Assembly: GCA_963751575.1 (NCBI GenBank)
Contig: CAVVUX010000002.1
Span: 367,984-431,983, forward strand
DNA: 64,000 bases
Direction: 5' to 3'
DNA from: an uncultured Chloroflexia bacterium
GTDB taxonomy: Bacteria; Chloroflexota; Anaerolineae; Anaerolineales; UBA11858
In this document: positions 1-64,000 of the stretch, one piece after another
Numbering within the stretch: position 1 is the first letter of the stretch
Layout: each line of letters begins with the position of its first letter
The notes under the pieces: model-generated
Told to the model about the DNA's origin: nothing
The model's input: the letters and a program-made list of their open reading frames with translations, nothing else
Database searches by the model: none
Position numbers and translations under genes: made by a program

Positions 1-2031
1 TCCTTCAACAGCTAATCTGCAAAATGCCAAACCTAAACCTAGACCTTTGATCCTCTCATCTGGATGGATCCGGGTATATTTGTCAAATATCCGGTCGATA
101 TATTCTGGATCTACACCAGAACCAGAATCAAGAACCCAGAAAAGAGTATCCGATCCATCTTTTTTCAATCCGAACTCAATTCTTCCATTAGTTGGTGTAA
201 ATTTGATCGCATTTTGGAATAAATTGATCAAAACCCGCTCGAGCATATCACGGTCGCCTGTGATTTTGGGGATCTTCCTGGCCAGGTTTAAGATAACCGA
301 GTGTGATTTTGCGTTTGCCTGGGTGATCAAAGCCTGGCGCGCATTGTTAATGAGATCTTCGGGATTGAGTAGTTCCAGATTCGTGACTTCCCGGCCACTT
401 TCAAGGCGGTTTATGTCCAGGAGAGATTTGGTTAATCGCTGAATCCTGATCGTTGACCGGTTGGCAATATCAAACAAAGACTGTATATCGGGATCATTCG
501 CGCCGGGCAATGAGGCTTGAATGACATCCAGGCTAGAGATCACGTTCGAGAGAGGTGATCTCAAATCATGGAAAATCATAGAGGTCAGGTCTTCCCGGAG
601 CTGATCGAGTTTTCTTCTTTCTGAAATATCCGTCAGGATCCATTGCAAACGGTTTTCGTTGGCGATCTGGATCAAGAAGACACTGACGCTGACTGGTATT
701 TCTACATCCTGACTCGTTTTCAGGCTGGATTCATACGTGCATGAGTGAGCTTCCTGAAGGTTGATAAACTCCGGACCAACAACTTCCCAGTTAACCTCAT
801 GAATATCGGTGATCGTTAATGAGTCAAGGTTAGATTGGGAGTATTGGCTGGTTGTCAGGGTTCGGTTATTGGTTTCGATAATCTTTCCCGAAAGATCCGT
901 GATGATGATCGGATCACCGCTGTTTTCGAATAAGTCATGATAACGAATATGGGCGGTCTGAAGCTCTTCATAAAGCTGGGCATTTTGAATAAATGAGCCT
1001 GCAAGGCTTCCAATTCCTGAAATGACCTGGAGAGCGTCGGATTCAAAATGACCTGCTTTGGGATTGATCGCCTCTACAACGCCTATTAGCTTATCGGGGA
1101 TGAAAATTGGCGCAGCTATGATGGACTGGATAGATAAGTCTGGATAAAACTTGGAGGTTATTGTTATCCGCTTGTCTGATCCGGGATCTGTGACGATCTC
1201 TCCCTCACATTTTTCAGCTACTGATCCTGTAAAACCCTCACCTACCTTGAATTTTTTTCCGATGAGAGAGGAATGCAGATCAAGCGTGGTGTGGATAGCA
1301 GCTTTATATTCCAGGAAATCTTGATTTCGGTCAACTAGTGAAAGAGTTACTGCTTCTACTCGCAGTGCTTCCTGGATCTCATGAAGTATGGTCTCAAGCA
1401 CGGTTTCCAGACGTAATGTGGAGGACAGGGCTGTCGCGCTGTTCGCCAGAGCGGTCATCACCCGCGCTTGCCGCTGGCTCTCACCATAAAGCTGTGCGTT
1501 AAGCACTGCAATTCCAGCCTGATCGGCAATTGCCTGAACGAGGGATATGTGTTCCCGTTGAAGGTGGTTTCTTTCTGGATGGGTGAGAGTGATCACACCA
1601 ACCAGGTCGTTTCTGACCATGATTGGCAGCGCAATCACAGATTTTGCCCACGTTGAAGAATCATCATTGTCCGGACGGCGTAGCCAGCGCTGATCTTTGC
1701 TTGTATCTGGGATATTTACCGGTTCACGATTTTTGACCACCCAACCTGCGAGGCCATTTTCTAGGGTTGATCGCAGCTGTTCATTGGTGTGCGTAATTAC
1801 CTGATCCTGGATGATAATCGTAGATTCCACCGGATTCTCATTTTCGTCCAAGATGATAATGCTGCCGCTGGTTGCTCCAATTGTTTTTAGTGAAAGGCTT
1901 AAAACGCGCTCCAGAATAGTCGCTAGGTCCAGAGTGGTCGCAATCTCCCGACTGATTCGATATAACAGCTCAAGAGATGCTCTGGGTGTAGTTTTATGAA
2001 ACTGGTTTGGTTGTATTTTATCAGCGGTCAT
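1..2031 (-). CDS. sensor histidine kinase, GAF-GAF-PAS-HisKA-HATPase_c architecture (3' end runs off the window start)
   Basis: Not in the ORF track because it has no in-window stop. My reverse-strand translation from the ATG at 2031..2029 stays open for 677 codons to nt 1. Motifs: H-box MIFHDLRSPLSNV, N-box LINLFQNAIKFTP, G1 DSGSGVDPEYIDRIFDKY, G2 GLGLGLAFC. Two GAF-like blocks (LVGVITLTHP, LIGVVEAINP) and a PAS-like block (FENSGDPIIITDLSGKIIETN). Confidence 0.85.
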   Translation of the reverse strand, partial: MTADKIQPNQFHKTTPRASLELLYRISREIATTLDLATILERVLSLSLKTIGATSGSIIILDENENPVESTIIIQDQVITHTNEQLRSTLENGLAGWVVKNREPVNIPDTSKDQRWLRRPDNDDSSTWAKSVIALPIMVRNDLVGVITLTHPERNHLQREHISLVQAIADQAGIAVLNAQLYGESQRQARVMTALANSATALSSTLRLETVLETILHEIQEALRVEAVTLSLVDRNQDFLEYKAAIHTTLDLHSSLIGKKFKVGEGFTGSVAEKCEGEIVTDPGSDKRITITSKFYPDLSIQSIIAAPIFIPDKLIGVVEAINPKAGHFESDALQVISGIGSLAGSFIQNAQLYEELQTAHIRYHDLFENSGDPIIITDLSGKIIETNNRTLTTSQYSQSNLDSLTITDIHEVNWEVVGPEFINLQEAHSCTYESSLKTSQDVEIPVSVSVFLIQIANENRLQWILTDISERRKLDQLREDLTSMIFHDLRSPLSNVISSLDVIQASLPGANDPDIQSLFDIANRSTIRIQRLTKSLLDINRLESGREVTNLELLNPEDLINNARQALITQANAKSHSVILNLARKIPKITGDRDMLERVLINLFQNAIKFTPTNGRIEFGLKKDGSDTLFWVLDSGSGVDPEYIDRIFDKYTRIHPDERIKGLGLGLAFCRLAVEG

Positions 2032-2280
2032 AATCGGGATCTCATCACCATTATTTTAACTCAAATTCAGGTTTAAATTCATTGGTTTGTTCACAAGCAC
2101 TAAAAGGCGATTTTTCGCAGCTTTGTTCTCAAATATTCCTGTTTAGAATGGATATAGTGATGAACAACCAGATAGTGATATTCAGGTCTGATAACATCAC
2201 TGAGTATAGCACATCATCCAGCCCAATCAATGAGGGTGTCCACTGACATGCTTGCTGTCATCAATCCGAAAGCTGGCTAA

Positions 2281-3273
2281 TTAGAGCTTTAATATTGGCA
2301 GCTGGAGAAAGAGGTCTTCAATTGTAAGTTTGAGATTGGCATTTTTGACTAATAATCCTTGAGCCCGTTTAATTAAGCCCAAGGTCCTTTTTGCCGCTGC
2401 CAGGTCGATCTCCATACAAATCGATCTCAAATCAGATTCCCTGTCAATATTGTTGATTGGTGAGCTTGCTCCACTCGTTTTAATCAAAATATCATGCCAG
2501 AGAGAGAACCAGACATCGATCAGTTCCTGAACATGCTGGCTATCGGATGTTATATCGGCTGCAAATGCAAATCTGTCGACAGAATTTCCTGCCAGAATCT
2601 GGAGGTGATCATCTAGCAGGATCGATCTGCGTTCTAGGACTGAAGGATCTTGATGATACAGCAGGGCATTTTCTGGTTTTCCTCCCGAAATGTGGGCCAG
2701 TAAATTTGCCTGATCTGAGGGGATTTCATATAACCGTTCGAGACCCAGGGCTGTTGCCCTGATTGGCACAGGATTAAGTTTGATTTCCTCGCATCTTGAA
2801 ATAATTGTTTCCAGGACCGAATCAATTGACGATGCTGTCAGGATCAAAATCACTGGATCAGGTGGTTCTTCAAGGGTTTTTAGCAGAGCATTTTGGGTAT
2901 TGGTGCTGGCTTTCTCTATATTAATAATTAATCCGATCTTTCGCTTTGCTTCGTAGGGAGAAAGGGAGAGGCTATGCATCAACTCCCGGACTTGGTCCAC
3001 CTTTATTTGTGAGCTGCCATCTTCAACCGATACCGGAAATAAATCTGGATGCTCAAGTTTTCCCAGGCGTTGACAGGTAGAACACTTAAGACAAGGATCA
3101 CCAGATCCACCGCCATTCTGGCACTGGATCGCCTGGATGAATTTCAGCGCCAGTGCCTTCTTGCCAATACCCCGAGGACCTGTAAACAAGTAGGCTTGCC
3201 GGAGGGACCGGTTTTTGATGTGTCCCTGTAAAAGTTGAACAGCCCATTCATGGCCGATCAGATTCCAATTCAT
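2281..3273 (-). CDS. holB: DNA polymerase III delta-prime subunit (clamp-loader AAA+ protein)
   Basis: 330-aa ORF with a P-loop-like FTGPRGIGKK and the clamp-loader zinc module CLKCSTCQRL. Size and layout are typical of HolB. Confidence 0.8.
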   Translation of the reverse strand: MNWNLIGHEWAVQLLQGHIKNRSLRQAYLFTGPRGIGKKALALKFIQAIQCQNGGGSGDPCLKCSTCQRLGKLEHPDLFPVSVEDGSSQIKVDQVRELMHSLSLSPYEAKRKIGLIINIEKASTNTQNALLKTLEEPPDPVILILTASSIDSVLETIISRCEEIKLNPVPIRATALGLERLYEIPSDQANLLAHISGGKPENALLYHQDPSVLERRSILLDDHLQILAGNSVDRFAFAADITSDSQHVQELIDVWFSLWHDILIKTSGASSPINNIDRESDLRSICMEIDLAAAKRTLGLIKRAQGLLVKNANLKLTIEDLFLQLPILKL

Positions 3274-3313
3274 GTCTAAATTCTAAGCCAGGGTAGGCAT
3301 TTCCGCAATGTTG

Positions 3314-3342
3314 TTGACATGTATCTGTCAACCCAGTAGAAT
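3314..3342 (+). promoter_or_regulatory. sigma70-like promoter upstream of pcrA
   Basis: TTGACA (3314-3319), 17-nt spacer, TAGAAT (3337-3342), 10 nt before the ATG region at 3352. The -35 hexamer is one arm of the inverted repeat TTGACA-N6-TGTCAA (3314-3331). Confidence 0.55.
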
Positions 3343-3351
3343 GAGCCCAGT

Positions 3352-5529
3352 ATGAATATCTTGAAATCACTAAACCCCCAGCAAACCAAAGCCGTGACTG
3401 CACCTCCCGGTCCAGTCCTGGTTCTGGCAGGACCGGGCTCAGGTAAAACCCGGGTGCTGACCTATCGCGCAGCGTACTTGATAGCAGAGCAGGATATTGA
3501 GCCCTATCATTTAATGGCAGTCACATTTACCAATAAAGCTGCCACAGAGATGGGTGAGCGGGTGGCAGATCTGCTCGGTCATCAAACCCAAGGACTGACT
3601 CTGGGAACTTTTCACGCTACCTGTGCCCGGATCCTGCGCATTGAATCAGCACATCTTCCGGTGGATGCGAATTACGTGATATTTGATGCAGATGACCAGG
3701 TTAAAGTAGTCCGCCAGGTTCTCCAGGATCAAAATCTTGATGATAAGCGGTATCGCCCGCAAAGTATCCACGGTTCAATCTCTGCTGCAAAAAACGAATT
3801 ATATCTCCCAGAGGATTTTCCAATCTCGACTTACCGGGATGAAATTGTAGCCAGAGTCTACCAGGATTACCAAAAAATATTACTTACCAGTAATGCTTTT
3901 GATTTTGATGATTTGCTGCTTTGGACGGCACTCTTATTAGGAGAGAATGAAACAATCAGGGATAAGTATTCCCGACGATACCAGCAGATCCTGGTTGATG
4001 AATTTCAAGATACGAACATGGCTCAGTACACCCTCTTGAATCACCTGGCTTCTTACCATCAGAATATTTTTGTTGTTGGTGATTCAGATCAATCCATTTA
4101 CCGCTGGAGGGGAGCTGATTACCGGAATGTCCGCAGATTTGAAGAGGATTATCCTGACGCAAAAGTGATCCTGCTGGAACAAAACTACCGCTCGACCCAA
4201 AATATCCTCGATACAGCGATGGCTATCATTGATAAAAACTCCAACAGGACCCCTAAAAAATTGTTCACTGAACGGGGTCCAGGGGAAAAGATCATCATCC
4301 AGGAAGCTTATGATGAAAGGGAGCAAGCTCAGCTTGTTGTGAATACTATCACCAGCCAGCTTAAGGATAAAAAAGCGAATCCCGCTGATTTTGCAGTCAT
4401 GTACCGGACAAATGCCCAATCCAGGCAGATCGAGGAAGCGTTCCTGTCGGCAAATCTGCCCTATAAACTTGTCGGAGCGCAGAGGTTTTATGGCAGGCGT
4501 GAGGTAAAGGATGTCATAGCATATTTGAGACTGGTAGCCAACCCGGACGATAGTTTCAGCCTCGCCAGAATTATTAATACTCCCAGCCGGAAGATTGGAA
4601 CTAAAACATATGCTGAACTGATTACTGTCGCCCAGAAATTTGAGCTTGGACCAGGGCATTTACTGCTGCGCCTTGCTGAGCCAGAATCTCCCGAATTGGA
4701 ATTTTTCTCAACAGCTCCTGCCAAAAGACTCGCTGGATTTGGCTCTATGTTTTTAAAGTGGCGTAATGAAATAGAAAATCTACCCCCTGTTGAGATTCTG
4801 GATCTAATCCTCGAGGATACTACTTACAGGAGATATATTGAGGATGGCAGCGAAGATGGTTTCGAACGCTGGGAAAATATCGTCGAATTAAAAAGGCTCG
4901 CATCTGAGTACCAGACGGTTGGTTTGTTATCTTTCCTGCAAGATATTGCTTTAGTTTCAGATCAGGATACTCTGGATCCTGATCTGGAAGTACCTACCTT
5001 GCTGACATTACATTCAGCAAAAGGTTTGGAATTTGGTCAAGTCTTGATTATCGGTTTGAATGAGGGAATCCTGCCCCACCAAAGATCTTTTGACGATCCG
5101 GAGTCAATGGAAGAAGAACGGAGATTGTTTTATGTTGGAGTTACCAGGGCGAAGGATCGGTTGCATTTGTTTCACTCCCTCAATCGATCCAATTTTGGCT
5201 ATTTTGAACCCTTGCAAGCATCAAGGTATTACCATGACATACCACCTGGTTTGAGAGCAGAAGATGACTTGATGTATCAAGCTGGATTTCCGATCAGTGG
5301 ACCGCCTCAACCGCGCACCTGGAAGGACCTTCAGAAAAAAAACATCCGCCCCGTGAGTTTGGAAAATCAGTATCACCCCGGTCAGAAAGTCCGCCATTCT
5401 AAGTGGGGTGAAGGTTTGGTTCTTAATAGTTTGCTCCAGGATGATGATGAAATCGTGGATGTGTTCTTTGAGGGAGTAGGAAAGAAAAAGATGATCGCCT
5501 CCCTGGCTGATCTGAAAACTATCAGCTGA
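3352..5529 (+). CDS. pcrA: ATP-dependent DNA helicase, UvrD/PcrA family (SF1)
   Basis: 725-aa ORF with Walker A GPGSGKTRVL, motif II LVDEFQDTN, QNYRSTQNIL and motif VI FYVGVTRAKDRL. Confidence 0.9.
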   Translation: MNILKSLNPQQTKAVTAPPGPVLVLAGPGSGKTRVLTYRAAYLIAEQDIEPYHLMAVTFTNKAATEMGERVADLLGHQTQGLTLGTFHATCARILRIESAHLPVDANYVIFDADDQVKVVRQVLQDQNLDDKRYRPQSIHGSISAAKNELYLPEDFPISTYRDEIVARVYQDYQKILLTSNAFDFDDLLLWTALLLGENETIRDKYSRRYQQILVDEFQDTNMAQYTLLNHLASYHQNIFVVGDSDQSIYRWRGADYRNVRRFEEDYPDAKVILLEQNYRSTQNILDTAMAIIDKNSNRTPKKLFTERGPGEKIIIQEAYDEREQAQLVVNTITSQLKDKKANPADFAVMYRTNAQSRQIEEAFLSANLPYKLVGAQRFYGRREVKDVIAYLRLVANPDDSFSLARIINTPSRKIGTKTYAELITVAQKFELGPGHLLLRLAEPESPELEFFSTAPAKRLAGFGSMFLKWRNEIENLPPVEILDLILEDTTYRRYIEDGSEDGFERWENIVELKRLASEYQTVGLLSFLQDIALVSDQDTLDPDLEVPTLLTLHSAKGLEFGQVLIIGLNEGILPHQRSFDDPESMEEERRLFYVGVTRAKDRLHLFHSLNRSNFGYFEPLQASRYYHDIPPGLRAEDDLMYQAGFPISGPPQPRTWKDLQKKNIRPVSLENQYHPGQKVRHSKWGEGLVLNSLLQDDDEIVDVFFEGVGKKKMIASLADLKTIS

Positions 5530-5586
5530 TAGTGAATGGTAAAATTGTTTTAGAACTCTCTTACTTGCCGGAGAGGGAAAAATTCC

Positions 5587-6081
5587 ATGGCCGTAATTGA
5601 AAAAGGCTCTTTTGAGGTTATCAGCCGAAGTCCAACCCAAACCCGCCGGATTGGAATGAGATTGGGGGAATTATTACAACCGGGAGATATTGTCTGCCTG
5701 GAAGGAAATCTGGGTGCCGGAAAAACAACTATTGCTCAGGGCATCGCATCTGGTTGGGGATCCTACGATTCAGTGACAAGTCCCACATTTGTTTTGGTGA
5801 ATGTTTACCGGAGATTGGATCAGAACCAATTATTCCATCTGGATGCCTACCGGCTGTCCGGTCCTGAGGAAGCCCTGGACCTGGATATTGACGCAATGCT
5901 TGCCGAAGGACCCCTGGTCGTAGAGTGGGCTGACCGGATTTATGCAGCTTTGCCAGAAGATTATATCTCGATCAAAATGAAATTGATCAATGATGAACAG
6001 CGGGATTTCATAGTTAATGCCCGTGGAGAAAGGCATAAATACCTCCTCGAAAAGTTTCGGGGTGATATTTACGGAGCTTGA
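5587..6081 (+). CDS. tsaE: tRNA t6A37 threonylcarbamoyltransferase complex ATPase TsaE
   Basis: 164 aa with P-loop GNLGAGKTT. The size and the TsaB gene immediately downstream fit TsaE/YjeE. Confidence 0.8.
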   Translation: MAVIEKGSFEVISRSPTQTRRIGMRLGELLQPGDIVCLEGNLGAGKTTIAQGIASGWGSYDSVTSPTFVLVNVYRRLDQNQLFHLDAYRLSGPEEALDLDIDAMLAEGPLVVEWADRIYAALPEDYISIKMKLINDEQRDFIVNARGERHKYLLEKFRGDIYGA

Positions 6082-6083
6082 CA

Positions 6084-6749
6084 ATGTTATTAGCGATCGA
6101 TACCTCAACCAAATCCGTGGGCATTTCAATTTTTGATGGTTCTCAATTTCTTTGTGAAGAAAGCTGGATTTCCCGCAGATATCATACAGTTGAATTAGCC
6201 AAGGCTGTCAAAGTCAACCTGGTCCGGGCAGGTTTAGCAGCCAAGGACCTCCAGGTTCTGGGCGTTGCAATTGGTCCGGGTTCATTTACTGGCCTCCGGA
6301 TTGGTCTTGCGTTGGTCAAGGGTATTGCTTATACCCACCAGCTACCCGTGATAGGGATACCTACCCTGGATATTACCGCTCGTGCAATTCCAGTTGGAGA
6401 CCATCTCCTGGCAGCAGTTTTAAAAGCGGGACGAGATCGGCTGGCGGTTGGAATGTATAGCAATCAAAGCGGTGTTTGGAAACAAGTAGGGAATCTTGAG
6501 AATATGTCTCTTGCAGAGCTGCTGATCAAAATAGATGAACCTTGCCTGATGACTGGAGAATTGTCATCGGAATTGCGGCAGGCGATCGCAGAACATAAAT
6601 ACCTAACAGCGGTGAAACCGACCTCGGCCATGCGCAGTCCCAGATACCTGGCAGAACTTGCCTGGGAACGCTGGAAGAATGGAGACGTGGACGAAGTCTT
6701 GGGATTAAGTCCGTTCTATCTGCATAAAGGGGATCCAATCCCCGACTGA
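6084..6749 (+). CDS. tsaB: tRNA t6A37 threonylcarbamoyltransferase complex dimerization subunit TsaB
   Basis: MLLAIDTSTKSVGISI is a typical TsaB/YeaZ N-terminus, and GPGSFTGLRIG is present. The ORF is open from TTG 6078, but ATG 6084 is the likely start. It abuts the tsaE stop. Confidence 0.8.
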   Translation: MLLAIDTSTKSVGISIFDGSQFLCEESWISRRYHTVELAKAVKVNLVRAGLAAKDLQVLGVAIGPGSFTGLRIGLALVKGIAYTHQLPVIGIPTLDITARAIPVGDHLLAAVLKAGRDRLAVGMYSNQSGVWKQVGNLENMSLAELLIKIDEPCLMTGELSSELRQAIAEHKYLTAVKPTSAMRSPRYLAELAWERWKNGDVDEVLGLSPFYLHKGDPIPD

Positions 6750-6778
6750 TCTTTCCATTATTGAAGATTTGGATTTGT

Positions 6779-7411
6779 ATGATGTCTATTGAACAATCAT
6801 TGAGACGCATAGCAGATGAGGTCTCTGCTTGTAAAAAATGTCAGCTTTTCCACTCGCGGGAAAAAGGTGTACCCGGCGAAGGACCTCCAGATGCTGAGAT
6901 CATGTTCATCGGGGAAGGACCCGGGTATCACGAGAACATGCAAGGCCGTCCTTTTGTAGGAGCTGCTGGACAATTCCTGGAAGAGTTATTAGACAATATC
7001 GGCTTAAAACGAGGGAATGTTTTTATCACCAATGTTGTCAAATGCAGGCCTCCCGGCAACCGGGATCCAGCAGCGGGAGAATTAGCAGCCTGTGATCCGT
7101 ATCTGGAAAGACAAATCCAGCTGATCAATCCCAGGGTAATTGTCACCCTGGGAAGATACTCCATGGCCCGGTTCATTCCAAATGCAAAGATTAGTGAAAT
7201 CCACGGCCAGGCTATCAAGTCGAAGGGCAGGTTGGTAGTGCCTTTTTATCATCCGGCAGCAGCTCTTCACCGACCGTCTCTCAGGTCAATCATCGAAGAG
7301 GACTTTGCGAAGCTACCAGAGATAATTCAGCAGGCAGATAGTGCGCCTGCAATCCTGAATGAAGACCCCCCGGATGAGAGCAACCAGCCGGAACAATTAA
7401 GTTTATTTTGA
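6779..7411 (+). CDS. uracil-DNA glycosylase, family 4
   Basis: CKKCQLFHSREKGVPGEGPPDAEIMFIGEGPG is the family-4 UDG Fe-S/active-site signature, and HPAAALH lies near the C-terminus. The ORF is open from 6761; ATG 6779 is the likely start. Confidence 0.85.
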   Translation: MMSIEQSLRRIADEVSACKKCQLFHSREKGVPGEGPPDAEIMFIGEGPGYHENMQGRPFVGAAGQFLEELLDNIGLKRGNVFITNVVKCRPPGNRDPAAGELAACDPYLERQIQLINPRVIVTLGRYSMARFIPNAKISEIHGQAIKSKGRLVVPFYHPAAALHRPSLRSIIEEDFAKLPEIIQQADSAPAILNEDPPDESNQPEQLSLF

Positions 7412-7486
7412 ATGGATGATTAAATTGTTATGATAGGAAGATGGTAATTGGTCCAAAAATTATTGTTAATGTCATAGGGTTATGAA

Positions 7487-8464
7487 ATGAAAAAATACTT
7501 GATAACAGGTGCGGCGGGTTTTATTGGATCTGTCGTGGCAAAAAAGCTGCTGGAATCAGGTGCCGAAGTGGTCGGTTTGGATAATTTGAACAGCGCTTAC
7601 GACCCACGGATGAAAGAGTACCGACTAAACAAACTTAAGCAAAAACAGAAATTTTCTTTCCTGAAATTAGATGTCAGTGACCGGTCCATCATAGAAAACC
7701 AACAGCTTGCGGGCAGGAATTTTGATGCGGTTATCAACCTGGCAGCCAGAGCGGGTGTCCGGGACAGCTTGAAAGATCCCTGGTTATATCTGGATACGAA
7801 TGCTACAGGCACATTAAACTTGTTGGAATTTTGCCGTCAGGAGGGCATTCAAAAATTCTTATTGGCTTCTACATCAAGTATTTATGGACAAGATGCTCCA
7901 TTGCCAACACCTGAAACTGCATCCAGCGATCTTCCTTTGCAATCATATGCTGCCAGCAAAAAAGCCGCTGAAACGCTAGCCCACGCTTATCATTACCTCT
8001 ATGGAATTGATGTGTCAGTGGTTCGTTATTTTACGGTTTATGGACCTGCTGGCAGGCCCGATATGGTTATGTACCGATTTGCCAAGTGGATTATTGAAGA
8101 TATGCCAGTCCATTTAAATGGTGATGGAAAACAATCACGTGGTTTTACTTATGTTGATGATATTGCAGAGGGTACGATTGCGGCGTTAAAACCACTTGGC
8201 TATGAGATTATTAATCTTGGCGGGCATGAGGTGATATCTATTAATGAACTCATATCAAAAATGCAAAAAATTATTGGCAATAAAGCAGAGGTTGTTTTCC
8301 ATCCCAGGCATCCAGCTGATATGTTGACCAATCAGGCGGATATCAGTAAAGCTAAAGAACTCCTGAGCTGGGAGCCGGAAATAAACCTTGATGAAGGTAT
8401 TAGAAGAACAGTTAATTGGTATCTAGAAGAGCGTAATTGGGCAAAGGATATTGTCACAGAGTAG
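7487..8464 (+). CDS. NAD-dependent nucleotide-sugar epimerase/dehydratase (extended SDR; UDP-glucuronate/UDP-glucose 4-epimerase-like)
   Basis: Rossmann motif GAAGFIGS and catalytic YAASKKAAE (YxxxK). At 325 aa it marks the first gene of the glycan locus. Confidence 0.75.
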   Translation: MKKYLITGAAGFIGSVVAKKLLESGAEVVGLDNLNSAYDPRMKEYRLNKLKQKQKFSFLKLDVSDRSIIENQQLAGRNFDAVINLAARAGVRDSLKDPWLYLDTNATGTLNLLEFCRQEGIQKFLLASTSSIYGQDAPLPTPETASSDLPLQSYAASKKAAETLAHAYHYLYGIDVSVVRYFTVYGPAGRPDMVMYRFAKWIIEDMPVHLNGDGKQSRGFTYVDDIAEGTIAALKPLGYEIINLGGHEVISINELISKMQKIIGNKAEVVFHPRHPADMLTNQADISKAKELLSWEPEINLDEGIRRTVNWYLEERNWAKDIVTE

Positions 8465-8516
8465 TATAAATTCTGCAGCTGGTGATTTATTATTTAAAAC
8501 GCATTCTACAATCTAA

Positions 8517-10538
8517 ATGACTATTGTAATAATCCTGTTTTTTCTTCTTGTATTTATGTATCTGGCTTCATTTCAATTGTTGACCAGAAGAGAAAGTGCC
8601 GTCAAGGCGTTCCTGATCACGTTTGGCTGTACAGCGGTGATAACAGAATTCTTGTCCCTATTTGACCTGCTGACTGTCCAGGCAGTTTTCGCTTCCTGGT
8701 GTGGTCTGATTGGATTGCTGGGAATACTGTTCCTTCGAAAGCTGAAGGATGGTAATTGGAAATTTACCAGAGTCAGATCTATCTTTAATCTCGCTGGGTT
8801 GAAAGATCTCTCCCTCCTTGAGAAATTCATTATTCTATCTATTTTGAGCATCTTGATCTTGACTTTTCTGATTGCTATTTATTCACCTCCGAACAATTTT
8901 GACTCGATGACCTATCATATGGCTCGAGTTGTCCATTGGATTCAACAGAAAAGTGTAAGTTTTTATCCAACATCGATCCCAAGGCAAAATCATTCCATGC
9001 CTCTGGTTGAGTATTTGATACTTCATCTTCAACTGTTAAGTAAATCTGATCAGTATGCCAACCTGGTCCAGTGGGCAGGTTTTGTGATCTTGATATTGCT
9101 TGGATCAGAATTTACACGATTATTTCAGGTATCCAGGAAGGGGCAATTGCTGGCAGCTCTCTTCGCAGCCACCATACCGATGGCAATCCTGCAGAGCAGC
9201 AGTACCCAAAACGATCTGATTGTGAGCGTATTTTGTGTAAGTTTTGCTTATTATTTATCACGGATCCTACAATCACCGACGAGGGATGAGACTGTTTTTG
9301 GTGGTCTGGCCTTGGGTCTGGCACTTTTAACCAAGGGAACAGCTTATATATTTTGTGCAAGTATAGGTCTGGTCTATGGTTCAGTCAGTTTAATCAGGCA
9401 AACACAGGAAATCAGAATTAAACTCATCAAGAGTTATTTCCTGATGATTATGTTGGCACTGATATTGAATGTTGGTTTCTATCAAAGAAATTTCAACCTT
9501 TACGGGAATCCCCTTTCCACTGAAACTGAAAGGATAACAGTTGATAATCTAACACTTGGAGGATTATATTCTAATCTGGTCAGGAACTATTCCGCGCACC
9601 TGGCTGTTCCGATTCCAGCCCTAAATGAGAAACTCTCAAGTGAGGTGTCCACTTTACTCGGTGATCTTGCTGACCATCCGGCTTATACATTTTCTGGCAC
9701 ACAATTTAAGATCCACTTCTTAATTAATGATGATCATTCTGGCAACCCGATCCATTTATTATTGATCTCGCTCCTAATCTTGCTGATTCTAGCGAACAGG
9801 AAAAAAAGGATCAGGATATTGATACGCACATTGGAGCAGTAATTCTTTCTGTCCTGCTCTTTTCATTACTTTTAAAATGGCAGCCTTGGGGCACCCGGCT
9901 TCAATTGCCGATCTTTTTTCTGGGAGCTCCACTCTTTGGTATTTTCTATGACAAAACGCACCGCTCTAAATATCTACCCTATTTGCTTTGTTTGCTATTG
10001 ACGCTTTATTCACTGCCGTTCGTTTTCTTAAATGCTTCCAGACCGTTGATACCTTTATTTAGCCAGGAATCACCCCTGAGGTCAAATCGAATCAAACGGT
10101 TCTTTTCAGATCGACCTAACAGGTATACAGAATATTATGAGATCATCCGTCCGTTTTTAAGAGATATTGGTATTCTCCACACGGATCGGACAGATTCCTC
10201 TACTTTTCTGGGACCAAATGGGATTATTAGAAGACTATCTCCTAGTGATGGATGCGGTAAACGTGATTGAATGAAGATTATTATGGATTGTATCTGGGTG
10301 AAAATGATTGGGAGTATCCAATCTGGGTTTTGTCTGAGCAGACTGATCCCAGCAGGATTTCCAAAATTCATTCACGTCAGATGTTGGGGATTTATCTCCC
10401 GCACCTTGAACAGGCGATTCTGATTTTTATCCGGATTATGTCATATCGACCGAGCAATCAGGGTCTGATTGGTTAGATGCCAATCAGTATGAAATTATTG
10501 TAGATACAAAATCGATCGATCTTTATCAGAAGCGCTGA
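8517..10538 (+). pseudogene. polytopic GT-C-like membrane glycosyltransferase (PMT_2/GT39-like), frame-disrupted
   Basis: The frame-0 ORF 8517-9842 is multi-TM and contains NNFDSMTYHMARVVHW. The protein-like sequence continues in frame 2 from the A7 run 9801-9807 (..KDQDIDTHIGAVILSVLLFSLLLKWQPWGTRLQLPIFFLGAPL). It moves to frame 0 after T5 10154-10158 (LLFWDQMGLLEDYLLVMDAVNVIE), then to frame 1 (EDYYGLYLGENDWEYPIWVL). It returns to frame 0 after T5 10424-10428 (FYPDYVISTEQSGSDWLDANQYEIIVDTKSIDLYQKR, stop 10536-10538). Confidence 0.65.
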
Positions 10539-10570
10539 GTTAGGGACTCTTGAAGAATTAGTTATCGAGC

Positions 10571-10622
10571 TTGACACGATGTGAAAACACTCTATAATTC
10601 AATTATTGAATTTTAGAGTGTT
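10571..10622 (+). promoter_or_regulatory. near-consensus promoter with overlapping palindromic operator upstream of wzm
   Basis: TTGACA (10571-10576), 16-nt spacer, TATAAT (10593-10598). The inverted repeat AACACTCTATAATTCAA / TTGAATTTTAGAGTGTT (10586-10602 / 10606-10622) pairs at 16 of 17 positions around a 3-nt centre and includes the -10 hexamer. Confidence 0.7.
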
Positions 10623-10651
10623 CGTTTTCAAGGAACCACGATGATTTTCTG

Positions 10652-11521
10652 GTGTACAACAAAAAAATAGGTAATCTTATGGCACAGTCTGATCTAAAAA
10701 TACCCCAAATAATTATCGATGCCGATCAAGAGAACCGGAAAATTATCAATTGGCGGGAACTTTGGCAGTATAAGGACCTGTTCTTTTTTTTGGTCTGGCG
10801 GGATATTAAGACCAGGTATGCCCAATCGATCCTGGGAGTGGGTTGGGCTATTATCCAGCCGGTATTTTCAATGATTGTGTTTACTATTGTTTTTGGAAAT
10901 TTAGCAAAAGTCAATTCGGAGGGGGTACCCTATGCAATCTTCAGCTTTACAGCCTTGGTGCCCTGGACTTTTTTCTCTACATCGCTAACAAGTGCCAGTG
11001 GAAGCCTGATCAGCTCTCAACGCTTGCTTACCAAAGTCTATTTCCCAAGATTAGTGATCCCAATTGCACCTGTCCTGGGGAAGCTGGTCGATTTTGGGAT
11101 AGCTTTTCTGATACTGCTCGGTTTAATGGTTTGGTACAAAGTGACACCAACGATCTGGTCCTTACTTGTCCCGGTCTTTGTGCTCTTAATGGCGCTAACT
11201 GCTGCCGGAGTGGGAATGTGGCTGACAGCCCTGTCGATCCAATACAGGGATATTCGGTATGGCGCTGATTTTTTTGTTCAGTTGTTATTATACGCTTCGC
11301 CCGTTATCTATGCGACCAGTATCATTCCTGAAAAATTCCAAATCCTGTACGCTTTGAATCCTATGGTAGGAGTAATCGAAGGTTTTCGAGCTGCCCTGCT
11401 GGGTACTCGGTCTATGCCTTGGGAGTTTTTAGGAATTGGCACCTTAATGTCAATCGCATTTTTCCTCAGCGGGGCATTGTATTTTCGATCGATGGAACGC
11501 TATTTTGCTGATGTAGCCTGA
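10652..11521 (+). CDS. wzm: ABC-2 type polysaccharide/O-antigen export permease
   Basis: 289-aa multi-TM ORF with an ABC-2 permease layout, directly followed by an ABC ATPase gene. The alternative start ATG 10679 (MAQSDL) is plausible. Confidence 0.8.
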   Translation: MYNKKIGNLMAQSDLKIPQIIIDADQENRKIINWRELWQYKDLFFFLVWRDIKTRYAQSILGVGWAIIQPVFSMIVFTIVFGNLAKVNSEGVPYAIFSFTALVPWTFFSTSLTSASGSLISSQRLLTKVYFPRLVIPIAPVLGKLVDFGIAFLILLGLMVWYKVTPTIWSLLVPVFVLLMALTAAGVGMWLTALSIQYRDIRYGADFFVQLLLYASPVIYATSIIPEKFQILYALNPMVGVIEGFRAALLGTRSMPWEFLGIGTLMSIAFFLSGALYFRSMERYFADVA

Positions 11522-11546
11522 TTATCAAGTATACAGAAGAATTTTT

Positions 11547-12839
11547 ATGTCCAAAAACGTTATCAAAGTTGCCAATTTATCTAAACGGTACCGGATCGGA
11601 TCTGAAAAACTGTCCCGGGATACGCTGGCTGAAGTTTTCTCAGATTGGGTGACCAGACCAATCAAAAATTTACGCAGGTTGAGAAAGCTGACCCAATTCG
11701 ATCAAGTTGATCAGCAAGAAGATGATATTGTCTGGGCTCTTAAGGATGTCAATTTTGAAGTGAAGCCTGGAGAGGTAATTGGAGTTATTGGTAAAAATGG
11801 AGCCGGGAAGAGCACATTATTAAAGATCCTCAGCAGGATCACGTATCCGACGCAGGGCAGGGTAGAGCTGAACGGAAGGGTCTCAAGTTTGCTGGAAGTG
11901 GGAACCGGATTTCATCCAGAATTGACTGGTCGGGACAATGTTTATTTAAATGGAACGATCCTGGGGATGACCAGGACAGAGATCGATCGGAAATTTGATG
12001 AAATAGTCGAATTCTCAGGAATTAAAAAGTTCATCGACACACCGGTCAAGTTTTATTCAAGCGGGATGGGCGTCAGGCTGGCATTTTCAGTCGCAGCTCA
12101 CCTAGAGCCTGAAATATTATTAATCGATGAGGTTCTTTCCGTTGGTGATGCAGCCTTCCAAAAGAAATCCCTGGGTAAAATGGAAGAGGTATCCGAACAA
12201 GGTAGAACGGTGTTATTTGTCAGCCACAACATGGGTGCTGTCCGGTCACTTTGTACCCGGGGATTACTGCTAGAAGATGGTTGTCTGACCCTGGACGCAG
12301 ATGTGGACAACGTGATCAATACCTACTTATCAAGCAAAGATGTATCTTCATCCGGGAGCTTAGCCTGGACCGAGGCGGATGCTCCGCGAGATGCAGAATT
12401 AATCCTATTTGGGATACAGGTTGTATCTGAATCGGGAGATGTCAAGACTGCATATCAGATCGATGAGGGTTTTAAGATCAAAATTCATTACCAGATCCTG
12501 GAGGAAGTAAAAAACCTCCGCTTGTATCTCCGTTTTAAATCAACCATGAGCGAAACTATCTTTGCCACTTATGAGGATTCGCAGATCCAGGAAGGGTTTA
12601 ACCGCAAGCCTGGACATTACACAGCAGTCTGTAAGATTCCACCCAATATTCTTAATAATCTGACCTACCGGATCTATATTGGTTTTGATTCTCCGGGCAA
12701 TAAAGTGTTGATACCCGGGAAAGAATATCTGGAGGTTGATATTGTCGATACATCGGATGGCTATCGTTATGACAGGGATGCTTTTGATGGACCTGTCCGT
12801 CCGGTATTCGATTGGCATGTTGAAGAACGAGGCAGGTAA
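11547..12839 (+). CDS. wzt: polysaccharide/O-antigen export ABC ATPase with C-terminal carbohydrate-binding-type domain
   Basis: Walker A GKNGAGKST, signature-like YSSGMGVRLAF and Walker B LLIDEVLSVGD. About 175 extra C-terminal residues (after ~aa 255) are beta-rich, as in Wzt_C-type domains. Confidence 0.85.
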   Translation: MSKNVIKVANLSKRYRIGSEKLSRDTLAEVFSDWVTRPIKNLRRLRKLTQFDQVDQQEDDIVWALKDVNFEVKPGEVIGVIGKNGAGKSTLLKILSRITYPTQGRVELNGRVSSLLEVGTGFHPELTGRDNVYLNGTILGMTRTEIDRKFDEIVEFSGIKKFIDTPVKFYSSGMGVRLAFSVAAHLEPEILLIDEVLSVGDAAFQKKSLGKMEEVSEQGRTVLFVSHNMGAVRSLCTRGLLLEDGCLTLDADVDNVINTYLSSKDVSSSGSLAWTEADAPRDAELILFGIQVVSESGDVKTAYQIDEGFKIKIHYQILEEVKNLRLYLRFKSTMSETIFATYEDSQIQEGFNRKPGHYTAVCKIPPNILNNLTYRIYIGFDSPGNKVLIPGKEYLEVDIVDTSDGYRYDRDAFDGPVRPVFDWHVEERGR

Positions 12840-12860
12840 GGATCAGGGAAAGAATAAGCC

Positions 12861-13751
12861 ATGAAAATCATTTATTTTACTAAAGGTGTCAGGGGCAGCA
12901 AATGCCTGGAGCATATCCTGGAAAATGGTTTCCAGATTGGTGCGGTGATCGGAGTTATTCCCGAAATCGAGATCCAAAAACTGAGTGAACAGTTTGATTT
13001 TCCGGTTATATTCCTGGACAAGATCAATTCACCCGAATCCGTTGCCCGCCTAAAAGTATTAGAGGGGGATTTATTTGTCCTCTGTGGTTATAACAAAATC
13101 ATCAAAAACCAGGTAATCGGGATACCGCCACTGGGAACGATAAATTTGCATGGTGGAAAATTGCCAGAATACAGGGGTGCAGCTCCAATCAACTGGCAGA
13201 TCATCAACGGGGAAAAGACCGGAGGTTGCGCCATCATCTTCGTCGATGAGGGCATAGATACAGGGGCTATCATCACTCAGGAGATGTATCCTATCTCTGA
13301 TCAAGATACCCACGCCAGCATCCTTGCTAAAACTCTGAATATATTCCCCCGGTTGCTGGTTGATGTCCTGAGACAGGTTGAGGAAGGAACTGTGAATGCA
13401 GTTCCCCAAGACCCAAAAGCGGGTGGCTACTTTGGTCGGAGATATCCCAGTGACAGCCAGATCGATTGGGAAAATATGACAGATCTCCAAGTGCATAACC
13501 TTGTCCGCGGTATGCATGGGCCATACCCATCAGCTTATAGTTTCAGGGAAAGGCAAAAAATCGAAATTGAAAAAACGGAATTACTGATTGATTCTGTATC
13601 AGGATCACCAGGGACAGTAGCCCAGATCCGGGGCACTGGAGCGATTATCACAGCGTGTAATAGGGGATTATTGGTCAAGGATTTACGAGTCAATGGAGAA
13701 AAATTCGACCCCGCTGCAATCTTGAATGCAGGGGATAAGTTAATTTATTAG
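12861..13751 (+). CDS. formyltransferase (Fmt/ArnA-N-like; probable sugar N-formyltransferase)
   Basis: Formyl_trans_N signature INLHGGKLPEYRGAAPINWQIINGE and FVDEGIDTGAII, followed by a C-terminal Fmt-like subdomain. It lies next to DegT aminotransferase and SDR genes. Confidence 0.8.
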   Translation: MKIIYFTKGVRGSKCLEHILENGFQIGAVIGVIPEIEIQKLSEQFDFPVIFLDKINSPESVARLKVLEGDLFVLCGYNKIIKNQVIGIPPLGTINLHGGKLPEYRGAAPINWQIINGEKTGGCAIIFVDEGIDTGAIITQEMYPISDQDTHASILAKTLNIFPRLLVDVLRQVEEGTVNAVPQDPKAGGYFGRRYPSDSQIDWENMTDLQVHNLVRGMHGPYPSAYSFRERQKIEIEKTELLIDSVSGSPGTVAQIRGTGAIITACNRGLLVKDLRVNGEKFDPAAILNAGDKLIY

Positions 13752-13771
13752 CAAAACAGAGGATGGATTAG

Positions 13772-14749
13772 ATGAGTAAAGTGCTGATAACAGGTGGAGC
13801 AGGGTTTATTGGATCCTATGTGAGCAGAAAACTGCTCGATCAAGGCCATGAAGTAATTATCTATGATGCTTTTGTCCACTATATATCGCCCTTAAAGAGC
13901 GTTTTAAAGGATTTCACAGAACTGCGTTTCGAGGGGATAGCCGACCAGATCGATTTCCGGCGGGGCGACACACGGGATAAAGCGCATCTTCGCAGGATTA
14001 TTCTCGAAACCAAACCGGATCATATCCTTCATTTAGCAGCATTACCGATTGCAGATCTATCCAACAGGCACTCAGAAGAAGCCCTTGCCAGCATTCTTGA
14101 AGGAGCTGTGAATGTTCTGGAGGTACTTAGGGATGTAGATTTCGTGAATAGATTTGTCTATATATCATCATCTATGATTTATGGTGATTTTGAACAGGTT
14201 CCTGCTCCGGAGGATCATCCCAAGCGGCCGAAAGATATCTATGGTGGAACCAAATATGCTGGAGAAATACTGACCGAAACATACAGCAGGCGCTATAACA
14301 TCCCCTACAGCATCATCCGTCCCTCAGCAGTTTACGGCCCCTTCGACGTCAATCGCAGAGTAAGCCAGATCTTTGTGGAGAATGCCTTACTTGGAAAACC
14401 GATTACTCTTTATGGTGGCGGGCGCCAGGTACTGGATTTCACTTTTGTGGAAGACATAGCAGATGGGATCATCAAGGTTATGTTTTCTAAGAAAGGTTTG
14501 GGAGAAGCGTTTAATATTACTTACGGTTTGGGATACACTTTGCGGGAACTGGCTGATATCTTGCTAACTCATTTTGAGGATCTTGAAATAAAAATTGTTG
14601 AAGAAGAAGATGTATTCCGTCCCAAACGCGGTGCGCTGTCGATTGAAAAAGCAAAATCTCTGGTCGGATATGACCCCCAATATTCGCTTGATGCTGGCAT
14701 TCAGCGCTACCTGGATGTTTATCAAAACCTTGCGGTGTTCAAGAAATAA
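13772..14749 (+). CDS. NAD-dependent epimerase/dehydratase (extended SDR)
   Basis: GGAGFIGS Rossmann motif and YGGTKYAGE (YxxxK); 325 aa. Confidence 0.75.
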   Translation: MSKVLITGGAGFIGSYVSRKLLDQGHEVIIYDAFVHYISPLKSVLKDFTELRFEGIADQIDFRRGDTRDKAHLRRIILETKPDHILHLAALPIADLSNRHSEEALASILEGAVNVLEVLRDVDFVNRFVYISSSMIYGDFEQVPAPEDHPKRPKDIYGGTKYAGEILTETYSRRYNIPYSIIRPSAVYGPFDVNRRVSQIFVENALLGKPITLYGGGRQVLDFTFVEDIADGIIKVMFSKKGLGEAFNITYGLGYTLRELADILLTHFEDLEIKIVEEEDVFRPKRGALSIEKAKSLVGYDPQYSLDAGIQRYLDVYQNLAVFKK

Positions 14750-14774
14750 TATCAGTGAATCTCAGGAAAAATCT

Positions 14775-15905
14775 ATGCGAAAAATTCCCTTATGCATTCC
14801 CTATACAGGGCAGGAAGAGAAAGATGCTGTTTCTCAAGTCATCGATTCAGGTTGGTATGCCCACGGACCCAAGAACCATGAGTTTGAAGAAGGTTTTGCA
14901 AAATATCTTGGTGTAAAGTATGCCTTTTCTATGAATTCATGTACATCGGCTTTACACCTGGCAGTAGAAGGCCTGGGGATAACCGGAGAGGTGATCGTTC
15001 CCAGTTTTACTTTTGTTGCTTCAGCAAATGCAATCATAACTGGTGGCGCTCGTCCAGTTTTTGCAGACATTAATTACGACACATGCAATATTAGTACAGA
15101 ATCTATCGAAAGATTGATCAATCCTGACACCCAGGCAATTATGCCAGTTCATTACGGGGGACAGAGTGCCGATATGACGGCGATCATGCAGCTTGCAGAA
15201 AAATATAAATTACACGTTATTGAAGATTCGGCTGAGACAATTGGCGGTACTCATCATGGAAAAATGGCTGGTTCCTTTGGTGTGGGCTGTTTCTCGTTTT
15301 ATCCCACAAAGAACCTCACCACCGGCGAGGGGGGGATGCTGACCACAGATAACGACGATCTTGCCGGTAAGGTCAAAGCCCTCCTGGCACACGGTATTGA
15401 CAAATCAACCTATGAGCGGGAGGCTAAGGAAAAATCATGGTTCAGAGCTGCGAGTCTGATCGGCTATAACTTCAGGATGTCAAATATCCTGGCTGCTATC
15501 GGTGTTGAACAGCTTAAAAAACTTCCCGAGATGAATCGGAAGAGACAGGTTAATTCGGACACTCTGACCAAGGGATTAAGTTCGATTCCAGGCGTTCAGG
15601 TCCCGACTGAAAAACCAGAAAACAAGCATGTCTATCAGATGTATACCATTCGAGTGAACCCGGACATCAGGGATGATTTTGTGCGGCAGCTGAATTCCCG
15701 GGATATTGGGGCCTCGATCCATTTCTTCCCGCCCGTGCACGAAATGGTCCCGTACAGGGGACCAGAATTCAGGAAAGATGATTTGCCAGTGACAGAAAAG
15801 GTAATCAGAGAGATCGTTACCCTGCCTATGTATCCCCAGATGGAAGAAGAGGATATTTCTTATCTGGTTGATTCTGTCAAAGAAACACTTTTAAATCTGG
15901 GGTAA
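14775..15905 (+). CDS. DegT/DnrJ/EryC1/StrS-family sugar aminotransferase
   Basis: MRKIPLCIPYTGQEEKDAV is a typical N-terminus, and FSFYPTKNLTTGEGGM contains the PLP lysine. The track ORF begins at 14595, but that extension overlaps the previous gene, so ATG 14775 is preferred. Confidence 0.85.
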   Translation: MRKIPLCIPYTGQEEKDAVSQVIDSGWYAHGPKNHEFEEGFAKYLGVKYAFSMNSCTSALHLAVEGLGITGEVIVPSFTFVASANAIITGGARPVFADINYDTCNISTESIERLINPDTQAIMPVHYGGQSADMTAIMQLAEKYKLHVIEDSAETIGGTHHGKMAGSFGVGCFSFYPTKNLTTGEGGMLTTDNDDLAGKVKALLAHGIDKSTYEREAKEKSWFRAASLIGYNFRMSNILAAIGVEQLKKLPEMNRKRQVNSDTLTKGLSSIPGVQVPTEKPENKHVYQMYTIRVNPDIRDDFVRQLNSRDIGASIHFFPPVHEMVPYRGPEFRKDDLPVTEKVIREIVTLPMYPQMEEEDISYLVDSVKETLLNLG

Positions 15906-15907
15906 TT

Positions 15908-17206
15908 ATGCGGGTATTGCATGTTAATACAACCTCTCACTTGGGGGGGGCAGCTCGGGCGATGAGGAGATTCAGCCAGGCCCTGATCAAAAAGGGACAC
16001 CAGTCTCAGTTCCTTGTGGGACGAAGCAAATATCCTGAAGACCCTGACATTCACTTGATCTGGAATCAGGTTAGCGAATACCGCACTCTGCCTAACAGCC
16101 TGATCTCCAGGATTGGAAACCAGCTCGAAAAATATATAGGAATCAATTCCTGGTCCAACCGTCCCAATCTAAGATTACCTGATACCGACCTTTACAAGTG
16201 GTCAGATATCATCGATCTGCGCAATTTATTCGGTGGTTATTTCAATCTCTGGGTTTTGCCTCTATTAACAACTGGAAAACCAGTTGTTTGGAGGCTGCCA
16301 GATATGTGGGCAGTCACAGGACACTGCTCTTATCCTTATGATTGTGAACGCTGGAAATCAGGCTGTCATGATTGTCCATTATTGACAGCTCAAGGCCGGC
16401 TGAAGGTAGAACCTCCACCAACTCATTGGGATGGAACAAAGCGTGTTTGGCGCGCAAAAAAGGCCTTATATCAGGAGTCACAACTGCACATCATTGTCAC
16501 CACGGAATGGATGCGCGACCAGGTTTCCCAGAGCATACTTGGGAACGCAAGATCGATCAGCGTCATCTCGAATGGTGTGGATCTGGATGTTTATCAGCCC
16601 ATCAATAAAAAACAAGCCCGAGCAGATTTGGGACTTCCGCTTGATGAGAAGATCTTGCTTTGGTCAGCTCATAGAAAGGGAGCCTATCGGAAAGGTTTTC
16701 GGGTGGCAAATGAGGCAATGAAGATCCTACAGAATAATAATCCATTCGCACCGATGTTTATTACCATGGGCAGTCAGGAAAGATGGAACGAACCTGAGAT
16801 GCTGAGTAAATATAAACATTTTGGATTTGTCGAAGAACCTGAAAATCAAGCTTTAATTTATGCTGCTGCTGATGCGTTCTTATGCACCACGCTTGCTGAC
16901 GGGCAACCTCAAACGGCTTTGGAATCTATGGCTTGTGGAACCCCTGTGATCGCATTTGATCTTGGGCCAATGCCAGAAGAAGTTATTGACGGGAGAACAG
17001 GATTCATAGTTCAAACTCAGGATCCAGAGTCCCTTGTAGTTGGTATTGAAAGATTTCTAGATAATTTTGATAGGCTTCCGGTTCTGCAAACTAACTGCCG
17101 CCAGCAGGCTCTCGAGAAATATGATCTTGATCAGCAGGCAGAAAAATACATCAGCCTGTATTCTAGGATCTTGAAAGAGTACCCAAGCATAAATGGCCAA
17201 AGCTAA
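15908..17206 (+). CDS. glycosyltransferase, GT-B fold (GT4-like)
   Basis: MRVLHVNTTSHLGGAARA is a typical N-terminus. The C-terminal donor-binding block is ADGQPQTALESMACGTPVIAFDLGPMPEEV. Confidence 0.75.
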   Translation: MRVLHVNTTSHLGGAARAMRRFSQALIKKGHQSQFLVGRSKYPEDPDIHLIWNQVSEYRTLPNSLISRIGNQLEKYIGINSWSNRPNLRLPDTDLYKWSDIIDLRNLFGGYFNLWVLPLLTTGKPVVWRLPDMWAVTGHCSYPYDCERWKSGCHDCPLLTAQGRLKVEPPPTHWDGTKRVWRAKKALYQESQLHIIVTTEWMRDQVSQSILGNARSISVISNGVDLDVYQPINKKQARADLGLPLDEKILLWSAHRKGAYRKGFRVANEAMKILQNNNPFAPMFITMGSQERWNEPEMLSKYKHFGFVEEPENQALIYAAADAFLCTTLADGQPQTALESMACGTPVIAFDLGPMPEEVIDGRTGFIVQTQDPESLVVGIERFLDNFDRLPVLQTNCRQQALEKYDLDQQAEKYISLYSRILKEYPSINGQS

Positions 17207-17249
17207 ACCGGGGAAAAAACTTGATCTGCAATAGGATTCTAGTCCGAAG

Positions 17250-18329
17250 ATGAATATTCTTGTCACAGGTGGAGCAGGGTTTATTGGATCGAACTTTATC
17301 AGATATTCGCTGGCAAATCAATCTGCTAGCCAGCTTGTTAACCTCGATTGTTTGACTTATGCAGGAAATGTATCTAATCTGGCGGATATATCAGATCGGT
17401 ACACTTTCGTGGAGGGGGATATCTGTGATGAAGCCCTGGTGACAGATATATTGTACGAATACCGAATTGACCTGCTAGTCCATTTTGCTGCTGAGACCCA
17501 TGTCGATAAATCCAATAGGTATCCTGAGCTTTTTCACAAAACTAATTTTACAGGCACATTGACATTATTAGAGGCATTCCGGAAATATTCCCTCACCCTC
17601 GATAAAGCTGATCTGGCCCGGTTGCATTTTCACCACATTTCAACAGATGAGGTTTTTGGATCTTTAGCTCCTGAAGATGCCCCGTTTTCTGAATCCAGTC
17701 CCTTTAGACCAAACTCCATCTATGCGGCCACAAAAGCTGCCAGTGATGTTTTAGCAAGATCCTATTATCATGCTTTTGACCTTCCTGTCACGATCACAAA
17801 CTGTTCGAATAATTACGGTCCCTATCAATATCCAGAAAAACTACTTCCCTTGCTGATTATCAATGCCCAGGCAGGAAAATTATTACCAGTTTATGGTGAC
17901 GGCCTTCAAATACGAGATTGGATTTATGTCACAGATCACTGCCGAGCGATCTGGAAGGTAATCCAATTTGGAGCCGCCGGTGAGGTTTTCCTCGTTGGAG
18001 GTAATAATCAATTCACGAATCTGGAGATCGTTAACAATCTATGCGGTTTGATGGATAAAAAGCTTTCTGGTTCCAGCGATTCTCCGTATCGAAACCTTGT
18101 TCATCATATTGGTGATCGGCCTGGTCACGACCGACGTTATGCTGTGAGTACTGCTAAGATCTTGAAGGAATTAGGTTGGGAACCAGATATCACACTCGGA
18201 GAAGGGCTGGAACTGACCTTAAATTGGTACCTAGAGCATCCTGAATGGTTAGATCAGGTAATAAAACAACCGGGATATCAGCAGTGGATAAAAGAACACT
18301 ATTCCCAGAATGATAATTATCAGGCGTAA
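17250..18329 (+). CDS. rfbB: dTDP-glucose 4,6-dehydratase
   Basis: VTGGAGFIGSNF, DCLTYAGN, HFAAETHVD, HISTDEVFG and YAATKAASD are classical RmlB blocks. Confidence 0.85.
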   Translation: MNILVTGGAGFIGSNFIRYSLANQSASQLVNLDCLTYAGNVSNLADISDRYTFVEGDICDEALVTDILYEYRIDLLVHFAAETHVDKSNRYPELFHKTNFTGTLTLLEAFRKYSLTLDKADLARLHFHHISTDEVFGSLAPEDAPFSESSPFRPNSIYAATKAASDVLARSYYHAFDLPVTITNCSNNYGPYQYPEKLLPLLIINAQAGKLLPVYGDGLQIRDWIYVTDHCRAIWKVIQFGAAGEVFLVGGNNQFTNLEIVNNLCGLMDKKLSGSSDSPYRNLVHHIGDRPGHDRRYAVSTAKILKELGWEPDITLGEGLELTLNWYLEHPEWLDQVIKQPGYQQWIKEHYSQNDNYQA

Positions 18330-18370
18330 GGCAGACCCCCAGCAGGGATCAGCGGCAGAGTCAGCAGTTC

Positions 18371-18415
18371 TTGACCTGATACCAATCTAGTGTATAATTC
18401 AGTGACTGAATTATA
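18371..18415 (+). promoter_or_regulatory. promoter with overlapping perfect palindrome upstream of the MarR-like regulator
   Basis: TTGACC (18371-18376), 16-nt spacer, TATAAT (18393-18398). The perfect inverted repeat TATAATTCAGT-G-ACTGAATTATA (18393-18415) starts at the -10 hexamer. An RBS TAGGAG lies at 18421-18426. Confidence 0.7.
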
Positions 18416-18435
18416 GATTATAGGAGCGATTGTAA

Positions 18436-18924
18436 ATGGATCTTTCTCAGGAAGACAGGGAGCTCATTCTTTTAGAGAAAATTGCCAATGACCCTGATGT
18501 AAATCAGGCGACCCTGGCAGAACTTCTTGATGTAGCAGTGGGTACTGTCAACTGGCATATTAAGCGGTTGGTATCCAAAGGTTATGTCAAAGCTAAGAGA
18601 GCCCAACGAAAAAAACTTCGCTACATCATCACTCCGGAAGGTATTGCCCTCAGAGCAAAACTGACTGTTCAGTATATCGAAAACCAAATGCGTATGTATC
18701 GGGAGACCCGCCAGAATGTAAAAAAACTTCTGGCTGAGATCAGGGAAGATGGTTTTAATGAAGTGAGAATATCCGGGAAAAGTGAAATTGCAGATGTGTG
18801 CCAGCTTACCTGCCTCGAACAAGGATTTAATGTGGTTGAGAGGGGCGATATACCTGTTTTAGAAGTATCAGGTTATTCAGTTGTCTTGAAAAAAGAACCT
18901 GCCAGGGAAAACCAGGCAGCTTGA
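18436..18924 (+). CDS. winged-helix transcriptional regulator, MarR-like (EPS-locus-associated type)
   Basis: 162 aa with wHTH segment NQATLAELLDVAVGTVNWHIKRLVSKGYVKAKR. It is embedded in the polysaccharide locus. Confidence 0.65.
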   Translation: MDLSQEDRELILLEKIANDPDVNQATLAELLDVAVGTVNWHIKRLVSKGYVKAKRAQRKKLRYIITPEGIALRAKLTVQYIENQMRMYRETRQNVKKLLAEIREDGFNEVRISGKSEIADVCQLTCLEQGFNVVERGDIPVLEVSGYSVVLKKEPARENQAA

Positions 18925-18972
18925 TTATACAAAGATTAGTGCCAGAGTGTAAGTTGCAGAAAAGGAATTGAA

Positions 18973-20040
18973 ATGAAAAAAGCGATCATTACTGGAATTA
19001 CAGGGCAGGATGGATCATATCTGGCTGAGCTGCTGCTCCACAAGGGATATGAAGTGCATGGTGTGATTCGGAGAGCCTCAACCTTTAATACCAACAGGCT
19101 GGATCATCTTTATCGGGACCCTCACAATGGGGAGGAGGTTAAACTTTATCTTCATTATGGTGATCTCACGAGTTCAGATAGCCTTGAACGGGTGATCCAT
19201 GAAGTTCACCCGGATGAGGTTTACCATCTCGCTGCTCAAAGTCATGTTCGGGTTAGTTTTGACCTACCAGAGTATACCGGAGATGTTTCAGGTTTAGGTA
19301 CGATCAGGATCCTGGAAGCTATCCGCCGGTCAGGAATCAAGACCCGCTTCTATCAGGCTTCTACAAGTGAATTATTTGGAAGTGCTGACCCTCCTCAAAG
19401 CGAGCTGACACCATTTCAACCTCAGAGCCCGTACGCAGCGGCTAAATTATATGCGTTTTGGGTTACCAGGAATTACTCAGAGGGTTATGGTCTATTTGCC
19501 TGTAATGGAATTTTGTTTAACCACGAATCTCCCCGCAGGGGCGAGACCTTTGTTACCAGGAAAATAACCAGGGCAGTAGCAAGGATTAAGGCAGGAGTCC
19601 AGAAAAAACTTTACTTGGGAAACCTGGAGTCTAAACGAGATTGGGGCTATGCCCCGGAATATGTTGAAGCGATGTGGTCTATGCTCCAGCAAGAACAACC
19701 CTATGACATCGTGATCGGGACAGGAGAAGCACATACAGTTCGCGAATTTGTAGAGGAAGCGTTCAGTTATGTTGATCTCAATTACAAAGATTATGTAGAG
19801 ATCGATCCACGCTACTTCCGACCTACAGAAGTTGATTATCTGGAAGCTGATCCCGGCAAAGCAAAAAGAATCCTCAACTGGGATCCAAAAGTCCGGTACC
19901 ACGACCTGGTCAGGATCATGATGGATGCAGATCTTGAGTTGATTGGTTTGGACTCACCCGGCTTTGGAAAAAAGATTATAGATGAAAAATTTGATGTCTG
20001 GCATAAATGGGAAGACCAGGTAGTCAGCATGGGGAGATGA
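18973..20040 (+). CDS. gmd: GDP-mannose 4,6-dehydratase
   Basis: [34 protein letters not shown] and [17 protein letters not shown] are classical Gmd blocks. Confidence 0.9.
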
Positions 20041-21020
20041 AAATGATGAATCCAGATCAATTTCCTGATCCATTTGAATTTTGGTTGGATAAGACAGTTT
20101 GTGTCACCGGCGGTGATGGATTCCTGGGCAGCTTTGTCCAAAAAACCCTTCGGGAGCGAGGCGTTGAGAATATTTTTATTCCCCTGATCGATGATTACGA
20201 TCTTACTGAAACTGACAATATCCGGCGCATGTTATCAGACGCAAAACCAGATATTATCATTCACCTGGCTGCCTTAGCTGGCGGCATTGGTGCTAATCGA
20301 GCTCGTCCGGCGGAATTTTTCTACAAGAATCTGATGATGGGGGTTCCGCTGATGCATGAAGCCTGGAAATTTGGTGTTAGTAAATTTGTGGCTATTGGAA
20401 CAATCTGTGCTTATCCAAAATACACCCCGGTTCCCTTTAAAGAAGAAAACCTCTGGGAAGGATATCCCGAAGAAACAAACGCACCATATGGATTGGCGAA
20501 AAAAATGTTATTGGTTCAGGCTCAAGCCTATCGTGAACAATATGGCTTTAATGCAATCTACCTGCTTCCGGTAAATCTTTATGGCCCCCGGGATAATTTT
20601 AACCTTGAAACATCCCATGTCATCCCTGCCTTGATCAGAAAGATGGTCGATGCAGCAGATCAGGGGATTGATGAAGTTGTATTGTGGGGTGATGGATCCC
20701 CGACCCGGGAATTTTTCTATGCCGGAGATGCAGCCAGGGGCATCGCGATGGCTGCTGAAAGGTACGATGGCAGCGATCCAGTTAATCTTGGCGCAGGAAT
20801 GGAGATCAGCATCAAGGATCTGGCAGAATTAATTGCCCGCTCAGTTGGCTATACGGGTCGGATAGTGTGGGATTCAAGCAAACCTAATGGCCAACCAAGA
20901 AGAGCCCTTGATACCCAACGGGCCAAAGAATATTTTGGATTTGAATCAGAAATGCCGTTTGAGGATGGAATTGTGAAAACGATCGAATGGTACAGGGCAA
21001 ACAAAGATCAAATTGTATAG
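20037..21020 (+). CDS. fcl: GDP-L-fucose synthase (GDP-4-keto-6-deoxymannose 3,5-epimerase/4-reductase)
   Basis: [21 protein letters not shown] and [12 protein letters not shown] 20037 overlaps the gmd stop (ATGA). The track start at 20007 is an upstream extension. Confidence 0.85.
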
Positions 21021-21040
21021 AGCTGATCCGGAATTCCTGA

Positions 21041-21104
21041 TTATTCCACAGCTTATCCCCAATATCAGCCGAGTTATCACAAATTATCAACAGATTTATC
21101 CACA
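21041..21104 (+). repeat. array of five same-orientation TTATC-core 9-10-mers, including a perfect DnaA-box sequence
   Basis: TTATTCCACA 21041-21050, TTATCCCCA 21053-21061, TTATCACAA 21074-21082, TTATCAACA 21084-21092 and TTATCCACA 21096-21104. Spacings are about 12, 21, 10 and 12 nt. The array lies in the fcl / next-gene intergenic region. Confidence 0.6.
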
Positions 21105-21151
21105 GGATCTTGACCAGGAAGATAGCATCAAGGAACTAAAACTGATCAGTA

Positions 21152-22039
21152 ATGAGTAAAATTACGATTTTTTCAGCTCCGAAACCATTCTCGGATCCTC
21201 AGATCCGGATCATTCAAAGGAATGCTATTAAATCCTGGAAAATGCTGGGACCCGACGCTGATGTATTCCTGATTGGAGATGAGCTTGGGATCCAGGAAGA
21301 GGCAAGCCTTCTGGATGTAGGACACATCCCAAATGTAGAAGTCAATAGCCTGGGAACACCGTTGGTAAATTCAATTTTTTCTCTTGCCAGGCAGGCATCG
21401 AGATGTGAAATTCTCATTTATTTGAATGCTGATATCATCCTGCTTCCAGATACGCTTGAAATCATTCAGCAAATCAACCAGGGTAAAGAGGACTATCTGA
21501 TAGTAGGTCGGCGCTGGGATCTTGACCTATCCGCAGAGATTGTTTTTAACAAGAAATGGGCCGACGAGGTAAAGAATAGCGCTCTGATCCAAGGGAGAAT
21601 TCATGGACCGACTGCAATGGATTATTTTGTTTTCCCAAAACATTTATACCAAGATCTGCCGCCATTTGCAGTCGGGAGAGCTGGTTGGGATAACTGGATG
21701 ATCTATCACGGAATGCAGCAGCCCTGGCCGGTTATTGATGCTACACCAGTTTTAATGGTGATTCACCAGAATCATGATTACAGCCATCTCCCGGGTGGAA
21801 AACCCCATTTCGATCTTGACGAGTCAAATCAGAATGTGGCAATGGGGGGAGGATATACAAAAAGCTTTGATCTGTTGGATGTCCAGCACGAATTCAGGGG
21901 AGGGAAGATCAGGAGGATCCCGCTTTCTCTCCCGATCATATTAAGGAAATTAGAGCGTTTCATAAATCCGCGACTCATGGAAGGATGGCGGTGGGAGCTC
22001 ACTCGAAAATTACGGAAATTACGCAGAAAAATTAGTTGA
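21152..22039 (+). CDS. hypothetical protein, possible GT-A-like glycosyltransferase
   Basis: 295-aa ORF whose only recognisable feature is a DxD-like block (LNADIILLPD). The glycan-locus context is the main support. Confidence 0.4.
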   Translation: MSKITIFSAPKPFSDPQIRIIQRNAIKSWKMLGPDADVFLIGDELGIQEEASLLDVGHIPNVEVNSLGTPLVNSIFSLARQASRCEILIYLNADIILLPDTLEIIQQINQGKEDYLIVGRRWDLDLSAEIVFNKKWADEVKNSALIQGRIHGPTAMDYFVFPKHLYQDLPPFAVGRAGWDNWMIYHGMQQPWPVIDATPVLMVIHQNHDYSHLPGGKPHFDLDESNQNVAMGGGYTKSFDLLDVQHEFRGGKIRRIPLSLPIILRKLERFINPRLMEGWRWELTRKLRKLRRKIS

Positions 22040-22080
22040 ACAGCCAAGATCATTTGATCTTGCCTTAGCGAGAAAATATC

Positions 22081-23058
22081 ATGAGAGTTGGGGCTAATCC
22101 CGTAAAAAATAAACAGCCAGCGATCTCCCCACCGAAACCTGTAACGGTTGTGGTGATTTGCTATATACCTTATTTGAGCGGATATTTCCAGCACAGCCTG
22201 GATGTGTTAAAACTATCCCTTACCAGCATCCGGGAAAATACTGCTGATGAAGCATATGATTTGCTGGTATTTGACAATGGCAGTTGTGAACAGGTCAAGG
22301 ATTATCTGACAAAATTAAAAAATGAGAATAAGATCCAATACCTGATTCTATCAAGCACTAATGTTGGTATTCCGGGTGCCTGGAATATTTCATTTAATGC
22401 GGCTCCCGGCAAATATGTTGCATTTTCTGATTATGATATTTATTTTTATCCTGGTTGGCTGACCGAGCATTTGAGAATATTTGATAAATTCCCCCATGTT
22501 GGCATGGTTACCGGCACTCCTATTCGCCCTCCGTTAAAATATTCTTCAGCGACGCTGGAATGGGCTGAAGCACAATCGGAGCTGGAGATTAAACGCGGTG
22601 TTCTGCAATCGTGGGAGGATTTTCGGACCCATACCAAAAGCTTGGGAATGTCGGAGATTGAATCTGAAGAATCCTATCACCATGGTGAAGATATCCTGCT
22701 TAAATTGGGGGAAAATGAGGTATTTATTGGTGCAGGACACTTCCAATTTGTTGCTTTAAAGGAAGTATTAGAAAAAGTGACTCCATTTCCGAATAAGATC
22801 GCGATGGGAAATGAGCGATTATTGGACCAGAGGATCAATGAGTTGGGATTATTAAGACTGACATTAAATCGGAAATTTGTTCAGCATCTGGGAAATGTAC
22901 CCTCCCCGGAATTTTTAGAGCAAAATGATGGTTTATGGAGAAAATACTCAACGATAGGATCTGTTGAAAGGAAGGCAGGTTTTTGGAATATTCCCATCAT
23001 AAAAAAGGTTCTCTTAAAAATATATAATTCAATCTTTGAGATATATTTCCACCAGTAA
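22081..23058 (+). CDS. glycosyltransferase family 2-like
   Basis: VTVVVICYIPYLSG...LLVFDNGSCEQV and FSDYDIYF (DxD-like) are typical of a GT-A/GT2 N-terminal domain. Confidence 0.7.
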   Translation: MRVGANPVKNKQPAISPPKPVTVVVICYIPYLSGYFQHSLDVLKLSLTSIRENTADEAYDLLVFDNGSCEQVKDYLTKLKNENKIQYLILSSTNVGIPGAWNISFNAAPGKYVAFSDYDIYFYPGWLTEHLRIFDKFPHVGMVTGTPIRPPLKYSSATLEWAEAQSELEIKRGVLQSWEDFRTHTKSLGMSEIESEESYHHGEDILLKLGENEVFIGAGHFQFVALKEVLEKVTPFPNKIAMGNERLLDQRINELGLLRLTLNRKFVQHLGNVPSPEFLEQNDGLWRKYSTIGSVERKAGFWNIPIIKKVLLKIYNSIFEIYFHQ

Positions 23059-23081
23059 TCAAAATCAATAAGGCATTAAGA

Positions 23082-24510
23082 ATGGAAAAGCGAATATTTT
23101 TAGTAGCAAACCATGGACTTTCGATCATATATTTTTTACAAAGTGATGTGCTAGCTACTCTAGTTAAATCAGGAATTAAGGTTGTTATTTTCACCGACGA
23201 TGAAGTGATTCCGAAGATCCAAAAAATGATCGAGTATCCGAATGTTGCTGTGGAGAGCATGCGCTTAACAGAGGTAGATAAATTTTGGAAAACGAAATAT
23301 CCATCTCTCCAGTATTGGATCGATTTTCTCCGCCGGGCTGGTGCATCAAAAAAAATAAATCTCGAAGCGGTTCAATCATATATTGAACAGGTTGAATATG
23401 AAGCCCATACCAAGCGAAAATTGATTTTTCCCCTGATCAAAGTCTTAGTATTGATCCTTCGAAATTCACGTTTGGCCAGGAAAATGCTGGTTAGGGCCCA
23501 GCAATTTTTTACTCCCGAGATTTATTCTGACCTATTTGATAAATACAAACCAGAGTTGGTTGTCTCAATTACACCGGGCTGGCGGCAAGATCGATATCTG
23601 CTCAGGGAAGCGAAAAAACGAGGTGTGATAACAAGCTCCATCATTCTTGGATGGGACAATTCCAGCAGCTACAGCCTGCCAGGTGCAGATGTGGACTGGG
23701 TCTCTTGCTGGTCGGAGATCCAAAAAGAGGAGTTGGTCAAAGGATCCGATTGGAATCCTGACAGGGTAAATATTGGCGGGATCCCGTCCTATGATGGTTA
23801 TTTTAATGAGATCTGGAAAATGCCCCGGGGTGATTATTATAAATCGCATAATCTCGATCCGGACCGAAAATTAATTTCTTACGCCTGTAGTTTTATAACA
23901 TTTTCCCCAAATATTCAAAATATTAAAGCGTTGGAAAGTATTATCAGCTCTGACAGCTTGATCGAGCCTTGCCAATTATTGATCAGATTGCATCCGAACC
24001 ATTTCCTGGAAGATCCCCGGTTTAAGGATGAAATGATAATGATCAATGAGTTAGCCCAGAATAATAACCATGTCCATCTGGTTGAACCGGTCGCCCTTGG
24101 CGGAGACCTGGGATACTATTCAGGGGAGGATATGCCGGAAAAATCCTCCATGATGGCCCATTCTGATGTGATGGTGACCGTTTACTCTACCATGGCACTA
24201 GAGGCAACTATCCATGAAACTCCTGTGATCAGCCTCTGTATTGATTCGGAGTCTGGCTGGCCAGAATAATTTTTCCCTGCAATTGTCGCAAATTGGAGGG
24301 TGGCCAACCCATGAAAGGTTCATTGCTTCAGGAGCAGGAAGAGAAGCAAGCAACCGGGAAGAATTAGTGGAGGCTCTTAATTATTATTTGAAAGAACCAG
24401 ACCAAGATCATGAGCTCAGGCGGGCGTTTATCACTCGGGAATGTACCTATATAGATGGCAGCGCAGGAAAACACACTGGCGAATTTTTAGCATCCCTGGT
24501 TGTGGAATAA
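23082..24510 (+). pseudogene. GT-B-fold protein (glycosyltransferase or sugar-nucleotide epimerase-like), one frame disruption
   Basis: ORF 23082-24269 ends ..ISLCIDSESGWPE*. It continues in the +1 frame from ~24260 (..NNFSLQLSQIGGWPTHERFIASGAGREASNREELVEALNYYLK..). The GT-B-type donor block is SDVMVTVYSTMALEATIHETPVISL. Confidence 0.55.
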
Positions 24511-24556
24511 CGAATTACCAAACTTAGGTTAAGTTTTTGGAATAGTACAGGTGACC

Positions 24557-25552
24557 ATGAAATTTCTTATAGCTGGTTTTGGGTCCATTGGAAGAAGACA
24601 CTTCAGGAATTTACTTCACCTGGGTGAAGAGGATATTCTGTTCTACAGTACCAATCAGAGTACGATTGACAAAGATGAGATCGCTGGATACATCATTGAA
24701 CCAAGCTTGGATCAAGCCCTGGCCCATAAACCAGATGCGGTGATTGTTTCCAATCCTACTTCACTCCACCTGGATGTTGCTATTCCAGCAGCCAGGGCGG
24801 GCTGCCATCTATTAATAGAAAAGCCCCTTTCCCACGATCTGGGGCGGATTGATGAATTAGCAATGATAGTTGACCAAACAGGCAAGAATGTCCTAGTAGG
24901 ATTCCAGTTCAGATATCATCCAGGCTTACAGGAAATTAGAAAGCTAATCAGTGATGGAGTGATAGGTAAACCGTTATCTGTCCGGGCTCATTGGGGTGAA
25001 TACCTGCCCAATTGGCATCCCTGGGAAGATTACCAGACTGGTTATAGCGCTAGAGCAGATCTCGGAGGGGGGGTGCTGCTAACTCTCTGCCATCCACTAG
25101 ACTATCTACGGTGGCTGTTTGGGGAGATCAACGAAGTCCAGGGCTTTTTGGGCTGCAGTGGAGTCTTGGGTTTAACAGATGTTGAGGATACCGCTGAAAT
25201 AAACCTGAAGTTTGCAAACGACATGCTTGGCAGTGTCCACCTCGATTACAATCAACGCCCGCCTGCTCATAGATTGGAAATAATCGCTTCTGAAGGAACT
25301 GTACATTGGAATGGCATAAATGGCGAACTGTCAGTATTCCAGGCTTCAACAGGCAAATGGAAAGACTATCCCCTTCCTTTGGATTTTGACAGAAATGACT
25401 TATTCTTAGCCGAAATGGCTCACTTTTTGGAAATCACAAAGACAGATCAGATCCCAAGATGTTCTCTTGCAGATGGGATTACTGTCCAGCAAATTATTCA
25501 ATCTGTGAATAAATCCCACAGAGAGGGTGCCGTAGTAAGTATAACAATTTAA
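24557..25552 (+). CDS. Gfo/Idh/MocA-family NAD(P)-dependent oxidoreductase
   Basis: MKFLIAGFGSIGRRHFRNL is the Rossmann N-terminus, and LLIEKPLS matches the EKP motif of this family. Confidence 0.75.
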   Translation: MKFLIAGFGSIGRRHFRNLLHLGEEDILFYSTNQSTIDKDEIAGYIIEPSLDQALAHKPDAVIVSNPTSLHLDVAIPAARAGCHLLIEKPLSHDLGRIDELAMIVDQTGKNVLVGFQFRYHPGLQEIRKLISDGVIGKPLSVRAHWGEYLPNWHPWEDYQTGYSARADLGGGVLLTLCHPLDYLRWLFGEINEVQGFLGCSGVLGLTDVEDTAEINLKFANDMLGSVHLDYNQRPPAHRLEIIASEGTVHWNGINGELSVFQASTGKWKDYPLPLDFDRNDLFLAEMAHFLEITKTDQIPRCSLADGITVQQIIQSVNKSHREGAVVSITI

Positions 25553-25666
25553 CAACACAGGCGAATAGATTCCATTTTGGAAATCTATCAGGATCAGGAA
25601 CAAATTTGGAGAGATAGTTTTGATGCCCGATCGTTAGTTCAGTAAAGATTATTGAGGACTGAAACC

Positions 25667-25843
25667 ATGGTTAATAAATTAAGGAAAAACTGGCTTTTGA
25701 TTTTAGTAGTGATCTTGTTTGCAATCTACATGGGTGTGTATATTTTTCAGACCAGTTTTGTTATAGATGGAACGCGCTATTTTGTGCTGTTCGATGACGC
25801 GATGATTTCGATGCGATTTGCCAAGAATTTTGCTAAAGGATGA
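25667..25843 (+). pseudogene. truncated 5' remnant of a paralog of the membrane-protein gene at 27078
   Basis: The ~58-aa fragment [51 protein letters not shown] aligns almost residue-for-residue with the N-terminus of ORF 27078 ([51 protein letters not shown]). Similarity is lost at ~25855. Confidence 0.7.
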
Positions 25844-26755
25844 GGCTTATGAACAATAAAAAAATTACTGAACCTATCTATTGGGATTTTACAAACTATA
25901 TGCTCAAAGAAGCAATGGATGCTATGGATCACAGAGCAGACAATGAATTCAAAAGAATTTCTAGAGGGGAATCCTTAGAGATTGTCCACGGACAAGCTGT
26001 GAGGGATTATATATATTTTGTAGAATTTAATTGAAGGAGCTATATTTTTTTTAAACAAAATCGGATATCCGGTTACAGGATCAGCAATTGACATAGGATC
26101 AGGTACAGGAATTGGTGCATCGATCCTTTCTAACTATAAAGGTTTGAATAAGATTTTCGCCTTAGAATTTTCAGAAAGATTTGTTAAAAATATAATGCCA
26201 CTTGTGTTTGAGGAATTCTCTTCCCATCCGGGAAAAATTCAGAGAGTAGTAGGTGATTTCAACAATCTTAATGTCGAAGATGGTTCCATCGATTTAATAC
26301 TTGATATCGATTCATTGCATCATGCAGAGGATTTAGAAATTACTCTGAAGGAATGTAATCGAGCATTAAAACCAGGTGGAGTTCTAATTGCAATTGATAG
26401 GGCATGGGACGATTCTTACACAGATCTGCAACTGCAGGATATGCTGGATAAAGAACTGAATGATAATTTAAAGCGAAAATATAATATCCCCGAAAATCAA
26501 AGTTACACCCGCCGAGATTTTGGAGAACATGAATATACTATGAAACAATGGGAAAATGCTTTTTTAAATCAGGGGTTTGAAACTAACATTTTTTCACAGA
26601 AACATCCACCAGGTCTTATTAGTATCTTCGATAATATTCCAACATTTAAATTTTCAATTTGGATTTCTTCACTTATGTATAATTTAGGAATGAGAAGACA
26701 TATTATTTATGGATTTAACAAAACCAGAAGATTGTTTGTTTGTATTAAAACTTAA
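25840..26755 (+). pseudogene. class I SAM-dependent methyltransferase, one frame disruption, in AT-rich cassette
   Basis: ORF 25840-26034 (frame 1) is followed in frame 2 from ~26024 by NLIEGAIFFLNKIGYPVTGSAIDIGSGTGIGASILS (SAM motif I). That runs into track ORF 26144-26755 (LKPGGVLIAIDR, motif-IV-like). Confidence 0.6.
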
Positions 26756-27077
26756 TTTAACTTTAGAATCTTTCTTGGTGTGTTTATTAACAATTTATGT
26801 AGAGAGTTTCCTTTACTAAATATGCTGATTATCCAATGATGGAATAATCTTCTATAAAAAAGATTATCAATATTGGAATGGCAAATTTATTTATACACAA
26901 AAGATATTGACCACAGATGAGATAAAAGTCATTAATTAACGAAATAATTTTTCCTAATCATTTGAATTACATTAGGCGCCACATAATCGAGAATGGAAAT
27001 ATGAAAACTCTTGTCTCAAGAAGAAGAAAATTACCTGCTCTGACCAGGAAAAATATTACTTTATAAAAGGAAAAACC

Positions 27078-28705
27078 ATGGTGGACATCATAAAGAAAAA
27101 TTGGCTATTTATAATATTATTGTCGATTATAGCTGTTTATATGGGTGTGTACATTTTCCAATCCAGTTTTATTTCAGATGGCACTCGCTATTTTGTGCTG
27201 TTTGACGACGCTATGATCTCAATGCGTTTCGCTAAGAACTTTGCCGAGGGACTTGGGTTAGTGTGGAATCCTGGAGAAACGCCAATAGAAGGTTATACCA
27301 ACCCTCTCTGGGTAGTTTTTATGTCTTTTTTCCATCTTTTCCCGATTCCGTGCCTCAAAAATCAGCTTATTTATTCAAATCAGTGGCGCGTTGTTTTTGC
27401 TGGCTAATCTCGTGTTTGTAAAAAAGATCACTGAGGAAATTTCAGAAGACTTCTCTTACTCCCTATCTGGCAGTGATCCTCACGGGTTTATATATCCCGC
27501 TGAATGATTGGGGCCTACAGGGAATGGAAGTCAGTGGGCTTGTCTTATTGGTTTCAGCGGTAAGTTTTTTGGCAATCCGATCACTTAAGAATGAGATGTT
27601 TTCTAAATGGATCTACATTTTATTGTTTGTAGGTACGTTAGTTCGGATGGATATCGTAGTACCCTACCTGGTTTTCTGGGGATTTCTGGTGATCTTTGAT
27701 GCAAAAAACAGGAAACAGCATCTTATTTGGGGTTTTGGACTGCTTGGCATTCTCCCTGATTGGTCAAACCCTGTTTCGTCATTTTTACTATGGAGATTTG
27801 CTGCCAAATACCTACTACCTGAAGATGACAGGGATATCCCTCGTTCTGCGAGTAAAAAGAGGGCTTTTTGTTCTTTATCATTTTATTCGGGATTTTAATT
27901 GGGTCCTGTTCATCCTGCCCTTTTTGGTTATCTTTATTCCGATTAAACTTATCAAAACTTCTGCTCGCATTGGTCTTTTCTGCCCAGATTGCGTACAGTG
28001 TTTACGTTGGTGGTGATGCATGGGAGCATATCGGGGGAGCCAATCGTTATCTATCAATAGCGATCCCCTTATTCTTTATCCTGTTTGCCTCTGGATGGGA
28101 ACAGATCAGGAATTCCCTGTTCGCAGCTGTGAAGGATCAAAAATCCATCATAAAAATCACGGGAAATATTGGGTTTGGTCTGGTTGTTTTGCTAAGTCTG
28201 CTGAACTTTAATTTCATGAAGGAGAACCAAAATAATAACAAGATAATATCGCTCCAAAATAATATCAAGAGAATGTTTTTATTGTATGAACCCCATTTTA
28301 TAGAAGGCAACAAATGGAATTTGGAGATCGTTCAGGCGGTTAATAAGGTCACAACACCCGAATGCTGTAATTGCTGTCACAGGAGCAGGATCAATTCCAT
28401 ATTTTACTGAGCGCCATGCCTATGATGTTTTGGGAAAGATCGATTCCTATATTGCCCATTTACCAAACCATATACCCACTGGTGGTTTAGTGAATATTCG
28501 TCCTGGGCATATGAAATGGGATTATGAATATACTTTTGGACAGTTAAGGCCGGATATGATCCTTGGTATTTGGGAAAACCGGGAAGAAGCAGAACCGATC
28601 CTCGCTGAATACTATACAACAATTAGTGTGAACGGAATGAATTATCTTGTTCTCAAGGGCTCTCCAGAAATACTCTGGGATCAGGTTGACCAGGAGGTTT
28701 ATTGA
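27078..28705 (+). pseudogene. polytopic GT-C-like membrane protein, at least five frame disruptions
   Basis: There are successive +1 shifts. Frame 0 reads ..[47 protein letters not shown]. Frame 1 from ~27345 reads [32 protein letters not shown]. Frame 2 from ~27450 reads SLTPYLAVILTGLYIPLNDWGLQGMEV... Frame 0 from ~27750 reads FSLIGQTLFRHFYYGDLLPNTYYLKMTG... Frame 1 from ~27930 reads ..AQIAYSVYVGGDAWEHIGGANRYLSIAIPLFF... Frame 2 from ~28370 reads ..GKIDSYIAHLPNHIPTGG..GHMKWDYEY.., with the stop at 28703-28705. Confidence 0.6.
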
Positions 28706-28848
28706 CGGTTTTGATCACCGGAAAAAAGGAATTTCCAAGAGAAAAAAATGAAAAAATCCTGCAAATCTGTGTGGTATCATATGCAGTCGATTTTTTCAGA
28801 AATATTAATCATTTTTCAATTTTGGAGAATGAAATCAATAAAAATTAG

Positions 28849-30594
<1,746 letters not shown>

Positions 30595-30666
30595 TGGGCT
30601 AATTGCAGTTGGATCTGATTTTAGAGCCATGGATTCTTCCAGTTGGATATTCCAAGGGAGCAAAAC

Positions 30667-31489
30667 ATGAACGGAATTCAAGAGTTATTTGACCTGACGG
30701 GAAGGGTTGCAATTGTAACTGGTGGAGCGGGGTTTCTTGGACAGCAGTTCTCAGAAGCATTAACTGAAGCTGGTGCCTCGATCGTTGTGGCTGATATCAA
30801 TCAAAAAGACGCTAGTCATTTTGCTGCAAAACTGGAAGACAAAGGTGGCAAAGCCATGGGTATTTCCGTGGATGTCACGGACCCTTACTCAGTTCAGAGC
30901 TTAATGGAAGAAACCCTGAAGAAATTTGGCAGATTGGATATTTTGGTTAATTCTGCCGCGCTGGACCCCAAATTTGAGGGAATTTCTTCTGAAAAACATG
31001 CCACGTCATTTGAAGAATTTTCACTTGATTCCTGGAAAGAAGCCCTTGATGTGAACTTGACTGGTATGTTCCTGATCTGTCAGGCAGGCGGCAAAGATCA
31101 TGAAGATCTCAGGCAAAGGATCGATCATCAATATATGTTCGACCTACGGCATAACTGGACCAGATCAGCGGTTATATGAGTCCCTTGGTGAACCCAGGCT
31201 CTACAAACCTGTCTACTACACAGTCAGCAAAGCTGGTGTATTGGGTCTAACAAAATATATCGCGACCTATTATGAAGGCACAGAGATCCGCTGTAATGCA
31301 CTCACACCGGGGGGAGTGGAACGAGAGCATGCTCAGGCATTTAAGGAAGCCTACAGCAGCAGAACAGTGCTGGGCAGGATGGCATATCCCCATGAGATGA
31401 AAGGAGCGGTTGTATTCCTCGCTTCTGAAGCATCGAGCTATATGACAGGATCTAATCTGGTTGTAGATGGAGGATGGACCGCATGGTAG
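30667..31489 (+). pseudogene. short-chain dehydrogenase/reductase, one frame disruption
   Basis: TGGAGFLGQ Rossmann motif, NSAA, then a +1 shift at ~31095-31100 (..CQAGGK | IMKISGKGSIINICS). The catalytic YTVSKAGVLGLTK (YxxxK) lies in the second frame. Confidence 0.7.
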
Positions 31490-32266
31490 AAGTACTGACA
31501 TTTATCCCGGCCCGGGGAGGATCAAAGGGTATTCCCCGGAAAAATATCAAGAATCTGGCTGGACATCCCTTGATTGCCTACAGCATAGCTGCATCCTTAG
31601 AGGCAGAATTGGTTAAGAGAACTATTGTCACCACTGATGATCCTGAAATAGCCGAGATTGCCCGGAAGTATGGGGCAGAAGTGCCTTTTCTACGGCCTGA
31701 AGAACTGGCGCAGGATGATACCCGGGATCTGCCGGTTTTTCAGCATGCATTGACCTGGCTAAAAGAGCAGGAGGGTTATCAGCCAGACCTGGTTGTCCAG
31801 CTCCGGCCAACCAGTCCCTTCCGTCCACCAGGCTTGATTGATGAAGCGATCAATATACTGTTGGATAACCCCGAGGCAACCTCTGTTCGAGGAGTTGTTC
31901 CTTCAAATCAGAATCCTTATAAAATGTGGCAGATCCTGGAAAATGGTGCAATGCGGCCAATTCTGGCATCTGGATCAATCAGAACCTTATAATATGCCCC
32001 GCCAGGAATTGCCGCAGACTTATTGGCAGACCGGTCACATTGATGTGATCAGGACTGAGACAATTCTCAATGGATCAATGACTGGCGATAATGTCTATGC
32101 TTGTCTGATTGACCCGATTTACTCGATAGATCTGGATAGTGCCCTGGATTGGGAGCAAGCAGAATCCCGGATCCCGGATTTGGGAACGAAAATCACGTTT
32201 CCTGGCTCCACAAAGATTGGATCCCTAAAGATATATCTCTGGTCGTTCTGGATTTTGATGGTGTGA
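31474..32266 (+). pseudogene. neuA: N-acylneuraminate (nonulosonate) cytidylyltransferase, one frame disruption
   Basis: FIPARGGSKGIPRKNIKNLAGHPLIAYSI is the CTP_transf_3 N-terminal signature, followed by LRPTSPFR. A +1 shift at ~31960 precedes ..EPYNMPRQELPQTYWQTGHIDVI. The 3' end overlaps, and may be fused to, the HAD phosphatase ORF. Confidence 0.75.
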
Positions 32267-32715
32267 TAACTGATGATCGGGTCTATGTCAATCAGCATGG
32301 CGAAGAATCTGTGGCTGCCCACCGGGGAGATGGCATGGGTATAGCCATGCTAAAGAAGACTGGTGTTGAAGTGATTATTTTGTCCACGGAAAAGAATCCA
32401 GGTCGTTCAGGCCCGGGCGATAAGTTGGGTGTTGAAGCTTTTCAGGGCATTGATGACAAAAAAAGCTACCTGGAATCTATTCTTACAGAGAAGAAAAGTC
32501 CGGGCAGCCAGGTTGCCTATGTGGGTAATGATTTGAATGATTTGGCTTGTTTTTCGCTGGTTGGTTGGGCTGTGGCTGTTGCTGATGCCCATCCTGACCT
32601 GCTTAATCAAGCTCAGCTCATTTTAAAAAAGAAAGGTGGTCATGGGGCAGTCCGGGAATTATGTGATTTGATTATTAATGATAAGAAACAATCTGAAACA
32701 AGAATTAAGGAGTGA
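32149..32715 (+). CDS. HAD-superfamily phosphatase, KdsC / nonulosonate-9-phosphate phosphatase type (start uncertain; possibly fused to neuA)
   Basis: LVVLDFDGVITDD is HAD motif I, and YVGNDLNDL is motif IV (GDxxND-like). The size and layout resemble KdsC. Confidence 0.7.
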   Translation: MGASRIPDPGFGNENHVSWLHKDWIPKDISLVVLDFDGVITDDRVYVNQHGEESVAAHRGDGMGIAMLKKTGVEVIILSTEKNPGRSGPGDKLGVEAFQGIDDKKSYLESILTEKKSPGSQVAYVGNDLNDLACFSLVGWAVAVADAHPDLLNQAQLILKKKGGHGAVRELCDLIINDKKQSETRIKE

Positions 32716-32717
32716 AT

Positions 32718-33622
32718 ATGACCAGAGAAGTAATGCTGGGTAATCGCCCGGTGGGAGATGGCCATCCAGTTTATATTATTGCTGAGATTGGGATTAACCA
32801 TAATGGTGATCTGGATGTAGCCAAACAACTGATTGATGCCGCAGTGGAAGCTGGTTGTGATGCAGTAAAATTCCAAAAGCGAACACCAGAATTATGTGTT
32901 CCGGAGGACCAGAGGGATAAAATGCGCCATACTCCCTGGGGATATATCAGCTATATGGAATATCGTGAAAAAGTGGAATTTGATCACGACCAGTTCAGTG
33001 AAATTGTAGATTATTGTGCCAAAAATCAAATAGATTGGCAGGCCTCCGCCTGGGACGAACTATCGGTGGATTTCCTGGAACAATTTAATCCTATTGCTCA
33101 TAAGGTAGCTTCAGCATCCCTGACAGATGCAGACCTGTTAAAGAAGATGCGCGATCAGGGAAGGCCTATCATTCTCTCGACGGGTATGTCCGAGATGGAG
33201 CAGATCGAAGCTGCTGTCGAAATGTTGGAACGGATGATTTGATCCTGGCCCACTGCACCAGCTCATACCCCTGTCCTCCAGGGGAATTGAACTTGAGAAT
33301 GATTCAAACATTGCGGAATATATATCCCTGTCCGATTGGATATTCAGGGCATGAAGTTGGATTACCAACAACCGTTGCAGCTGTGACTCTTGGTGCCTCG
33401 TTGATTGAACGCCATATTACACTCGATAGGGCTATGTGGGGTTCTGATCAGGCTGCATCTGTTGAACCGGCAGGCCTGAGACGACTGGTGAAATATATCC
33501 GCGTAGTGGAGGAAGCTCTTGGTGATGGAGTCAAAACTGTTTATGAGAGTGAAAAAACCAGTCTTGATAAATTGCGCCGAGTGGATTCTTTACCGATTAG
33601 GGGCAGGATCAAGAAGAATTAG
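32718..33622 (+). pseudogene. neuB: N-acetylneuraminate/nonulosonate synthase (NeuB family), one frame disruption
   Basis: PVYIIAEIGINHNGDLDVAKQLIDAAVEAGCDAVKFQ is the NeuB N-terminal block. A -1 shift at ~33215-33225 (..EAAVE | NVGTDDLILAHCTSSYPCPP) leads to GYSGHEVG and LIERHITLDR. Confidence 0.8.
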
Positions 33623-33662
33623 CCAAAGTGCAACTGATAGAAAGTGAGGAAACTCAGATAAT

Positions 33663-35212
33663 ATGAGACCCCTCTTGAAAAAACTTAATAGGGGAATACA
33701 AAAACTGCGCTTATTCTACCTGGTTGGTCAGTCTAAACAGGAAAATAGCCGCAGAAGTAGATCCGGATCGATCTGAAAAACCGGTCGTGTTTTTTAACGC
33801 CTCAGCCAGGTTGGAAGGATTGAATCAAAACGGGGCCTTTAATCTGATCTCAAGCTGGGGTATCCAATTAGCTGGCAGACAGGTTTATCATTTTTCTTGC
33901 CGATCCGGAATGAGCCAGTGTGTTATGGGAGCAGGGCTGGGTGATCCCATGGATCCTCCTCCCTGTCAGGGATGCATTCAATACACCAAACTCTTTACTG
34001 GCGCTGCCAAAAGTTTCTGGTTTGATTATTCAGAAGATCCCCAATTACGGGAAATCTTCAAGGTAAATCTGTATCTGATCTGCATAAAGATTGAATATAA
34101 AGGACGTCCCCTTGGTGAGCTTGTTACGGCAAGCGCTCGCTGGATCCTTCGCAGGCATCATTTAGAGGAAGACCAGGTCACTCGTTATATATTGTGTGAA
34201 TTCATTCTTTCAGCGAACTCTATTGCTGACGCTTTTTCTAGGTTTTTGATTGAAGTAACACCTGAAGTAATTGTCTTGTTTAACGGATTAATGTTTCCAG
34301 AGGCAGTAGTCAGTTGGGTCGCGAAAACAGAAGCAATCAGAGTAATCACCTATGAAGTGAATTTGCAGCCTTTCTCGGCTTTTTTTACGTCCTAACCAGG
34401 CAACCAGCTATCCAATGGATATTCCCCCGGATTTTAGACTCTCTGATCCACAAAATCAGCTTCTGGACCATTATCTGGAAAAACGGTTTCAAGGGGGATT
34501 TTAAAATGGCTGGAATTAAATTCTGGCCAGCTATGGACCAATTACCAGCTGATTTCTTAGCTCATGCAGACCAATTCGACCAGCTGGTTCCTGTCTTTAC
34601 TAATGTGATCTTTGATACCAGTCAGGCCTTTGCCAATGTGATCTTTTCGAGATATGTTCGATTGGCTTGACCATGTGATCGGGACAGCAGGCAGATATCC
34701 GGATACTCTTTTTGTGATCAGGGCCCATCCGGATGAGATGAGAAAAGGTAAAAGCAGCCAGGAAAGTGTCCTTTCCTGGGCAGCAGGTATTGATCTTGCC
34801 GAGCTTGCCAAATGTCATGATTATTGGACCGAATGAGACATTAAGTTCTTATGAGCTTATCCAACGGCTCAAGTTTGTCATGGTTTATAACTCTTCGATC
34901 GGTCTAGAAGCTTCTTTGTTAGGCCGTCCCGTCCTCTGTGCGGGAAAGGCCCGTTATACTCAATATCCAACCGTTTTCTTTCCGGATTCGTTGGCGCAGT
35001 ATGAAGATTTGTTGGATAACTTCCTCAGTTCGCCTTCGATCTTCCTTCCTGAAGATTTTAAAGAAAACGCACGCAAGTTCTTATTTTATCAACTGTACAG
35101 AACATCGCTTCCTTTTGGTGAATTTCTAACAGAACATACAACTCCTGGATATGTCCAGATTAAGAAATATTCCTTTGGAAAAACTAAAACCCGGAAGTTC
35201 AAAGGTCATTGA
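33663..35212 (+). pseudogene. capsule-biosynthesis (KpsS/KpsC, Capsule_synth-like) glycosyltransferase, four to five frame disruptions
   Basis: Segments occupy frames 0>1>2>0>1>2, with shifts at ~33720, ~34390, the G5 run 34493-34497, ~34650 and ~34800. Family-like blocks are VPVFTNVIFDTSQAF, LFVIRAHPDE and VMVYNSSIGLEASLLGRPVLCAGKARY. Confidence 0.55.
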
Positions 35213-35270
35213 CACAGTTGTAAATGGTATCCTTGCAGGTGAGAGAATTTATTTTGGAGACCGACGAATT

Positions 35271-36137
35271 ATGAAACTCTATTATCGGATCAAGCGCAAA
35301 CTCAAGTTGTTGAGGTTGAAATTCAGGAGATTTCAAGCAGCCAGGCGCTGGGGCAGAGATGCCCTGGCACAAGCTCCTCCTGTGCTTGGATTTGCAATTC
35401 CTAAAGCGGGCTCTCATCTGATAATCCAGATCTTATATGGGTTAACCAGGATTGGCCCATTTGTTAAACCAGGCTTGCCGCCGGTAAATCGATTTGAGGA
35501 TAATACAAAACAGATTGAAGCAACCATTCTCGATGAAATTACTGGGATGCGTTCTGGAGAGATCCGGTACGGATATTTGCACTCGAAAGAGCCCTACCTC
35601 TCTGCAATCACCGCTCCTGGTAGGGCATCAATTTTTGTCTACCGAGATCCCCGAGACCAATTGGTCTCCCTTGTTTTTTATGCAAAAGATATGCAGCTTG
35701 ATCATCACATGCATAAATATTTCGATCAAGGATTATCGACCATGGAAGAACGCTTAAATGTTGTGATAGAAGGTAGTGATCTTCCTGAACTGCTGATGGT
35801 GAACGTCCGGGAGAGATATGAGGATTATCTGGGCTGGTTTGAAGAGGACGATGTTCTCTGCCTGAAATTTGAGGATCTTATTCTTGATCAGGAAAACACC
35901 CTGGGGAACATTCTTGATTATATTGAACAATTTGGAGTTTCTCTTTCAGTATCCAGACCTGAGGCAATCAAGGTATTAATGGACGCTATACAACCAAAAG
36001 ACTCAGGTACTTTTCGTAAAGGCGAGCCTGGCAGTTGGAAAGATCACTTTACTGAGGAAAATAAACGACGATTCAAAGCGGTTGCAGGAGACTTGTTATC
36101 CAGATTGGGATACGAGGAAAATGACCAGGATTGGTGA
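35271..36137 (+). CDS. sulfotransferase
   Basis: GFAIPKAGSHLI is 5'-PSB-like and FVYRDPRDQLVS is 3'-PB-like. The ORF is open from 35151, but ATG 35271 (MKLYYRIKRKLK) is the likely start. Confidence 0.7.
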   Translation: MKLYYRIKRKLKLLRLKFRRFQAARRWGRDALAQAPPVLGFAIPKAGSHLIIQILYGLTRIGPFVKPGLPPVNRFEDNTKQIEATILDEITGMRSGEIRYGYLHSKEPYLSAITAPGRASIFVYRDPRDQLVSLVFYAKDMQLDHHMHKYFDQGLSTMEERLNVVIEGSDLPELLMVNVRERYEDYLGWFEEDDVLCLKFEDLILDQENTLGNILDYIEQFGVSLSVSRPEAIKVLMDAIQPKDSGTFRKGEPGSWKDHFTEENKRRFKAVAGDLLSRLGYEENDQDW

Positions 36138-36155
36138 ACTTAAGCTGAGTGAATT

Positions 36156-37124
36156 ATGAATACTTCTAAACCTCTCTGTTCAATTGTGATCCGGGCTTTT
36201 AATGAAGAAAAGCACATTGGAAAGCTGCTTGCAGGTATCCAACTGCAGACCTATCCGGCAGTTGAGATAATCTTGGTAGATTCTGGTTCGAGAGACAACA
36301 CGCTGAAAATAGCCAGTAAGTATCCCGTTAAAATAGTTCCAATTGCTTCTTCTGAGTTTACGTTTGGGCGATCTCTTAATCGCGGTATTGCTGCCGCAGC
36401 TGGTGATCTGATTGTCATCATCAGTGCCCATTGTTATCCGGTTTATCCAGATTGGTTGGAAAAAATGCTTGACCCATTTGAGGATGATCTGATTGCCGTC
36501 AGTTATGGAAAGCAGCGGGGTGGTGAAAGCAACCATTTCTCTGAGCATCAATTTTTCAGAACCTATTTTCCCGATATCAGCCAACCCGATCAGGGTCAGC
36601 CATATACCCACAATGCCAATGCTGCAATTCGCAGATCGATTTGGGAGCAGCATCACTACGATGAAGGCATAACAGGACTGGAAGATCTGGCTTGGAGTAG
36701 TTGGGCGAAGGAGGAGGGTTATAAAATCGCCTACGTGGCCGAAGCCGAGATTATTCATATTCACGATGAAACTTACGGTCAGGTTCAGAACCGCTATCAA
36801 AGGGAAGCCATTGCTATGAAGCAGATCCTGCCCGAGAGCAAATTTTCTTGGCGAAACATGATCAGTATGCTGCTGAGAAAGGTCGCCAGGGATTTTTCTC
36901 AATCAAAGAGGGAGGGGAGGTTTTTTAAAGAGTTCTGGGGAATTATTCGCTTTCGTTTTATGCAATATCTGGGTACCTGGCAAGGATACCGCTATTCTGG
37001 CAAGATCGATCAGAATCTTCACACAAAGTTTTACTATCCTCCTGGTATCTTGACTGAAAAAATACCTATTTCTCGGCCTGTAGAACCCATTCAGTATCCA
37101 CAAGATGCTGATGAGGAGAACTGA
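36156..37124 (+). CDS. glycosyltransferase family 2
   Basis: CSIVIRAFNEEKHIGKLL...ILVDSGSRDNT plus a DxD-like region. The ORF is an intact 322 aa. Confidence 0.75.
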   Translation: MNTSKPLCSIVIRAFNEEKHIGKLLAGIQLQTYPAVEIILVDSGSRDNTLKIASKYPVKIVPIASSEFTFGRSLNRGIAAAAGDLIVIISAHCYPVYPDWLEKMLDPFEDDLIAVSYGKQRGGESNHFSEHQFFRTYFPDISQPDQGQPYTHNANAAIRRSIWEQHHYDEGITGLEDLAWSSWAKEEGYKIAYVAEAEIIHIHDETYGQVQNRYQREAIAMKQILPESKFSWRNMISMLLRKVARDFSQSKREGRFFKEFWGIIRFRFMQYLGTWQGYRYSGKIDQNLHTKFYYPPGILTEKIPISRPVEPIQYPQDADEEN

Positions 37125-37129
37125 TATTT

Positions 37130-37798
37130 ATGACAAAATTAGCAGCCCTTGTTCCCATGAAACATAATTCCCAACGCGTTCCAGAAAAGAATTATCGGGA
37201 TCTAAGCGGAAAACCATTATTCCATCATATTTTGTTGACTTTATTATCCGTTCCGGAAATTGATCTGATTTGTGTTGACACTGATAGCATAGTGATAAAA
37301 CAAGGCATATTGGAACACTTTCCAGCTGTCACTGTAATTGACCGCCCGCTGGACTTGAGGGCTGATACCATCCCTATGAACCGGATTATCGAACATGATA
37401 TGTCAGTGATCCAGGCTGATTTATATCTGCAAACTCACAGTACCAATCCATTGTTAAAGGCCGAGACTATATCCAGGTCCATCAGGTTGTATCATGATCT
37501 AAAAGATCAATCTGACTCTTTATTCTCGGTTACTCGTTTGCAAAAACGGCTTTACAGCAGGGCAGGTAAGGCATTAAACCATGACCCTTCAGAATTGGTC
37601 CAAACCCAGGATTTACCACCTTTGTACGAAGAAAATTCATGCATCTACCTTTTTTCTGAGGCTGGAATGAAAAAATCTGGCCATAGGATCGGCAGCAATC
37701 CTTTGATGTTTGAAATTGACCCTTCTGAAGCCTGGGATATAGATACACCGCTGGATTTTAAGATTGTCCAATGTTTGATGAATCAGAAAGGTAGGTGA
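37130..37798 (+). CDS. acylneuraminate cytidylyltransferase-family (CTP_transf_3) nucleotidyltransferase, second copy
   Basis: LAALVPMKHNSQRVPEKNYRDLSGKPLFHHIL matches the N-terminal CTP_transf_3 pattern. The ORF is an intact 222 aa. Confidence 0.7.
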   Translation: MTKLAALVPMKHNSQRVPEKNYRDLSGKPLFHHILLTLLSVPEIDLICVDTDSIVIKQGILEHFPAVTVIDRPLDLRADTIPMNRIIEHDMSVIQADLYLQTHSTNPLLKAETISRSIRLYHDLKDQSDSLFSVTRLQKRLYSRAGKALNHDPSELVQTQDLPPLYEENSCIYLFSEAGMKKSGHRIGSNPLMFEIDPSEAWDIDTPLDFKIVQCLMNQKGR

Positions 37799-37801
37799 AT
37801 T

Positions 37802-38770
37802 ATGCCGATAGTTTTGTTTTCAGCGCCCTACATGATTCCATTTCTTGACAGGTTTCAACCTGTTCTGGCCAGATTTGGGGTAGAGTTGATCGTCCCCGAG
37901 GTTGAAGAGCGACTTGAAGAGGAACAGATTCTGGAATTTGCAGGAAAATTTGATGGGGTGATTTGTGGAGATGACCGGTTTTCCCGCCAGGTTATAGAGG
38001 CCTGCCTGCCAAGATTGAAGGTGATCTCCAAATGGGGTACGGGGATCGATTCGATCGATAAAGAGGCCTGTCAGGAGTTAGGAGTTGTTCTCGGTAATAC
38101 ACCAAATGCCTTTACAATTCCTGTTGCAGATTCGATTCTGGGTTATATGCTCAGCTTCGCCCGCCAGCTTCCCCAAATGGATCGAGCCATGAAAGAAGGA
38201 AACTGGAAAAAGATTCCGGGAAAGTCTTTGAGTGAATGTATCCTTGGCGTCATAGGTATCGGCAATATTGGTAGTGCAGTCGTTACCCGGGCCCATGCTT
38301 TTAATATGAAAATTCTTGGTACTGATATTCGCCAGATCGATTCGGATTTTGTCAAAAAATATTCCTTGGAAATGGTCAGTTTGAAGGAGTTGCTGGAAAA
38401 ATCAGATTTCATCAGCATCAACTGCGATTTGAATCCATCCAGCCATCACATCATTGATAAAACTGCTCTTTCGATTATCAAACCTGGAGCAATCCTGATC
38501 AACACTGCCCGGGGTCCATTAGTGGATGAGAAAGCCTTAATAGAGGCTTTGCAATCTGGGCGATTGGCTGGAGCAGCCCTGGATGTTTATGAGTTTGAAC
38601 CTTTGCGAGAGGACAATCGGCTGAGGACATTTGCCAACGTGTTGTTAGCGCCTCATAACTCCAATTCAAGTCCGGGTGCCTGGGAGAAGGTTCACTGGAA
38701 TACAATCAAGAATTTGTTGGATGGTTTGGATATACGTTACCAGATCAATGAAAAGGGTGAAATCTCATGA
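37802..38770 (+). CDS. D-isomer-specific 2-hydroxyacid dehydrogenase family protein
   Basis: GVIGIGNIGSAV is the NAD-binding motif. LINTARGPLVDEKAL and APHNSN match the catalytic R/E/H pattern of the family. Confidence 0.8.
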   Translation: MPIVLFSAPYMIPFLDRFQPVLARFGVELIVPEVEERLEEEQILEFAGKFDGVICGDDRFSRQVIEACLPRLKVISKWGTGIDSIDKEACQELGVVLGNTPNAFTIPVADSILGYMLSFARQLPQMDRAMKEGNWKKIPGKSLSECILGVIGIGNIGSAVVTRAHAFNMKILGTDIRQIDSDFVKKYSLEMVSLKELLEKSDFISINCDLNPSSHHIIDKTALSIIKPGAILINTARGPLVDEKALIEALQSGRLAGAALDVYEFEPLREDNRLRTFANVLLAPHNSNSSPGAWEKVHWNTIKNLLDGLDIRYQINEKGEIS

Positions 38771-39525
38771 AAAATAAAAGTGTCGTGATTACAGGCGCGG
38801 CTGGCGGAATAGGTCAAGCATCGGTCAAAGTATTCATTAAAGATGACTGGTTTGTTTTTGGTATAGATCGATCATCTTATCCGGGTAAGTTTCCAGATTC
38901 CGGTTTATTTATTAAAGCTGATGTCGCCGAGGAAGAAGATTGGAATGAAATTCATTCTAAGATCTCCAAACTCACAAACAATATTGATGGATTGATTAAC
39001 AATGCTGCTATTCAGATTACTAAACCGCTGGTAGAAACATCAGTTGAAGAGTGGGACAAAGTATTGAACGCAAACTTGAGATCAGTATTTCTCAGTGTGA
39101 AAATGCTCTATCCATTATTGAAATTGGGTAGAGGAGGCGCAATAGTCAATGTTTCATCGGTCCATGCAGTAGCAACATCGAAAGATATCGCAGCTTATGC
39201 TGCTTCAAAGGGCGGCATGCTGGCCCTGACCAGGGCCCTGGCTGTTGAATTAGCGGAAGACAATATCAGGGTCAATGCGGTTCTGCCGGGAGCAGTCGAT
39301 ACCGGAATGCTCAGGGCTGGTTTAAACAGGGATCATGCAGGCGGAGGTTCCGCCGAGGAACGCCTGGAAAATTTAGCCCGCAGAACGGTCAGCGGGAAGA
39401 TCGGAACACCGGAAGAGATTGCCCGGGCAATCCTTTTTCTGACTGATAATGATAGGTCGTCCTTTATAACCGGCCAGCCATTGATCATTGATGGTGGTGC
39501 CACCGCAAGATTGAGCACAGAATAA
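38767..39525 (+). CDS. short-chain dehydrogenase/reductase
   Basis: TGAAGGIGQ, NNAA, YAASKGGMLALTR (YxxxK) and IIDGG. The start overlaps the upstream stop (ATGA). Confidence 0.8.
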   Translation: MKNKSVVITGAAGGIGQASVKVFIKDDWFVFGIDRSSYPGKFPDSGLFIKADVAEEEDWNEIHSKISKLTNNIDGLINNAAIQITKPLVETSVEEWDKVLNANLRSVFLSVKMLYPLLKLGRGGAIVNVSSVHAVATSKDIAAYAASKGGMLALTRALAVELAEDNIRVNAVLPGAVDTGMLRAGLNRDHAGGGSAEERLENLARRTVSGKIGTPEEIARAILFLTDNDRSSFITGQPLIIDGGATARLSTE

Positions 39526-39529
39526 GTCT

Positions 39530-40382
39530 ATGACTTCTTTTAAGCAATCTCTCCGGGATATGCTCCCACCTGAACTTTACCAGTCTCTCCAGAATGGCAG
39601 AGATGCCATTGTTCGTCTGGCTGACATTCCAGGTGTATATCTTCATCCCTGGAAATTGGATTCCAATCGCAGGATCATCAAATATCAAAACAGGTATTCT
39701 GGACAACGCTGTTTTGTGATCGGCAATGGTCCAAGTTTGAACAAGATGGACCTATCTTACCTGAAGAATGAAATCACCTTTGGTATGAACAGGGTTTATC
39801 TTGCATTTAATGAGTGGAAATTCCAAACAAGTTTTTTGGTGTCAATAAACGATCTGGTGATTGAACAGAGCCGGGAGGAATTACGTGAATCTGACCATGC
39901 CCAAATTCTTTTCATGGCGGTCACGAGAGCTGCTGTACCCGGAACGGCCAACCGGATGAGCATACTCATTTTTTGCATACACATCCTATACCGGACCAAA
40001 ATTTTCTGATCACCTGCGGGCACGTTTTTGGGAGGGAGCTACAGTGACTTATATCTGTCTCCAGCTGGCCTATTGTATGGGTTTCCAGGAAGTTTATTTG
40101 ATCGGCGTGGATCATAATTTTGATACAAAAGGAAAAGCCAATCAGACAATTACATCAAAAGGAAATGACCCCAATCATTTTAGTCCTGATTATTTTGGGA
40201 AAGGTTTCCGCTGGCAGCTGCCGGACCTGGAGACCTCAGAAAGAGCGTATCGCCTGGCAGATCAAAAATATTTGCAAAATGGTCGGCAAATTTTTGATGC
40301 TACGCTTGGTGGAAAATTATCAGTCTTCCCAAAGGTAGATTATAAAGGACTATTCAGCGGAGATCGGAGGGGCATCATATAA
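39530..40382 (+). pseudogene. CstII (GT42)/Maf (DUF115)-like putative nonulosonic-acid transferase, frame shift plus in-frame TGA
   Basis: CFVIGNGPSLNKMDLSYLKNEITFGMNRVYLAF parallels the GNGPSL block of CstII/Maf proteins, and TVTYICLQLAYCMGFQEVYLIGVDHNF parallels the second conserved block. The frame moves 2>0 between 39861 and 39897, and there is an in-frame TGA at 39957-39959. Confidence 0.55.
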
Positions 40383-40384
40383 TA

Positions 40385-41824
40385 ATGGTAATGAAGAAAT
40401 CAATCTTAGCTCCCACACGATTCTGGTATATAGTCCTCCTGGCAGTGGTCCTGGTCTGCGGCCTGGTGACCAGACTCTACGATCTGACCGATCCCCCCTG
40501 GATTTTGCTTCAACGCGCCAGCTCAGGTCAGCTTTAATTGCTCGAGGTATGTACTATCCCAAATTGGATGACGCCCCGGATTGGCAGCAGGAGATCGCGG
40601 AAAAACAAGGCAGACACAGTATGATCGAACCGACCATATTGGAGTCAATCGTAGCGGGAACGTATTTTCTAGTTGGCGCAGAATATATTTGGATAGCTCG
40701 GATTTACTCATCGATTATTCTGGGTCCTGGGTGGGCTGGCATTGTTTTTTCTTGTTGAAGAATTGGTTTCAACCGATGCTGCGTTTTTTGGGCTCGCCTA
40801 TTATTTATTTGTTCCTTTTGGCATTATCGCCAGCAGGAGTTTTCAACCCGATCCGCTTTTAACGGCTTGATCATTGTTTCCTGGTGGACATTCTTCAAAT
40901 GGTATCGATCATCGACCTGGAAATGGGCTCTGATTGCAGGTCTTTCTTCCGGTGCGGCAATGATCGTAAAGTCAACAGCAGTCTTCTTCCTGTTATTTGC
41001 TTTTGCATTTTTGGTTCTTCAGAAAGATCAATTTCAAGAAATTGATCCGTGACAAGCAGGTCTGGACAATTTTGACCCTTTCTGGGCTTCCAGTCCTGGC
41101 CTATCATATTTATGGTGTTTTTATCGTTGGATCGTTGGGGGAACAATTCCAGGGCCGTTTCTTCCCTCAAATGTTGAGTGACCCTCGTTATTATCTGCAG
41201 TGGAAGAACGCCATTTCATCTGTTTCAGGTCACTATTTGATCCTGATCGCAGCCATCGTGGGTTTGGCCCTGTATTTCCGGAAAGCGAAACTTTGGTATC
41301 TTCTGGGGATAGGATTCGGATATATTCTTTACTGTTTATTCTTTACCTACCATATCACAACCCACTACTATTATCATCTGCCGCTGATTCCATTTGTCGG
41401 CATCCTGTTGGCCGGTTTATATGAATTCATTATCAAATTCTTCCAGCACAAAGTCTTTTCGACGTTAATCCGGGTTGTTTTGGGCTTGATCCTGCTTGCG
41501 GGGGTTAGCGGAGGCTACTATATCCTGCATCAGGAAGATTACAGCAATGTACCGTACTATTACAGCAAGGTTGCCGGTTTTGTTGAGTGGGATGCAAAAA
41601 TAATTACCTTAAGCCAGGATTATGGAAATCGGATAGCTTTTTATGGTTGGATCATTCCCAGGCAGTGGAAGAACATTGGTGACACTGCCTATGACCAACT
41701 CCGCGGCGCTGAATCGGACCCATTCCTGGAAAAATTTGAGGAGTACACGGATGGTTATGATTATTTCCTGATCACACAGCTGAACCAGCTGGAAAAGCAG
41801 GAAGAGTTATTCAACCATCTATAA
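40385..41824 (+). pseudogene. GT-C-like membrane glycosyltransferase (ArnT/PMT_2-like), four frame disruptions
   Basis: ATG 40385 opens MVMKKSILAPTRFWYIVLLAVVLVCGLVTRLYDLTDPP. A -1 shift at the C6 run 40493-40498 gives LDFASTRQLRSALIARGMYY... A +1 shift at ~40715 gives WVLGGLALFFLVEELVSTDAAFFGLAYYLFVPFGIIASRSFQPDPLLTA. A -1 shift at ~40865 gives IIVSWWTFFKWYRSSTWKWALIAGLSSGAAMIVKS... A +1 shift at ~41020 reaches the end at 41824. Confidence 0.6.
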
Positions 41825-41898
41825 TAATACCTTTATCGTTCATGTCGAAGGTGGAGGTTATATTATCTATGATCTCAACCAGAGAAAATGACTAAATT

Positions 41899-42803
41899 AT
41901 GAGCTGGCAGCCGTTAGTTTCCATTGTGACACCCTCCTATAACCAGGTAAATTATCTTGGAAGTACTATTAAATCAGTCCTGGAGCAGGATTATCCAAAG
42001 ATTGAATATGGAGTTGTGGATGGTGGCTCAGATGATGGCAGTATTAATGTTATCAAGAAGTATGAGAAACAATTAAGTTGGTGGGTCTCTGAACCTGATC
42101 AAGGCCAAAGCCATGCGATTAATAAAGGCATTAACCGCAGCCATGGTGAAGTGGTTGCGCTGGTTGAATTCCGATGATATCTATCTTCCGAACGCGGTAT
42201 CTCAGGCAATTGATTGCATGGAACGATATCAAGTGGACCTGGTTTTTGGAAATGCGATTATTATCGATGAAACTGGAAATCCTCTGGGTGATTTGAGGTT
42301 TGAGGATTGGGGGTTGGAGGATTTTTTGCGTTTCAGGGTTATTTGCCAGCCTGCGGTTTTTATGAAACGGCATGTCTGGGACGAAGTATCAGGTTTGGAT
42401 AATGATTTTCATTATATGCTCGATCATCAGCTCTGGATCAAGATTTCCCACTTGTTCTCCGTGAAATTCATACCTTCCTTTTGGGCAGCGTCGAGATATC
42501 ATAAACAGGCAAAAAATGTTGCCCAGGCAGCGGGATTCTCAGAGGATATTCTCGAGTTGCTGGATTGGATCAAGAAAGACCAGGCGCTTAGTAAATTTTA
42601 TGATCAAGATCAGGATCATATTAGAGGTGGTGCCTATCGGTTGAGCGGTCGGTATCTGTTGGATGGAGACTTTCCGTTCAAGGCCCTGATTGATTATTGC
42701 CGTGCCATCAGGTATTGGCCAGTCCTATGCATTAAAACATTGGCGCAGGATTTTGTTTTCCCTGATCAGTCTGATCACTCCCCTTAAAATTAGATCAGTT
42801 TAG
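41899..42803 (+). pseudogene. glycosyltransferase family 2, one to two frame disruptions
   Basis: [42 protein letters not shown], then a +1 shift at ~42157-42162 (GEVVA | WLNSDDIYL). A possible second +1 shift at ~42720 gives the C-terminus SYALKHWRRILFSLISLITPLKIRSV, with the stop at 42801-42803. Confidence 0.7.
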
Positions 42804-42886
42804 CAAGGTGCCCCTCAAATCGACCCCTGAGGATTGGGGAAATTTATCCAAGCTGGCCGGGAATTAATCTTGATCGAGGACCTCCC

Positions 42887-43835
42887 ATGAGTAGATACTC
42901 GTGATCTGACTCCGATCCTGATCACTGGTGCCCACCGATCCGGAACAACCTGGGTTGGTAAAGTGATCGCGCAGGATCCTTCCGTTGCTTATATAGGTGA
43001 ACCGCTTCATCTTAATCATTCCCTTGGTGTTCTATCCCAACCGGTTGAGTGCCTGGTACCAATATATATCTGACGAAAATGGAGAACAATTCTATAACGC
43101 ATACCAGAATACAATCAGGCACAGGTACCAGCTGAAGAACGAAATCTTGAATATCAAAAATATTAATTCTGCAGGAAAATTGGTGCGAGATCAGATTTCC
43201 TTTCTGTCAAATCGGATATCAAATCGGAGAGCTTTGCTTAAGGATCCGTTTGCAGTGCTGTCAGTCCCCTGGTTTCTTAAACAATTGGATGCTAAAGTTG
43301 TGATCATGATCAGACATCCGTTATCATTCATTAGCAGCCTTCAGCGCTTGGAATGGCCGTTTGATTTTGATAATATCCTCCAGCAACCATTATTAATGCG
43401 TGATTATTTTGAGCCGTTTCGGCAGGAGATGCTGCAGATTAATCAAAAAAAAGAGGATATCATTGGTCAGGGCATCTTATTATGGAGAATGATCTACTCA
43501 GTTGTAGATCGATTTCAACAACAGGATCTAAATATGATGATCGTCAGGCATGAGGATATATCTCGGACCCCGACAGGATTATTTTCTGAGATCTGTGATT
43601 ATTTGAAACTGGAATTCTCTGAGAATATCGAAGTAGCGATCCTGCGTTCCACTCACGATACAAAACCCAACCGAGGTTTCAGATCAAAACGAACATGCTG
43701 TTTTATTAGACAGTCTGAAAAATCTATCGCAACTGGAAAAAAAGGCTGACTGAAGATGAGGTCACTAGGATTATTTCCGGCAGCCAGGATATTGCCGATA
43801 TTTACTACCCGCGAGAGGAATGGAAAGAATGGTAG
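42887..43835 (+). pseudogene. sulfotransferase (paralog of 51488-52410), about four frame disruptions
   Basis: The ATG at 42887 is followed by shifts at ~42900, ~43050, ~43665 and the A7 run 43737-43743. Segments are LTPILITGAHRSGTTWVGK, WYQYISDENGEQF...KVVIMIRHPLSFISSLQRLEWPF, ..NPTEVSDQNEHAVLLDSLKNLS and WKKRLTEDEVTRIISGSQDIADIYYPREEWKEW (stop 43833-43835). It aligns along its whole length with the 51488 protein. Confidence 0.65.
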
Positions 43836-44612
43836 AGCAACCTTTGGTTTCCATCGTGACTCCATCCTATAATCAGGCTGAATTTCTACCCTGAAACAAT
43901 CAATTCTGTTCTTAATCAAGATTATCCGCGGATAGAATATGTTATTGTGGATGGTGGATCAACAGATGGAAGTGTGGGATCATCAAAGAATACCAGGACA
44001 GAATTTCCTGGTGGGTGTCGGAAAAAGACCAGGGCCAGACAGATGCGATTAACAAAGGTTTCCAAAAAACGACAGGGCAGATCTATGCCTGGTTAAACTC
44101 TGATGATTTGCTCAAACCCGGGGCAGTTTCAGAAGCTGTCAATTTCTTACTCAGAAATCCGGAAATAGGACTGGTTTATGGTGATCTCCACTACATCAAT
44201 GGTAAAGGCAAATATATCGGCAATTTTAATGCCAGGCAGACTGACCTGCAAAAATTGCGGAGGGGCTACGTCCATATTCCTCAACCGGCAGCATTTTGGC
44301 GGGCTGAGATCTGGAATCAAGTGGGACCATTAGATCCCAGCTTATTTTTTGCGATGGATTATGATCTCTGGATCAAAATCGCCACTGTGACACAAATTCA
44401 CTATCATAAAGGGTCTTATTGGGCTGATTTCCGGATCCATGGTGGATCAAAAACGATTAGCAGCTGACGAACAATGCTGGGATGATATGCTCAAGATCCA
44501 CCGCCGTGATGGGGGCAGCTGGTTGTCGATCCTTGTTGTTAAATACTGGCTTAGAAAGCTGGCAGGTCCGATCTGGCGCTGGGTCAAACTGCTAAAATAT
44601 AAATCTTCTTAA
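43829..44612 (+). pseudogene. glycosyltransferase family 2 (paralog of 41899-42803), three frame disruptions
   Basis: [20 protein letters not shown], then a shift at ~43888 to ETINSVLNQDYPRIEYVIVDGGSTDGSV. A shift at ~43975 gives IIKEYQDRISWWVSEKDQGQTDAINKGFQKTTGQIYAWLNSDD... A shift at ~44460 gives AADEQCWDDMLKIHRRDGG...KLLKYKSS (stop 44610-44612). Confidence 0.65.
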
Positions 44613-44638
44613 CCGACCATTTTCAGGAGAATCACCTT

Positions 44639-45697
44639 ATGGAAGAGTGGAGATTTCAAGAGAAAATTATCAAGTTCATCAAGACCTGGCCGAATATGGT
44701 CCTTGTTTTTATCGGATCAGGAATGCTCGCTGGTCTACTGGTATTATTTATTTCCCTCCAGTTCAAAAGGCGACAGCAGAATTTTATCTTGGGATAGATA
44801 TGACCCGGGTATATGATGTCTCATCCCTGGCATCTTACGCGAAATCTGAACCATTTAATATTGACGACTATAAAAATTGGCAGCTTTCTCAGGTTGATTC
44901 TATCGCTACGTCAGATTGGATTGCCGATCAGGTCCTTGAGGAACTCAAGAATCAGGACCTCTACTGGGAAGATCTAACGGTTACCGATTTTATTAGTATG
45001 CAGGATATTGATTGGTATGATGTGGGGGTTTGGAAATTGAGGATTCATGACCGGGATGGAAAATTGGCCTTGGATGGAGTTGAGGCTTGGAGGGATGTCC
45101 TGCTCAAGGAGTTAAATGTTCTGATCATAGAAAGTGAGGATGTTCTCGCTATTGATGGTCGCCTGAGGGCTGTAAATCAAGAACTTGTCAATCTTGCGAT
45201 CCGACGGAGTGAGTTAGAGCAGCTTGATGAGAAATCTAGAATCCACCCTAGCTATCTTGGAGGCACTGAATCCTGAGGAAAAATTACCTGAACCAACGAG
45301 AGAGGATTTGTGGGATCTGGTCGCAGTCAGCGCATCCGATGACCTTCTGTGGGAAAAGACCATGCTGGAATTTCCTGCTCCAGGACAACCTGTCGCGGCC
45401 ATGACTGATTGGCTGATTGTGGTTTTAGCCCGGGGTATGAAGGAGAAAGACCAGAATCTAGAAATCAGATTATCTCTGGAAAATGATCTGGAGGTTATTT
45501 TGGGGGATTACAGGGAAGAAATTGAACAAGCTCAAGGCTTGTCATCCAGCTTATATGTTGAGAAACAGGCTGCAGATCCATATTTGGAGACCTATTACCC
45601 CGCCAGTGTTGTGGGCCTGATTGGCAGTTTCGTTGGTTTACTCGTCTATATCATCGTTTGGGTGATGCAGTCTGAAATGCGAGCGGAAAAGAAATGA
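44639..45697 (+). pseudogene. Wzz-like polysaccharide chain-length determinant (PCP) protein, two frame disruptions
   Basis: The RBS CAGGAGA precedes ATG 44639: MEEWRFQEKIIKFIKTWPNMVLVFIGSGMLAGLLVLFISL (TM1). A -1 shift at ~44755 gives VQKATAEFYLGIDMTRVY.. and a coiled-coil-like middle. A +1 shift at ~45235 leads to the C-terminal TM VVGLIGSFVGLLVYIIVWVM. Confidence 0.5.
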
Positions 45698-47184
45698 TCA
45701 AGAAGTTAGCTAGATCGATCTCTGTGATACTGATGGCTGGCGTTTTCCTTTCTTTGCCAGTTACGAATTTTCCGTACTTCCCGTCCAGTATTGGTGGGAA
45801 CTCTGTTCTTGTCAGACCTTTGCTTATCTATCCTCTCGCGGGTCTTGTCCTACTGCTCGTGATTCCCCGATTGATATCTAAGGCAGTCCCACGGCCGGTG
45901 CTGATAATAATCTTGTTTTTCATTTGGGGAGTGGTTGTTTCAATCCTGCCGATATTATTGGGGGTAACTTCGCCTTGGAAAGAAGTTTCCCTGATTCCGA
46001 GAGAGATCAGAACAATATTCACTCTGGTGTTGGGAATATTGCTTTACTTGTCAATTAGTCTCTACCCACAGACTAGATCAGATCTTCGAACATCCCTGAA
46101 ATGGCTCTATGGCGGATTGCTGCTGGTCTTAATTTGGGGAACGATGCAGGCCCTCTATACGCTGGATCTTGTGCCAGGATGGTTTGAGCTGATGAGTAAT
46201 GCGCAGCAATTCATTTCTGCAAAATCTCTTAACCCCGACCGAATTTCTGGAATGACTTATGAACCAAGCGCATTTGCAGATCAATTGGTTGTGATCTGGC
46301 TGCCATGGATAAGCGCAGCCAGCTTGAATAATTACACTGTATATGTTTGGCGGTGGAAATGGATAACCATTGAAAGGATATTAAGCGCCTGGACTTTAAT
46401 TATCCTCGCCTTTACTCTTTCTCGGACGGGTTTAATTCTCGGTGTGGGAACCATACTATTTGGGGTTTTGATCAGTTTCAGAAAAATCCCGCAAGGGGAT
46501 GAACAACATGACTGCAACTCACAAAAAGACCCTCCTTTGTTAAGGATGGTAAGAGAATACCGAATCCTACTTATCCTATTTGGCGTTGTTGGTTTTTTAA
46601 TAATATTCTATTTGTTGGGTACCCAGGTTGCTTATATTAATCGGGTGTGGGAATACTTTTCGCTGAACAGGGAGTTTGACTTAAGGAAGTATTTCAACTA
46701 TATTGGTTTTGGTGCGAGGGTTACCTACTGGGAAACCGCCTGGCGGATATTTTTAGATTTTCCTATTTTTGGTGTTGGACTGGGAAATTTCGCAATTTAT
46801 TTTTCAGATTATGTCCCCTTCCAACATCTGGTAATAACACCAGAACTTTTACTTCGCCTGGTTCCATCGAGCGGACGGTCCCGGGTAGTCTCTGTAAAAC
46901 ACTTTCTGATCCGGATCCTGGCAGAAATGGGCTTGGTTGGATTTGGGATCTTTATGGTATTTTTGATAGTCCTGGGGTTAATGGGATTGTATTTATGGCG
47001 GTCCAGGAATGAAGAAGACCATTTTTGGGGCACAGCGGCACTGATTGGTCTTGTTGCGTTTATTGGAGATACTTTCTCTTTCGATTCATTTGCTATTCCA
47101 AATCCCTGGGTATTGTTTGGACTGATAACTGCCGCATTTTCAGTCCTGAAAAATAAAATTATCACTGTGAGAGGAAATGGATAA
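45694..47184 (+). CDS. O-antigen ligase/polymerase-family membrane protein (Wzy_C-like)
   Basis: 496 aa and multi-TM, with a loop containing AFTLSRTGLILGVGT, typical of the O-antigen ligase family. The start overlaps the upstream stop. Confidence 0.7.
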   Translation: MIKKLARSISVILMAGVFLSLPVTNFPYFPSSIGGNSVLVRPLLIYPLAGLVLLLVIPRLISKAVPRPVLIIILFFIWGVVVSILPILLGVTSPWKEVSLIPREIRTIFTLVLGILLYLSISLYPQTRSDLRTSLKWLYGGLLLVLIWGTMQALYTLDLVPGWFELMSNAQQFISAKSLNPDRISGMTYEPSAFADQLVVIWLPWISAASLNNYTVYVWRWKWITIERILSAWTLIILAFTLSRTGLILGVGTILFGVLISFRKIPQGDEQHDCNSQKDPPLLRMVREYRILLILFGVVGFLIIFYLLGTQVAYINRVWEYFSLNREFDLRKYFNYIGFGARVTYWETAWRIFLDFPIFGVGLGNFAIYFSDYVPFQHLVITPELLLRLVPSSGRSRVVSVKHFLIRILAEMGLVGFGIFMVFLIVLGLMGLYLWRSRNEEDHFWGTAALIGLVAFIGDTFSFDSFAIPNPWVLFGLITAAFSVLKNKIITVRGNG

Positions 47185-49201
47185 ACAACAGAAAATTATT
47201 GGTTTGATCGTTATTGGTATCGTCTTGTTTAGCTGCATATGTCTGGCTTGCGGTCTGAGCATATTTGGATTGACCAGTTGGCTGGGGATTAAAGAATACT
47301 CAACATCAGAAACGACAGAGGTTGAGGTGATATCTCCTGCAGCACCTAACCTGGCTCATGATTCTGAACAATCTGGTGAGGTTTATTCATCAACCTTGGA
47401 AACTCTAAATAATGTTGAGATTCCAGTCAATGATCCCTTGGATATTGCTCAGCGCTTGGAAGGAAAGGAAAATATACCCCTGACGCTGCCTGTTGAGAAT
47501 CTCAATCGCCAGGTAGGCGAAAAAGAAAGTTTCTGGGTCACCAATACAGACAGTGCAGAAAACTTCCAGGTCCAGACGACATTGGCCGCTGTTACAGATC
47601 ACCTGTATTTTTGGATTGAAGATGGTGTGGATTATTCCCAGAACGCCCTGGACAAATTAGCCAGAGAATTTGAGGATGTCATCTATCCAATTAATCAGGA
47701 ATTTTTTGGCTCGGAGTGGTTTCCGGGAGTGGATGAAGATCCGCACCTCTATGTGATTTATGCCCGGGGTTTAGGAAATAACCTGGCAGGATACTACTCT
47801 TCGATTGATGAATATCATCCCCTGGTTCATGAATTCTCCAATGCTCATGAAACCTTTATGCTCAGTGCGGATAATGCCGGATTGTCTGAAGATTATACTT
47901 ATGGTGTCTTGGCCCACGAATTCCAGCACATGATCCATTGGTATCGAGACCGCAATGAGACTTCCTGGCTTAATGAAGGGTTTTCTGAACTTTCTACTTT
48001 GTTAACAGGACAGCGAGACGGGCCAACTCACGATTATTATTTTGCGGATAATCCAGACACTCAGCTTAATGACTGGCCGAATAATCCCAACGAAACCATA
48101 CCCCATTATGGGAATGCGTTCTTATTCGTGACCTATTTTATGGACAGGTTTGGCAGTGACGCTACCAAAGCCCTGGTCGCCCATAAACTAAATGGACTTC
48201 AGAGCATTGATAATGTACTGGAAAGTATGGGTATGTTCGATCCGGATACTGGAAATCTCATCACTGCCGATGATGTTTTTTTGGATTGGGTGGTCACAAA
48301 CTATCTCAAAGATCAATATAACGTTACAGAGCGGTTCAGCTATTCATCTTATCCTGCTGCTCCGAGCTTCTACCCCACTGAGACTATAGAAAGCTGCTCA
48401 ACCGATGAACTCAAGCGAGATGTGCATCAATACGCTGCTGACTATATCGAATTGTCCTGCCTGGAGGATTTTTCACTCCACTTCACAGGCCAGCAAAGTG
48501 TTCAAGTCATTCCGGAAAATCCATACTCTGGTTCCTTTGCATACTGGTCTAATAAGGGTGATCATTCGGACATGCGTCTGACCCGTGAATTTGATTTCAG
48601 TGATGTCAGCGGACCGATCACGCTCAAGTATTGGACCTGGTATGATCTGGAAGAGGATTATGATTATGTTTTCCTTGAGGTTTCCAGCAATGGCGGTGAT
48701 TGGAGAATCATCAGGACTCCCTCAAGTACTTCTGATAACCCATCAGGGAACAGCTATGGTTGGGGTTACAACGGCCTTTCAGGGGGAGATGGAAGCTGGA
48801 TCCAGGAAGAAGTGGATCTATCAAGGTATGCGGGCGAAATCATTAAAATCCGGTTTGAATATATAACAGATGCCGCAGTCCATGGTGAAGGATTGCTGCT
48901 GGATTCGATCTCAGTACCTGAAATTTCTTATTTCACTGATTTTGAAACTGATAGTGGTGGATGGATACCAGAGGGGTTTGTGAGGATTGAAAATAAACTT
49001 CCCCAGACTTATCGTTTGGCTCTCCTTCATCTGGGTGCTGTTCCCCGGGTCGAGTACTTATCAATAACCGATGGAAACGATGTTGAAATACCCGTATCAC
49101 CGGGAGCCACCGGATCCAGTTCCACTATTTTAGTTGTTACAGGAACTACCCGCTTCACCAGGCAAACAGCCAGTTACTGGTTTGAGCTCACAGAAAAATA
49201 A
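47177..49201 (+). CDS. membrane-anchored gluzincin-type zinc metalloprotease with C-terminal beta-sandwich domain
   Basis: N-terminal TM IIGLIVIGIVLFSCICLACGLSIF, and zinc site VLAHEFQHMIHWYRDRNETSWLNEGFSE (HExxH ... NEG..E). The C-terminal block WTWYDLEEDYDYVFLEVSSNGGDWRII...IKIRFEYITD resembles InhA/MAM-like domains. It overlaps the ligase-like gene by 8 nt. Confidence 0.65.
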   Translation: MDKQQKIIGLIVIGIVLFSCICLACGLSIFGLTSWLGIKEYSTSETTEVEVISPAAPNLAHDSEQSGEVYSSTLETLNNVEIPVNDPLDIAQRLEGKENIPLTLPVENLNRQVGEKESFWVTNTDSAENFQVQTTLAAVTDHLYFWIEDGVDYSQNALDKLAREFEDVIYPINQEFFGSEWFPGVDEDPHLYVIYARGLGNNLAGYYSSIDEYHPLVHEFSNAHETFMLSADNAGLSEDYTYGVLAHEFQHMIHWYRDRNETSWLNEGFSELSTLLTGQRDGPTHDYYFADNPDTQLNDWPNNPNETIPHYGNAFLFVTYFMDRFGSDATKALVAHKLNGLQSIDNVLESMGMFDPDTGNLITADDVFLDWVVTNYLKDQYNVTERFSYSSYPAAPSFYPTETIESCSTDELKRDVHQYAADYIELSCLEDFSLHFTGQQSVQVIPENPYSGSFAYWSNKGDHSDMRLTREFDFSDVSGPITLKYWTWYDLEEDYDYVFLEVSSNGGDWRIIRTPSSTSDNPSGNSYGWGYNGLSGGDGSWIQEEVDLSRYAGEIIKIRFEYITDAAVHGEGLLLDSISVPEISYFTDFETDSGGWIPEGFVRIENKLPQTYRLALLHLGAVPRVEYLSITDGNDVEIPVSPGATGSSSTILVVTGTTRFTRQTASYWFELTEK

Positions 49202-49210
49202 GAGATAGCA

Positions 49211-49236
49211 TAAACTCCCTGGAAACAGGGAGTTTA
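49211..49236. terminator. hairpin between convergent genes (putative bidirectional terminator)
   Basis: TAAACTCCCTG-GAAA-CAGGGAGTTTA forms a perfect 11-bp stem with a 4-nt loop and is followed by TTATTATT. It lies between the protease stop (49201) and the minus-strand ytxH-like stop (49294). Confidence 0.6.
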
Positions 49237-49293
49237 TTATTAACCAGGATTTGTGATCTTCTGGTTTAGCAAAAGTTCGGAATCAAGATCAGA

Positions 49294-49506
49294 TCAATCG
49301 GCCTTGATTAATTCATCCAGATACAGCTCAAGTTCTTCTCGTTTTTTCTGGGCAGCGTCCTTGATCTCAAGCTGGATTTGATCAGCCTGTTTTTTTATCG
49401 AGAACCTTAACTCTTCCCCAGAATAGGGAGCGAACAGCAGAGCAGCTAAACCACCTAAAACTCCTCCCAGTACTGCGCCAAGTGTAAATGCCAATGCTTT
49501 TCTCAT
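49294..49506 (-). CDS. YtxH-domain small membrane-anchored protein
   Basis: 70 aa, with a Gly-rich N-terminal helix LGAVLGGVLGGLAALLFAPYSGEELR followed by a charged amphipathic helix. Confidence 0.6.
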   Translation of the reverse strand: MRKALAFTLGAVLGGVLGGLAALLFAPYSGEELRFSIKKQADQIQLEIKDAAQKKREELELYLDELIKAD

Positions 49507-49597
49507 CTAACAATCTCCTTTCAACAATCTAATCAATGTTAATTATAATTGGTCTTGAGGAAAAAGGGACCTCCGCTTCCCGCTTTTGGAGTTATTG

Positions 49598-50614
49598 ATG
49601 ATAGATAATAAACTTCCGCTATTGGATCTTCACCGGCATCTGGATGGGAGCATACGCCTCGAAACCATTCTGGATTTGGGTAGAAAACACAAGATTGATT
49701 TGCCTGCTGATAACCTGGAGGGTTTGCGTCCCTTTGTCCAGGTCACAGATCCCCGGCCGGGAGTGATGGCATTTATTGATAAATTTCAATATATGGTAGG
49801 AGTCTTGGCAGATTATGATGCCTGCAGACGGGTTGCCTATGAAAATGTCGAGGATGCCTACCTGGAGGGTATTGATTATATTGAACTCAGGTTCAGCCCG
49901 TTGTTTATGGCTGAACCACATGGCTTGGACCCCGCAGGCGTTGTTGAAGGAATTCTCGAAGGCGTCCATCAGGGCCGGGCTGATTTTGATATCAAAGTAA
50001 ACTTAATAGGTATCATCAGCAGAACCTATGGACCTGATCGGGGATGGCAGGAACTGGAGGCTTTATTGGCGTATAAAGATCAAATTATTGCTCTGGATCT
50101 GGCAGGAGATGAAGTAAACTTTCCGGGAAAGCTGTTTGTTGATCATTTCCGGGAAGGTCAGGATGCTGGTTGGTATATTACTGTGCACGCCGGAGAAGAA
50201 TCTGGCCCGGACAGCATCTGGCAGGCAGTAGAGGAATTGAATGCGGTTCGGATCGGACACGGAGTGAGCGCCGCCAAAGATCCGCAATTGATGGATTTCC
50301 TCGCCGACAACGAAATAGGCATTGAATCAAATCTAACTAGCAATCTGCAAACCAGGGTAATTGATAATTATCTGGCCCATCCTTTAAGGAAATTTCTTGA
50401 AAACGGGATTTTGGCGACAATTAACACCGATGATCCAGGGATCAGTGCGATTGATCTGAAATATGAATATGACCATGCTGCTCCAGCTGCTGGCCTCTCA
50501 CCGGATATGATCCAGCAAGCTCAGCAAAATGCAGTCAAGATTGCCTTCCTCGAACAGGAAGATAAAATTACCTTACAGAAAAAAGCTATTGGGAGAACGA
50601 ATTCGAATGAGTAA
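49598..50614 (+). CDS. add: adenosine deaminase
   Basis: LPLLDLHRHLDGSIRLETILDLG is the metal-binding HxH N-terminal motif, with HAGE and TINTDDPG also present. The ORF is open from TTG 49586; ATG 49598 is the likely start. Confidence 0.85.
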   Translation: MIDNKLPLLDLHRHLDGSIRLETILDLGRKHKIDLPADNLEGLRPFVQVTDPRPGVMAFIDKFQYMVGVLADYDACRRVAYENVEDAYLEGIDYIELRFSPLFMAEPHGLDPAGVVEGILEGVHQGRADFDIKVNLIGIISRTYGPDRGWQELEALLAYKDQIIALDLAGDEVNFPGKLFVDHFREGQDAGWYITVHAGEESGPDSIWQAVEELNAVRIGHGVSAAKDPQLMDFLADNEIGIESNLTSNLQTRVIDNYLAHPLRKFLENGILATINTDDPGISAIDLKYEYDHAAPAAGLSPDMIQQAQQNAVKIAFLEQEDKITLQKKAIGRTNSNE

Positions 50615-51356
50615 ACAAGTTATTCTGTCGGTGGGTATGCCCCGGGCAGGTTCAGGATGGTACTACAATCTAACCCAGGACCTGGTGATTGCAGCTGGCG
50701 GTGTCGACGCCAAAATAATTCGATCCAGATATGGTTTGAATAAACTCTTAACACAAGTGAATTGCAATCTGGGAACATTGAGCAGTTATCGCCTGATCCC
50801 GGTTCTCGCCCCCTTGATCTTTGAACCCGGCTATGTGATTAAACTGCATGCTGGAAGACGCCCTCTCGCAGATCAGCTCATCAAATTAGGAGTGATAAAA
50901 CCAACCTTCATCTTTCGGGATCCGAGAGACTGTTTGCTTTCAGCATATGAAAATGGCCAGCTGATGTCTTCCCAAGGAATGACCAATGCATTTACACCTT
51001 TAAAGACTCTGGATGATGCAATTATGTTCATGGATTTTTATGTCAAAGTAGCCCGGGAGTGGATTGCCCAACCAGATACAATGGTTGTGAAATACGAGGA
51101 TTTAAAGGGTAATTACGATCAGGAAACTAGCCGCCTGATTGCTTTCCTGGGAGTTGACCCAGGCGATGTGAATGTTAAACGCATTCTCAATCAGTATCGT
51201 CCAGATCAGAAACCAAACAAGAAGCCGGGACTTCATTTTTCCAAGGGAAAGGTAGGCCGCTACCAGGAAGCATTCACGCCGGATCAACTGAATTTGTGTG
51301 AAAAGTTATTCGGTGATTTTTTGGTAGAGCACGGATATGAAAACTCACTCAGTTAA
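50607..51356 (+). CDS. sulfotransferase
   Basis: MSKQVILSVGMPRAGSGWYYNL is 5'-PSB-like and FIFRDPRDCLLSAY is 3'-PB-like. ATG 50607 overlaps the add stop by 8 nt. The track start at 50529 is an upstream extension. Confidence 0.75.
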   Translation: MSKQVILSVGMPRAGSGWYYNLTQDLVIAAGGVDAKIIRSRYGLNKLLTQVNCNLGTLSSYRLIPVLAPLIFEPGYVIKLHAGRRPLADQLIKLGVIKPTFIFRDPRDCLLSAYENGQLMSSQGMTNAFTPLKTLDDAIMFMDFYVKVAREWIAQPDTMVVKYEDLKGNYDQETSRLIAFLGVDPGDVNVKRILNQYRPDQKPNKKPGLHFSKGKVGRYQEAFTPDQLNLCEKLFGDFLVEHGYENSLS

Positions 51357-51487
51357 ATACGATCGGATCTGGTGCCTTATCAACTTCGGATGCCGAGTGG
51401 ATTTAAACGATAATAGAAAGCTGCAATTAAAACCTGCAGTGAAGCAGATCCAGGACCATTTGATGATGAATATGGAGATTACTTGGG

Positions 51488-52410
51488 ATGAATGAGAATA
51501 ATGTGAAACCTATATTAGTGACTGGAGCACATCGTTCTGGGTCTACCTGGGCGGGAAATATGATTTCATCACCCCCGGACATCGCTTATGTGAATGAACC
51601 TTTCAATATCCTGTATAAACCTGGTTCTTGCCGACCGCATTTCACTCATTGGTACACATACGTCTGCGACGAGAATGAATCCCTCCATTTTAAGTATATT
51701 GAGGACTGTCTGAGTTATAAACCGCGCATGTTTAACAAAGTTCTCAAACACGGGTCTCTGAGAGATCTGCCGAGGATATCAAAATTCCAGATTGAGTGTT
51801 ATAAAGCCCGGTTGCTGGGTAAAAGGCCCCTGATGAAGGATCCATTGGCAGTTCTCTCCAGTGAATGGCTGGCGAACGTTTTAATATGGATGTCGTCATC
51901 CTGATCAGACATCCAGCCGCATTTGTTGGTAGTCTGAAAGTTGCAAACTGGCCATTTCCTTTTTCCGATTTATTAAATCAACCACTTCTGATTGAACAGC
52001 ATTTTTCAAGGTATGAATCAGAAATATCGGAATACGCAGAAAATGAACGTGATCTAATCGATCAGGCTATTTTCCTCTGGAACTTGATCTATTCGATGGT
52101 ACTGAAATATAAGGTGAAGCATGGAGATGATTGGATCTTCATCACTCATGAGGACCTATCACGCTCTCCCCTCGATGAATTCAAGAAAATATTTAAGAAA
52201 CTTGAAATACCATTTACGGAACAGGCAGAAGGCAGAATTACCAAATATTCTTATGCAGATTCAAGAAATGAAGACAGCAGTATTCGTGACAGCAAATCCA
52301 ATATTTGGAAGTGGAAGAAAAGACTAACGGATGATGAAATTACTCGGGTTAGAGAGCGGACGTTCGAGATCTCAAAAAATTTTTATGCTGAGGATGACTG
52401 GCTCAGCTGA
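51488..52410 (+). pseudogene. sulfotransferase (paralog of 42887-43835), one frame disruption
   Basis: KPILVTGAHRSGSTWAGNMI, then a -1 shift at ~51872 (..LSSEWLA | ERFNMDVVILIRHPAAFVGSLKVANWPF). The C-terminus is WKWKKRLTDDEITRVRERT. Confidence 0.7.
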
Positions 52411-52531
52411 TCTTCAAACTGGATCTCGCCTATCCACCCAGCAAGATGGAAATTTGTTATCAAAATCGAGGATATAATCGAGATCTTGTTAATCTCATAA
52501 AAATCCTATCAGGCATCGGAGAATAATCTAA

Positions 52532-53572
52532 ATGCTGCAAAAATTTACTCGGCTGTTTTCCAGGGAAAAATTAGTGCGGAAATCTCTGGCACCGCTATTG
52601 GTTGGTCTTGAGCAAATTTTCTCCCGTTTCAAGAAGAACAGGTTGATAGTTTTATATGCTCATCTCTATCCTGACCATAATTCCAAGTTCGATCAAATCA
52701 ATATTGAAAACAATCTTAAATACTTGAAAGAACACTGCCAGGTGCTTCCGCTTCCTGAAGCTTTGGACCTGATTTCTGCTGAACAAAAATTGCCGGAACG
52801 GGCCATTGCAATTATTGTAGATGATGCCACTCGGTCGTTTTTTCAATTTGGGCGAAAATTACTCTCAGATGCGGGGCTACCTTACACGTTGGCAGTCATT
52901 CCAGGATTGATTAGAAGTCAAACAAACGAACATTTGCTGGCCAGGTTGATGAGAATTGCGGGGCACTCTTACTGGCTGTCAAACCAGGAAATGCTGGAAA
53001 GGGCATATGCCTGGTTTGGCTCTCCTGATAAACATGAGCCTGTGACTTTTGCTACCATATTTTCCAGGGCTTCGAAATTAAGTGAACCCCAATTGTTGCT
53101 TCTGCTAGATCATATTAGGGCCCTGGATCACGATTTTATGACCTGGGAGGAGCTTAAAGAAATAAAAGCTCAGGATCCAGTTGATTTTGCTAGCCATACA
53201 ATGTCTCATCCGCAGCTTCGATATGCTGCAGGTGAGTGGTTGGATTGGGAATTAAACAGATCGAAACAATTAATAGAAAAAAATTTAGGGGTGACTGTAA
53301 ATTCCCTGGTAGTGCCATACGGCCATCAATCTCATTTCACACCTGACCTCCACCTTGCTTTAGAACGATCAGGCTACCAATATAATTTTTTTACTGAGAA
53401 AGGCAGTATTGCCTCAGATACTTTCCCGTTTCAGCTTCCCCGTTTACCTTTGGAAGATGAGTATTGGCGATTACGAATCCATTCCTGCCCGAGCGTCTGC
53501 TCGGTCATTTATCCAGGCCTCCGGACTGAAATCAACCAGAAATTATCAAATCAAAAATATCTCTCGCTCTGA
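52532..53572 (+). CDS. polysaccharide deacetylase (CE4/NodB-homology) family protein
   Basis: AIAIIVDDATRSF is a DD-type motif 1, FASHTMSHPQL is an H..H-type motif 2, and LVVPYG is also present. The ORF is an intact 346 aa. Confidence 0.65.
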   Translation: MLQKFTRLFSREKLVRKSLAPLLVGLEQIFSRFKKNRLIVLYAHLYPDHNSKFDQINIENNLKYLKEHCQVLPLPEALDLISAEQKLPERAIAIIVDDATRSFFQFGRKLLSDAGLPYTLAVIPGLIRSQTNEHLLARLMRIAGHSYWLSNQEMLERAYAWFGSPDKHEPVTFATIFSRASKLSEPQLLLLLDHIRALDHDFMTWEELKEIKAQDPVDFASHTMSHPQLRYAAGEWLDWELNRSKQLIEKNLGVTVNSLVVPYGHQSHFTPDLHLALERSGYQYNFFTEKGSIASDTFPFQLPRLPLEDEYWRLRIHSCPSVCSVIYPGLRTEINQKLSNQKYLSL

Positions 53573-53732
53573 CTTGGCCCGGTTCGAATATGAGCTGTCC
53601 TAAATATTTACTTGCTTTCCCTGAATTTTTAAGAGATAATTAGGCCAGCCCGGATTTGAGATCAAACCGGGACTGAAAACCGAATAAGACAGCAGGTTCA
53701 TTTATTGGCCCCTACCAGTTAAGGAGGGTACC

Positions 53733-54611
53733 ATGTCACAATCTTCCCCAGATCAAAATAGAATTACGACTCACTCTTTTCGCTTAAAAAAACAGCGAGG
53801 AGAGCGTATCACCATGTTAACTGCCTATGATTATTTGACTTCCCGGGCAGTGGACCAGGCTGGTATTGATTCAATACTTGTAGGGGATTCTCTTGGTATG
53901 GTGATGCTGGGATATGAGAATACGCTACCTGTCACAATGGATGAAATGATCCATCACTGCAAAGCAGTCTCCCGGGGAGCAAACCGGGCTTTGAAAATTG
54001 GTGATATGCCGTTCCTTTCTTATCAAGTTAGCCCTGATGAAGCAGTCCGTAATGCGGGAAGATTTCTCCAGGAGGGCGGCATGGATGCTGTTAAGTTGGA
54101 AGGGGGAAGGGAAAGAAAAGAGGCGGTCGACGCGATTGTTGGATCAGGAATTCCGGTTCTTGGTCATTTGGGATTGACTCCGCAGAGCGTCCATCAACTG
54201 GGGGGATTTAAAACCCAAGCTAAAACTGCTGATGCAGCGGAAAATTTGCTCGAAGACGCCCTGACGCTGGAACAAGCCGGATGCTTTGGTATTGTACTGG
54301 AATCAGTTCCCGATCGCGTAGCAGCTTTCATTTCGGAAAAACTTAAAATTCCTACCATTGGTATTGGCGCAGGGGTTGGATGTGATGGCCAGGTCCTTGT
54401 CACTCATGACCTGCTGGGATTGTTCGATAAATTTACCCCAAAATTTGTGAAACAATATGCGGTCCTGCATCGGGAAGTCAGTCAGGCATTGCTGAACTAT
54501 CAAAATGATGTTGTAGCCGGAGATTTTCCGGGTCCAGAACATTCATTCACAATCCATGAAGATGAGTGGAAATTATTCCTGGACCAGGTAGGAGAACCAG
54601 CAGATGACTGA
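53733..54611 (+). CDS. panB: 3-methyl-2-oxobutanoate hydroxymethyltransferase
   Basis: ITMLTAYDY, ILVGDSLGMV, VKLEGG and IGIGAG are classical PanB blocks. Confidence 0.9.
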   Translation: MSQSSPDQNRITTHSFRLKKQRGERITMLTAYDYLTSRAVDQAGIDSILVGDSLGMVMLGYENTLPVTMDEMIHHCKAVSRGANRALKIGDMPFLSYQVSPDEAVRNAGRFLQEGGMDAVKLEGGRERKEAVDAIVGSGIPVLGHLGLTPQSVHQLGGFKTQAKTADAAENLLEDALTLEQAGCFGIVLESVPDRVAAFISEKLKIPTIGIGAGVGCDGQVLVTHDLLGLFDKFTPKFVKQYAVLHREVSQALLNYQNDVVAGDFPGPEHSFTIHEDEWKLFLDQVGEPADD

Positions 54612-55512
54612 GATATTAATTGTGGGAACTGGTGCAATGGCACTCTTATTTGGCAGCAGGTTAGCCCGGGCAGGGTACGAGGTGTGTTTTCTCGGTACCT
54701 GGGAGGATGGGATCAAAGCCATCAATGAGAAAGGAATCAGGGTTAATGGCCCGGATGGACAGCAGGTCATTTCAGCCCGTGCATTCAGCGATCCCGGGGA
54801 ACTTGATCAAGTAAAAACTGCCTTGATCCTTGTTAAATCATGGCAAACAAAGCGCGCAGCCATGCAATTATCCCAGGTTCTCAGCCCGGATGGTGTGGCT
54901 CTTTCCATGCAAAACGGATTGGGCAATATTGAAATATTGACAGAAATCCTTGGAGCAGAGCGTGTTGCCCAGGGAGTCACTACTTACGGAGCAACTCTGT
55001 TAGGACCCGGAGAGATACGCTTGGGGGGTGAGGGATTGATTTCTATTCAGGACCACAAAGGCTTGGTGGGTTTGTTCGATTACCTGAAGCATTCAGGTTT
55101 AGCAGTTCAAAATCTGCCAGAATTATCCAGTCTGATCTGGGGCAAGCTGGTGATCAATGTTGCCATAAACCCGCTGACTGCTTTGCTAGGTGTAAAAAAT
55201 GGATATTTATTAAAAAGCAAATCAGCCAGGCAAGTGATGGGACAGGCAGCTAACGAAGCAGCGGATGTCGCCCGGGCCTTGGGAATTATGCTGGGTTTCT
55301 CTGACCCACTCTTGGCTGTAGGAGCAGTTGCAGAAGCTACTGCAGAAAACGAATCTTCCATGCTGCAGGATATAAATCGGGGTGCACCAACGGAAATCGA
55401 TATGCTGTGCGGTGCTGTCACCAGAGTGGGTCAGGAGTGCCAGGTAGAGACTCCCACTAATCAATTGCTTTGGAATCTGGTCAAAGCCCGGGTGGAAATT
55501 GCCAATGACTGA
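54604..55512 (+). CDS. panE: 2-dehydropantoate 2-reductase
   Basis: ILIVGTGAMALLFGSRLA is the Rossmann motif, with KSWQT and a SMLQDINRGAPTEID block typical of ApbA/PanE. Confidence 0.85.
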   Translation: MTEILIVGTGAMALLFGSRLARAGYEVCFLGTWEDGIKAINEKGIRVNGPDGQQVISARAFSDPGELDQVKTALILVKSWQTKRAAMQLSQVLSPDGVALSMQNGLGNIEILTEILGAERVAQGVTTYGATLLGPGEIRLGGEGLISIQDHKGLVGLFDYLKHSGLAVQNLPELSSLIWGKLVINVAINPLTALLGVKNGYLLKSKSARQVMGQAANEAADVARALGIMLGFSDPLLAVGAVAEATAENESSMLQDINRGAPTEIDMLCGAVTRVGQECQVETPTNQLLWNLVKARVEIAND

Positions 55513-56359
55513 GTCAATCAAAATTGTGACGACATTTCCTGAATTACATCAGGCTCTTGCAGATCTCAATCGACCTGTTGGATTTGTACCAACCATGGGA
55601 TATTTACATGCGGGACATCTCTCCCTGGTTCGCAGGGCGAAAGAACTTGATCAATCAACTGTTGTCAGTATTTTTACCAATCCAACCCAGTTCGGACCTG
55701 GTGAGGATCTTGAGAATTATCCTGTAAACTTGGAACGTGATTTGAAATTTCTTACTGAAGAAGGCACAGATCTGGTCTGGCTGCCAACAGCGACTGATAT
55801 GTATCCGGATCAATTTCAAACCTGGGTTGATGTTGGTCAGTTAACAGTGTTGCTTGAAGGTCAGTACCGGCCTACCCATTTTCGTGGCGTTACAACTGTG
55901 GTGGCAAAACTATTCAATGCTGTTAATCCGGATCGGGCATATTTCGGACAGAAAGATGCCCAGCAGGTCGCTGTTATCAAGCAAATGGTCAGGGATTTGA
56001 ATTATCCAATAGAGATCGTTGTCTGTCCGACAATTCGGGAAGAGGATGGGTTGGCTATGTCCAGCCGCAACAGCTATCTCTCCAAGCCGGAAAGGAAGGC
56101 AGCCGTTTGTCTCTCACGGGGCTTGCTAGCAGCCCGGAATGCTTATGAAAATGGTGAAAGAAGAGCTGACAATCTGCGAAACCAGGTCCGTTTTGAAATT
56201 GAAAAAGAAGATCTTGCCACGATCCAGTATATCTCTTGTTCTCTACCGCTCACGCTTGAAGAGCTTGATGATGATGTTACAGGCTGCTTGATATCAATGG
56301 CGGTTTATATAGGAAAAACGCGGTTGATCGATAATATCGTACTGCCTGTGCCTGAGTGA
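55505..56359 (+). CDS. panC: pantoate--beta-alanine ligase
   Basis: GFVPTMGYLHAGHLSLV, IFTNPTQFG, FRGVTTVVAKLFN and YFGQKDAQQ. The start overlaps the panE stop. Confidence 0.9.
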   Translation: MTESIKIVTTFPELHQALADLNRPVGFVPTMGYLHAGHLSLVRRAKELDQSTVVSIFTNPTQFGPGEDLENYPVNLERDLKFLTEEGTDLVWLPTATDMYPDQFQTWVDVGQLTVLLEGQYRPTHFRGVTTVVAKLFNAVNPDRAYFGQKDAQQVAVIKQMVRDLNYPIEIVVCPTIREEDGLAMSSRNSYLSKPERKAAVCLSRGLLAARNAYENGERRADNLRNQVRFEIEKEDLATIQYISCSLPLTLEELDDDVTGCLISMAVYIGKTRLIDNIVLPVPE

Positions 56360-56407
56360 TGATTATCGAATCAGACAATTATTGAAAAGGAATCAGCGAG
56401 GAAAGTT

Positions 56408-56767
56408 ATGTACAGGAAGATGTTGAAATCAAAGATCCATCGGGCCGTTGTTACCGGGTCCTCCTTGAATTATATTGGCAGTATCACGATTGATAAGGAT
56501 TTATTGGATCAAGCCGGAATTAAGGAATACGAATTGGTCCAGGTTGTGAACATCAACAATGGTGCCAGGCTTGAAACATACGCTGTAAAGGGAGCTGAAG
56601 GATCAGGTGTGATCGAGATGAATGGCGCAGCAAGCCGAATGGCCGAGATTGGAGACAGGATAATTATCATGACTTATGCATATGTTGAAGAGCCTTTACC
56701 AGATCAATGGCAGCCATGCATTCTGCTGGTTAATGATCAGAATCAGGTGGAGAAAATCCTATGTTAA
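56408..56767 (+). CDS. panD: aspartate 1-decarboxylase
   Basis: MLKSKIHRAVVTGSSLNYIGSITID contains the Gly-Ser self-processing site context; 119 aa. Confidence 0.9.
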   Translation: MYRKMLKSKIHRAVVTGSSLNYIGSITIDKDLLDQAGIKEYELVQVVNINNGARLETYAVKGAEGSGVIEMNGAASRMAEIGDRIIIMTYAYVEEPLPDQWQPCILLVNDQNQVEKILC

Positions 56768-57537
56768 TGACAATTGATATTGGCAATACAAATATCACCC
56801 TGGGTGTTTACAGGGATGATAAACTCGGACCAAGCTGGCGAGTCTCAACTGATCACCATCGTATGCCAGATGAATATGGGTTGCAGATCGACGGTTTGTT
56901 GCGCCATGAAGGCCTCTCACCAAAGGATATTAGTGGGATTTGTCTGGCATCGGTTGTCCCACCACTGACCGGGGCTTTTACGCAGGCGTGCCGGGAATAT
57001 CTTGGACAGGACCCCCTGGTCGTTGACGCAGGAGTGAAAACAGGTGTGAAAATATTATATGAGACTCCCCGGTCGGTAGGTGCGGACCGGATCGTAGATG
57101 CCGCAGCGGTCCAGAAACTATATGGCGGTCCTGCCTGTGTGGTGGATTTTGGTACAGGAACGACATTTGATGCGATCTCTGGGGAAGGGGATTATCTGGG
57201 AGGTGCAATAGCCCCCGGAATTGGTATTGCTGCCGAAGCATTATTTCAGCGGGCTGCCAAATTGCCCCGGGTTGAGTTGACCACGCCACCTTCAGTTATA
57301 GGCCGGAATACACCGGAATCCATGCAGTCAGGATTGATCTATGGTTATGTTGGTTTGGTTGAAGGCATGGTAGCCCGTTTTCGAAATGAATTGGGTCCGG
57401 ATATGAAAGTGATCGCTACAGGTGGATTAACTGACATTATTGCCCGTGAAACAGATGTGATCGATATCGTGGCTCCCTGGTTAACTTTAGATGGATTAAA
57501 GATCATCTGGGAGATGAACCATTCAGCTGTGGATTAG
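56761..57537 (+). CDS. coaX: type III pantothenate kinase
   Basis: TIDIGNTNITLG, VDFGTGTTFD and GGAIAPG are CoaX/ASKHA signatures. Confidence 0.85.
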   Translation: MLMTIDIGNTNITLGVYRDDKLGPSWRVSTDHHRMPDEYGLQIDGLLRHEGLSPKDISGICLASVVPPLTGAFTQACREYLGQDPLVVDAGVKTGVKILYETPRSVGADRIVDAAAVQKLYGGPACVVDFGTGTTFDAISGEGDYLGGAIAPGIGIAAEALFQRAAKLPRVELTTPPSVIGRNTPESMQSGLIYGYVGLVEGMVARFRNELGPDMKVIATGGLTDIIARETDVIDIVAPWLTLDGLKIIWEMNHSAVD

Positions 57538-57574
57538 AACCTGATGAATATAGATAAAGAGTAAAGGATTTAAA

Positions 57575-58789
57575 ATGAGTGTATTGGAAGGAAAACGTAT
57601 CGTATTGGGAGTCACAGGATCAATAGCAGCCTATAAATCTGTCGACCTGGCATCTCAATTAACCAAGGCAGGCGCTATGGTGGATGTGATCCTGACCGAG
57701 TCTGCTGCAAAATTAATTGCTCCAATCACTTTTTCTTCAGTTACCGGCAGAAGAGCATACCAGGATAGTGACCTCTGGCAGGTCGATGATCATGTTCTGC
57801 ATATAGATCTGGGAGAACATAACCAGGTATTTCTGATCGCACCTGCCACAGCCAATACCATTGCAAAATTAGCCCACGGAATTGCAGATAATATGGTAAC
57901 CGTAACTGCCCTGGCATCTCGCACTAATATCATTGTTGCTCCAGCCATGGATGGAGGTATGTATTCAAACCCTGCTACTCAAGAAAATCTTGCCATATTA
58001 AAAAAGCGGGGAGTTGAGATCTGGGGACCAGCGGCCGGCCACCTGGCATCAGGGCTAGCAGGAAAGGGCAGAATGCTGGAACCAAGTCAACTGCTCGGTC
58101 ATCTCCGCCACAGGCTGGGAAGAGAGGGAACATTGGCTGGGAAAAAGGTAGTGATAACAGCTGGGGGGACTCGCGAGCCCATTGACCCTGTCAGGGTCAT
58201 TTCAAATCGATCCTCCGGAAAACAGGGTTATGCTTTAGCTCAGGCGGCTATAGATCAGGGAGCAGCTGTTGTCCTGATCTCAGGACCAAGCTGTTTGAAT
58301 CCTCCTCATGGGGTGGAGGTGATCATGATCCAGACTGCAGAGCAATTGTCTAAAGCTACCTTGAGGGAAACAGAAGAAGCTGACCTGCTGATCATGGCTG
58401 CGGCAGTAGCGGATTATAAACCTGCTAAAGTTTCGCCTCAAAAGATGAAAAAAAATCGGGGAGGATTATCTGATCTAAAACTTGAGAACACGCCAGATAT
58501 CCTGAATGAAGTCGCCGAACGAAAAAAGAAATCTGGCCTTGGACCAGGTGTGACAGTAGGTTTTGCAGCTGAAACTGAGAACCTGTTGGAAAATGCTCGG
58601 GAAAAACTGGTAGGAAAAGACCTGGACCTGATTGCCGCCAATGATATCAGCCGGGCAGATTCAGGAATTGGAGCAGATCAGAACGAGGCAACTTTGATCT
58701 GGAAAGATGGCAGAACGCGGGAAATTCCGTTGATGGATAAAGAACTGCTCGCAGAAATTTTGATCGAGGAATGTGCCAGATTGATGTAA
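57575..58789 (+). CDS. coaBC: bifunctional phosphopantothenoylcysteine decarboxylase / phosphopantothenate--cysteine ligase
   Basis: GVTGSIAAYKS and PATANTIAKLAHGIADN belong to the flavoprotein CoaC half. ITAGGTREPIDPVRVISNRSSGKQG and AAAVADY belong to the CoaB half. Confidence 0.9.
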   Translation: MSVLEGKRIVLGVTGSIAAYKSVDLASQLTKAGAMVDVILTESAAKLIAPITFSSVTGRRAYQDSDLWQVDDHVLHIDLGEHNQVFLIAPATANTIAKLAHGIADNMVTVTALASRTNIIVAPAMDGGMYSNPATQENLAILKKRGVEIWGPAAGHLASGLAGKGRMLEPSQLLGHLRHRLGREGTLAGKKVVITAGGTREPIDPVRVISNRSSGKQGYALAQAAIDQGAAVVLISGPSCLNPPHGVEVIMIQTAEQLSKATLRETEEADLLIMAAAVADYKPAKVSPQKMKKNRGGLSDLKLENTPDILNEVAERKKKSGLGPGVTVGFAAETENLLENAREKLVGKDLDLIAANDISRADSGIGADQNEATLIWKDGRTREIPLMDKELLAEILIEECARLM

Positions 58790-58855
58790 AATCCTATTAA
58801 GTTTGTGTACAGATGTTAGCCTATCCTTGGGGGAATAATAGCGAGGAATAGATAT

Positions 58856-59899
58856 ATGAGCAATTATAAGAAGTTAGCTGAAAAACTTGACCAGACCCCC
58901 AATCGTTTCACTGCTACACAAAGTGGAATTGAAATCCGTTTGCTTGAAAAAATCTTTTCAGCAGAGGAAGCTGTTATAGCAGCGGAAATGAATTTCAAAA
59001 AAGAACCAGCTTCTTTGATCGCTTCCCGGGTGGGTTTACCAGAAAAAGATGTCAATCAGATCCTTAAGGCAATGGTCAGGAAAAAAATGATCTTGTTTTC
59101 AAAAGGTGAATCTGGACTTGTCTTTGGATTGATGCCTTTTGTAGTTGGTTTTTATGAGGAGCTGCTGCCCCGCTTAACCAGGGAAATCGCGGAACTATTC
59201 GAGCAGTATTTCCAGGAAACTAATGGCAGGATTACTGGAACAGGTCTCTCCGTTCACAGAGTTGTTCCGGTCCAGGAAGCAATAGATTTCGAATTGGAAG
59301 TATTTCCATTTGAAAAAGCATCGGATTTGCTGGAAAACGCCAAATCTTGGGGCGTGAGAGATTGTATCTGCCGGGTTCAGAAGGAACTGATCGGCGAGCC
59401 CTGTGACCATCCCAAGGAGAATTGCCTTGTTTTTGCGCCGATTGAAGGGGCTTTTGATAACAGCGAAGTTGATCGGGCGATCGATAAACAGGAAGCGCTG
59501 AAAATCCTCCATGAAGCGGAAGATGCCGGGCTGGTGCATACCACCGGAAATTATCAGGATCCAATTTACTATATTTGCAACTGCTGCACTTGCAGCTGTG
59601 GAATACTCAGGAGCGTGGCTGAATTCAATAACCTGACTGGAATTGCCAAATCGGATTTCCTGGCTGTTGTCGATGAAGATCTGTGTATTGCCTGTGGAGA
59701 TTGCCTTGAGCGCTGCCAGTTCAATGCCCTGAACGTCGATGCAATGTGCGAGGTGGATTCTGCTTTTTGTGTGGGTTGTGGATTGTGTGTCCCGATCTGT
59801 CCCGAAGATGCCCTGGTATTGATCCGCCGCCAACAGGGAGAAGTACCTTTACCTCCGGAAAACCTTAAAACCTGGGGCAAGTACCGCACAGAGGTTTAA
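58856..59899 (+). CDS. 4Fe-4S dicluster-domain protein with additional Cys-rich motif
   Basis: Two ferredoxin-type motifs, CIACGDCLERC and CVGCGLCVPICP, plus CICRV...C and YYICNCCTCSCG. The N-terminal ~80 aa are helical and wHTH-like. Confidence 0.6.
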   Translation: MSNYKKLAEKLDQTPNRFTATQSGIEIRLLEKIFSAEEAVIAAEMNFKKEPASLIASRVGLPEKDVNQILKAMVRKKMILFSKGESGLVFGLMPFVVGFYEELLPRLTREIAELFEQYFQETNGRITGTGLSVHRVVPVQEAIDFELEVFPFEKASDLLENAKSWGVRDCICRVQKELIGEPCDHPKENCLVFAPIEGAFDNSEVDRAIDKQEALKILHEAEDAGLVHTTGNYQDPIYYICNCCTCSCGILRSVAEFNNLTGIAKSDFLAVVDEDLCIACGDCLERCQFNALNVDAMCEVDSAFCVGCGLCVPICPEDALVLIRRQQGEVPLPPENLKTWGKYRTEV

Positions 59900-60125
59900 C
59901 AAAGCTAAAATTTTCTTATTCCTAGCAAGCTAAATAAAATCCCGGGAGTTGCATAATGTGATTCCCTGGACTGGTTTTGTGGTTTTATCTCCCAAGTTGA
60001 TTTCCTGATCTAGGGCAGGATTGTCCTGGATGATAACTATTCAGCATCTCAAGTTTACTGGGATCGACTCCGATGGTAGAATTAGCGAGGTTTTAATTAA
60101 AAGTGATAAGGAGTTTTTACTGGCT

Positions 60126-62276
60126 ATGATGAATTTCAGAGAGTCTATTCCTAATAATTTTCGTTTGCCAAACCGGATCAACCGTTTGGGCGAGCTTGCC
60201 TATAACCTGTGGTGGACCTGGAACGTAGATGTCCAGCGCTTGTATCAGCAGATCGACAGCGATCTCTGGGAACAGACTTCTCATAATCCGATAAAATTTT
60301 TACGCGCGGTTGAGCGGGCTAAATTGAATGCTGTCACGCACGATAGTTTCTATCTGGATATTTATGACTCTTCGCTCTTAGCATTCGATGCGTATTTAGA
60401 ACGGGACGACACCTGGTATCAGATAAATCATGGTCATATCACCAAAGAAATCATCGCTTACTTCTCATCGGAATACGGATTACATGAAACCCTGCCTATC
60501 TATGCCGGAGGTTTAGGTGTTTTATCCGGTGACCATTTGAAAGAATCCAGCGATCTGGGACTCCCGCTGGTTGCGATGGGTTTTCTTTATACGAACGGTT
60601 ATTTTACCCAGCGCATCAGTGAAGATGGATGGCAGGAAGCACATTACGCAAGTCTGGATTTCGATGAATTACCTATTGTTTCTTTGATCGATGAAAATGA
60701 TAAACCACTCGTGGTTTCTGTGGAGCTGGCTGGCAGAATTGTGCTGGTGAGAATCTGGAAAATCCAGGTTGGCCGGATTCCCCTTTATTTGCTTGATACC
60801 AATGTGGATGGTAATTCCATTCAAGACCGGCAGCTGACATCCCGGCTTTACAGCAGCGACCTGGATATGAGAATATCCCAGGAAATCATCCTTGGTATTG
60901 GTGGTGTCAGAGCTCTGAGGCAATTGGGTCATTCGCCGGCTGTCTGGCATATGAATGAAGGGCACTCCGCATTTTTAGCATTGGAACGCATCCGGGAGTT
61001 AATCGAGAAAGGATCGACCCTGGATGAAGCAGTAGATTATGTAAAGAATAAAACAGTCTTCACAACTCATACTCCAGTTCCAGCTGGGAATGATGAGTTT
61101 CCTGATTGGCTGATTGATAAGTATTTTGGGGGTTTAAAACAGCAATTGGGTTTATCCCGCGATGAATTTTTTGATCTCGCCCGGCATAAAGTTTCCTGGG
61201 GTGAAACTTTTAGTATGCCGGTCTTAGCAATGCGCATGTCTAGTTTGAGAAATGGTGTATCTCAACTTCATGGGGAAGTTGCCAGGGAGATGTGGAGTCA
61301 TCTCTGGCCGGAAAGAAAACCAGAGGATACTCCTATTAGCCACATAACAAATGGTATTCACACTGGAACCTGGCTGGCCAGGCGCTTGAGCCTTCTCTAT
61401 GATAAGTATCTGGGATCAGACTGGCTTGAGAATATTGATGATCCAGAAATATGGTCAGCTATCAATAAGATCCCGGATGATGAGATCTGGTCTGTCCGCC
61501 GTCACTTAAAAAGAAAACTAGTTTTTTATATGAGGGAAAGAGTTCGATCCCAATGGCAAAATGATAATCTTCATCCTGTCCAGGTGATAGCTTCAGGGTC
61601 TTTACTAAACCCATACGCCCTAACGATTGGTTTTGCCAGACGTTTTGCCACATACAAAAGAGCGGATCTGGTACTAAGTGATTTCGAGCGGTTGTTAAAA
61701 ATCATCAATAAACCCAATATGCCTGTCCAGATCATCTTTGCTGGCAAAGCACATCCAGCTGATGAGCCTGGAAAACTGCTGATCCAGAGCGTTTACAGAA
61801 AAGTTAAACTTGCTGAAAGTGGAGGCAGGTTGGTTTTCCTGGATGATTACGATATGAATCTTGCCCGCTATCTAATTCAGGGTGTTGATGTCTGGTTGAA
61901 CACTCCCAGGCGTCCAAATGAAGCTTCTGGAACATCTGGACAAAAAGCAGCCCTTAATGGAGTCCTGAATTTTTCGATCCTTGATGGCTGGTGGAGGGAG
62001 GGTTATAACGGAAAGAATGGCTGGGCAATTGGAAGTGATGACAGCCATCCGGACTATAAATTCCAAGATAATTTGGATGCTGCAAGTCTGTACGATACAC
62101 TTGAAAATGAGATCATCCCACTGTTTTATGATCGAGAAGCAAATAATATGCCAGTTGAATGGATTGCTAGAATGAAAGAATCTATCCGCACCTTAGCTCC
62201 TGATTTCAGCATGCGGCGGATGGTAAAATCCTACGCGAAAGATATGTATTTTGAATTAATGGATTTAGAAAAATAA
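60126..62276 (+). CDS. glgP: alpha-glucan phosphorylase (GT35; maltodextrin/glycogen phosphorylase type with DUF3417-like N-terminus)
   Basis: LGELAYNLWWTWN is the N-terminal block, with GGLGVLSGDHLKESSDLGLPLV and TTHTPVPAGND also present. EASGTSGQKAALNGVLN is the PLP-lysine block. The ORF is open from 60021, so the start is uncertain (ATG 60030 or 60126). Confidence 0.85.
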   Translation: MMNFRESIPNNFRLPNRINRLGELAYNLWWTWNVDVQRLYQQIDSDLWEQTSHNPIKFLRAVERAKLNAVTHDSFYLDIYDSSLLAFDAYLERDDTWYQINHGHITKEIIAYFSSEYGLHETLPIYAGGLGVLSGDHLKESSDLGLPLVAMGFLYTNGYFTQRISEDGWQEAHYASLDFDELPIVSLIDENDKPLVVSVELAGRIVLVRIWKIQVGRIPLYLLDTNVDGNSIQDRQLTSRLYSSDLDMRISQEIILGIGGVRALRQLGHSPAVWHMNEGHSAFLALERIRELIEKGSTLDEAVDYVKNKTVFTTHTPVPAGNDEFPDWLIDKYFGGLKQQLGLSRDEFFDLARHKVSWGETFSMPVLAMRMSSLRNGVSQLHGEVAREMWSHLWPERKPEDTPISHITNGIHTGTWLARRLSLLYDKYLGSDWLENIDDPEIWSAINKIPDDEIWSVRRHLKRKLVFYMRERVRSQWQNDNLHPVQVIASGSLLNPYALTIGFARRFATYKRADLVLSDFERLLKIINKPNMPVQIIFAGKAHPADEPGKLLIQSVYRKVKLAESGGRLVFLDDYDMNLARYLIQGVDVWLNTPRRPNEASGTSGQKAALNGVLNFSILDGWWREGYNGKNGWAIGSDDSHPDYKFQDNLDAASLYDTLENEIIPLFYDREANNMPVEWIARMKESIRTLAPDFSMRRMVKSYAKDMYFELMDLEK

Positions 62277-62324
62277 CATGTTCACACATCGAGCTTGGAT
62301 CACATCCCGGAGGAAAACCTGAAA

Positions 62325-62858
62325 ATGCTCACATTTCAGCTCACACAGCAAGGCATTCTGATTGCATTATCGATTTTTGTAGTACGTGTTATAGCCACCA
62401 GCCTTGACACGATCCGGGTAATCCTGACAATGAGAAGCAGAAAGGGTTGGGTCTGGATCCTGGGCTTTTTAAACTCGATGATCTGGGTAATGACGTTTGC
62501 TTTTGTCCTGTCAGATATCGATAATTTTGTAAATGTGATCTTTTATGCTGCTGGTTTCGCCACCGGCAATGTTATGGGAATGTGGTTAGAAGACAAATTG
62601 GCAGTTGGTTTTTCGGAAGTCAGGGTGATCAGTTCCAAATGGGGAGCAGCCATTCTGGAAGAACTTAGATCAAATAGGTTTGCAGTCACCGAGATCCCGG
62701 GCAGGGGAAAAGATGGTACAGTGTCTGTCATCACTACCAGTGTCAGGAGAAACCAGGTTCATGATGTTGAAAAACATGTCCGCGAAATCGATCCAGAAGC
62801 TTTCATCACGACAGAGGATGTGATTGCGGTCAGAAGTGGTTTTTGGAGAGCGAAATAA
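62325..62858 (+). CDS. UPF0316/DUF2179-family membrane protein
   Basis: Three N-terminal TM helices precede a soluble C-terminal domain (ITEIPGRGKDGTVSVITTSVRRNQ..FITTEDV), as in YebE/UPF0316 proteins. ATG 62325 is the likely start. Confidence 0.55.
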   Translation: MLTFQLTQQGILIALSIFVVRVIATSLDTIRVILTMRSRKGWVWILGFLNSMIWVMTFAFVLSDIDNFVNVIFYAAGFATGNVMGMWLEDKLAVGFSEVRVISSKWGAAILEELRSNRFAVTEIPGRGKDGTVSVITTSVRRNQVHDVEKHVREIDPEAFITTEDVIAVRSGFWRAK

Positions 62859-62870
62859 TTCAACCTGTTG

Positions 62871-62900
62871 AAAAAAACCGGGAGCTTCCCGGTTTTTTTT
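62871..62900. terminator. bidirectional rho-independent terminator
   Basis: The A7 run (62871-62877), stem CCGGGA (62878-62883) pairing with TCCCGG (62887-62892) and the T8 run (62893-62900) lie between convergent genes ending at 62858 (+) and 62904 (-). Confidence 0.75.
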
Positions 62901-62903
62901 ATC

Positions 62904-63458
62904 CTATATTATTTCTTGTCTGGGGATTGGATTGGATTCAAGAGAAAATTGCCAGGCGCAATAAAAGTCTGCGGGATGTGGATCAGGGGGACAACAAATA
63001 AGTTTGGTTCTGATTCGATCATCGATGGTGTAAGCGAAGTAAGCATATTCAACGATGCCAACTGATTTGCAGGGAAAATCATCCAAACCCTTCCGTTTGC
63101 GTGCACTTTGAACTCGGCAATCATTCATCTCGAATCTAAGTGTGTTTTGATCAATCTCGATCAGTGTCTGTTCATTAATCCTGGCATAGAGGCGAAATTG
63201 CAGGGCTTGTTTCAATGCTTGGATACCACCCCCGGGCTGAATATCAAGACGATTCATAATCCTCTTTGCTTCGATCTGTGTAAAATGCATCCAGGCCTCT
63301 GTATCGAGCGCGATCGCTTTTTCCATTCCATATTGGTTCTCTACTGCCTGGAACCACAAACCATCATGAGCCAACCAGTTTTTTGCCTGGTCTTCCAGCA
63401 GATCAATTAACGTTTCCTTTGATAATGATTTCAGGATTTCTCTGTCAGACATAGTCAC
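62904..63458 (-). CDS. hypothetical cytosolic protein (conserved-looking, function unknown)
   Basis: 184-aa ORF with good coding appearance (WLAHDGLWFQAVENQYG..., C-terminal CPPDPHP). I cannot assign a family with confidence. Confidence 0.5.
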   Translation of the reverse strand: MTMSDREILKSLSKETLIDLLEDQAKNWLAHDGLWFQAVENQYGMEKAIALDTEAWMHFTQIEAKRIMNRLDIQPGGGIQALKQALQFRLYARINEQTLIEIDQNTLRFEMNDCRVQSARKRKGLDDFPCKSVGIVEYAYFAYTIDDRIRTKLICCPPDPHPADFYCAWQFSLESNPIPRQEII

Positions 63459-63467
63459 CTCGTAATC

Positions 63468-64000
63468 TCAGACCCGCATGATTGATTGTACATTATCAAC
63501 AGTCGAAGTTAATGAATGGATCCAGCGATTAGACAAGACGCGTTTTAGGCCTAAGGCAGCAGTGACAATCTCCTGAACCAGGACCATGGGATAAACCAAG
63601 TAGATCGGTAAATGAAAAACAAAGGCTCCCAGTAAGGCAAGCGGCACACCGATCAACCAAACCATTCCTGCGTCGACAATAAAGGCAAAGCGGGTATCAC
63701 CTCCACTGCGCAGGATCCCTACTAAAATGATTAAATTTATGGATCTCACAGGAAGGGATATAGCCATGGCGATCAGGATCCGATAGGTATATTGAATTGT
63801 CTCAGCAGATACCTTATAAAGGGATAGCAAAGGAGTGGCAAAAACTAGCATGATCGCCCCCAGCATGATTGCGCCAAAAACTCCCAGAATCAGAAATTTC
63901 CTGCTGTACTCTATAGCCAGATCATTCTCGTCAGCACCAATCCGATTCCCGAGCATGATCGCGCAGGCATTGCCTAACCCGATGAAAACCACAAATATGA
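63468..64000 (-). CDS. MATE-family efflux transporter, C-terminal part (5' end beyond window)
   Basis: Highly hydrophobic multi-TM sequence with MATE-like blocks (GLGNACAIMLGNRIGA, ILRSGGDTRFAFIVD). The reading frame is open to the window edge. Confidence 0.65.
   Translation of the reverse strand, partial: IFVVFIGLGNACAIMLGNRIGADENDLAIEYSRKFLILGVFGAIMLGAIMLVFATPLLSLYKVSAETIQYTYRILIAMAISLPVRSINLIILVGILRSGGDTRFAFIVDAGMVWLIGVPLALLGAFVFHLPIYLVYPMVLVQEIVTAALGLKRVLSNRWIHSLTSTVDNVQSIMRV

Follow-up and report, generated by a model that had tools for sequence, protein, structure and literature searches.

Frameshifts in a surface-glycan locus of an Anaerolineales metagenome-assembled genome are probably local consensus errors

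Interrupted genes of the glycan locus

The window, a stretch of 64,000 nucleotides, harbours a glycan locus in which several glycosyltransferase, sulfotransferase and nonulosonate genes are interrupted by frameshifts. Four metagenome lineages of relatives supplied intact orthologues, which were aligned protein-to-DNA onto the window; in this frameshift-aware alignment 15 genes were found to contain 42 insertions and 9 deletions, a total of 51 indels that break the reading frame (Table 1). The fragmentation is already evident from a plain ORF map of the window, and adjacent ORF pieces match continuous Pfam coordinates (adh_short 1–118 and 116–192, NeuB 1–137 and 134–241, GT2 1–84 and 70–128). 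The original prediction had listed about 35 shifts in about 15 genes; the same 15 genes were recovered, and the events turned out to be more numerous. Given this ratio of insertions to deletions, its estimate that three quarters of the shifts go in the +1 direction is close to correct or a little too low.

Thirty-three other genes of the window (11,121 codons) showed no event, even under a lax frameshift penalty. The regions 10.6–23 kb, 35.27–39.5 kb and 45.7–51.4 kb as well as the flanks are clean, in line with the earlier statement. Among the event-free genes are pathway partners of the broken ones, namely Sat-CysC, three sulfotransferases, a GT2 and a Wzy-like gene. A 16th broken gene had been suspected in the ORF-free stretch 442–2281. 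By frameshift-aware alignment, the minus strand of this stretch encodes a GAF-PAS histidine kinase that is intact and runs past the window start, and the flanks can therefore still be regarded as clean. An Rfam scan of the window gave no matches.

Table 1. Interrupted genes and dense event tracts in the window. Positions are counted from the first nucleotide of the window.
Feature	Position	Strand	Length and evidence	Events
GT-C (PMT_2) glycosyltransferase	8517–10535	+	full length ~670 aa; Pfam	5: deletion ~9804 (A7 run); insertions ~10190, 10266, 10348, 10412
Gene of unknown family with Glyphos_transf-like tail	23082–24507	+	474 aa; nucleotide (L087, L088) and protein-to-DNA alignment	1: inserted G at 24264
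Class I methyltransferase	25849–26755	+	~300 aa; Pfam; alignment with P0384–P0386	1: inserted T at ~26021–26023
Second GT-C-like gene	27078–28705	+	531-aa orthologue	5: insertions 27350, 27450, 27744, 27932, 28363
Short-chain dehydrogenase (SDR)	30667–31489	+	273 aa; Pfam continuity; L001 and L002 alignment	1: insertion ~31087
NeuA-like cytidylyltransferase–HAD hydrolase fusion	31483–32715	+	~406 aa; Pfam; identical events via L001 and L002	4: insertion ~31975, deletion ~32222, insertion ~32401, deletion ~32417
NeuB nonulosonate synthase	32718–33622	+	301 aa; Pfam pieces; L087, L001 and L002 alignments	1: deletion ~33222
Capsule_synth-like gene	33663–35274	+	534 aa; nucleotide alignment to L087; three orthologues concur	9: insertions 33732, 34084, 34389, 34490, 34649, 34802, 35159, 35233; deletion 34064
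MptE-like gene	39530–40382	+	282 aa; L083 nucleotide and protein-to-DNA alignment	3: insertions 39887, 39943; 2-nt insertion at 39976
Third GT-C (PMT_2)	40385–41891	+	501 aa; nucleotide and protein-to-DNA alignment	5: deletion 40495 (C6 run), insertion 40715, deletion 40867, insertions 41028, 41821
GT2 glycosyltransferase	41869–42890	+	338 aa	5: insertions 42158, 42727, 42793, 42847, 42870
Sulfotransferase	42887–43835	+	314 aa	4: insertions 42897, 43049, 43661, 43727
GT2 glycosyltransferase	43829–44612	+	260 aa	3: insertion 43889, deletion 43975, insertion 44460
Gene of unknown family	44639–45697	+	351 aa	3: insertions 44743, 44751, 45232
Sulfotransferase	51488–52410	+	~307–319 aa; Pfam pieces; L083 and L084 alignments	1: deletion ~51875
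Dense tract	9804–10412
Dense tract	26023–28363
Dense tract	31087–35233
Densest tract	39887–45232		5.3 kb; from inside the MptE-like gene to inside the 44639 gene	23

The window's intact proteins and the fragments are all found on one 1,556,757-bp NCBI/ENA contig of an Anaerolineales metagenome-assembled genome (MAG); the sequence was therefore deposited in broken form. For the first GT-C gene the deposited fragment is P0263 (428 aa), and the 395-aa fragment of the 23082 gene falls into one cluster with intact 474-aa proteins. The size of this MAG contig, the one indication of the platform, suggests that the assembly was probably built from long reads. Comparison with orthologous loci in related genomes, which had been proposed as a check, showed all 15 genes uninterrupted and in the same order, in fully syntenic loci, in four other lineages (L001/L084–86, L002, L083/L089 and L087). 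The second GT-C-like gene is 91% identical to its L087 counterpart at the nucleotide level and 90% identical at the amino acid level once frame-corrected, and the sequences flanking the G inserted at 24264 are identical in L087 and L088. Homologues of the methyltransferase comprise 305–316 aa. Among the relatives the glycan locus varies in its cassettes and has diverged in a mosaic fashion.

The fragment proteins were found on the source contig only, in a collection without a further assembly of this species (the best non-self match of Sat-CysC is 92% identical). P0258, which shares a 90% cluster with one of the fragments, belongs to a different lineage and does not represent a second, independent record of the strain. 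A scan of metagenome contigs for the exact pattern of one site gave no match to either form, the one containing the extra base or the one lacking it.

Distribution of events and state of the coding sequence

The events are clustered far beyond chance. They hit 15 of 57 genes, compared with 31.8 expected (5000 shuffles, minimum 24), and their dispersion index is 3.1 compared with a null maximum of 2.0, which bears out the strongly non-random placement seen originally. Within the dense tracts, which are 0.6–5.3 kb long, one event occurs per 120–390 nt. The clean stretches between them at 28364–31086 (2.7 kb) and 35234–39886 (4.7 kb) would be highly improbable under the within-tract rate (P = 3e-5 and 2e-8). 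Tract boundaries fall within genes. All five events of the 8517 gene, for example, are confined to its final 36% (P = 0.006); no event was found in the first 1290 nt when the gene was aligned to the 670-aa L089 orthologue and to L005. Thus, the tracts ignore gene borders. Divergence from relatives, compared along the window, followed no consistent rule as a tract marker: identity is higher at 40.5–45 kb and 27–28.9 kb, lower at 9.5–10.5 kb and ordinary elsewhere. A mosaic of two haplotypes was sought through the heterogeneity of identity among the segments between events, and clean control regions proved equally heterogeneous, so that this test is uninformative.

After frame correction no in-frame stop codon was present in approximately 5,300 codons, in agreement with the earlier observation that segments between shifts contain almost none. 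The TGA formerly assigned to the 39530 gene is not an in-frame stop; it falls between events, where a short stretch is out of frame. Amino acid identity to the orthologues after correction was 0.70–0.93, matching that of the intact neighbours. Pooled dN/dS amounted to 0.10–0.13 for the broken genes and 0.08–0.09 for the intact genes, and of the sites invariant in two relatives, 7.1% are altered in the broken genes of the window and 7.4% in its intact ones. The damage consists of indels only; the coding information is otherwise unharmed and shows no signs of decay.

These data bear on the idea, put forward in the original prediction, of a recent module-specific inactivation. Here, genuine and very recent pseudogenization by approximately 50 indels would have killed the three GT-Cs, the nonulosonate genes, several GT2s and sulfotransferases, likely under selection to change or lose the surface glycan. 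The indels are indeed present in the deposited record and restricted to glycan genes, inactivation classically strikes surface-glycan loci (the O-antigen cluster of Yersinia pestis is one example), and the surrounding 40+ kb are free of errors, which indicates that the assembly is not generally poor. Nevertheless, we consider this explanation improbable. If substitutions outnumber indels by approximately 5–20 to 1, true pseudogenes should contain tens of stop codons, whereas the 51 indels are accompanied by no nonsense mutation and no excess of amino acid changes. Pseudogenization would also be expected to leave a mixed spectrum of lesions (nonsense mutations, deletions at least as frequent as insertions, slippage contexts) spread over gene and pathway regardless of physical tracts. 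Instead, insertions prevail at sites that are not slippage sites, up to nine events occur in one gene and none in adjoining genes of the same pathway, and tracts start and end inside genes. No other assembly in the collection, which comprises none from the same species, carries the fragments.

Indel spectrum and origin of the frameshifts

Insertions exceed deletions by about 5:1. Of the 38 single-base insertions, 30 are unlike the base on either side (run length 1). Natural 1-bp indels in bacteria are biased towards deletion and driven by slippage; the insertion excess at non-slippage sites is the opposite of this pattern. Changes in homopolymer run length account for two of the 51 events, in A7 9801–9807 and C6 40493–40498. 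All homopolymers quoted in the original prediction exist, but a true change of run length is limited to these two; the G5 at 34493 and the A7 at 43737, for instance, are merely close to an event. Overall, four of 115 runs of at least six bases have an event no more than 3 nt away, and inside the tracts 22 of 26 such runs are read correctly. The events therefore do not concentrate in homopolymers as in the classical Nanopore R9 or 454 signature, and this missing link, unlike in residual R9 errors, taken by itself speaks against an artefact.

Regulated frame switching had been named as a less likely possibility, either as programmed ribosomal frameshifting or as phase variation at slippery repeats. 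Phase-variable switches are typically located in glycan genes, and the two events in the A7 and C6 runs would suit such a mechanism. However, phase variation usually involves one shift per gene in a slippable repeat of approximately seven or more bases, and here several events occur per gene, 49 of 51 lie outside repeats and only 9804 (A7) and 40495 (C6) qualify. Programmed frameshifting would require a conserved shift site with a slippery or stimulatory motif, but the sites are conserved in none of the orthologues, which are continuous ORFs throughout, and no sequence motif common to the event sites was seen when their contexts were judged by inspection. The chance that the frameshifts are regulated is practically negligible.

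The identity of the inserted bases provides a hint of their source. In 59% of the events the inserted base corresponds to a synonymous alternative allele of a neighbouring base, compared with 38% under the null (P = 0.012), and in 34% versus 19% it is both synonymous and a transition (P = 0.026). It equals a neighbour in 25%, compared with approximately 41% for random insertions (P = 0.05). The null consisted of random insertions re-aligned with the same aligner, as a null without re-alignment inflates significance; even so, the allele-like signature is modest, with P values of 0.01–0.07 over four correlated tests. Such allele-like bases suggest that reads of co-occurring strains were perhaps merged into one consensus.

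Taken together, we regard the frameshifts as consensus or polishing errors in the deposited, presumably long-read MAG, local to a few stretches of 0.6–5 kb, with a probability of roughly 0.85 as judged from the sequence. In this respect the consensus errors considered originally are favoured by the indel-only damage, the undamaged coding information, the 1.56-Mb MAG contig, the intact relatives and the tracts that cross gene borders. Gene-fragmenting consensus indels have been documented for long-read genome and metagenome assemblies, in which collapsed strains are common (PMC9262707, PMC8302730, PMC12313526). Elsewhere the window is free of flaws, and the cause of the errors must therefore be very local. 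The most likely candidate for this local cause is a mixture of strains, as hinted at by the inserted bases: within the tracts, reads of co-occurring, closely related strains would have been piled into one consensus, and a polymorphic site might then have been recorded as two adjacent alleles, yielding one added base. For the more specific proposal that strain-variable genes were collapsed, the allele-like bases (P ~0.01) offer a hint, but the genes are conserved and syntenic in four lineages. The broken genes are not obviously strain-variable, which speaks against a collapse of strains. Cross-mapping between paralogues was rejected as a cause, since the GT2 and GT-C paralogues of the window are only about 70% identical and thus too distant for confusion. 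We know of no documented polisher behaviour that yields a 5:1 excess of insertions, and the exact technical mechanism is therefore conjecture.

An artefact might also have arisen without any mixing of strains, if the tracts were simply less well corrected and the indels represent ordinary residual long-read noise, as in long-read gap fills that join accurate short-read contigs of a hybrid assembly, at coverage dips or in stretches beyond the reach of short-read polishing. Such an origin fits the indel-only, tract-wise pattern with its sharp alternation of clean and dirty stretches, the unharmed coding information, and inserted bases that are compositionally balanced and share no motif. On the other hand, it explains neither why insertions match a neighbour less often than random ones nor why they mimic synonymous alleles. 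Residual long-read noise is also usually centred on homopolymers (PMC9262707), most of which are correct in the tracts. We therefore consider it possible but rather doubtful.

If the frameshifts are consensus errors, all 15 genes are most probably intact in the organism itself, as part of a conserved locus for a sulfated, nonulosonate-containing glycan. There is a very small chance that the indels are real, in the form of a very recent, tract-wise burst of non-slippage +1 insertions that, in an uncultured Anaerolineales population, silenced a third of the glycan locus and spared the interleaved genes; behind such a burst would stand a mutational or recombination-associated process of a new kind, acting locally and biased towards insertion. 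The biological weight of the frameshifts is otherwise small, as the locus is most likely intact in the organism. Their practical consequences lie in the public record, where the annotation of this MAG lists 15 genes as fragments or pseudogenes, which would be missed or miscounted in surveys of pangenomes, pathways and pseudogenes. Consensus errors in long-read MAGs can apparently localize tightly in surface-glycan loci and outside homopolymers, and a naive reading of such tracts would be module-specific gene loss. The doubling of alleles, if upheld on reads, would offer a simple way to recognize collapsed strain variation from the sequence alone.

Relation to known systems

The locus resembles the interrupted ORFs caused by consensus indels in long-read assemblies, as measured by the IDEEL test and addressed by frameshift correction with proovframe, in that 1-bp indels divide genes into adjoining pieces that overlap while coding is otherwise intact, on a megabase MAG contig and with full-length genes in relatives. 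It differs from the usual cases because the indels are packed into a few kilobase-scale tracts rather than spread contig-wide, and because they are mostly inserted bases unlike their neighbours rather than errors in homopolymer length.

With consensus sequences of collapsed strains, the target of Strainberry and other tools for strain separation, it shares local damage on an otherwise clean contig, inserted bases that resemble alternative and often synonymous alleles, and a locus with cassette variation and mosaic divergence among relatives. In contrast to these, a second haplotype is hypothetical here, and the genes hit by the events are conserved across lineages rather than specific to a strain.

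Inactivated surface-glycan clusters, such as the O-antigen cluster of Y. pestis, likewise show frameshifts in several genes of one glycan locus next to intact neighbours. Real clusters of this kind contain one or two lesions per gene, including nonsense mutations and deletions, and these are present in every isolate. Here, up to nine insertions per gene were found, without stop codons or relaxed constraint, and none of the other assemblies in the collection shows the lesions. Contingency loci of Campylobacter and Neisseria are on/off switches at slippery repeats. The window shares with such phase-variable genes the presence of frameshifts in glycosyltransferase and sulfotransferase genes, but differs in that only two of the 51 events lie in runs of at least six bases and many events occur per gene.

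Frame-breaking indels in the glycan locus

The ORF map of the window shows a nearly continuous gene series on the plus strand, with Anaerolineales/Chloroflexota MAG proteins as homologues. The left flank holds holB, pcrA/uvrD, tsaE, tsaB and genes for a uracil-DNA glycosylase and an epimerase, and the right flank pantothenate/CoA biosynthesis and further housekeeping genes. The glycan locus encodes three GT-C (PMT_2) enzymes, Wzm/Wzt for export, formyltransferase, aminotransferase and dehydratase genes, Gmd, a Sat-CysC fusion for PAPS synthesis, five or six sulfotransferases, NeuA-HAD and NeuB of the nonulosonate pathway, several GT2/GT1 enzymes, a Wzy_C-type protein and an InhA-like MAM protein. 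This combined gene content suggests a putative sulfated, sialic-acid-like surface glycan as product. Gene order of the ~45-kb locus is kept in several Anaerolineales lineages (loci L001, L002, L083, L084 and L089).

Features of the window
Feature	Position	Remarks
GAF-PAS histidine kinase	1–2055 (−), off window edge	left flank; intact
131-aa ORF	47–442 (+)	antisense to the histidine kinase gene; almost certainly spurious
Large glycan locus	8517 to ~53.6 kb (8517–53572)	Pfam
Tract 1	9804–10412	
Wzm, 280 aa	start 10679	by orthologues; ORF 10652–11521 called too far 5′
DegT aminotransferase, 376 aa	start 14775	by orthologues; ORF 14595–15905 called too far 5′
Truncated GT-C copy	25672–25845	~75% identical to 27078–27250
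Methyltransferase cassette	25849–27077	GC ~0.35 (0.43–0.47 elsewhere)
Tract 2	26023–28363	
In-frame insertion, 27 nt	28227–28253	27078 gene, versus L087
Tract 3	31087–35233	
3′ end of frameshifted 33663 gene	35151–35270	upstream of the sulfotransferase start
Sulfotransferase, 288 aa	start 35271	by orthologues; ORF 35151–36137 called too far 5′
Tract 4	39887–45232	

In the broken genes, named after their start positions, stop-to-stop pieces overlap end to end and Pfam profile coordinates run on from one piece to the next. The comparison with orthologous loci proposed in the original prediction was made with syntenic loci from four related lineages, in which every gene is intact: L001 and L084–L086 (JGI) and L002 (ENA), each with ~70% nucleotide identity, L083 and L089 (Anaerolineales_B10_G9, 80–82%, collinear with 964–20530 and 35678–52408) and L087 (JGI, 81–91%). 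Nucleotide alignments and a purpose-written frameshift-aware protein-to-DNA alignment yielded 51 events, comprising 42 insertions (one of 2 nt) and 9 single-base deletions, and the same events were recovered with independent orthologues. They fall in exactly the 15 genes originally listed as disrupted. The remaining genes had been described as unshifted, and the same aligner, run with a lax penalty, detected no event in 33 of them (11,121 codons). The non-random placement noted before was likewise evident: 15 of 57 genes were hit (expected 31.8, minimum 24 in 5000 shuffles) and the dispersion index was 3.1 (null maximum 2.0), so that clustering far exceeds chance.

The events form four dense tracts (one per 120–390 nt), together with isolated events at 24264, 26023 (also given as the start of tract 2) and 51875. 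Gene borders are not followed by the tracts. In the 8517 gene, the first 1290 nt are clean and five events follow (P = 0.006), while the last tract starts within the MptE-like gene and ends within the 44639 gene. The event-free intervals separating the tracts, which include Sat-CysC and five genes at 35.3–39.5 kb, are far too long under the tract rate (P = 3 × 10−5 and 2 × 10−8).

Origin of the frameshifts

The frameshifts are present in the deposited assembly, because fragments of 395, 181, 159, 138, 109, 92 and 428 aa lie on the same 1,556,757-bp NCBI/ENA contig as the window's intact proteins P0001 and P0121. A second assembly of the species was not found in the collections, where the best non-self Sat-CysC match was 92% identical; the best pcrA locus reached 78%.

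After frame correction, none of the 15 broken genes contains an in-frame stop. Their amino acid identity to orthologues (0.70–0.93) resembles that of intact neighbours, pooled dN/dS is 0.10–0.13 versus 0.08–0.09 in intact genes, and the window differs at 7.1% (broken) and 7.4% (intact) of residues invariant between L083 and L084 (Fisher P = 0.84). The damage is therefore indel-only, in agreement with the earlier impression that indels far outnumber substitutions and stops are almost absent. In bacterial mutation, substitutions exceed indels several-fold to twenty-fold, deletions outnumber insertions, and slippage in runs is the main source of 1-bp indels. On this spectrum, 51 real indels predict hundreds of substitutions, tens of stops, a deletion bias and homopolymer contexts; none of these four predictions holds. 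Hence genuine pseudogenisation, the inactivation considered originally, is improbable. The lesions imitate gene loss confined to particular modules of a surface-glycan locus.

Some shifts had been reported to coincide with homopolymers. This holds for A7 at 9801 and C6 at 40493, the only two true run-length changes; 22 of the 26 in-tract runs of at least six bases are read in frame. The inserted base was unlike both neighbours in 30 of 38 single-base insertions, and inspection of the site contexts by eye revealed no common motif. Phase variation and programmed frameshifting, forms of the regulated frame switching also proposed, fail their defining tests.

The frameshifts are best explained, likewise in line with one of the original proposals, by an artefact of consensus building or polishing that acted locally in a probable long-read metagenome assembly, given indel-only damage and intact orthologues in relatives. 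This leaves the insertion bias and non-homopolymer contexts unaccounted for, two traits in which the events depart from the classical pattern of Nanopore errors. If both alleles of a polymorphic site were written in tandem from co-assembled strains, an extra base would result and inserted bases resembling synonymous alleles would be in excess. For the null, inserted bases were removed, random bases were added at random coding positions and re-aligned with the same program, and both sets were scored identically. Inserted bases were a synonymous alternative allele of a neighbour in 59% (null 38%, P = 0.012), synonymous plus transition in 34% (19%, P = 0.026), a transition partner in 59% (45%, P = 0.07) and identical to a neighbour in 25% (41%, P = 0.05), in four mutually correlated tests with modest effects. 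This excess is as expected from allele-doubling by strain mixing, for which it is suggestive only; poorly polished fill-in stretches could also produce both peculiarities. The clustered frameshifts are most probably not a biological feature, and only a very slim chance is left for a real, tract-wise, insertion-biased mutational burst.

Variation of the locus among relatives

Independent signs of variation among close lineages come from gaps in L087, block-wise dS and the methyltransferase cassette beside a GT-C remnant. L087 is without 24597–27138 and 28928–32647; its 474-aa gene, GT-C gene and NeuB directly adjoin, and thus GFO, methyltransferase, Sat-CysC, SDR and NeuA are missing. Synonymous divergence from one single relative shifts in blocks (0.44–0.51 at 41.9–44.6 kb versus 0.75–1.08 alongside). 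Judged from these alignments, the glycan locus is probably a recombination mosaic.

The methyltransferase cassette is missing from L001, L002 and L087. Immediately left of the methyltransferase gene lies a truncated duplicate of some 60 codons from the start of the 27078 GT-C gene; it keeps L087-like upstream sequence and looks like a scar of cassette insertion or replacement, not itself a frameshift. The 27-nt insertion partially repeats the adjacent CCAAAATAATA and resembles a short tandem duplication. In the Illumina-assembled B10_G9, a sulfotransferase (L083 15831–16541) is called with 236 aa; its counterpart has 319 aa in L084 (15644–16603) and ~307 aa in the corrected window. A compensating deletion/insertion pair relative to the window (52181–52223) lies close to the L083 stop, where B10_G9 may itself be truncated or in error.

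Consensus indels that split genes, and the collapsing of strains, are known properties of long-read metagenome assemblies (PMC9262707, PMC8302730, PMC12313526). The frameshifts described here are of the same kind as this 'interrupted ORF' problem, but are unusually localised and insertion-rich.

Follow-up and report, generated by a model that had tools for sequence, protein, structure and literature searches.

The closest described counterparts of the element analysed here are autoregulatory operators of small DNA-binding proteins. In MarR/marO of E. coli, and in MarR-family autorepressors generally, a small winged-helix dimer binds a palindromic operator laid over its own core promoter and represses its own synthesis, an arrangement that is also predicted here. 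The same logic as we propose is found at LexA boxes and at the TrpR operator, which lie over the -10 element and the start site and from which RNA polymerase is excluded sterically. Bidirectional intrinsic terminators, for their part, are hairpins with an A-run on one side and a T-run on the other, like the extended hairpin considered below. Among the named protein families, TIGR04176 ('MarR family EPS-associated transcriptional regulator') shares with the regulator described below an association with exopolysaccharide loci; no published operator or functional study of this family was found in the literature. Here, we analysed a 64,000-nt stretch of DNA from an uncultured member of the Anaerolineales, hereafter the window. 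We consider it probable, from sequence comparison, that positions 10571-10630 form a composite element in which the promoter and operator of an order-wide regulon, bound by a 162-aa winged-helix protein, are combined with a terminator or insulator hairpin.

The promoter of this element, designated site A, consists of a -35 hexamer TTGACA (10571-10576, + strand) and a -10 hexamer TATAAT (10593-10598, + strand) separated by a 16-nt spacer. In the promoter scan, the site (10571-10598) matches the sigma-70 consensus at 12/12 positions and is the top-scoring promoter-like site across 6-25 kb, in agreement with the promoter sequence and spacing given in an earlier note on this DNA. The same note had described a long palindrome that buries the -10 hexamer, and its account of the arms was borne out on the sequence: they extend over 10586-10602 and 10606-10622, are 17 bp long and pair at 16/17 positions around a 3-nt centre, while an independent repeat search called them as 18 nt with 94% complementarity. 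The outer TGAAAAC (10582-10588) and GTTTTCA (10624-10630) that it had listed as an extension are likewise present, and both are used in the RNA minimum-energy fold. Together, the 17-bp arms with their single mismatch and the outer TGAAAAC/GTTTTCA make up an extended hairpin (10582-10630) preceded by an A-run on the 5' side and followed by a T-run on the 3' side. Within the hairpin lies core box A, TATAATTCA-attat-TGAATTTTA (10593-10615), the predicted operator, whose left half-site has the -10 hexamer as its outer portion. The note had taken the palindrome as a whole for an operator. The inner 10-11 bp of each arm fit that role, but the outer 7 bp and the A-run and T-run flanks appear to be a separate feature. 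The transcription start of wzm-wzt is predicted at ~10605, inside box A. Counterparts of box A occupy orthologous wzm-region positions in the related loci L002 and L008 and in ~20 metagenome loci. Across 21 aligned wzm-region sites, cTTGAC shows no variation and keeps the same spacing to the -10, and the TATAAT hexamer is invariant both in these 21 sites and in 77 sites that precede regulator genes.

The genes downstream of site A are those of an exporter, as the note had proposed. The ABC-2 permease gene wzm (10679-11521, + strand; Pfam ABC2_membrane, NCBIfam Wzm/KpsM-like) likely starts at ATG 10679, although its reading frame is open from GTG 10652; alignment of the wzm orthologues begins at residue 1. 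It is followed by wzt (11547-12839, + strand), which encodes a Wzt/TagH-like ABC ATPase of 430 aa, and then by formyltransferase, epimerase, DegT aminotransferase, GT1 and dehydratase genes, all on the + strand and reaching to 18329. The longest ORF of the DegT aminotransferase shares 155 nt (14595-14749) with the epimerase gene before it and has its Pfam match from residue 71 onward; translation probably begins further downstream. The winged-helix regulator gene (18436-18924, + strand, 162 aa) comes next and is followed, 48 nt past its end, by gmd (18973-20040, + strand; Pfam GDP_Man_Dehyd, 460 bits), by an fcl-like epimerase/reductase gene (20007-21020, + strand; Pfam Epimerase), by an unknown gene and by a GT2 gene. 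All genes in the neighbourhood formed by site A, the regulator, gmd and fcl are on the + strand. More broadly, ORFs of at least 180 aa are nearly all on the + strand over window positions 1-64000, and the cumulative GC skew climbs steadily throughout. The segment 26001-28000 has a G+C content of 0.35 compared with ~0.44 elsewhere and may represent foreign or variable glycan-cluster DNA. A scan of the whole window with Rfam at the gathering threshold identified no RNA family. A riboswitch or leader structure for wzm was considered and judged unlikely, the predicted 5' UTR (10605-10685) folding no better than shuffled sequences (z = +0.67).

Upstream of site A lies a gene for a PMT_2-family membrane glycosyltransferase (8517-10539, + strand; Pfam PMT_2), which ends near 10537, 32 nt before the -35 hexamer. 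Compared with an intact 668-aa orthologue (L105:1845-3851), the gene is broken across four reading frames: in a tblastn search with the L105 protein, the matches fall at 8589-9746, 9875-10189, 10285-10335 and 10428-10532, in differing frames. The split gene is either a pseudogene or the product of assembly indel errors.

The core of the palindrome recurs at 18393-18415 in front of the regulator gene, as reported in the note, and the two 27-nt boxes compared there are indeed identical at 22/27 positions by hand count. Box B, TATAATTCAG-TGA-CTGAATTATA (18393-18415), is a perfect palindrome and is predicted to serve as an autoregulatory operator; it ends 20 nt before the regulator ATG at 18436. 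It coincides with the promoter of the regulator operon (18371-18398, + strand), made up of TTGACC (18371-18376), a 16-nt spacer and TATAAT (18393-18398). The promoter scan scored this site at 11/12 to consensus, the second-best value in 6-25 kb, and its -35 is kept among the regulator orthologues. Sites A and B are alike in that TATAATTCA-N5-TGAATTWTA begins at the -10 hexamer in both. When up to 2 mismatches were allowed, the pattern TATAATTCA-N5-TGAATWWTA was found at 3 sites (6 strand-hits) in the 64-kb window, compared with 0.04 expected. A possible weaker box C, TATAATTCA-atctt-TGAGATATA (that is, TATAATTCAatcttTGAGATATA, with 2 mismatches; 23023-23045), is located within the final 36 nt of the GT2 gene, lacks a TTGAC -35 and precedes the ORF at 23082-24269 by 37 nt. 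L004 has this box at the corresponding position (14565-14587), where it is kept perhaps just because of the coding sequence around it. Box C may be an internal promoter or a roadblock site, or merely conserved coding sequence.

Comparison of related genomes carries the operator interpretation. Relatives of the regulator number in the thousands; among the best 120 clusters, identity to it is 76-100%, and the few that are named belong to Chloroflexota or Anaerolineales. The comparison set consisted of 80 species-level loci with 58-85% identity to the regulator, nearly all of them Anaerolineales MAGs, which together with the window gives 81. A box precedes the regulator's own gene in 78 of these 81, at 25-50 nt from the start codon, and nearly all regulator loci fit the box pattern without a mismatch. 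In L030, a box stands before a gmd gene that immediately precedes the regulator, and the stretch in front of the L064 regulator is the end of a gmd-type gene. In an alignment of 77 regulator-own sites, TATAATTCA and TGAATT.T reach 1.9-2.0 bits at every position, values that are somewhat inflated because the sites were picked by pattern. Information content falls to 0.1-0.8 bits at the three central bases and to ~0 bits in the -35/-10 spacer and the flanks; TTGAC is prominent at -22 to -18. As read from these alignments, the box consensus is (T)TATAATTCAR-N3-YTGAATTWTR, 23-25 bp in length, with half-sites of 10-11 bp. The arrangement is the same in L034, a MAG of Anaerolinea thermophila. One contig labelled Syntrophothermus sp. 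(L051, JBLNAU010000033.1) carries an Anaerolineales-type regulator-epimerase-fcl-wzm-wzt array with a box, and has probably been mis-binned.

The aligned sites also bear on whether the symmetry could simply reflect a bidirectional promoter, with TATAAT on each strand and no regulator site. Such an origin would account for the right arm of the window clade, TGAATTATA, which reads TATAAT on the bottom strand, and for a weak minus-strand promoter-like site (10631-10602, 10/12) that overlaps site A. However, the right arms of most orthologues are TGAATTTTG or TGAATTTTA, either of which makes a poor bottom-strand -10, and the ~0 bits of the flanks leave no conserved -35 on that strand. On these two grounds the bidirectional promoter was rejected as scarcely credible; moreover, the invariant TTCA/TGAA bases are unnecessary for sigma, and no gene is positioned for leftward transcription.

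Boxes of the same type are distributed over glycan genes. In the majority of loci, the genes follow one another on a single strand as regulator-(epimerase)-(gmd)-fcl-wzm-wzt, and the order regulator-gmd-fcl is retained in relatives; in the clade of the window (L001-L015), wzm-wzt lies upstream of the regulator. A second copy of the promoter and box precedes wzm-wzt in the window, L002 and L008, and a metagenome scan with Wzm yielded ~20 extra wzm-region boxes among close relatives. For gmd paralogues situated apart from the regulator, the distance from box to start is 35-55 nt (L017, L019, L026, L030, L049), and the gmd box of L021 is a variant with a 1-nt insertion. Further boxes are found before a GT2 gene followed by genes for an LPG_synthase_TM protein and a large protein with no Pfam match (L039, L041), before a GT2-like start (L023), before a PMT_2 gene (L057) and before an FkbM methyltransferase gene that is itself followed by PMT_2 (L105, L109). 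The copies at genes separated from the regulator operon consistently lie on the cluster strand and have TTGAC 16 nt ahead of the box. L004 and L014 have a degenerate box before wzm, and L040 has lost the one before gmd, so control of those genes is not universal. In total, 111 boxes were counted in the 1.63 Mb of related loci, and all but one (110) are on the cluster strand, the survey covering 64 kb of this genome and up to 10 kb around the relatives' genes, with all loci chosen around these genes. A -35 matching TTGACA in at least 5/6 positions accompanies 85 of the 111 boxes, at a spacer of 16 nt (82) or 18 nt (3).

One feature of the relatives counts against the model proposed below. In many close relatives (L008:604-1497, L081:2973-3866, L083, L086, L087, L089, L091, L093, L101, L102, L113), a convergent minus-strand gene of 292-341 aa, mostly 297, lies between the box and wzm, where a promoter at the box would read it antisense. 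The convergent gene is absent from the window, and the 297-aa protein of L081 has no Pfam match. L086 has two boxes, at 2451 and 2891 and thus 440 nt apart, one resembling those of L101, L102 and L113 and the other of the extended-arm type.

The regulator matches Pfam HTH_24 with 41.4 bits against a threshold of 21.9 and falls at or marginally below the thresholds of the MarR models (PF01047, 24.5 against 24.6; PF12802, 27.0 against 27.0). Its best named family match is NCBIfam TIGR04176, which covers residues 5-103 with 69.7 bits, under the cutoff of 88. In the AlphaFold model (pLDDT 88.9), a winged helix (residues 5-65) is followed by a 38-residue helix (67-104) and an alpha/beta domain (109-152). 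Since the winged helix begins at residue 5, the N-terminal helix of MarR is missing; correspondingly, MarR proteins in the PDB align to regulator residues 6-13 from their residues 28-60 onward. Foldseek searches with the model returned only MarR-type, AspA and Sso10a winged-helix proteins, at TM 0.4-0.5. The description of the protein as a MarR-like regulator in the note is therefore apt for the winged helix, which belongs to the MarR-like clan, but does not extend to the absent N-terminal helix or to the additional C-terminal domain. The latter is a small alpha/beta unit of residues ~101-156 (window 18736-18903). Pfam gave no match to it even at E = 10, and Foldseek against the PDB with this domain alone (model pLDDT 84) gave nothing better than E = 0.38. 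Two cysteines of the domain are conserved, Cys126 in at least 97% and Cys122 in at least 85% of the orthologues. Judged from its sequence and model, the C-terminal domain may be a new sensor domain.

The recognition-helix segment VAVGTVNWH..R and the basic wing are identical throughout the 80 orthologues, and this invariance of the DNA-reading segment, which parallels that of the box arms, counts toward the regulator as the protein that binds the box. Conceivably, the box is a real operator of a glycan regulon but is bound by another factor encoded elsewhere, so that the winged-helix gene is only one of its targets. We regard this as improbable. The regulator is assigned to the box by co-location, which leaves room for another binder; however, a box retained before the regulator in 78/81 orthologues that have diverged to 58-85% identity is the classic pattern of autoregulation, the DNA-reading segment varies no more than the arms do, and no box was found in ~50 loci with a distant Wzm where the regulator is not in reach. 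Overall, the suggestion in the note of an operator for a dimeric regulator placed over the -10 has gained strong comparative support from the frequency of the box among the orthologues, the invariant arms and the copies at glycan genes, and it is with the 162-aa protein as the putative binder that we develop it further.

The sequences themselves show the anatomy of the element, its conservation, the genes with which it is associated and the covariation of the extension. In the model that we infer, including the identity of the binder, repression over activation, the start site, the role of the hairpin as a terminator and the signal, a strong sigma-70-type promoter would drive wzm-wzt and the sugar-modification genes behind them. 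The box starts at the -10 hexamer and would cover the predicted start (~-12 to +11). Its most likely binder, given the co-location, would be a dimer of the 162-aa winged-helix protein (18436-18924). A centre-to-centre distance of 11 bp puts the invariant hexamers AATTCA and TGAATT on the same face of the helix, which is compatible with one recognition helix in each of two consecutive major grooves. The basic wing (KAKRAQRKKLRY) would in that case lie over the outer TAWA bases and so over the -10 hexamer. With the box occupied, RNA polymerase would be kept away by steric repression, and the outcome would be autorepression together with co-repression of gmd, fcl, glycosyltransferases and the Wzm/Wzt exporter, to be relieved by a signal probably sensed by the C-terminal domain of the regulator.

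Repression is the most likely mode because a near-consensus promoter needs no activator and the box spans both the -10 and the start. The direction of control is not readable from sequence, and some MarR/SlyA-type proteins activate capsule and polysaccharide promoters; the regulator could thus bind the box and yet activate, or act dually, for instance by reshaping the promoter and not by occluding it. Promoters that score 12/12 and 11/12 with a 16-nt spacer would leave an activator unneeded, however, and the over-long spacer of MerR-type promoters is absent. Furthermore, proteins bound over the -10 and the predicted start, where the box lies, usually exclude RNA polymerase. We therefore give activation or dual action a small share of the probability and retain steric repression as the favoured mode.

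The outer 7 bp and the A-run and T-run probably lie outside the operator and would lengthen the palindrome into a hairpin by making use of the free -35/-10 spacer. In the window, the RNA fold of the hairpin has an energy of -17.3 kcal/mol (z = -3.5), and the hairpin is located 45 nt beyond the upstream stop codon. More generally, boxes begin 29-204 nt past the nearest upstream stop codon; in loci with the convergent 297-aa gene, 29-74 nt separate the end of the box from the end of that gene. Extension by 7-13 additional contiguous Watson-Crick pairs was observed in 9 of 21 wzm-region boxes, whereas 12 lack it, and the extension sequences, such as CCCAGAACTCTT, AAATAAACGCTT, AAACCCCC and TAGCCTCTGAAG, are unrelated to each other. 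The extension measures 7 bp in the window and 8-13 bp in L002, L081, L083, L085, L086, L087, L092 and L093. At least 5 extra pairs were seen in 2 of 79 regulator-own boxes, and the boxes of gmd and GT2 genes are never extended (0/9). All 13/13 pairs of the extension vary on both sides, with a covariation of 0.255 compared with 0.150 in shuffled alignments, and none of 500 shuffles reached 0.255. In the extension helix, 61.5% of cells are paired; for the whole structure the value is 75.8%, compared with ~40% when the partners are slid. By contrast with this variation, 7/10 pairs of the core helix (helix 2) show no variation at all across the 21 wzm-region sites. The extended stems have energies of -16 to -33 kcal/mol and start some tens of nt past the upstream stop codon, and their left strand takes up most of the -35/-10 spacer.

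The AT-rich window stem contains 3 G-C pairs, and the sequence directly after it, CGTTTTCA, has only four T. A scan for consensus terminators did not flag the window hairpin, and terminator-like sites were not enriched in the region. T-tracts after the stem are clear in L002 (ATTTTATT) and L086 (AATTTATTTT) and weak in L083 and L085. On indirect evidence, we read the extended hairpin as a probable terminator or insulator of the upstream PMT_2 gene. It would stop or insulate read-through from PMT_2, so that the exporter would rely on the regulated promoter alone.

The hairpin could also be the whole story, an intrinsic terminator of the upstream gene whose likeness to site B is incidental. The low folding energy, the T-run and A-run flanks, the position past the upstream stop and the covariation of the outer arms in relatives would all be expected of such a terminator. 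Nevertheless, the inner 18 arm bases show no covariation and are fixed in ~110 sites, and a fixed core points to a protein that reads sequence, since a stem needs no fixed sequence. Moreover, the -35 hexamer lies at a fixed distance from the box, the regulator-own and gmd boxes do not form a long stem, and only their right arm would be transcribed. The core without covariation and the constant position of the -35 led us to reject a pure terminator as very improbable, and the combination of an operator core with an outer stem is retained.

The origin of that outer stem allows a stronger challenge. Template-switch 'quasi-palindrome correction' is an established mutational mechanism, and the extension might be its unselected product, seeded by the operator palindrome and persisting in unconstrained flanks. 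The presence of extensions in some lineages only (9/21), with unrelated sequences, and the modest T-runs past the stem would be explained in this way, and the ribosome-binding site and start codon constrain the regulator-own sites, which could explain the missing extension there. Conversely, extensions are found at gene ends with short gaps after the upstream stop, where a terminator would be useful, several are followed by clear T-tracts (L002, L086), and in several lineages they stay perfect over 8-13 bp. We therefore regard an unselected origin as unlikely, albeit a more serious competitor than any other considered here, and favour a selected terminator or insulator.

Members of the Anaerolineales are widespread, have hardly been cultivated and abound in sediments, digesters and mats, and gene regulation in this order is almost unstudied. 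A defined box, a candidate regulator and a set of targets could be used to predict when a conserved surface polymer is built. The match in L034 suggests that a cultured relative may serve for experiments, and the promoter should function in E. coli reporters. Other uses would be the annotation of MAGs and the design of tightly insulated promoters. As a more speculative proposal, to which we attach limited confidence, the 49-bp element could unite the -10, the operator of an order-wide regulator with a new sensor domain (Cys122, Cys126) and the core of a two-way terminator, the regulator acting as a master switch of the core envelope glycopolymer of Anaerolineales, perhaps in response to nucleotide sugars or redox state.

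With respect to the systems named at the outset, the device is familiar: an autoregulated winged-helix repressor with its operator over the -10 is not a new regulatory principle. MarR-family structures match the regulator weakly in fold (Foldseek TM 0.40-0.48) and differ from it in several respects. Unlike MarR, the regulator has no N-terminal dimerisation helix and instead possesses a 38-residue helix and an alpha/beta domain without a known relative, and its predicted targets are genes of glycan synthesis and export and not efflux or stress genes. The TIGR04176 profile spans 105 positions, whereas the regulator has ~60 extra C-terminal residues. Sso10a and AspA-type proteins, in which a winged helix is followed by a long helix, align near-full length in Foldseek with a target-normalised TM of 0.70-0.75; however, they are archaeal chromatin or plasmid-partition proteins that lack the C-terminal alpha/beta domain and have no link to glycans, and thus the likeness concerns the fold only. 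No description of the box, the regulator clade or the regulon was found in the literature. Unlike in the operators of LexA and TrpR or in known terminators, a single palindrome appears to serve as -10, half-site and stem core, with the spacer providing the outer stem. Collectively, what is new is the order-wide conserved regulon, the non-canonical architecture of its regulator and the packing of a -10, an operator and a hairpin into one palindrome.

Follow-up and report, generated by a model that had tools for sequence, protein, structure and literature searches.

A 23-bp palindrome seated on the −10 hexamer of a winged-helix regulator gene recurs, with hardly a base changed, ahead of orthologous regulator genes in about 80 Anaerolineales species. 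The palindrome is probably the operator of the adjacent 162-aa winged-helix (wHTH) protein, which would act as a dimeric autorepressor of its own glycan operon. We infer that the regulator is the protein that binds the box and that binding represses. All positions below refer to the window, i.e., the whole 64-kb stretch of DNA that was analysed, and the regulator promoter comprises the following elements.

18371–18376, forward strand: −35 hexamer TTGACC of the regulator promoter, read from the sequence
18393–18398, forward strand: −10 hexamer TATAAT, doubling as the outer part of the left arm of the putative operator
18393–18415, no strand assigned: palindrome TATAATTCAGT-G-ACTGAATTATA, putative operator
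18396–18401 and 18407–18412: palindrome core, AATTCA and TGAATT, separated by a 5-nt spacer
18405, forward strand: predicted transcription start (A), 7 nt past the −10 hexamer and within the putative operator
18422–18426, forward strand: Shine-Dalgarno sequence AGGAG, 9 nt ahead of the regulator ATG

A TTGACC–16 nt–TATAAT promoter and a perfect palindrome with 11-bp arms starting at the −10 hexamer had been proposed for this site, and direct reading of 18371–18398 and 18393–18415 bears out both. The hexamers are separated by a 16-nt spacer, and the first base of the −10 hexamer is also the first base of the palindrome, whose arms (TATAATTCAGT at 18393–18403 and ACTGAATTATA at 18405–18415) are perfectly complementary over 11 nt on either side of G18404, giving 23 bp in total. 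In an inverted-repeat search, the palindrome extends to 16-nt arms with 88% complementarity (18388–18420). Promoter geometry would place the transcription start at 18405, inside the palindrome.

A second copy of the box is found at the promoter of the exporter genes wzm and wzt.

10571–10598, forward strand: wzm promoter, TTGACA (10571–10576), 16-nt spacer, TATAAT (10593–10598), matching 12 of 12 consensus positions
10586–10622, no strand assigned: second putative operator copy, 18-nt arms with one mismatch
10596–10601 and 10607–10612: core of the wzm box, AATTCA and TGAATT
10652–12839, forward strand: wzm (ABC-2 permease) and wzt (ABC ATPase); the likely true start of wzm is the ATG at 10679

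The two promoters do have the identical layout that had been claimed for them, with a −35 element, a 16-nt spacer, TATAAT, and the palindrome. As predicted promoters, they match the sigma-70 consensus at 11 of 12 (regulator) and 12 of 12 (wzm) positions, and 10200–25600 holds no other match of 11/12 or 12/12. Their palindromes are among just 13 short-range inverted repeats in the window. The pattern TATAATTCA-N5-TGAATTATA, with up to three mismatches allowed, has three matches in 64 kb compared with 0.07 expected, a number reached by none of 100 shuffled sequences.

A further, weaker match lies downstream.

23023–23045, no strand assigned: weak third box TATAATTCAATCTTTGAGATATA, left arm perfect, right arm with two mismatches

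This third match had been reported at 23021–23047, and it is real in that 19 of its 27 bases, counted from the sequence, are common to the wzm box. It is also weak: the right arm reads TGAGAT instead of TGAATT, no −35 element precedes it, and it falls within the 3′ end of a GT2 open reading frame (22081–23058). It is kept only in the near-identical locus L004, where the flanking proteins are 85–90% identical, and is lost in L020. At most, 23023–23045 is a possible weak site. A fourth site in the window, 25493–25513 (TTATTCA-N5-TGAATAA), was rejected; its pattern has four matches compared with 1.1 expected, and four are reached in 3 of 100 shuffles. This site also has no TATAAT and is located inside an open reading frame. 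A repeated or mobile promoter cassette was likewise rejected as the source of the box copies, because these have only functional positions in common.

The genes between 7.5 and 25.5 kb are all encoded on the forward strand. Those that would be transcribed from the regulator promoter begin as follows.

18436–18924, forward strand: regulator open reading frame, 162-aa wHTH protein, putative autorepressor
18973–20040, forward strand: gmd, GDP-mannose 4,6-dehydratase (TIGR01472, 513.7 bits against a cutoff of 415)
20007–21020, forward strand: fcl-like homolog of GDP-L-fucose synthase, overlapping the end of gmd

The gmd gene starts 48 nt after the regulator, at a spacing (about +525–550) that is conserved in close relatives. 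The fcl-like frame scores 289.5 bits with NF047922, under the cutoff of 500, so the final GDP-6-deoxyhexose is uncertain. Beyond it are encoded a 295-aa protein that matches no family, a GT2 glycosyltransferase, and a 395-aa glycosyltransferase-like protein. No terminator is predicted between the regulator and gmd, nor between the preceding gene and the regulator promoter, and the reg-gmd-fcl operon probably continues into the downstream glycosyltransferase genes. At the exporter operon, Wzm and Wzt pass their Pfam models (ABC2_membrane, 66.1 bits; ABC_tran, 80.2 bits), and Wzt has a weak Wzt_C match (19.3 against a cutoff of 30.4). Downstream of wzm-wzt lie genes for an ArnA-like formyltransferase, an SDR, a DegT-type aminotransferase, a GT4 glycosyltransferase, and a dTDP-glucose 4,6-dehydratase.

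Conservation of the box ahead of orthologous regulators had been set beforehand as a check on the operator reading. The regulator has 6550 relatives at E below 1e-5, the closest being more than 76% identical, and the few with names are assigned to Anaerolineales or Chloroflexota. The GTDB species set, with one genome per species, yields 575 relatives. The best 80 of these 575 loci, from Anaerolineales and other Chloroflexota and with protein identities of 58–85%, form the comparison set; together with the window they amount to 1.25 Mb. The box passes the check: the core, fused to TATAAT, stands ahead of the regulator operon in 77 of the 80 loci. Of the three exceptions, L006 has a variant with a 6-nt spacer, L018 has a site with one mismatch, and in L067 the contig stops within the preceding gene. 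In L031, the box precedes gmd, which is directly 5′ of the regulator, so that gmd and the regulator form one unit. The 80 loci contain 88 exact copies of the core AATTCA-N5-TGAATT, and the window contains two more (90 copies compared with approximately 0.07 expected); every copy is preceded by TAT, completing TATAAT, and every copy is on the strand of the regulator.

Alignment of 89 sites yields the consensus cTTGACc-(16 nt)-GT-TATAATTCA-R-N-N-R-Y-TGAATT-W-T-R-G/A-A. The TATAAT is invariant at 89 of 89 sites. Information content stands at 2 bits over TATAATTCA and TGAATT but is close to nil in the flanks and at the center of the spacer, as would be expected for a site contacted by a dimer. A −35 element with at least five of six matches to TTGACA is present at exactly 16-nt spacing in 67 of the 89 sites, as opposed to 1.5% of random positions. 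A purine occupies the column 7 nt past the −10 hexamer in 96% of the sites, which suits a transcription start. Within the five-position spacer, three positions (+7 to +9) show no constraint to pair. Beyond the right arm, an asymmetric tail, T-R-G/A-A, is conserved at +18 to +21 with no symmetry; more than symmetric dimer contact shapes the site. The additional influence could be a ribosome-binding site, the initial transcribed sequence, or a divergent −10 element.

The genes that carry the box would form a coherent glycan regulon. In the 80 loci, fcl is found downstream of the regulator in 72, in a reg-(gmd)-fcl order. Close relatives have the gene layout of the window, and more distant relatives have reg-SDR-fcl-wzm-wzt-(capsule-synthesis-like)-(methyltransferase), in which the regulator is the first gene, with its stop codon overlapping the start of the gene that follows. 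Extra boxes are located ahead of a gmd paralog (L021, L022, L023, L028, and L054), a GtrB-like GT2 (L027, L040, and L042), an LPG_synthase_TM-like (flippase-like) membrane protein (L046), and, with one mismatch, a PMT_2 GT-C glycosyltransferase (L059). No extra copy stands ahead of an unrelated gene in the 80 loci and the window.

The original prediction held that the regulator co-controls export and gmd-fcl. The reg-SDR-fcl-wzm-wzt operons and the restriction of extra boxes to glycan genes support this proposal, but a separate wzm box is missing from some genomes. Among the window and six close relatives, i.e., the seven genomes in which wzm lies apart from the regulator, the wzm box is found in three or four, including L002 and L008. 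It is absent from the close relatives L004, L016, and L020 and is degenerate in L017; exporter control via a separate box thus varies by lineage.

Six metagenome loci form a clade in which the regulator is approximately 40% identical to that of the window. Here, TTGACA is followed after 17 nt by the −10 element GAGAAT fused to AATTCA-N5-TGAATG, and the start codon lies inside the right arm, implying that the mRNA has little or no leader. In the single long locus of this clade, the gene order is reg-wzm-…-wzt. The recognition helix of the clade is also nearly unchanged, and retention of the core in this clade indicates that the operator core predates the split of these clades. Vicinamibacterales relatives, at about 34% identity, differ in their recognition helix and are encoded inside operons for NeuB, CMP-sugar, SDR, and glycosyltransferase functions. 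They confirm the association of the regulator family with glycan loci.

Covariation of the box with the recognition helix was not obtained in these groups, the 40% clade having the same core and the 34% group lying within operons with no promoter of its own. Since operator and recognition helix are both invariant, no covariation ties the regulator specifically to the box. This invariance, together with a comparison that covered only about 20 kb per genome, is compatible with a real operator bound by another factor encoded in trans, the wHTH gene being just one member of the regulon. Such an arrangement is unlikely. The box stands ahead of the regulator gene in 77 of 80 genomes and does so again in the 40%-identical clade, a pattern typical of autoregulation. 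No other DNA-binding gene is a conserved neighbor, as judged by queries with the window proteins and by the full open reading frame lists of three loci (L022, L058, and L082). Furthermore, half-sites that are one helical turn apart suit a wHTH dimer.

The regulator as the cognate binding protein is compatible with its fold. Residues 5–65 form the wHTH, residues 67–104 a long helix, and residues 109–152 a C-terminal α/β domain with Cys122 and Cys126. In Pfam, the regulator falls right at the family thresholds (PF01047 and PF12802), with 24.5 for MarR (cutoff 24.6) and 27.0 for MarR_2 (cutoff 27.0). It passes two generic wHTH models, HTH_24 (41.4 against 21.9) and HTH_27 (23.3 against 22.2). A PDB sequence match to 5eri (E 1.7e-5) aligns residues 9–102 of the regulator with residues 57–156 of 5eri. 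Nothing precedes the HTH in this alignment, and the canonical N-terminal MarR dimerisation helix is therefore absent.

An AlphaFold (AF2) model built from 36 sequences, with a pLDDT of 89.4, contains helices at 5–18, 24–31, and 35–47, a wing at 51–65 (strands 51–55 and 61–65), a 38-residue helix at 67–104, and a C-terminal domain of about 45 aa at 109–152 with the order β-α-β-β-β. An earlier model from 16 close homologs (pLDDT 70) was dropped; its wHTH was poorly modelled, and its best Foldseek E value of 0.5 was not significant. With the AF2 model, the top 30 Foldseek matches in the PDB are all MarR-family chains (E 1.5e-4 to 1e-3, probability 1.0). The alignments span about 105 columns, cover the wHTH plus helix only, and include DNA complexes such as ZitR, FabT, and MepR; the C-terminal domain has no match in the PDB by Foldseek. 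The recognition segment VAVGTVNWH is virtually unchanged across the 80 orthologs, as is the operator alongside it. Cys126 is invariant and Cys122 is 94% conserved, and both are on one helix.

The protein had been described as MarR-like, which is appropriate to its wHTH fold as matched by Foldseek but not to its overall architecture. The N-terminal dimerisation helix is absent, the terminus is an α/β domain, and in place of the MarR dimerisation arrangement (α1 plus α5/α6) the 67–104 helix is followed by that domain. The regulator is best placed in a MarR-like subfamily that is uncharacterised and has a C-terminal domain of its own.

In the proposed mechanism, a regulator dimer would set its two recognition helices (invariant VAVGTVNWH-KRL) into successive major grooves at AATTCA and TGAATT. 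The centers of the half-sites are 11 bp apart, which would present them on one face of the helix. The site would extend from the −10 hexamer over the predicted start at 18405 to about +11. Because it covers the −10 element, the start, and the first dozen or so transcribed bases, a bound dimer would exclude RNA polymerase. As the first gene of reg-gmd-fcl, the regulator would repress itself and GDP-6-deoxyhexose synthesis jointly, and the copy at the wzm promoter would place the Wzm/Wzt exporter operon under the same control. Some signal, probably sensed via the conserved C-terminal α/β domain, would release the repressor; the model thus presumes an inducer.

The locus had been called an autoregulated switch, a wording that overstates the case. 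With the regulator heading its own operon, autoregulation would be negative and homeostatic; it would buffer the levels of regulator and pathway and permit rapid derepression, with no bistable switch.

Binding of the regulator to the box as an activator or dual regulator, e.g., by promoter remodelling, is quite unlikely. Some MarR/SlyA-type proteins activate capsule genes, and this general precedent, along with a 16-nt spacer that is one base below the optimum, speaks for activation. However, a protein on this site would clash with RNA polymerase over the −10 element, the predicted start, and the bases to approximately +11, and promoters matching 11–12 of 12 consensus positions should not need activation.

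Alternatively, the conserved sequence might be a promoter and leader element (a special −10, discriminator, or initial transcribed sequence), or an RNA hairpin or terminator in read-through transcripts. The conserved asymmetric tail past the right arm and, in the distant clade, the start codon in the right arm can be read in this way. An RNA structure draws further support from the wzm promoters, where the palindromes reach 18–22-nt arms, show compensatory differences among genomes, are followed by a U-rich tail, and fold at −16.6 and −32.2 kcal/mol (z-scores −5.4 and −8.7). The wzm palindrome may be a combined terminator and promoter-operator. At the regulator's own site, folding is weak (z −2.1) with no U tract. 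Because the left arm is 5′ of the predicted start, a transcript made from the promoter itself would be without the hairpin, and such transcripts show no significant structure (z +0.87 and −0.04). The conserved bases are two symmetric hexamers, positions +7 to +9 are free of pairing constraint, and the same element stands ahead of unrelated coding sequences at varying distances. Rfam gives no match. As a whole, a promoter/leader or RNA origin of the conservation is very unlikely; the RNA reading is weak at the regulator's own site and not negligible at the wzm promoters.

Chance palindromes can be dismissed: TATAAT is partly self-complementary and AT-rich intergenic DNA gives short palindromes, but three window matches against 0.07 expected and 90 exact cores against approximately 0.07, in the same position and orientation, refute this explanation.

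An autorepressor acting at this box would offer Chloroflexota genetic tools a compact repressor-promoter pair. Anaerolineales abound in sludge, sediments, and the subsurface, but most are uncultured and their cell envelope is poorly understood. For these organisms, the box provides a regulon ready for testing, with a 23-bp putative operator on a consensus promoter and a candidate repressor in hundreds of species-level genomes. The target set comprises GDP-6-deoxyhexose synthesis, Wzm/Wzt export, and polyprenol-phosphate and GT-C glycosyltransferases, and it suggests that a single conserved surface glycopolymer is a core feature under regulation throughout the order.

A bolder proposal is that the regulator is an order-wide master sensor of the core envelope glycopolymer of Anaerolineales, with a C-terminal domain that is a cut-down Rossmann-like GxGxxA domain and either binds a nucleotide-sugar or lipid-linked intermediate or senses redox. 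This proposal is tentative and, on balance, doubtful. If true, end-product or stress feedback would act on GDP-sugar synthesis and Wzm/Wzt export via a single operator-promoter module, one that has been unchanged since before the 40%-identity clades split.

The closest known parallels are the MarR autorepressors. MarR-family dimers bind palindromic sites over core promoter elements, and their genes adjoin and regulate their own operon; a ligand or oxidation releases them from DNA. The regulator has the wHTH fold and following helix in common with MarR (at marO), MepR, HcaR, ZitR, FabT, and SlyA; its locus, as read from the sequence, is consistent with their dimer-type palindrome on a core promoter and their encoding within the operon they control. 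Unlike in MarR, the wHTH starts at residue 5, and the C-terminal helix is replaced by the β-α-β-β-β domain of about 45 aa.

The best NCBIfam match is TIGR04176, “MarR family EPS-associated transcriptional regulator”, which aligns over its full 105-position model with residues 5–103 (E 1.9e-19). At 69.7 bits, the regulator scores below the curated cutoff of 88 and is thus not a member. Both are small wHTH proteins within polysaccharide loci. The neighbors of the regulator are wzm/wzt, gmd, fcl, GT2, GT4, aminotransferase, and formyltransferase genes, and this association is kept in the 80 loci. Unlike the regulator, TIGR04176 proteins have no C-terminal domain. In the searched literature, TIGR04176 appears only as an annotation label, with no operator or function described.

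The Vicinamibacterales relatives (the P0203 group, about 34% identity) have in common with the regulator the wHTH, the long helix, and the first β-α-β of the C-terminal domain, including invariant V110, G114, E117, A119, E128, and G130. They are found in sugar-nucleotide and glycosyltransferase clusters with NeuB, CTP_transf_3, SDRs, PMT_2, and GT4. They differ in length (195–230 aa), in their recognition helix (TNIYLKRL), and in a fuller Rossmann-like C-terminal domain with GxGxxA. The gene of this group starts 10 nt after the preceding gene and is therefore without its own promoter or box. The GxSxxA of the regulator, compared with GxGxxA in these longer relatives, hints at a reduced nucleotide-binding-like domain.

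Rex-type repressors combine an N-terminal wHTH with a C-terminal nucleotide-binding α/β domain and act on palindromes at core promoters. By analogy, the domain order is that of the regulator, and its longer relatives carry the dinucleotide-binding-like GxGxxA. Unlike in Rex, the C-terminal domain of the regulator is only about 45 aa and has GxSxxA, and the PDB sequence and Foldseek searches give no sequence or fold match to Rex; the likeness is one of architecture and is not evidence of homology.

The searched literature holds nothing on the regulator family, the box, or a Chloroflexota glycan regulon, and describes no transcription factor–operator pair for Anaerolineales. The circuit is previously undescribed yet conventional, an ordinary autorepressor working like the MarR type. 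Its value lies in the reach and conservation of the operator-promoter fusion rather than in a new principle.

The palindromes at the promoters of wzm, the first gene of the putative wzm/wzt ABC glycan exporter, far exceed the conserved operator in length, both in the window and in L002, an orthologous regulator locus:

Window 10586-10622: wzm-promoter palindrome, arms of 18 nt with one mismatch
L002 3146-3192: wzm-promoter palindrome, arms of 22 nt, perfect

From one locus to the other the outer arms vary in sequence, with complementarity kept in both, and a U-rich tail follows. Folded as RNA, the window palindrome yields −16.6 kcal/mol (z −5.4) and that of L002 −32.2 kcal/mol (z −8.7). The long palindrome may be a terminator for read-through from upstream genes, joined to promoter and operator, or it may accommodate a larger protein footprint.

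Two loci carry apparent insertions within the regulon. In L008 (553-1684), the promoter with the box and wzm are ~1.1 kb apart; in L082 (7475-10063), ~2.6 kb lies between wzm and wzt, and ORFs of at least 120 aa in this gap are found on the minus strand only.

A box-like element also occurs elsewhere in the window:

Window 25493-25513: perfect palindrome TTATTCA-ATCTG-TGAATAA, arms of 7 nt

It is similar to the box, from which each arm differs by a single core change, and lies within the 3′ end of a GFO/IDH/MocA ORF, without TATAAT. It was rejected as a further box, as the number of such matches is within chance expectation.

The operator is placed differently in L081-L086, the clade of regulators with ~40% identity. 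The regulator start codon falls inside the right arm of the operator, TGAATG (e.g., L082 5960-6010), just 7-11 nt past the −10 (GAGAAT), which implies that translation of the regulator is leaderless or nearly so. An extended −10-like TG precedes GAGAAT in five of the six loci.

In many distant loci (L034, L049, L063, L066, L068, L072, L074, L075, and L077), a divergent gene upstream of the regulator, on the opposite strand, starts 59-113 nt from the box. Its product is a ~480-aa fusion of a methyltransferase and a GT2 glycosyltransferase. The right arm of the box reads TAAAAT or CAAAAT on the reverse strand, by its sequence a possible divergent −10, such that a single operator could control both the regulator and the methyltransferase-GT2 gene. 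This two-way control is a possible reason why the box has a conserved asymmetric tail, T-R-G/A-A.

The regulator itself harbors a C-terminal domain:

Window 18436-18924, plus strand, residues 109-152: β-α-β-β-β domain, including Cys122 and Cys126

The two cysteines form a CxxxC pair on one helix; among 80 orthologs, C126 never varies and C122 is kept in 94%. Longer relatives of the regulator carry GxGxxA at the equivalent β-α turn. No fold match for the domain was found in the PDB; it is a candidate sensor or dimerization module.

The wzm operon also encodes the following enzymes:

Window 12861-15905 and 17250-18329: ArnA-like formyltransferase, SDR, DegT/PseC-like aminotransferase, and dTDP-glucose 4,6-dehydratase

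The dehydratase is a true family member (431.9 bits versus a cutoff of 365). This gene set suggests that the exported glycan contains an N-formylated amino-deoxy sugar, besides the GDP-6-deoxyhexose from gmd and fcl. Genes across ~59 kb of the window (3352-62858) are nearly all co-oriented on the plus strand; among minus-strand ORFs that reach 150 aa, just two (2281-3273 and 62904-63992) are non-overlapping.

Relatives of the regulator extend to the Vicinamibacterales (L087 and L088), where they are ~34% identical, differ in the recognition helix, and begin 10 nt past a CMP-sugar synthetase gene. Because the clusters around them encode NeuB, Epimerase_2, SDRs, a methyltransferase, PMT_2, and GT4, the wHTH clade is linked to surface-glycan loci well outside Chloroflexota.

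What the first reader, a model, noticed from the sequence alone, without database searches (positions are those of the whole stretch)
30667..33622. Nonulosonic-acid module with a KdsC-type phosphatase between neuA and neuB
Seen in sequence:
- The gene order is SDR, then a CMP-nonulosonate synthetase (FIPARGGSKGIPRKN), then a HAD phosphatase (LDFDGVITDD / GNDLNDL), then a NeuB-family synthase (IIAEIGINHNGD...FQ).
- The phosphatase ORF overlaps the neuA 3' end and may be fused to it.
- No NeuC-type UDP-GlcNAc 2-epimerase is recognisable in the module.

Established knowledge: a synthase plus a dedicated phosphatase is the hallmark of the sugar-6-phosphate to nonulosonate-9-phosphate route, as described for the Bacteroides KDN pathway and for animal sialic acid synthesis. 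The common bacterial NeuC/NeuB route does not use it.

Inference: the locus makes a CMP-activated 9-carbon (or related) ulosonic acid by the phosphorylated route. Combined with sulfation in the same locus, this would be an uncommon glycan chemistry.
Basis: partly seen in the sequence, partly recalled or inferred. Interest (0 to 1): 0.65.

Follow-up and report, generated by a model that had tools for sequence, protein, structure and literature searches.

The report
Phosphate-route nonulosonic acid module, Anaerolineae
This is a gene set, conserved across Anaerolineae (Chloroflexota), that most likely builds a CMP-activated nine-carbon sialic-acid-like sugar from a sugar phosphate using a synthase plus a phosphatase fused to the activating enzyme; it is a new member of a known pathway type, and in this window every gene carries one-base frameshifts.

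Summary
Window 30667-33622 (+) encodes an SDR, a CMP-nonulosonate synthetase, a YrbI/KdsC-type HAD phosphatase and a NeuB-family synthase, with no NeuC.

Two corrections:
- NeuA and the phosphatase form one 410-aa fusion protein, as in more than 120 relatives.
- All three genes in this window are broken by one-base indels.

Support for the phosphorylated route is comparative only:
- The SAF-less NeuB shares K56, R57, a non-Glu at 134 and S/T246 with characterised sugar-6-phosphate synthases (human/mouse NANS, BT1714, P. parvum Kdn-9-P synthetase). It lacks the residues of free-sugar enzymes.
- This NeuB clade sits beside a phosphatase in 73 of 80 species-level loci (67 fused, 6 separate HAD ORFs, some cut by contig ends). 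None has NeuC.
- The HAD keeps its catalytic motifs and carries the BT1713 residues E56/R64/K67, where KdsC has R/R/T.
- NeuB is 61% identical, and the HAD 48%, to the pair in a Streptomyces-type cluster matching the Kdn-teichulosonic-acid cluster.

The sugar is unresolved. The NeuA pocket lacks the Kdn gatekeeper Arg, and a conserved SDR is unexplained. PAPS synthesis and a sulfotransferase are often linked to the module. Verdict: new member of a known kind, moderate interest.

The parts
28864..30594 (+). Bifunctional sulfate adenylyltransferase / APS kinase (PAPS synthesis), intact, directly upstream of the module
   Evidence: Pfam PUA_2 + ATP-sulfurylase + APS_kinase. NCBIfam NF004040 scores 834.8 bits against a cut-off of 669. 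95% identical to the L001 orthologue. Found upstream of SDR1 in 30 of 80 related loci.
30667..31489 (+). Classical SDR oxidoreductase (SDR1), sugar-acid-dehydrogenase-like. Its stop overlaps the NeuA start. One frameshift at about 31087.
   Evidence: adh_short and adh_short_C2 on both halves. The intact L001 orthologue has 273 aa. Best NCBIfam hits are PRK09186 and gluconate 5-dehydrogenase, both below cut-off. Best PDB hit is gluconate 5-dehydrogenase 1vl8, 145 bits. Present in 61 of 80 related loci. Indel position.
31483..32715 (+). One gene for a bifunctional protein. The N-terminal part (to about 32190) is a CMP-nonulosonate synthetase domain. The C-terminal part (from about 32230) is a YrbI/KdsC-family HAD phosphatase domain. 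Broken here by indels at about 31967 and 32227 and a compensating pair at about 32401/32419.
   Evidence: PF02348 at 80 bits. TIGR01670 at 109.8 bits, above its cut-off of 106.95. More than 120 homologues of about 405 aa carry both domains. The corrected reading is 82% identical to P0001 with no gaps. Catalytic residues D10, D12, S54, K80, D104 and D107, and substrate residues E56, R64 and K67 (BT1713 numbering), are invariant or nearly so in 120 homologues.
32718..33622 (+). Short NeuB-family synthase (about 301 aa, TIM barrel only, no SAF/antifreeze-like domain). AAGGAG lies 5 nt before the ATG. One frameshift at about 33225.
   Evidence: PF03102 on both halves. 92% identical to intact P0271 of L001. 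TIGR03569 scores 272.6 bits, below the cut-off of 399.65. All PEP, metal and catalytic residues are kept, and the signature K56 R57 S134 G214 S246 is present.
33663..35271 (+). Capsule_synth (KpsC/KpsS-like) putative ulosonic-acid transferase. Heavily frameshifted here (at least 6 frame changes).
   Evidence: The L001 orthologue (534 aa) hits PF05159 at 33.6 bits against a cut-off of 20, with weak BFO_1060/TIGR04396 hits. tblastn pieces fall in three frames. Adjacent to NeuB in 61 of 80 loci.
35271..36137 (+). Sulfotransferase (Sulfotransfer_1)
   Evidence: PF00685 at 51.6 bits. 84% identical to the L001 orthologue. A sulfotransferase is present in 38 of 80 related loci.

Best explanation
The window comes from an Anaerolineales (Chloroflexota) genome. 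Positions 30667-33622 are the core of a glycan-precursor operon that is conserved across Anaerolineae.

Proposed mechanism:
1. The SAF-less NeuB condenses phosphoenolpyruvate with a hexose 6-phosphate, most likely mannose 6-phosphate, to give a nonulosonate 9-phosphate (Kdn-9-P or a close relative).
2. The C-terminal HAD domain of the fusion protein removes the 9-phosphate.
3. The N-terminal cytidylyltransferase domain of the same protein activates the free sugar with CTP to the CMP-sugar.
4. The adjacent KpsC/KpsS-like protein probably transfers the sugar. The neighbouring sulfotransferase, supplied by the upstream PAPS synthase, probably sulfates the resulting glycan.
5. The co-translated SDR probably modifies the sugar acid or its precursor.

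Shown: the family memberships, the fusion, the conserved gene order, the residue patterns and the relatedness to the Streptomyces-type cluster.
Inferred: the substrates, the order of the steps, the sugar's identity, sulfation of this particular sugar, and the SDR's role.

In this window the genes are interrupted by one-base indels. These are more likely assembly errors than decay, but that is not settled.
For: Fusion:
- More than 120 homologues at 64-81% identity are about 405-aa NeuA+HAD proteins. Several are labelled as from Anaerolineales or Chloroflexi metagenome-assembled genomes (MAGs).
- The syntenic, intact locus L001 has SDR 273 aa, NeuA-HAD 412 aa and NeuB 301 aa.
- The corrected window protein is 82% identical to P0001 with no gaps.

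Conservation:
- At least 589 hits were found among GTDB species genomes.
- Of the best 80 loci, 67 carry the fusion and 6 a separate HAD ORF, some of them cut by contig ends. SDR1 is in 61, Capsule_synth in 61 and NeuC in 0.

NeuB:
- All catalytic residues are kept.
- K56, R57, S134, G214 and S246 (N. meningitidis numbering) match the sugar-6-P enzymes. P. parvum Kdn-9-P synthetase has K,R,S,G,T. BT1714 has K,R,D,D,T. Human and mouse NANS have K,S,D,G,S.
- They do not match NmNeuB, PseI or SpsE, which have T/M, H/Y/F, E, D and P/E/A. In the window clade 85 of 85 members have K56 and R57.
- In the neighbour-joining tree the clade sits inside the group holding NANS, PpKdn9PS and BT1714.
- PMC8208679 places Nm E134 near where the ManNAc-6-P phosphate would lie, and links the beta2-alpha2 loop to phosphate use.
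- The P. parvum enzyme uses Man-6-P and does not convert free mannose (PMC6200933).

HAD:
- DxD, S, K, D104 and D107 are invariant. E56/R64/K67 are as in BT1713, whereas three KdsC structures have R/R/T or A.
- In three loci (L075, L078, L080; MAGs labelled Ignavibacterium, Chlorobiales and Chlorobiaceae) the same NeuB clade sits next to a standalone HAD of a different lineage. That HAD has the TGE...R..K residues and a canonical GDDxND motif.

Closest studied system:
- The HAD's best PDB match is 3mmz, whose near-identical database homologues are named Streptomyces.
- The Streptomyces-type locus L085 has NeuA-HAD followed by a 312-aa SAF-less NeuB, next to a polysialyltransferase-like gene. 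This matches the SCO4879-4881 description.
- NeuB is 61% identical (368 bits) and the HAD 48% identical to the L085 proteins.
- That cluster is cited as the teichulosonic-acid cluster, and the polymer contains Kdn (PMC13011467, PMC11481543).
Against: - No enzyme of this clade has been assayed.
- Bootstrap support for the phosphate-route grouping is weak: 57% with BT1714 and 37% with NANS/PpKdn9PS. Only four phosphate-route and three free-sugar reference enzymes were available.
- The HAD scores higher against proteobacterial KdsC (NF007019 at 148 bits; 2r8e at 110 bits) than against BT1713 (NF058599 at 98 bits; 3e81 at 83 bits). It passes neither equivalog cut-off.
- The Asp after Gly in motif IV (BT1713 D103, which I recall as a Mg2+ ligand) is Asn in all 120 fusions. 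The mouse CMAS C-domain also has Asn there, in GNEVSD. I recall that no phosphatase activity was detected for that domain.
- The NeuA pocket departs from both Kdn- and Neu5Ac-type enzymes. The Kdn gatekeeper Arg196 of PpNeuA is Met, the conserved Gln (Nm Q104) is Arg, and Tyr (Nm Y179) is Asp (PMC12934254).
- The SDR has no assigned step.
- In this window the genes are frameshifted.
Confidence: 0.7

Rival explanations
1. Animal-type Neu5Ac route. NeuB condenses ManNAc-6-phosphate with PEP, the HAD removes the 9-phosphate and NeuA makes CMP-Neu5Ac. The sugar is N-acetylneuraminic acid rather than Kdn.
For: Among characterised enzymes, human NANS is the most similar to the window NeuB: 39-42% identity against 29-37% for the others. 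The NeuA gatekeeper position is hydrophobic (Met), as in Neu5Ac-active enzymes, which have Leu or Phe there. S. coelicolor has a putative ManNAc-6-P 2-epimerase, SCO4873, in the related cluster.
Against: No NanE, NanK, NeuC or GNE-type gene was seen in the window or in the 80 related loci. The Streptomyces polymer linked to the closest NeuB/HAD pair contains Kdn. The conserved Gln that contacts the N-acetyl nitrogen in CMAS enzymes is Arg here.
Confidence: 0.15
2. Free-sugar route. The fused HAD domain is a non-catalytic oligomerisation module, as proposed for vertebrate CMP-sialic acid synthetase, and NeuB uses an unphosphorylated sugar.
For: The invariant D103N change is shared with the mouse CMAS C-domain. 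PMC8636478 says the significance of the vertebrate C-domain is unknown. From memory (Oschlies et al. 2009), no phosphatase activity was found for it.
Against: Unlike the mouse domain, the bacterial fusions keep E56 and R64. The same NeuB clade pairs with standalone HADs that have the canonical GDD motif and no NeuA to oligomerise. The NeuB signature residues match the phosphate-route enzymes. No NeuC is present to supply a free N-acetylhexosamine.
Confidence: 0.1
3. Eight-carbon Kdo-like pathway. The module makes CMP-Kdo (or similar) for a KpsC/KpsS-type poly-Kdo glycan, and the HAD acts as a true Kdo-8-P phosphatase.
For: The HAD scores better against KdsC models and structures than against BT1713. 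The adjacent transferase matches PF05159, the KpsC/KpsS family; from established knowledge these are beta-Kdo transferases.
Against: The synthase belongs to the NeuB family, not the KdsA/DAHP-synthase family. The KdsC Arg at the BT1713 E56 position is Glu in 120 of 120 fusions. The closest NeuB/HAD pair lies in a cluster tied to a Kdn polymer. From established knowledge, Chloroflexota lack LPS.
Confidence: 0.05
4. In this particular genome the module is a decaying, non-functional remnant. The frameshifts are real mutations.
For: At least 15 one-base indels relative to L001 lie in 28.8-36.1 kb, and further frame changes occur in other genes of the 23-45 kb glycan locus. Housekeeping genes on both flanks read intact. 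The nearby 'unk529' gene also has a duplicated 5' fragment.
Against: No in-frame stop codon appeared in the corrected SDR, NeuA-HAD or NeuB readings. Corrected proteins are 82-95% identical to L001 at about 83% DNA identity, which points to purifying selection. All 15 gaps are 1-2 bases long, and those I inspected do not lie in long homopolymer runs. One +1/-1 pair lies 18 nt apart, a pattern typical of consensus errors in a poorly covered, strain-variable region.
Confidence: 0.25

Closest known systems
Streptomyces teichulosonic-acid (Kdn polymer) cluster, SCO4873-SCO4882, with the SCO4879-4881 operon (NeuE-like, NeuA, NeuB)
   Same: A SAF-less NeuB of about 300-312 aa, 61% identical to the Anaerolineales NeuB. 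It lies directly after a NeuA-HAD protein whose HAD domain (PDB 3mmz type; LSTE...R..K, GNDxND) is 48% identical. Both hosts lack an LPS-bearing outer membrane (established knowledge).
   Different: Streptomyces uses DUF6716 and polysialyltransferase-like transferases, with no detectable similarity to the Capsule_synth protein here. L085 has no SDR1, PAPS synthase or sulfotransferase nearby. The Streptomyces NeuA domain shows no significant similarity in its visible C-terminal part. By my reading of L085, and as reported for S. albus, it carries the Kdn gatekeeper Arg, which is Met here. That L085 corresponds to SCO4879-4881 rests on synteny and the published descriptions, not on the S. coelicolor sequence itself.
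Bacteroides thetaiotaomicron Kdn pathway: BT1714 Kdn-9-P synthase, BT1713 Kdn-9-P phosphatase, CMP-Kdn synthetase
   Same: The same three activities and the same logic (sugar-6-P plus PEP, dephosphorylation, CMP activation), encoded side by side. The HAD substrate residues E56/R64/K67 are shared. NeuB K56/R57 and S/T246 are shared.
   Different: BT1714 is 346 aa with a SAF domain and only 34-36% identical. BT1713 is a standalone 164-aa protein with a GDD motif, whereas the HAD here is fused and has GND.
Vertebrate CMP-sialic acid synthetase (CMAS) together with NANS
   Same: The same two-domain architecture: an N-terminal cytidylyltransferase and a C-terminal KdsC-like HAD domain. The G-N start of motif IV is shared. 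NANS is the most similar characterised synthase, at 39-42% identity.
   Different: The mouse C-domain lacks the E56 and R64 equivalents, and its function is described as unknown (PMC8636478). NANS has a SAF domain. The vertebrate genes are not clustered.
[quoted passage not shown]
   Same: The synthase is also short (312 aa, no SAF) and has the identical K56 R57 S134 G214 signature. It is strict for Man-6-P.
   Different: Only 33-35% identical. PpNeuA has Arg196 and the conserved Gln and Tyr, where the NeuA here has Met, Arg and Asp. No cognate phosphatase is known in the alga.

Membership tests
NeuB / sialic acid synthase family (PF03102) | NeuB TIM-barrel domain recognised by the family profile | tested here: met
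   PF03102 at 131.3 and 130.1 bits on the two halves, against a cut-off of 22.1.
NeuB / sialic acid synthase family (PF03102) | PEP, metal and catalytic residues (Nm E25, K53, K129, S132, S154, Y186, S213, H215, E234, H236, D247) | tested here: met
   All are present in the window, in L001 and in 85 of 85 clade members.
NeuB / sialic acid synthase family (PF03102) | C-terminal SAF / antifreeze-like domain with Arg314 | tested here: not met
   The protein ends about 40 residues after the barrel. Only PF03102 hits, and the precomputed annotation of the L001 gene shows NeuB only. SAF-less NeuBs are a known environmental group (PMC8208679).
N-acetylneuraminate synthase equivalog (TIGR03569) / pseudaminic acid synthase (TIGR03586) | Score at or above the curated cut-off | tested here: not met
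   272.6 bits against 399.65, and 214.7 bits against 340.25.
Sugar-6-phosphate-using nonulosonate-9-P synthases (NANS, BT1714, PpKdn9PS) | Lys at Nm position 56, non-Glu at 134 and Ser/Thr at 246 (an empirical signature derived here from 4 phosphate-route versus 3 free-sugar enzymes) | tested here: met
   Window has K56, R57, S134, G214 and S246.
Sugar-6-phosphate-using nonulosonate-9-P synthases (NANS, BT1714, PpKdn9PS) | Phylogenetic grouping with the characterised members | tested here: inconclusive
   The neighbour-joining topology groups them, but bootstrap support is 37-57% (77% if 6ncs is included).
Sugar-6-phosphate-using nonulosonate-9-P synthases (NANS, BT1714, PpKdn9PS) | Activity on Man-6-P or ManNAc-6-P and not on the free sugar | not testable with these tools
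   Needs an enzyme assay.
YrbI/KdsC-family type C0 HAD phosphatases (TIGR01670) | Subfamily profile score at or above the cut-off | tested here: met
   109.8 bits (window piece) and 126.9 bits (L001), against a cut-off of 106.95.
YrbI/KdsC-family type C0 HAD phosphatases (TIGR01670) | HAD motifs I-IV (DxD, S/T, K, and acidic residues in motif IV) | tested here: inconclusive
   D10, D12, S54, K80, D104 and D107 are invariant. The first motif IV Asp (D103) is Asn in 120 of 120 fusions and in 3mmz.
Kdn-9-P phosphatase (BT1713 type, NF058599) | Equivalog score at or above 180 | tested here: not met
   88.4 and 98.4 bits.
Kdn-9-P phosphatase (BT1713 type, NF058599) | Substrate residues Glu56, Arg64 and Lys67. 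I recall these as specificity markers from Lu et al. 2009 and Daughtry et al. 2013; those papers were not held. | tested here: met
   E, R and K in the window, in 120 of 120 fusions and in 118-119 of 120 BT1713 homologues. KdsC structures have R, R and T or A.
Kdo-8-P phosphatase KdsC (NF007019) | Equivalog score at or above 208, and Arg at the BT1713 E56 position | tested here: not met
   126.8 and 147.9 bits. The position holds Glu instead of Arg.
CMP-nonulosonate synthetases (CTP_transf_3, PF02348) | Family profile and the N-terminal PARGGSKG.P.KN nucleotide loop | tested here: met
   PF02348 at 80.2 bits. The motif is present. The best PDB hit is V. cholerae CMP-Neu5Ac synthetase 6ifd, 114 bits.
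Kdn-specific CMP-sialic acid synthetases (PpNeuA type) | Gatekeeper Arg196 (PMC12934254) | tested here: not met
   Met in the window and in 119 of 120 homologues. The rule is not universal: the same paper reports that the trout enzyme has Leu yet prefers Kdn.
Long-form (vertebrate-type) CMAS architecture | Cytidylyltransferase and KdsC-like domains in one polypeptide | tested here: met
   Both Pfam domains occur in each of more than 100 listed homologues of about 405 aa. The window reads through after indel correction.
Streptomyces Kdn-teichulosonic acid cluster (SCO4879-4881 type) | Close relatedness of the NeuB and HAD components | tested here: met
   61% identity (368 bits) and 48% identity to the L085 proteins. 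This is far above any other studied NeuB, the next best being 42% or less.
Streptomyces Kdn-teichulosonic acid cluster (SCO4879-4881 type) | The same transferase set (DUF6716, polysialyltransferase-like) | tested here: not met
   No similarity between Capsule_synth and the DUF6716 protein.

The most novel reading that the evidence does not exclude
Anaerolineae may make a nonulosonic acid that is not plain Kdn or Neu5Ac. It could be a Kdn derivative altered by the conserved SDR, which resembles gluconate 5-dehydrogenase and KduD, for example at C5. It would then be activated by a synthetase whose sugar pocket has Arg, Asp and Met in place of the usual Gln, Tyr and Arg/Leu. A KpsC/KpsS-like enzyme would transfer it into a sulfated envelope or sheath polymer. 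That would be a new sugar, and as far as I know the first sulfated nonulosonic-acid glycan in bacteria. It could also be one source of the 'sialic acid' and sulfated-polymer signals I recall being reported for granular-sludge EPS.
Probability: 0.2. Interest if true: 0.7.

Novelty: new member of a known kind. Interest (0 to 1): 0.4.

Why it matters
- Distribution: the phosphate-route sialic-acid-type pathway is so far characterised enzymatically in animals, one Bacteroides species and one alga. This result would place it as a near-universal trait of Anaerolineae, abundant filamentous bacteria of sludge, digesters and sediments.
- Evolution of CMAS: bacterial relatives of the vertebrate two-domain CMP-sialic acid synthetase still carry an intact phosphatase active site. 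That bears on where the enigmatic vertebrate C-domain came from.
- Sulfation: the frequent linkage with PAPS synthesis and a sulfotransferase gives a concrete, testable candidate locus for acidic sulfated surface polymers in these organisms.
- Practical value: the residue signatures tabulated here (NeuB K56/R57/non-Glu134; HAD E56/K67) could help predict route and substrate for unannotated NeuB clusters.

Tried and rejected
- The window's own contig is not in the gene-position collection; an exact look-up of its Sat/CysC protein found nothing.
- The nine-sequence NeuB alignment A1 was too divergent for the search for related loci. The three-sequence alignment A2 worked, but it returned only the closest 80 loci, so the genome scan gave no distant NeuB clades.
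- Wang 2008, Lu 2009 and Daughtry 2013 could not be retrieved. The E56/K67 specificity claim therefore rests on my memory plus the residue tabulation.
- Only neighbour-joining was available, so there is no maximum-likelihood tree.
- I tested whether the Capsule_synth protein is homologous to the Streptomyces NeuE-like gene. It is not.
- I looked for reports of nonulosonic acids in Anaerolineae. There were only passing mentions.
- Structure prediction was not run. The tool returns no coordinates, so distances from K56/R57 to the substrate could not be measured, and fold matches would repeat the sequence matches.
- I considered and rejected two separate overlapping genes for NeuA and HAD. The only start codon for a separate HAD would be a TTG with 117 nt of overlap, and all relatives are fused.

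Full report
**What is in the sequence**

Between 30667 and 33622 on the + strand lie an SDR, a CTP_transf_3 cytidylyltransferase, a YrbI/KdsC-type HAD and a NeuB-family synthase. The end coordinates are exact.

None of the genes reads through, however:
- The SDR changes frame near 31087.
- The cytidylyltransferase changes frame near 31967.
- The cytidylyltransferase-to-HAD junction changes frame near 32227.
- NeuB changes frame near 33225.
- Inside the HAD, a +1/-1 pair 18 nt apart turns the conserved VVQARA into GRSGPG.

The 'overlap' of the phosphatase ORF with neuA is one of these indels. After correcting four single bases, the region gives a gapless 410-aa protein that is 82% identical along its whole length to an intact 412-aa homologue.

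**Fusion and source organism**

A search with the joined protein found more than 120 homologues at 64-81% identity. Almost all are about 405 aa long and carry both PF02348 and PF08282. Where the source names them, they come from Anaerolineales or Chloroflexi metagenome-assembled genomes (MAGs). One is a 709-aa NeuA-HAD-NeuB single ORF.

The best hit lies on a 75.8-kb Anaerolineales contig, L001, which is syntenic with window 22-42 kb and has intact genes. Its order is: Sat/CysC 576 aa, SDR 273, NeuA-HAD 412, NeuB 301, Capsule_synth 534, sulfotransferase 288, GT2, a second cytidylyltransferase, a 2-hydroxyacid dehydrogenase, an SDR, an MptE-like protein and PMT_2.

**How conserved the module is**

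A scan of one genome per GTDB species found at least 589 loci encoding a close relative of this NeuB. The best 80 (62-95% identity) are overwhelmingly Anaerolineales, Anaerolineaceae or Chloroflexota MAGs, including Leptolinea, Pelolinea, Brevefilum, Ca. Villigracilis and Anaerolinea. A few bins are labelled Acidimicrobiia, Poribacteria, Myxococcota, Pirellulaceae, Gemmatimonadetes, Chlorobiales or Ignavibacterium.

I labelled the ORFs of these loci with the L001 proteins:

| Feature | Loci (of 80) |
|---|---|
| NeuA-HAD fusion ORF | 67 |
| Separate HAD ORF (some cut by contig ends) | 6 |
| SDR1 | 61 |
| Capsule_synth protein | 61 |
| Sulfotransferase | 38 |
| Sat/CysC | 30 |
| GFO/IDH/MocA oxidoreductase | 35 |
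| NeuC-type epimerase | 0 |

The core unit is therefore SDR1, NeuA-HAD, NeuB and Capsule_synth, often embedded in PAPS and sulfotransferase genes.

**NeuB**

The protein is about 301 aa and has the TIM barrel only. It scores below the NCBIfam cut-offs for Neu5Ac synthase and pseudaminic acid synthase. SAF-less NeuBs are a recognised, mostly environmental group (PMC8208679).

I assembled reference enzymes from several sources:
- P. parvum Kdn-9-P synthetase, from the supplement of PMC6200933. It is also short and is strict for Man-6-P.
- BT1714, from a contig carrying a 99%-identical BT1713. An exact-sequence look-up names it B. thetaiotaomicron sialic acid synthase.
- Human and mouse NANS. My recalled human sequence was verified by exact look-up.
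- N. meningitidis NeuB, C. jejuni PseI, B. subtilis SpsE and the short 6ncs protein, from PDB alignments.

Identity to the window protein over the barrel:

| Reference | Identity |
|---|---|
| Human/mouse NANS | 41-42% |
| SpsE, 6ncs | 37% |
| BT1714, PpKdn9PS | 35-36% |
| PseI | 32% |
| NmNeuB | 29% |

In a neighbour-joining tree the window clade (bootstrap 100%) branches with NANS plus PpKdn9PS (37%), then BT1714 (57%), then 6ncs (77%). It is separate from NmNeuB, SpsE and PseI. The topology favours the phosphate-route group, but the support is weak.

Residues are more telling. All PEP, metal and catalytic positions are kept. Five positions separate the reference enzymes:

| Nm position | Sugar-6-P enzymes | Free-sugar enzymes | Window |
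|---|---|---|---|
| 56 | K | T, M | K |
| 57 | R or S | H, Y, F | R |
| 134 | S or D | E | S |
| 214 | G (D in BT1714) | D | G |
| 246 | S or T | P, E, A | S |

The window pattern is identical to that of the P. parvum enzyme at four of the five positions. K56 and R57 are invariant in all 85 clade members. PMC8208679 independently notes that Nm E134 lies near where a 6-phosphate would sit, and that the human beta2-alpha2 loop favours the phosphorylated substrate.

**HAD domain**

It passes the YrbI subfamily cut-off but neither the KdsC nor the BT1713 equivalog cut-off. Overall it scores better against proteobacterial KdsC than against BT1713.

At the residues that contact the substrate it is BT1713-like. 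E56, R64 and K67 are invariant in 120 fusions, whereas three KdsC structures have R, R and T or A. I recall E56 and K67 being described as the Kdn-9-P versus Kdo-8-P markers by Lu and Daughtry, but I could not retrieve those papers.

The catalytic DxD, Ser, Lys, D104 and D107 are invariant. D103 is Asn in every fusion and in PDB 3mmz. The mouse CMAS C-domain has the same Asn (GNEVSD) but has lost the E56 and R64 equivalents.

In three loci (L075, L078, L080; MAGs labelled Ignavibacterium, Chlorobiales and Chlorobiaceae) the same NeuB clade, at 63-67% identity to L001 NeuB in the genome scan, follows SDR1 and a standalone HAD of another lineage. That HAD has TGE...R..K and a canonical GDDxND motif. 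One NeuB clade thus pairs with two different lineages of E56/K67-type phosphatases, one of them not attached to any NeuA. This is the strongest argument that the phosphatase step is real.

**Closest studied system**

The best PDB match of the HAD, 3mmz, has near-identical homologues that the databases name as Streptomyces proteins. In a Streptomyces-type genome (L085, GCA_001700545.1) this HAD forms the C-terminus of a NeuA-like ORF, which is interrupted by an assembly gap. A 312-aa SAF-less NeuB follows it. The pair lies beside polysialyltransferase-like, GT2 and DUF6716 genes, between sdh and bmp/ABC/cdd genes.

This matches the published description of SCO4879 (NeuE-like), SCO4880 (NeuA) and SCO4881 (NeuB) (PMC3479208). 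Those genes are part of the cluster cited as the teichulosonic-acid cluster (PMC13011467). The polymer is built of galactose and Kdn (PMC11481543).

The Anaerolineales NeuB is 61% identical (368 bits) to the L085 NeuB, and the HAD is 48% identical. That is far closer than to any other studied enzyme. It is the main reason to favour a Kdn-type sugar.

**What does not fit plain Kdn**

PMC12934254 shows that Arg196 of P. parvum CMP-Kdn synthetase is a gatekeeper for Kdn. It also reports that Kdn-only bacteria, including Streptomyces albus, have Arg there.

In the window-type NeuA domain:
- That position is Met (119 of 120).
- The otherwise conserved Gln (Nm Q104) is Arg (120 of 120).
- The Tyr (Nm Y179) is Asp.

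The second cytidylyltransferase of the locus (window 37130-37798) does have Arg and Tyr at these positions.

SDR1 is translationally coupled to NeuA-HAD and present in 61 of 80 loci, yet it has no role in the known pathway. Its best matches are gluconate 5-dehydrogenase and KduD-type sugar-acid dehydrogenases. The sugar may therefore be modified, and its identity stays open.

**The frameshifts**

Against L001, the 7.3 kb from 28864 to 36137 shows 15 gaps, all 1-2 bases long, at 83% DNA identity. There is also the compensating pair, and more frame changes in other genes of the glycan locus.

Housekeeping genes on both flanks look intact: holB, pcrA, tsaE, tsaB and udg on one side, and panB, panE, panC, coaX, coaBC and a glycogen phosphorylase on the other.

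Several points suggest consensus errors in a poorly covered, strain-variable region: no in-frame stop codon appeared in the corrected SDR, NeuA-HAD and NeuB readings, the corrected proteins are highly conserved, the indels I inspected avoid long homopolymer runs, and there is a +1/-1 pair. Real inactivation in this genome cannot be excluded without reads.

**Verdict**

The module belongs to a known kind: the phosphate-route biosynthesis of a nonulosonic acid, with a vertebrate-like synthetase-phosphatase fusion. Its closest relative is the Streptomyces-type Kdn cluster.

Specific to the Anaerolineae version are the conserved SDR, the unusual NeuA sugar pocket, the KpsC/KpsS-like transferase, and the frequent linkage to PAPS synthesis and sulfotransferases.

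Noticed in passing
window 37130-40382: A second cytidylyltransferase (222 aa), a 2-hydroxyacid dehydrogenase, an SDR and an MptE/Maf-like protein (frameshifted). This set is conserved with the NeuB module in about 22-25 of 80 related loci. The cytidylyltransferase has Arg and Tyr at the PpNeuA R196 and Y183 positions, unlike the NeuA-HAD protein.
   Followed up: partly
window about 23000-45000 versus 1-22000 and 53700-62300: One-base indels are concentrated in the glycan locus (unk475, unk529, SDR1, NeuA-HAD, NeuB, Capsule_synth, MptE, PMT_2, GT2). Housekeeping genes on both flanks read intact.
   Followed up: partly
window 25670-25849 and 26144-26755: An extra copy of the first 60 codons of the 529-aa unknown gene, followed by a methyltransferase fragment, lies upstream of the real (frameshifted) gene at 27081-28696. 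The window also lacks the TauE and Usp genes that L001 has before Sat/CysC.
   Followed up: no
window 7487-21020: A further glycan pathway: an ABC-2 transporter pair, a formyltransferase, a DegT-type aminotransferase, a GT4, and several NDP-sugar dehydratases/epimerases including a GDP-mannose 4,6-dehydratase. This suggests a formylated amino-deoxy sugar exported by an ABC transporter.
   Followed up: no
window 49586-51356: An adenosine deaminase ORF overlaps a second Sulfotransfer_1 ORF in another frame.
   Followed up: no
P0012 (ENA contig): A 709-aa single ORF joins NeuA, HAD and NeuB. It is either a true triple fusion or a read-through error.
   Followed up: no
L039, L043, L060, L068: These genomes carry two window-clade NeuB paralogues, one after NeuA-HAD and one after GFO-SDR1. 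L039 and L043 have a third, longer NeuB ORF (445/640 aa). The window's NeuB groups with the copy that follows SDR1.
   Followed up: partly
L075:2500-3036, L078:7434-7952, L080:7382-7900: In MAGs labelled Ignavibacterium, Chlorobiales and Chlorobiaceae the same NeuB clade follows SDR1 and a standalone HAD with the BT1713-type residues and a canonical GDDxND motif. No NeuA was detected within the flanks.
   Followed up: partly
PDB 3ewi (mouse CMAS C-domain) versus window 32530-32550: The vertebrate C-domain and the bacterial fused HADs share Asn at the first motif IV acidic position (GNEVSD versus GNDLND). Standalone KdsC and BT1713 have GDD.
   Followed up: partly
window 24551-25552: A GFO/IDH/MocA oxidoreductase (inositol 2-dehydrogenase-like, below cut-off) accompanies the module in 35 of 80 loci. 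In some genomes it sits directly before SDR1-NeuB.
   Followed up: no
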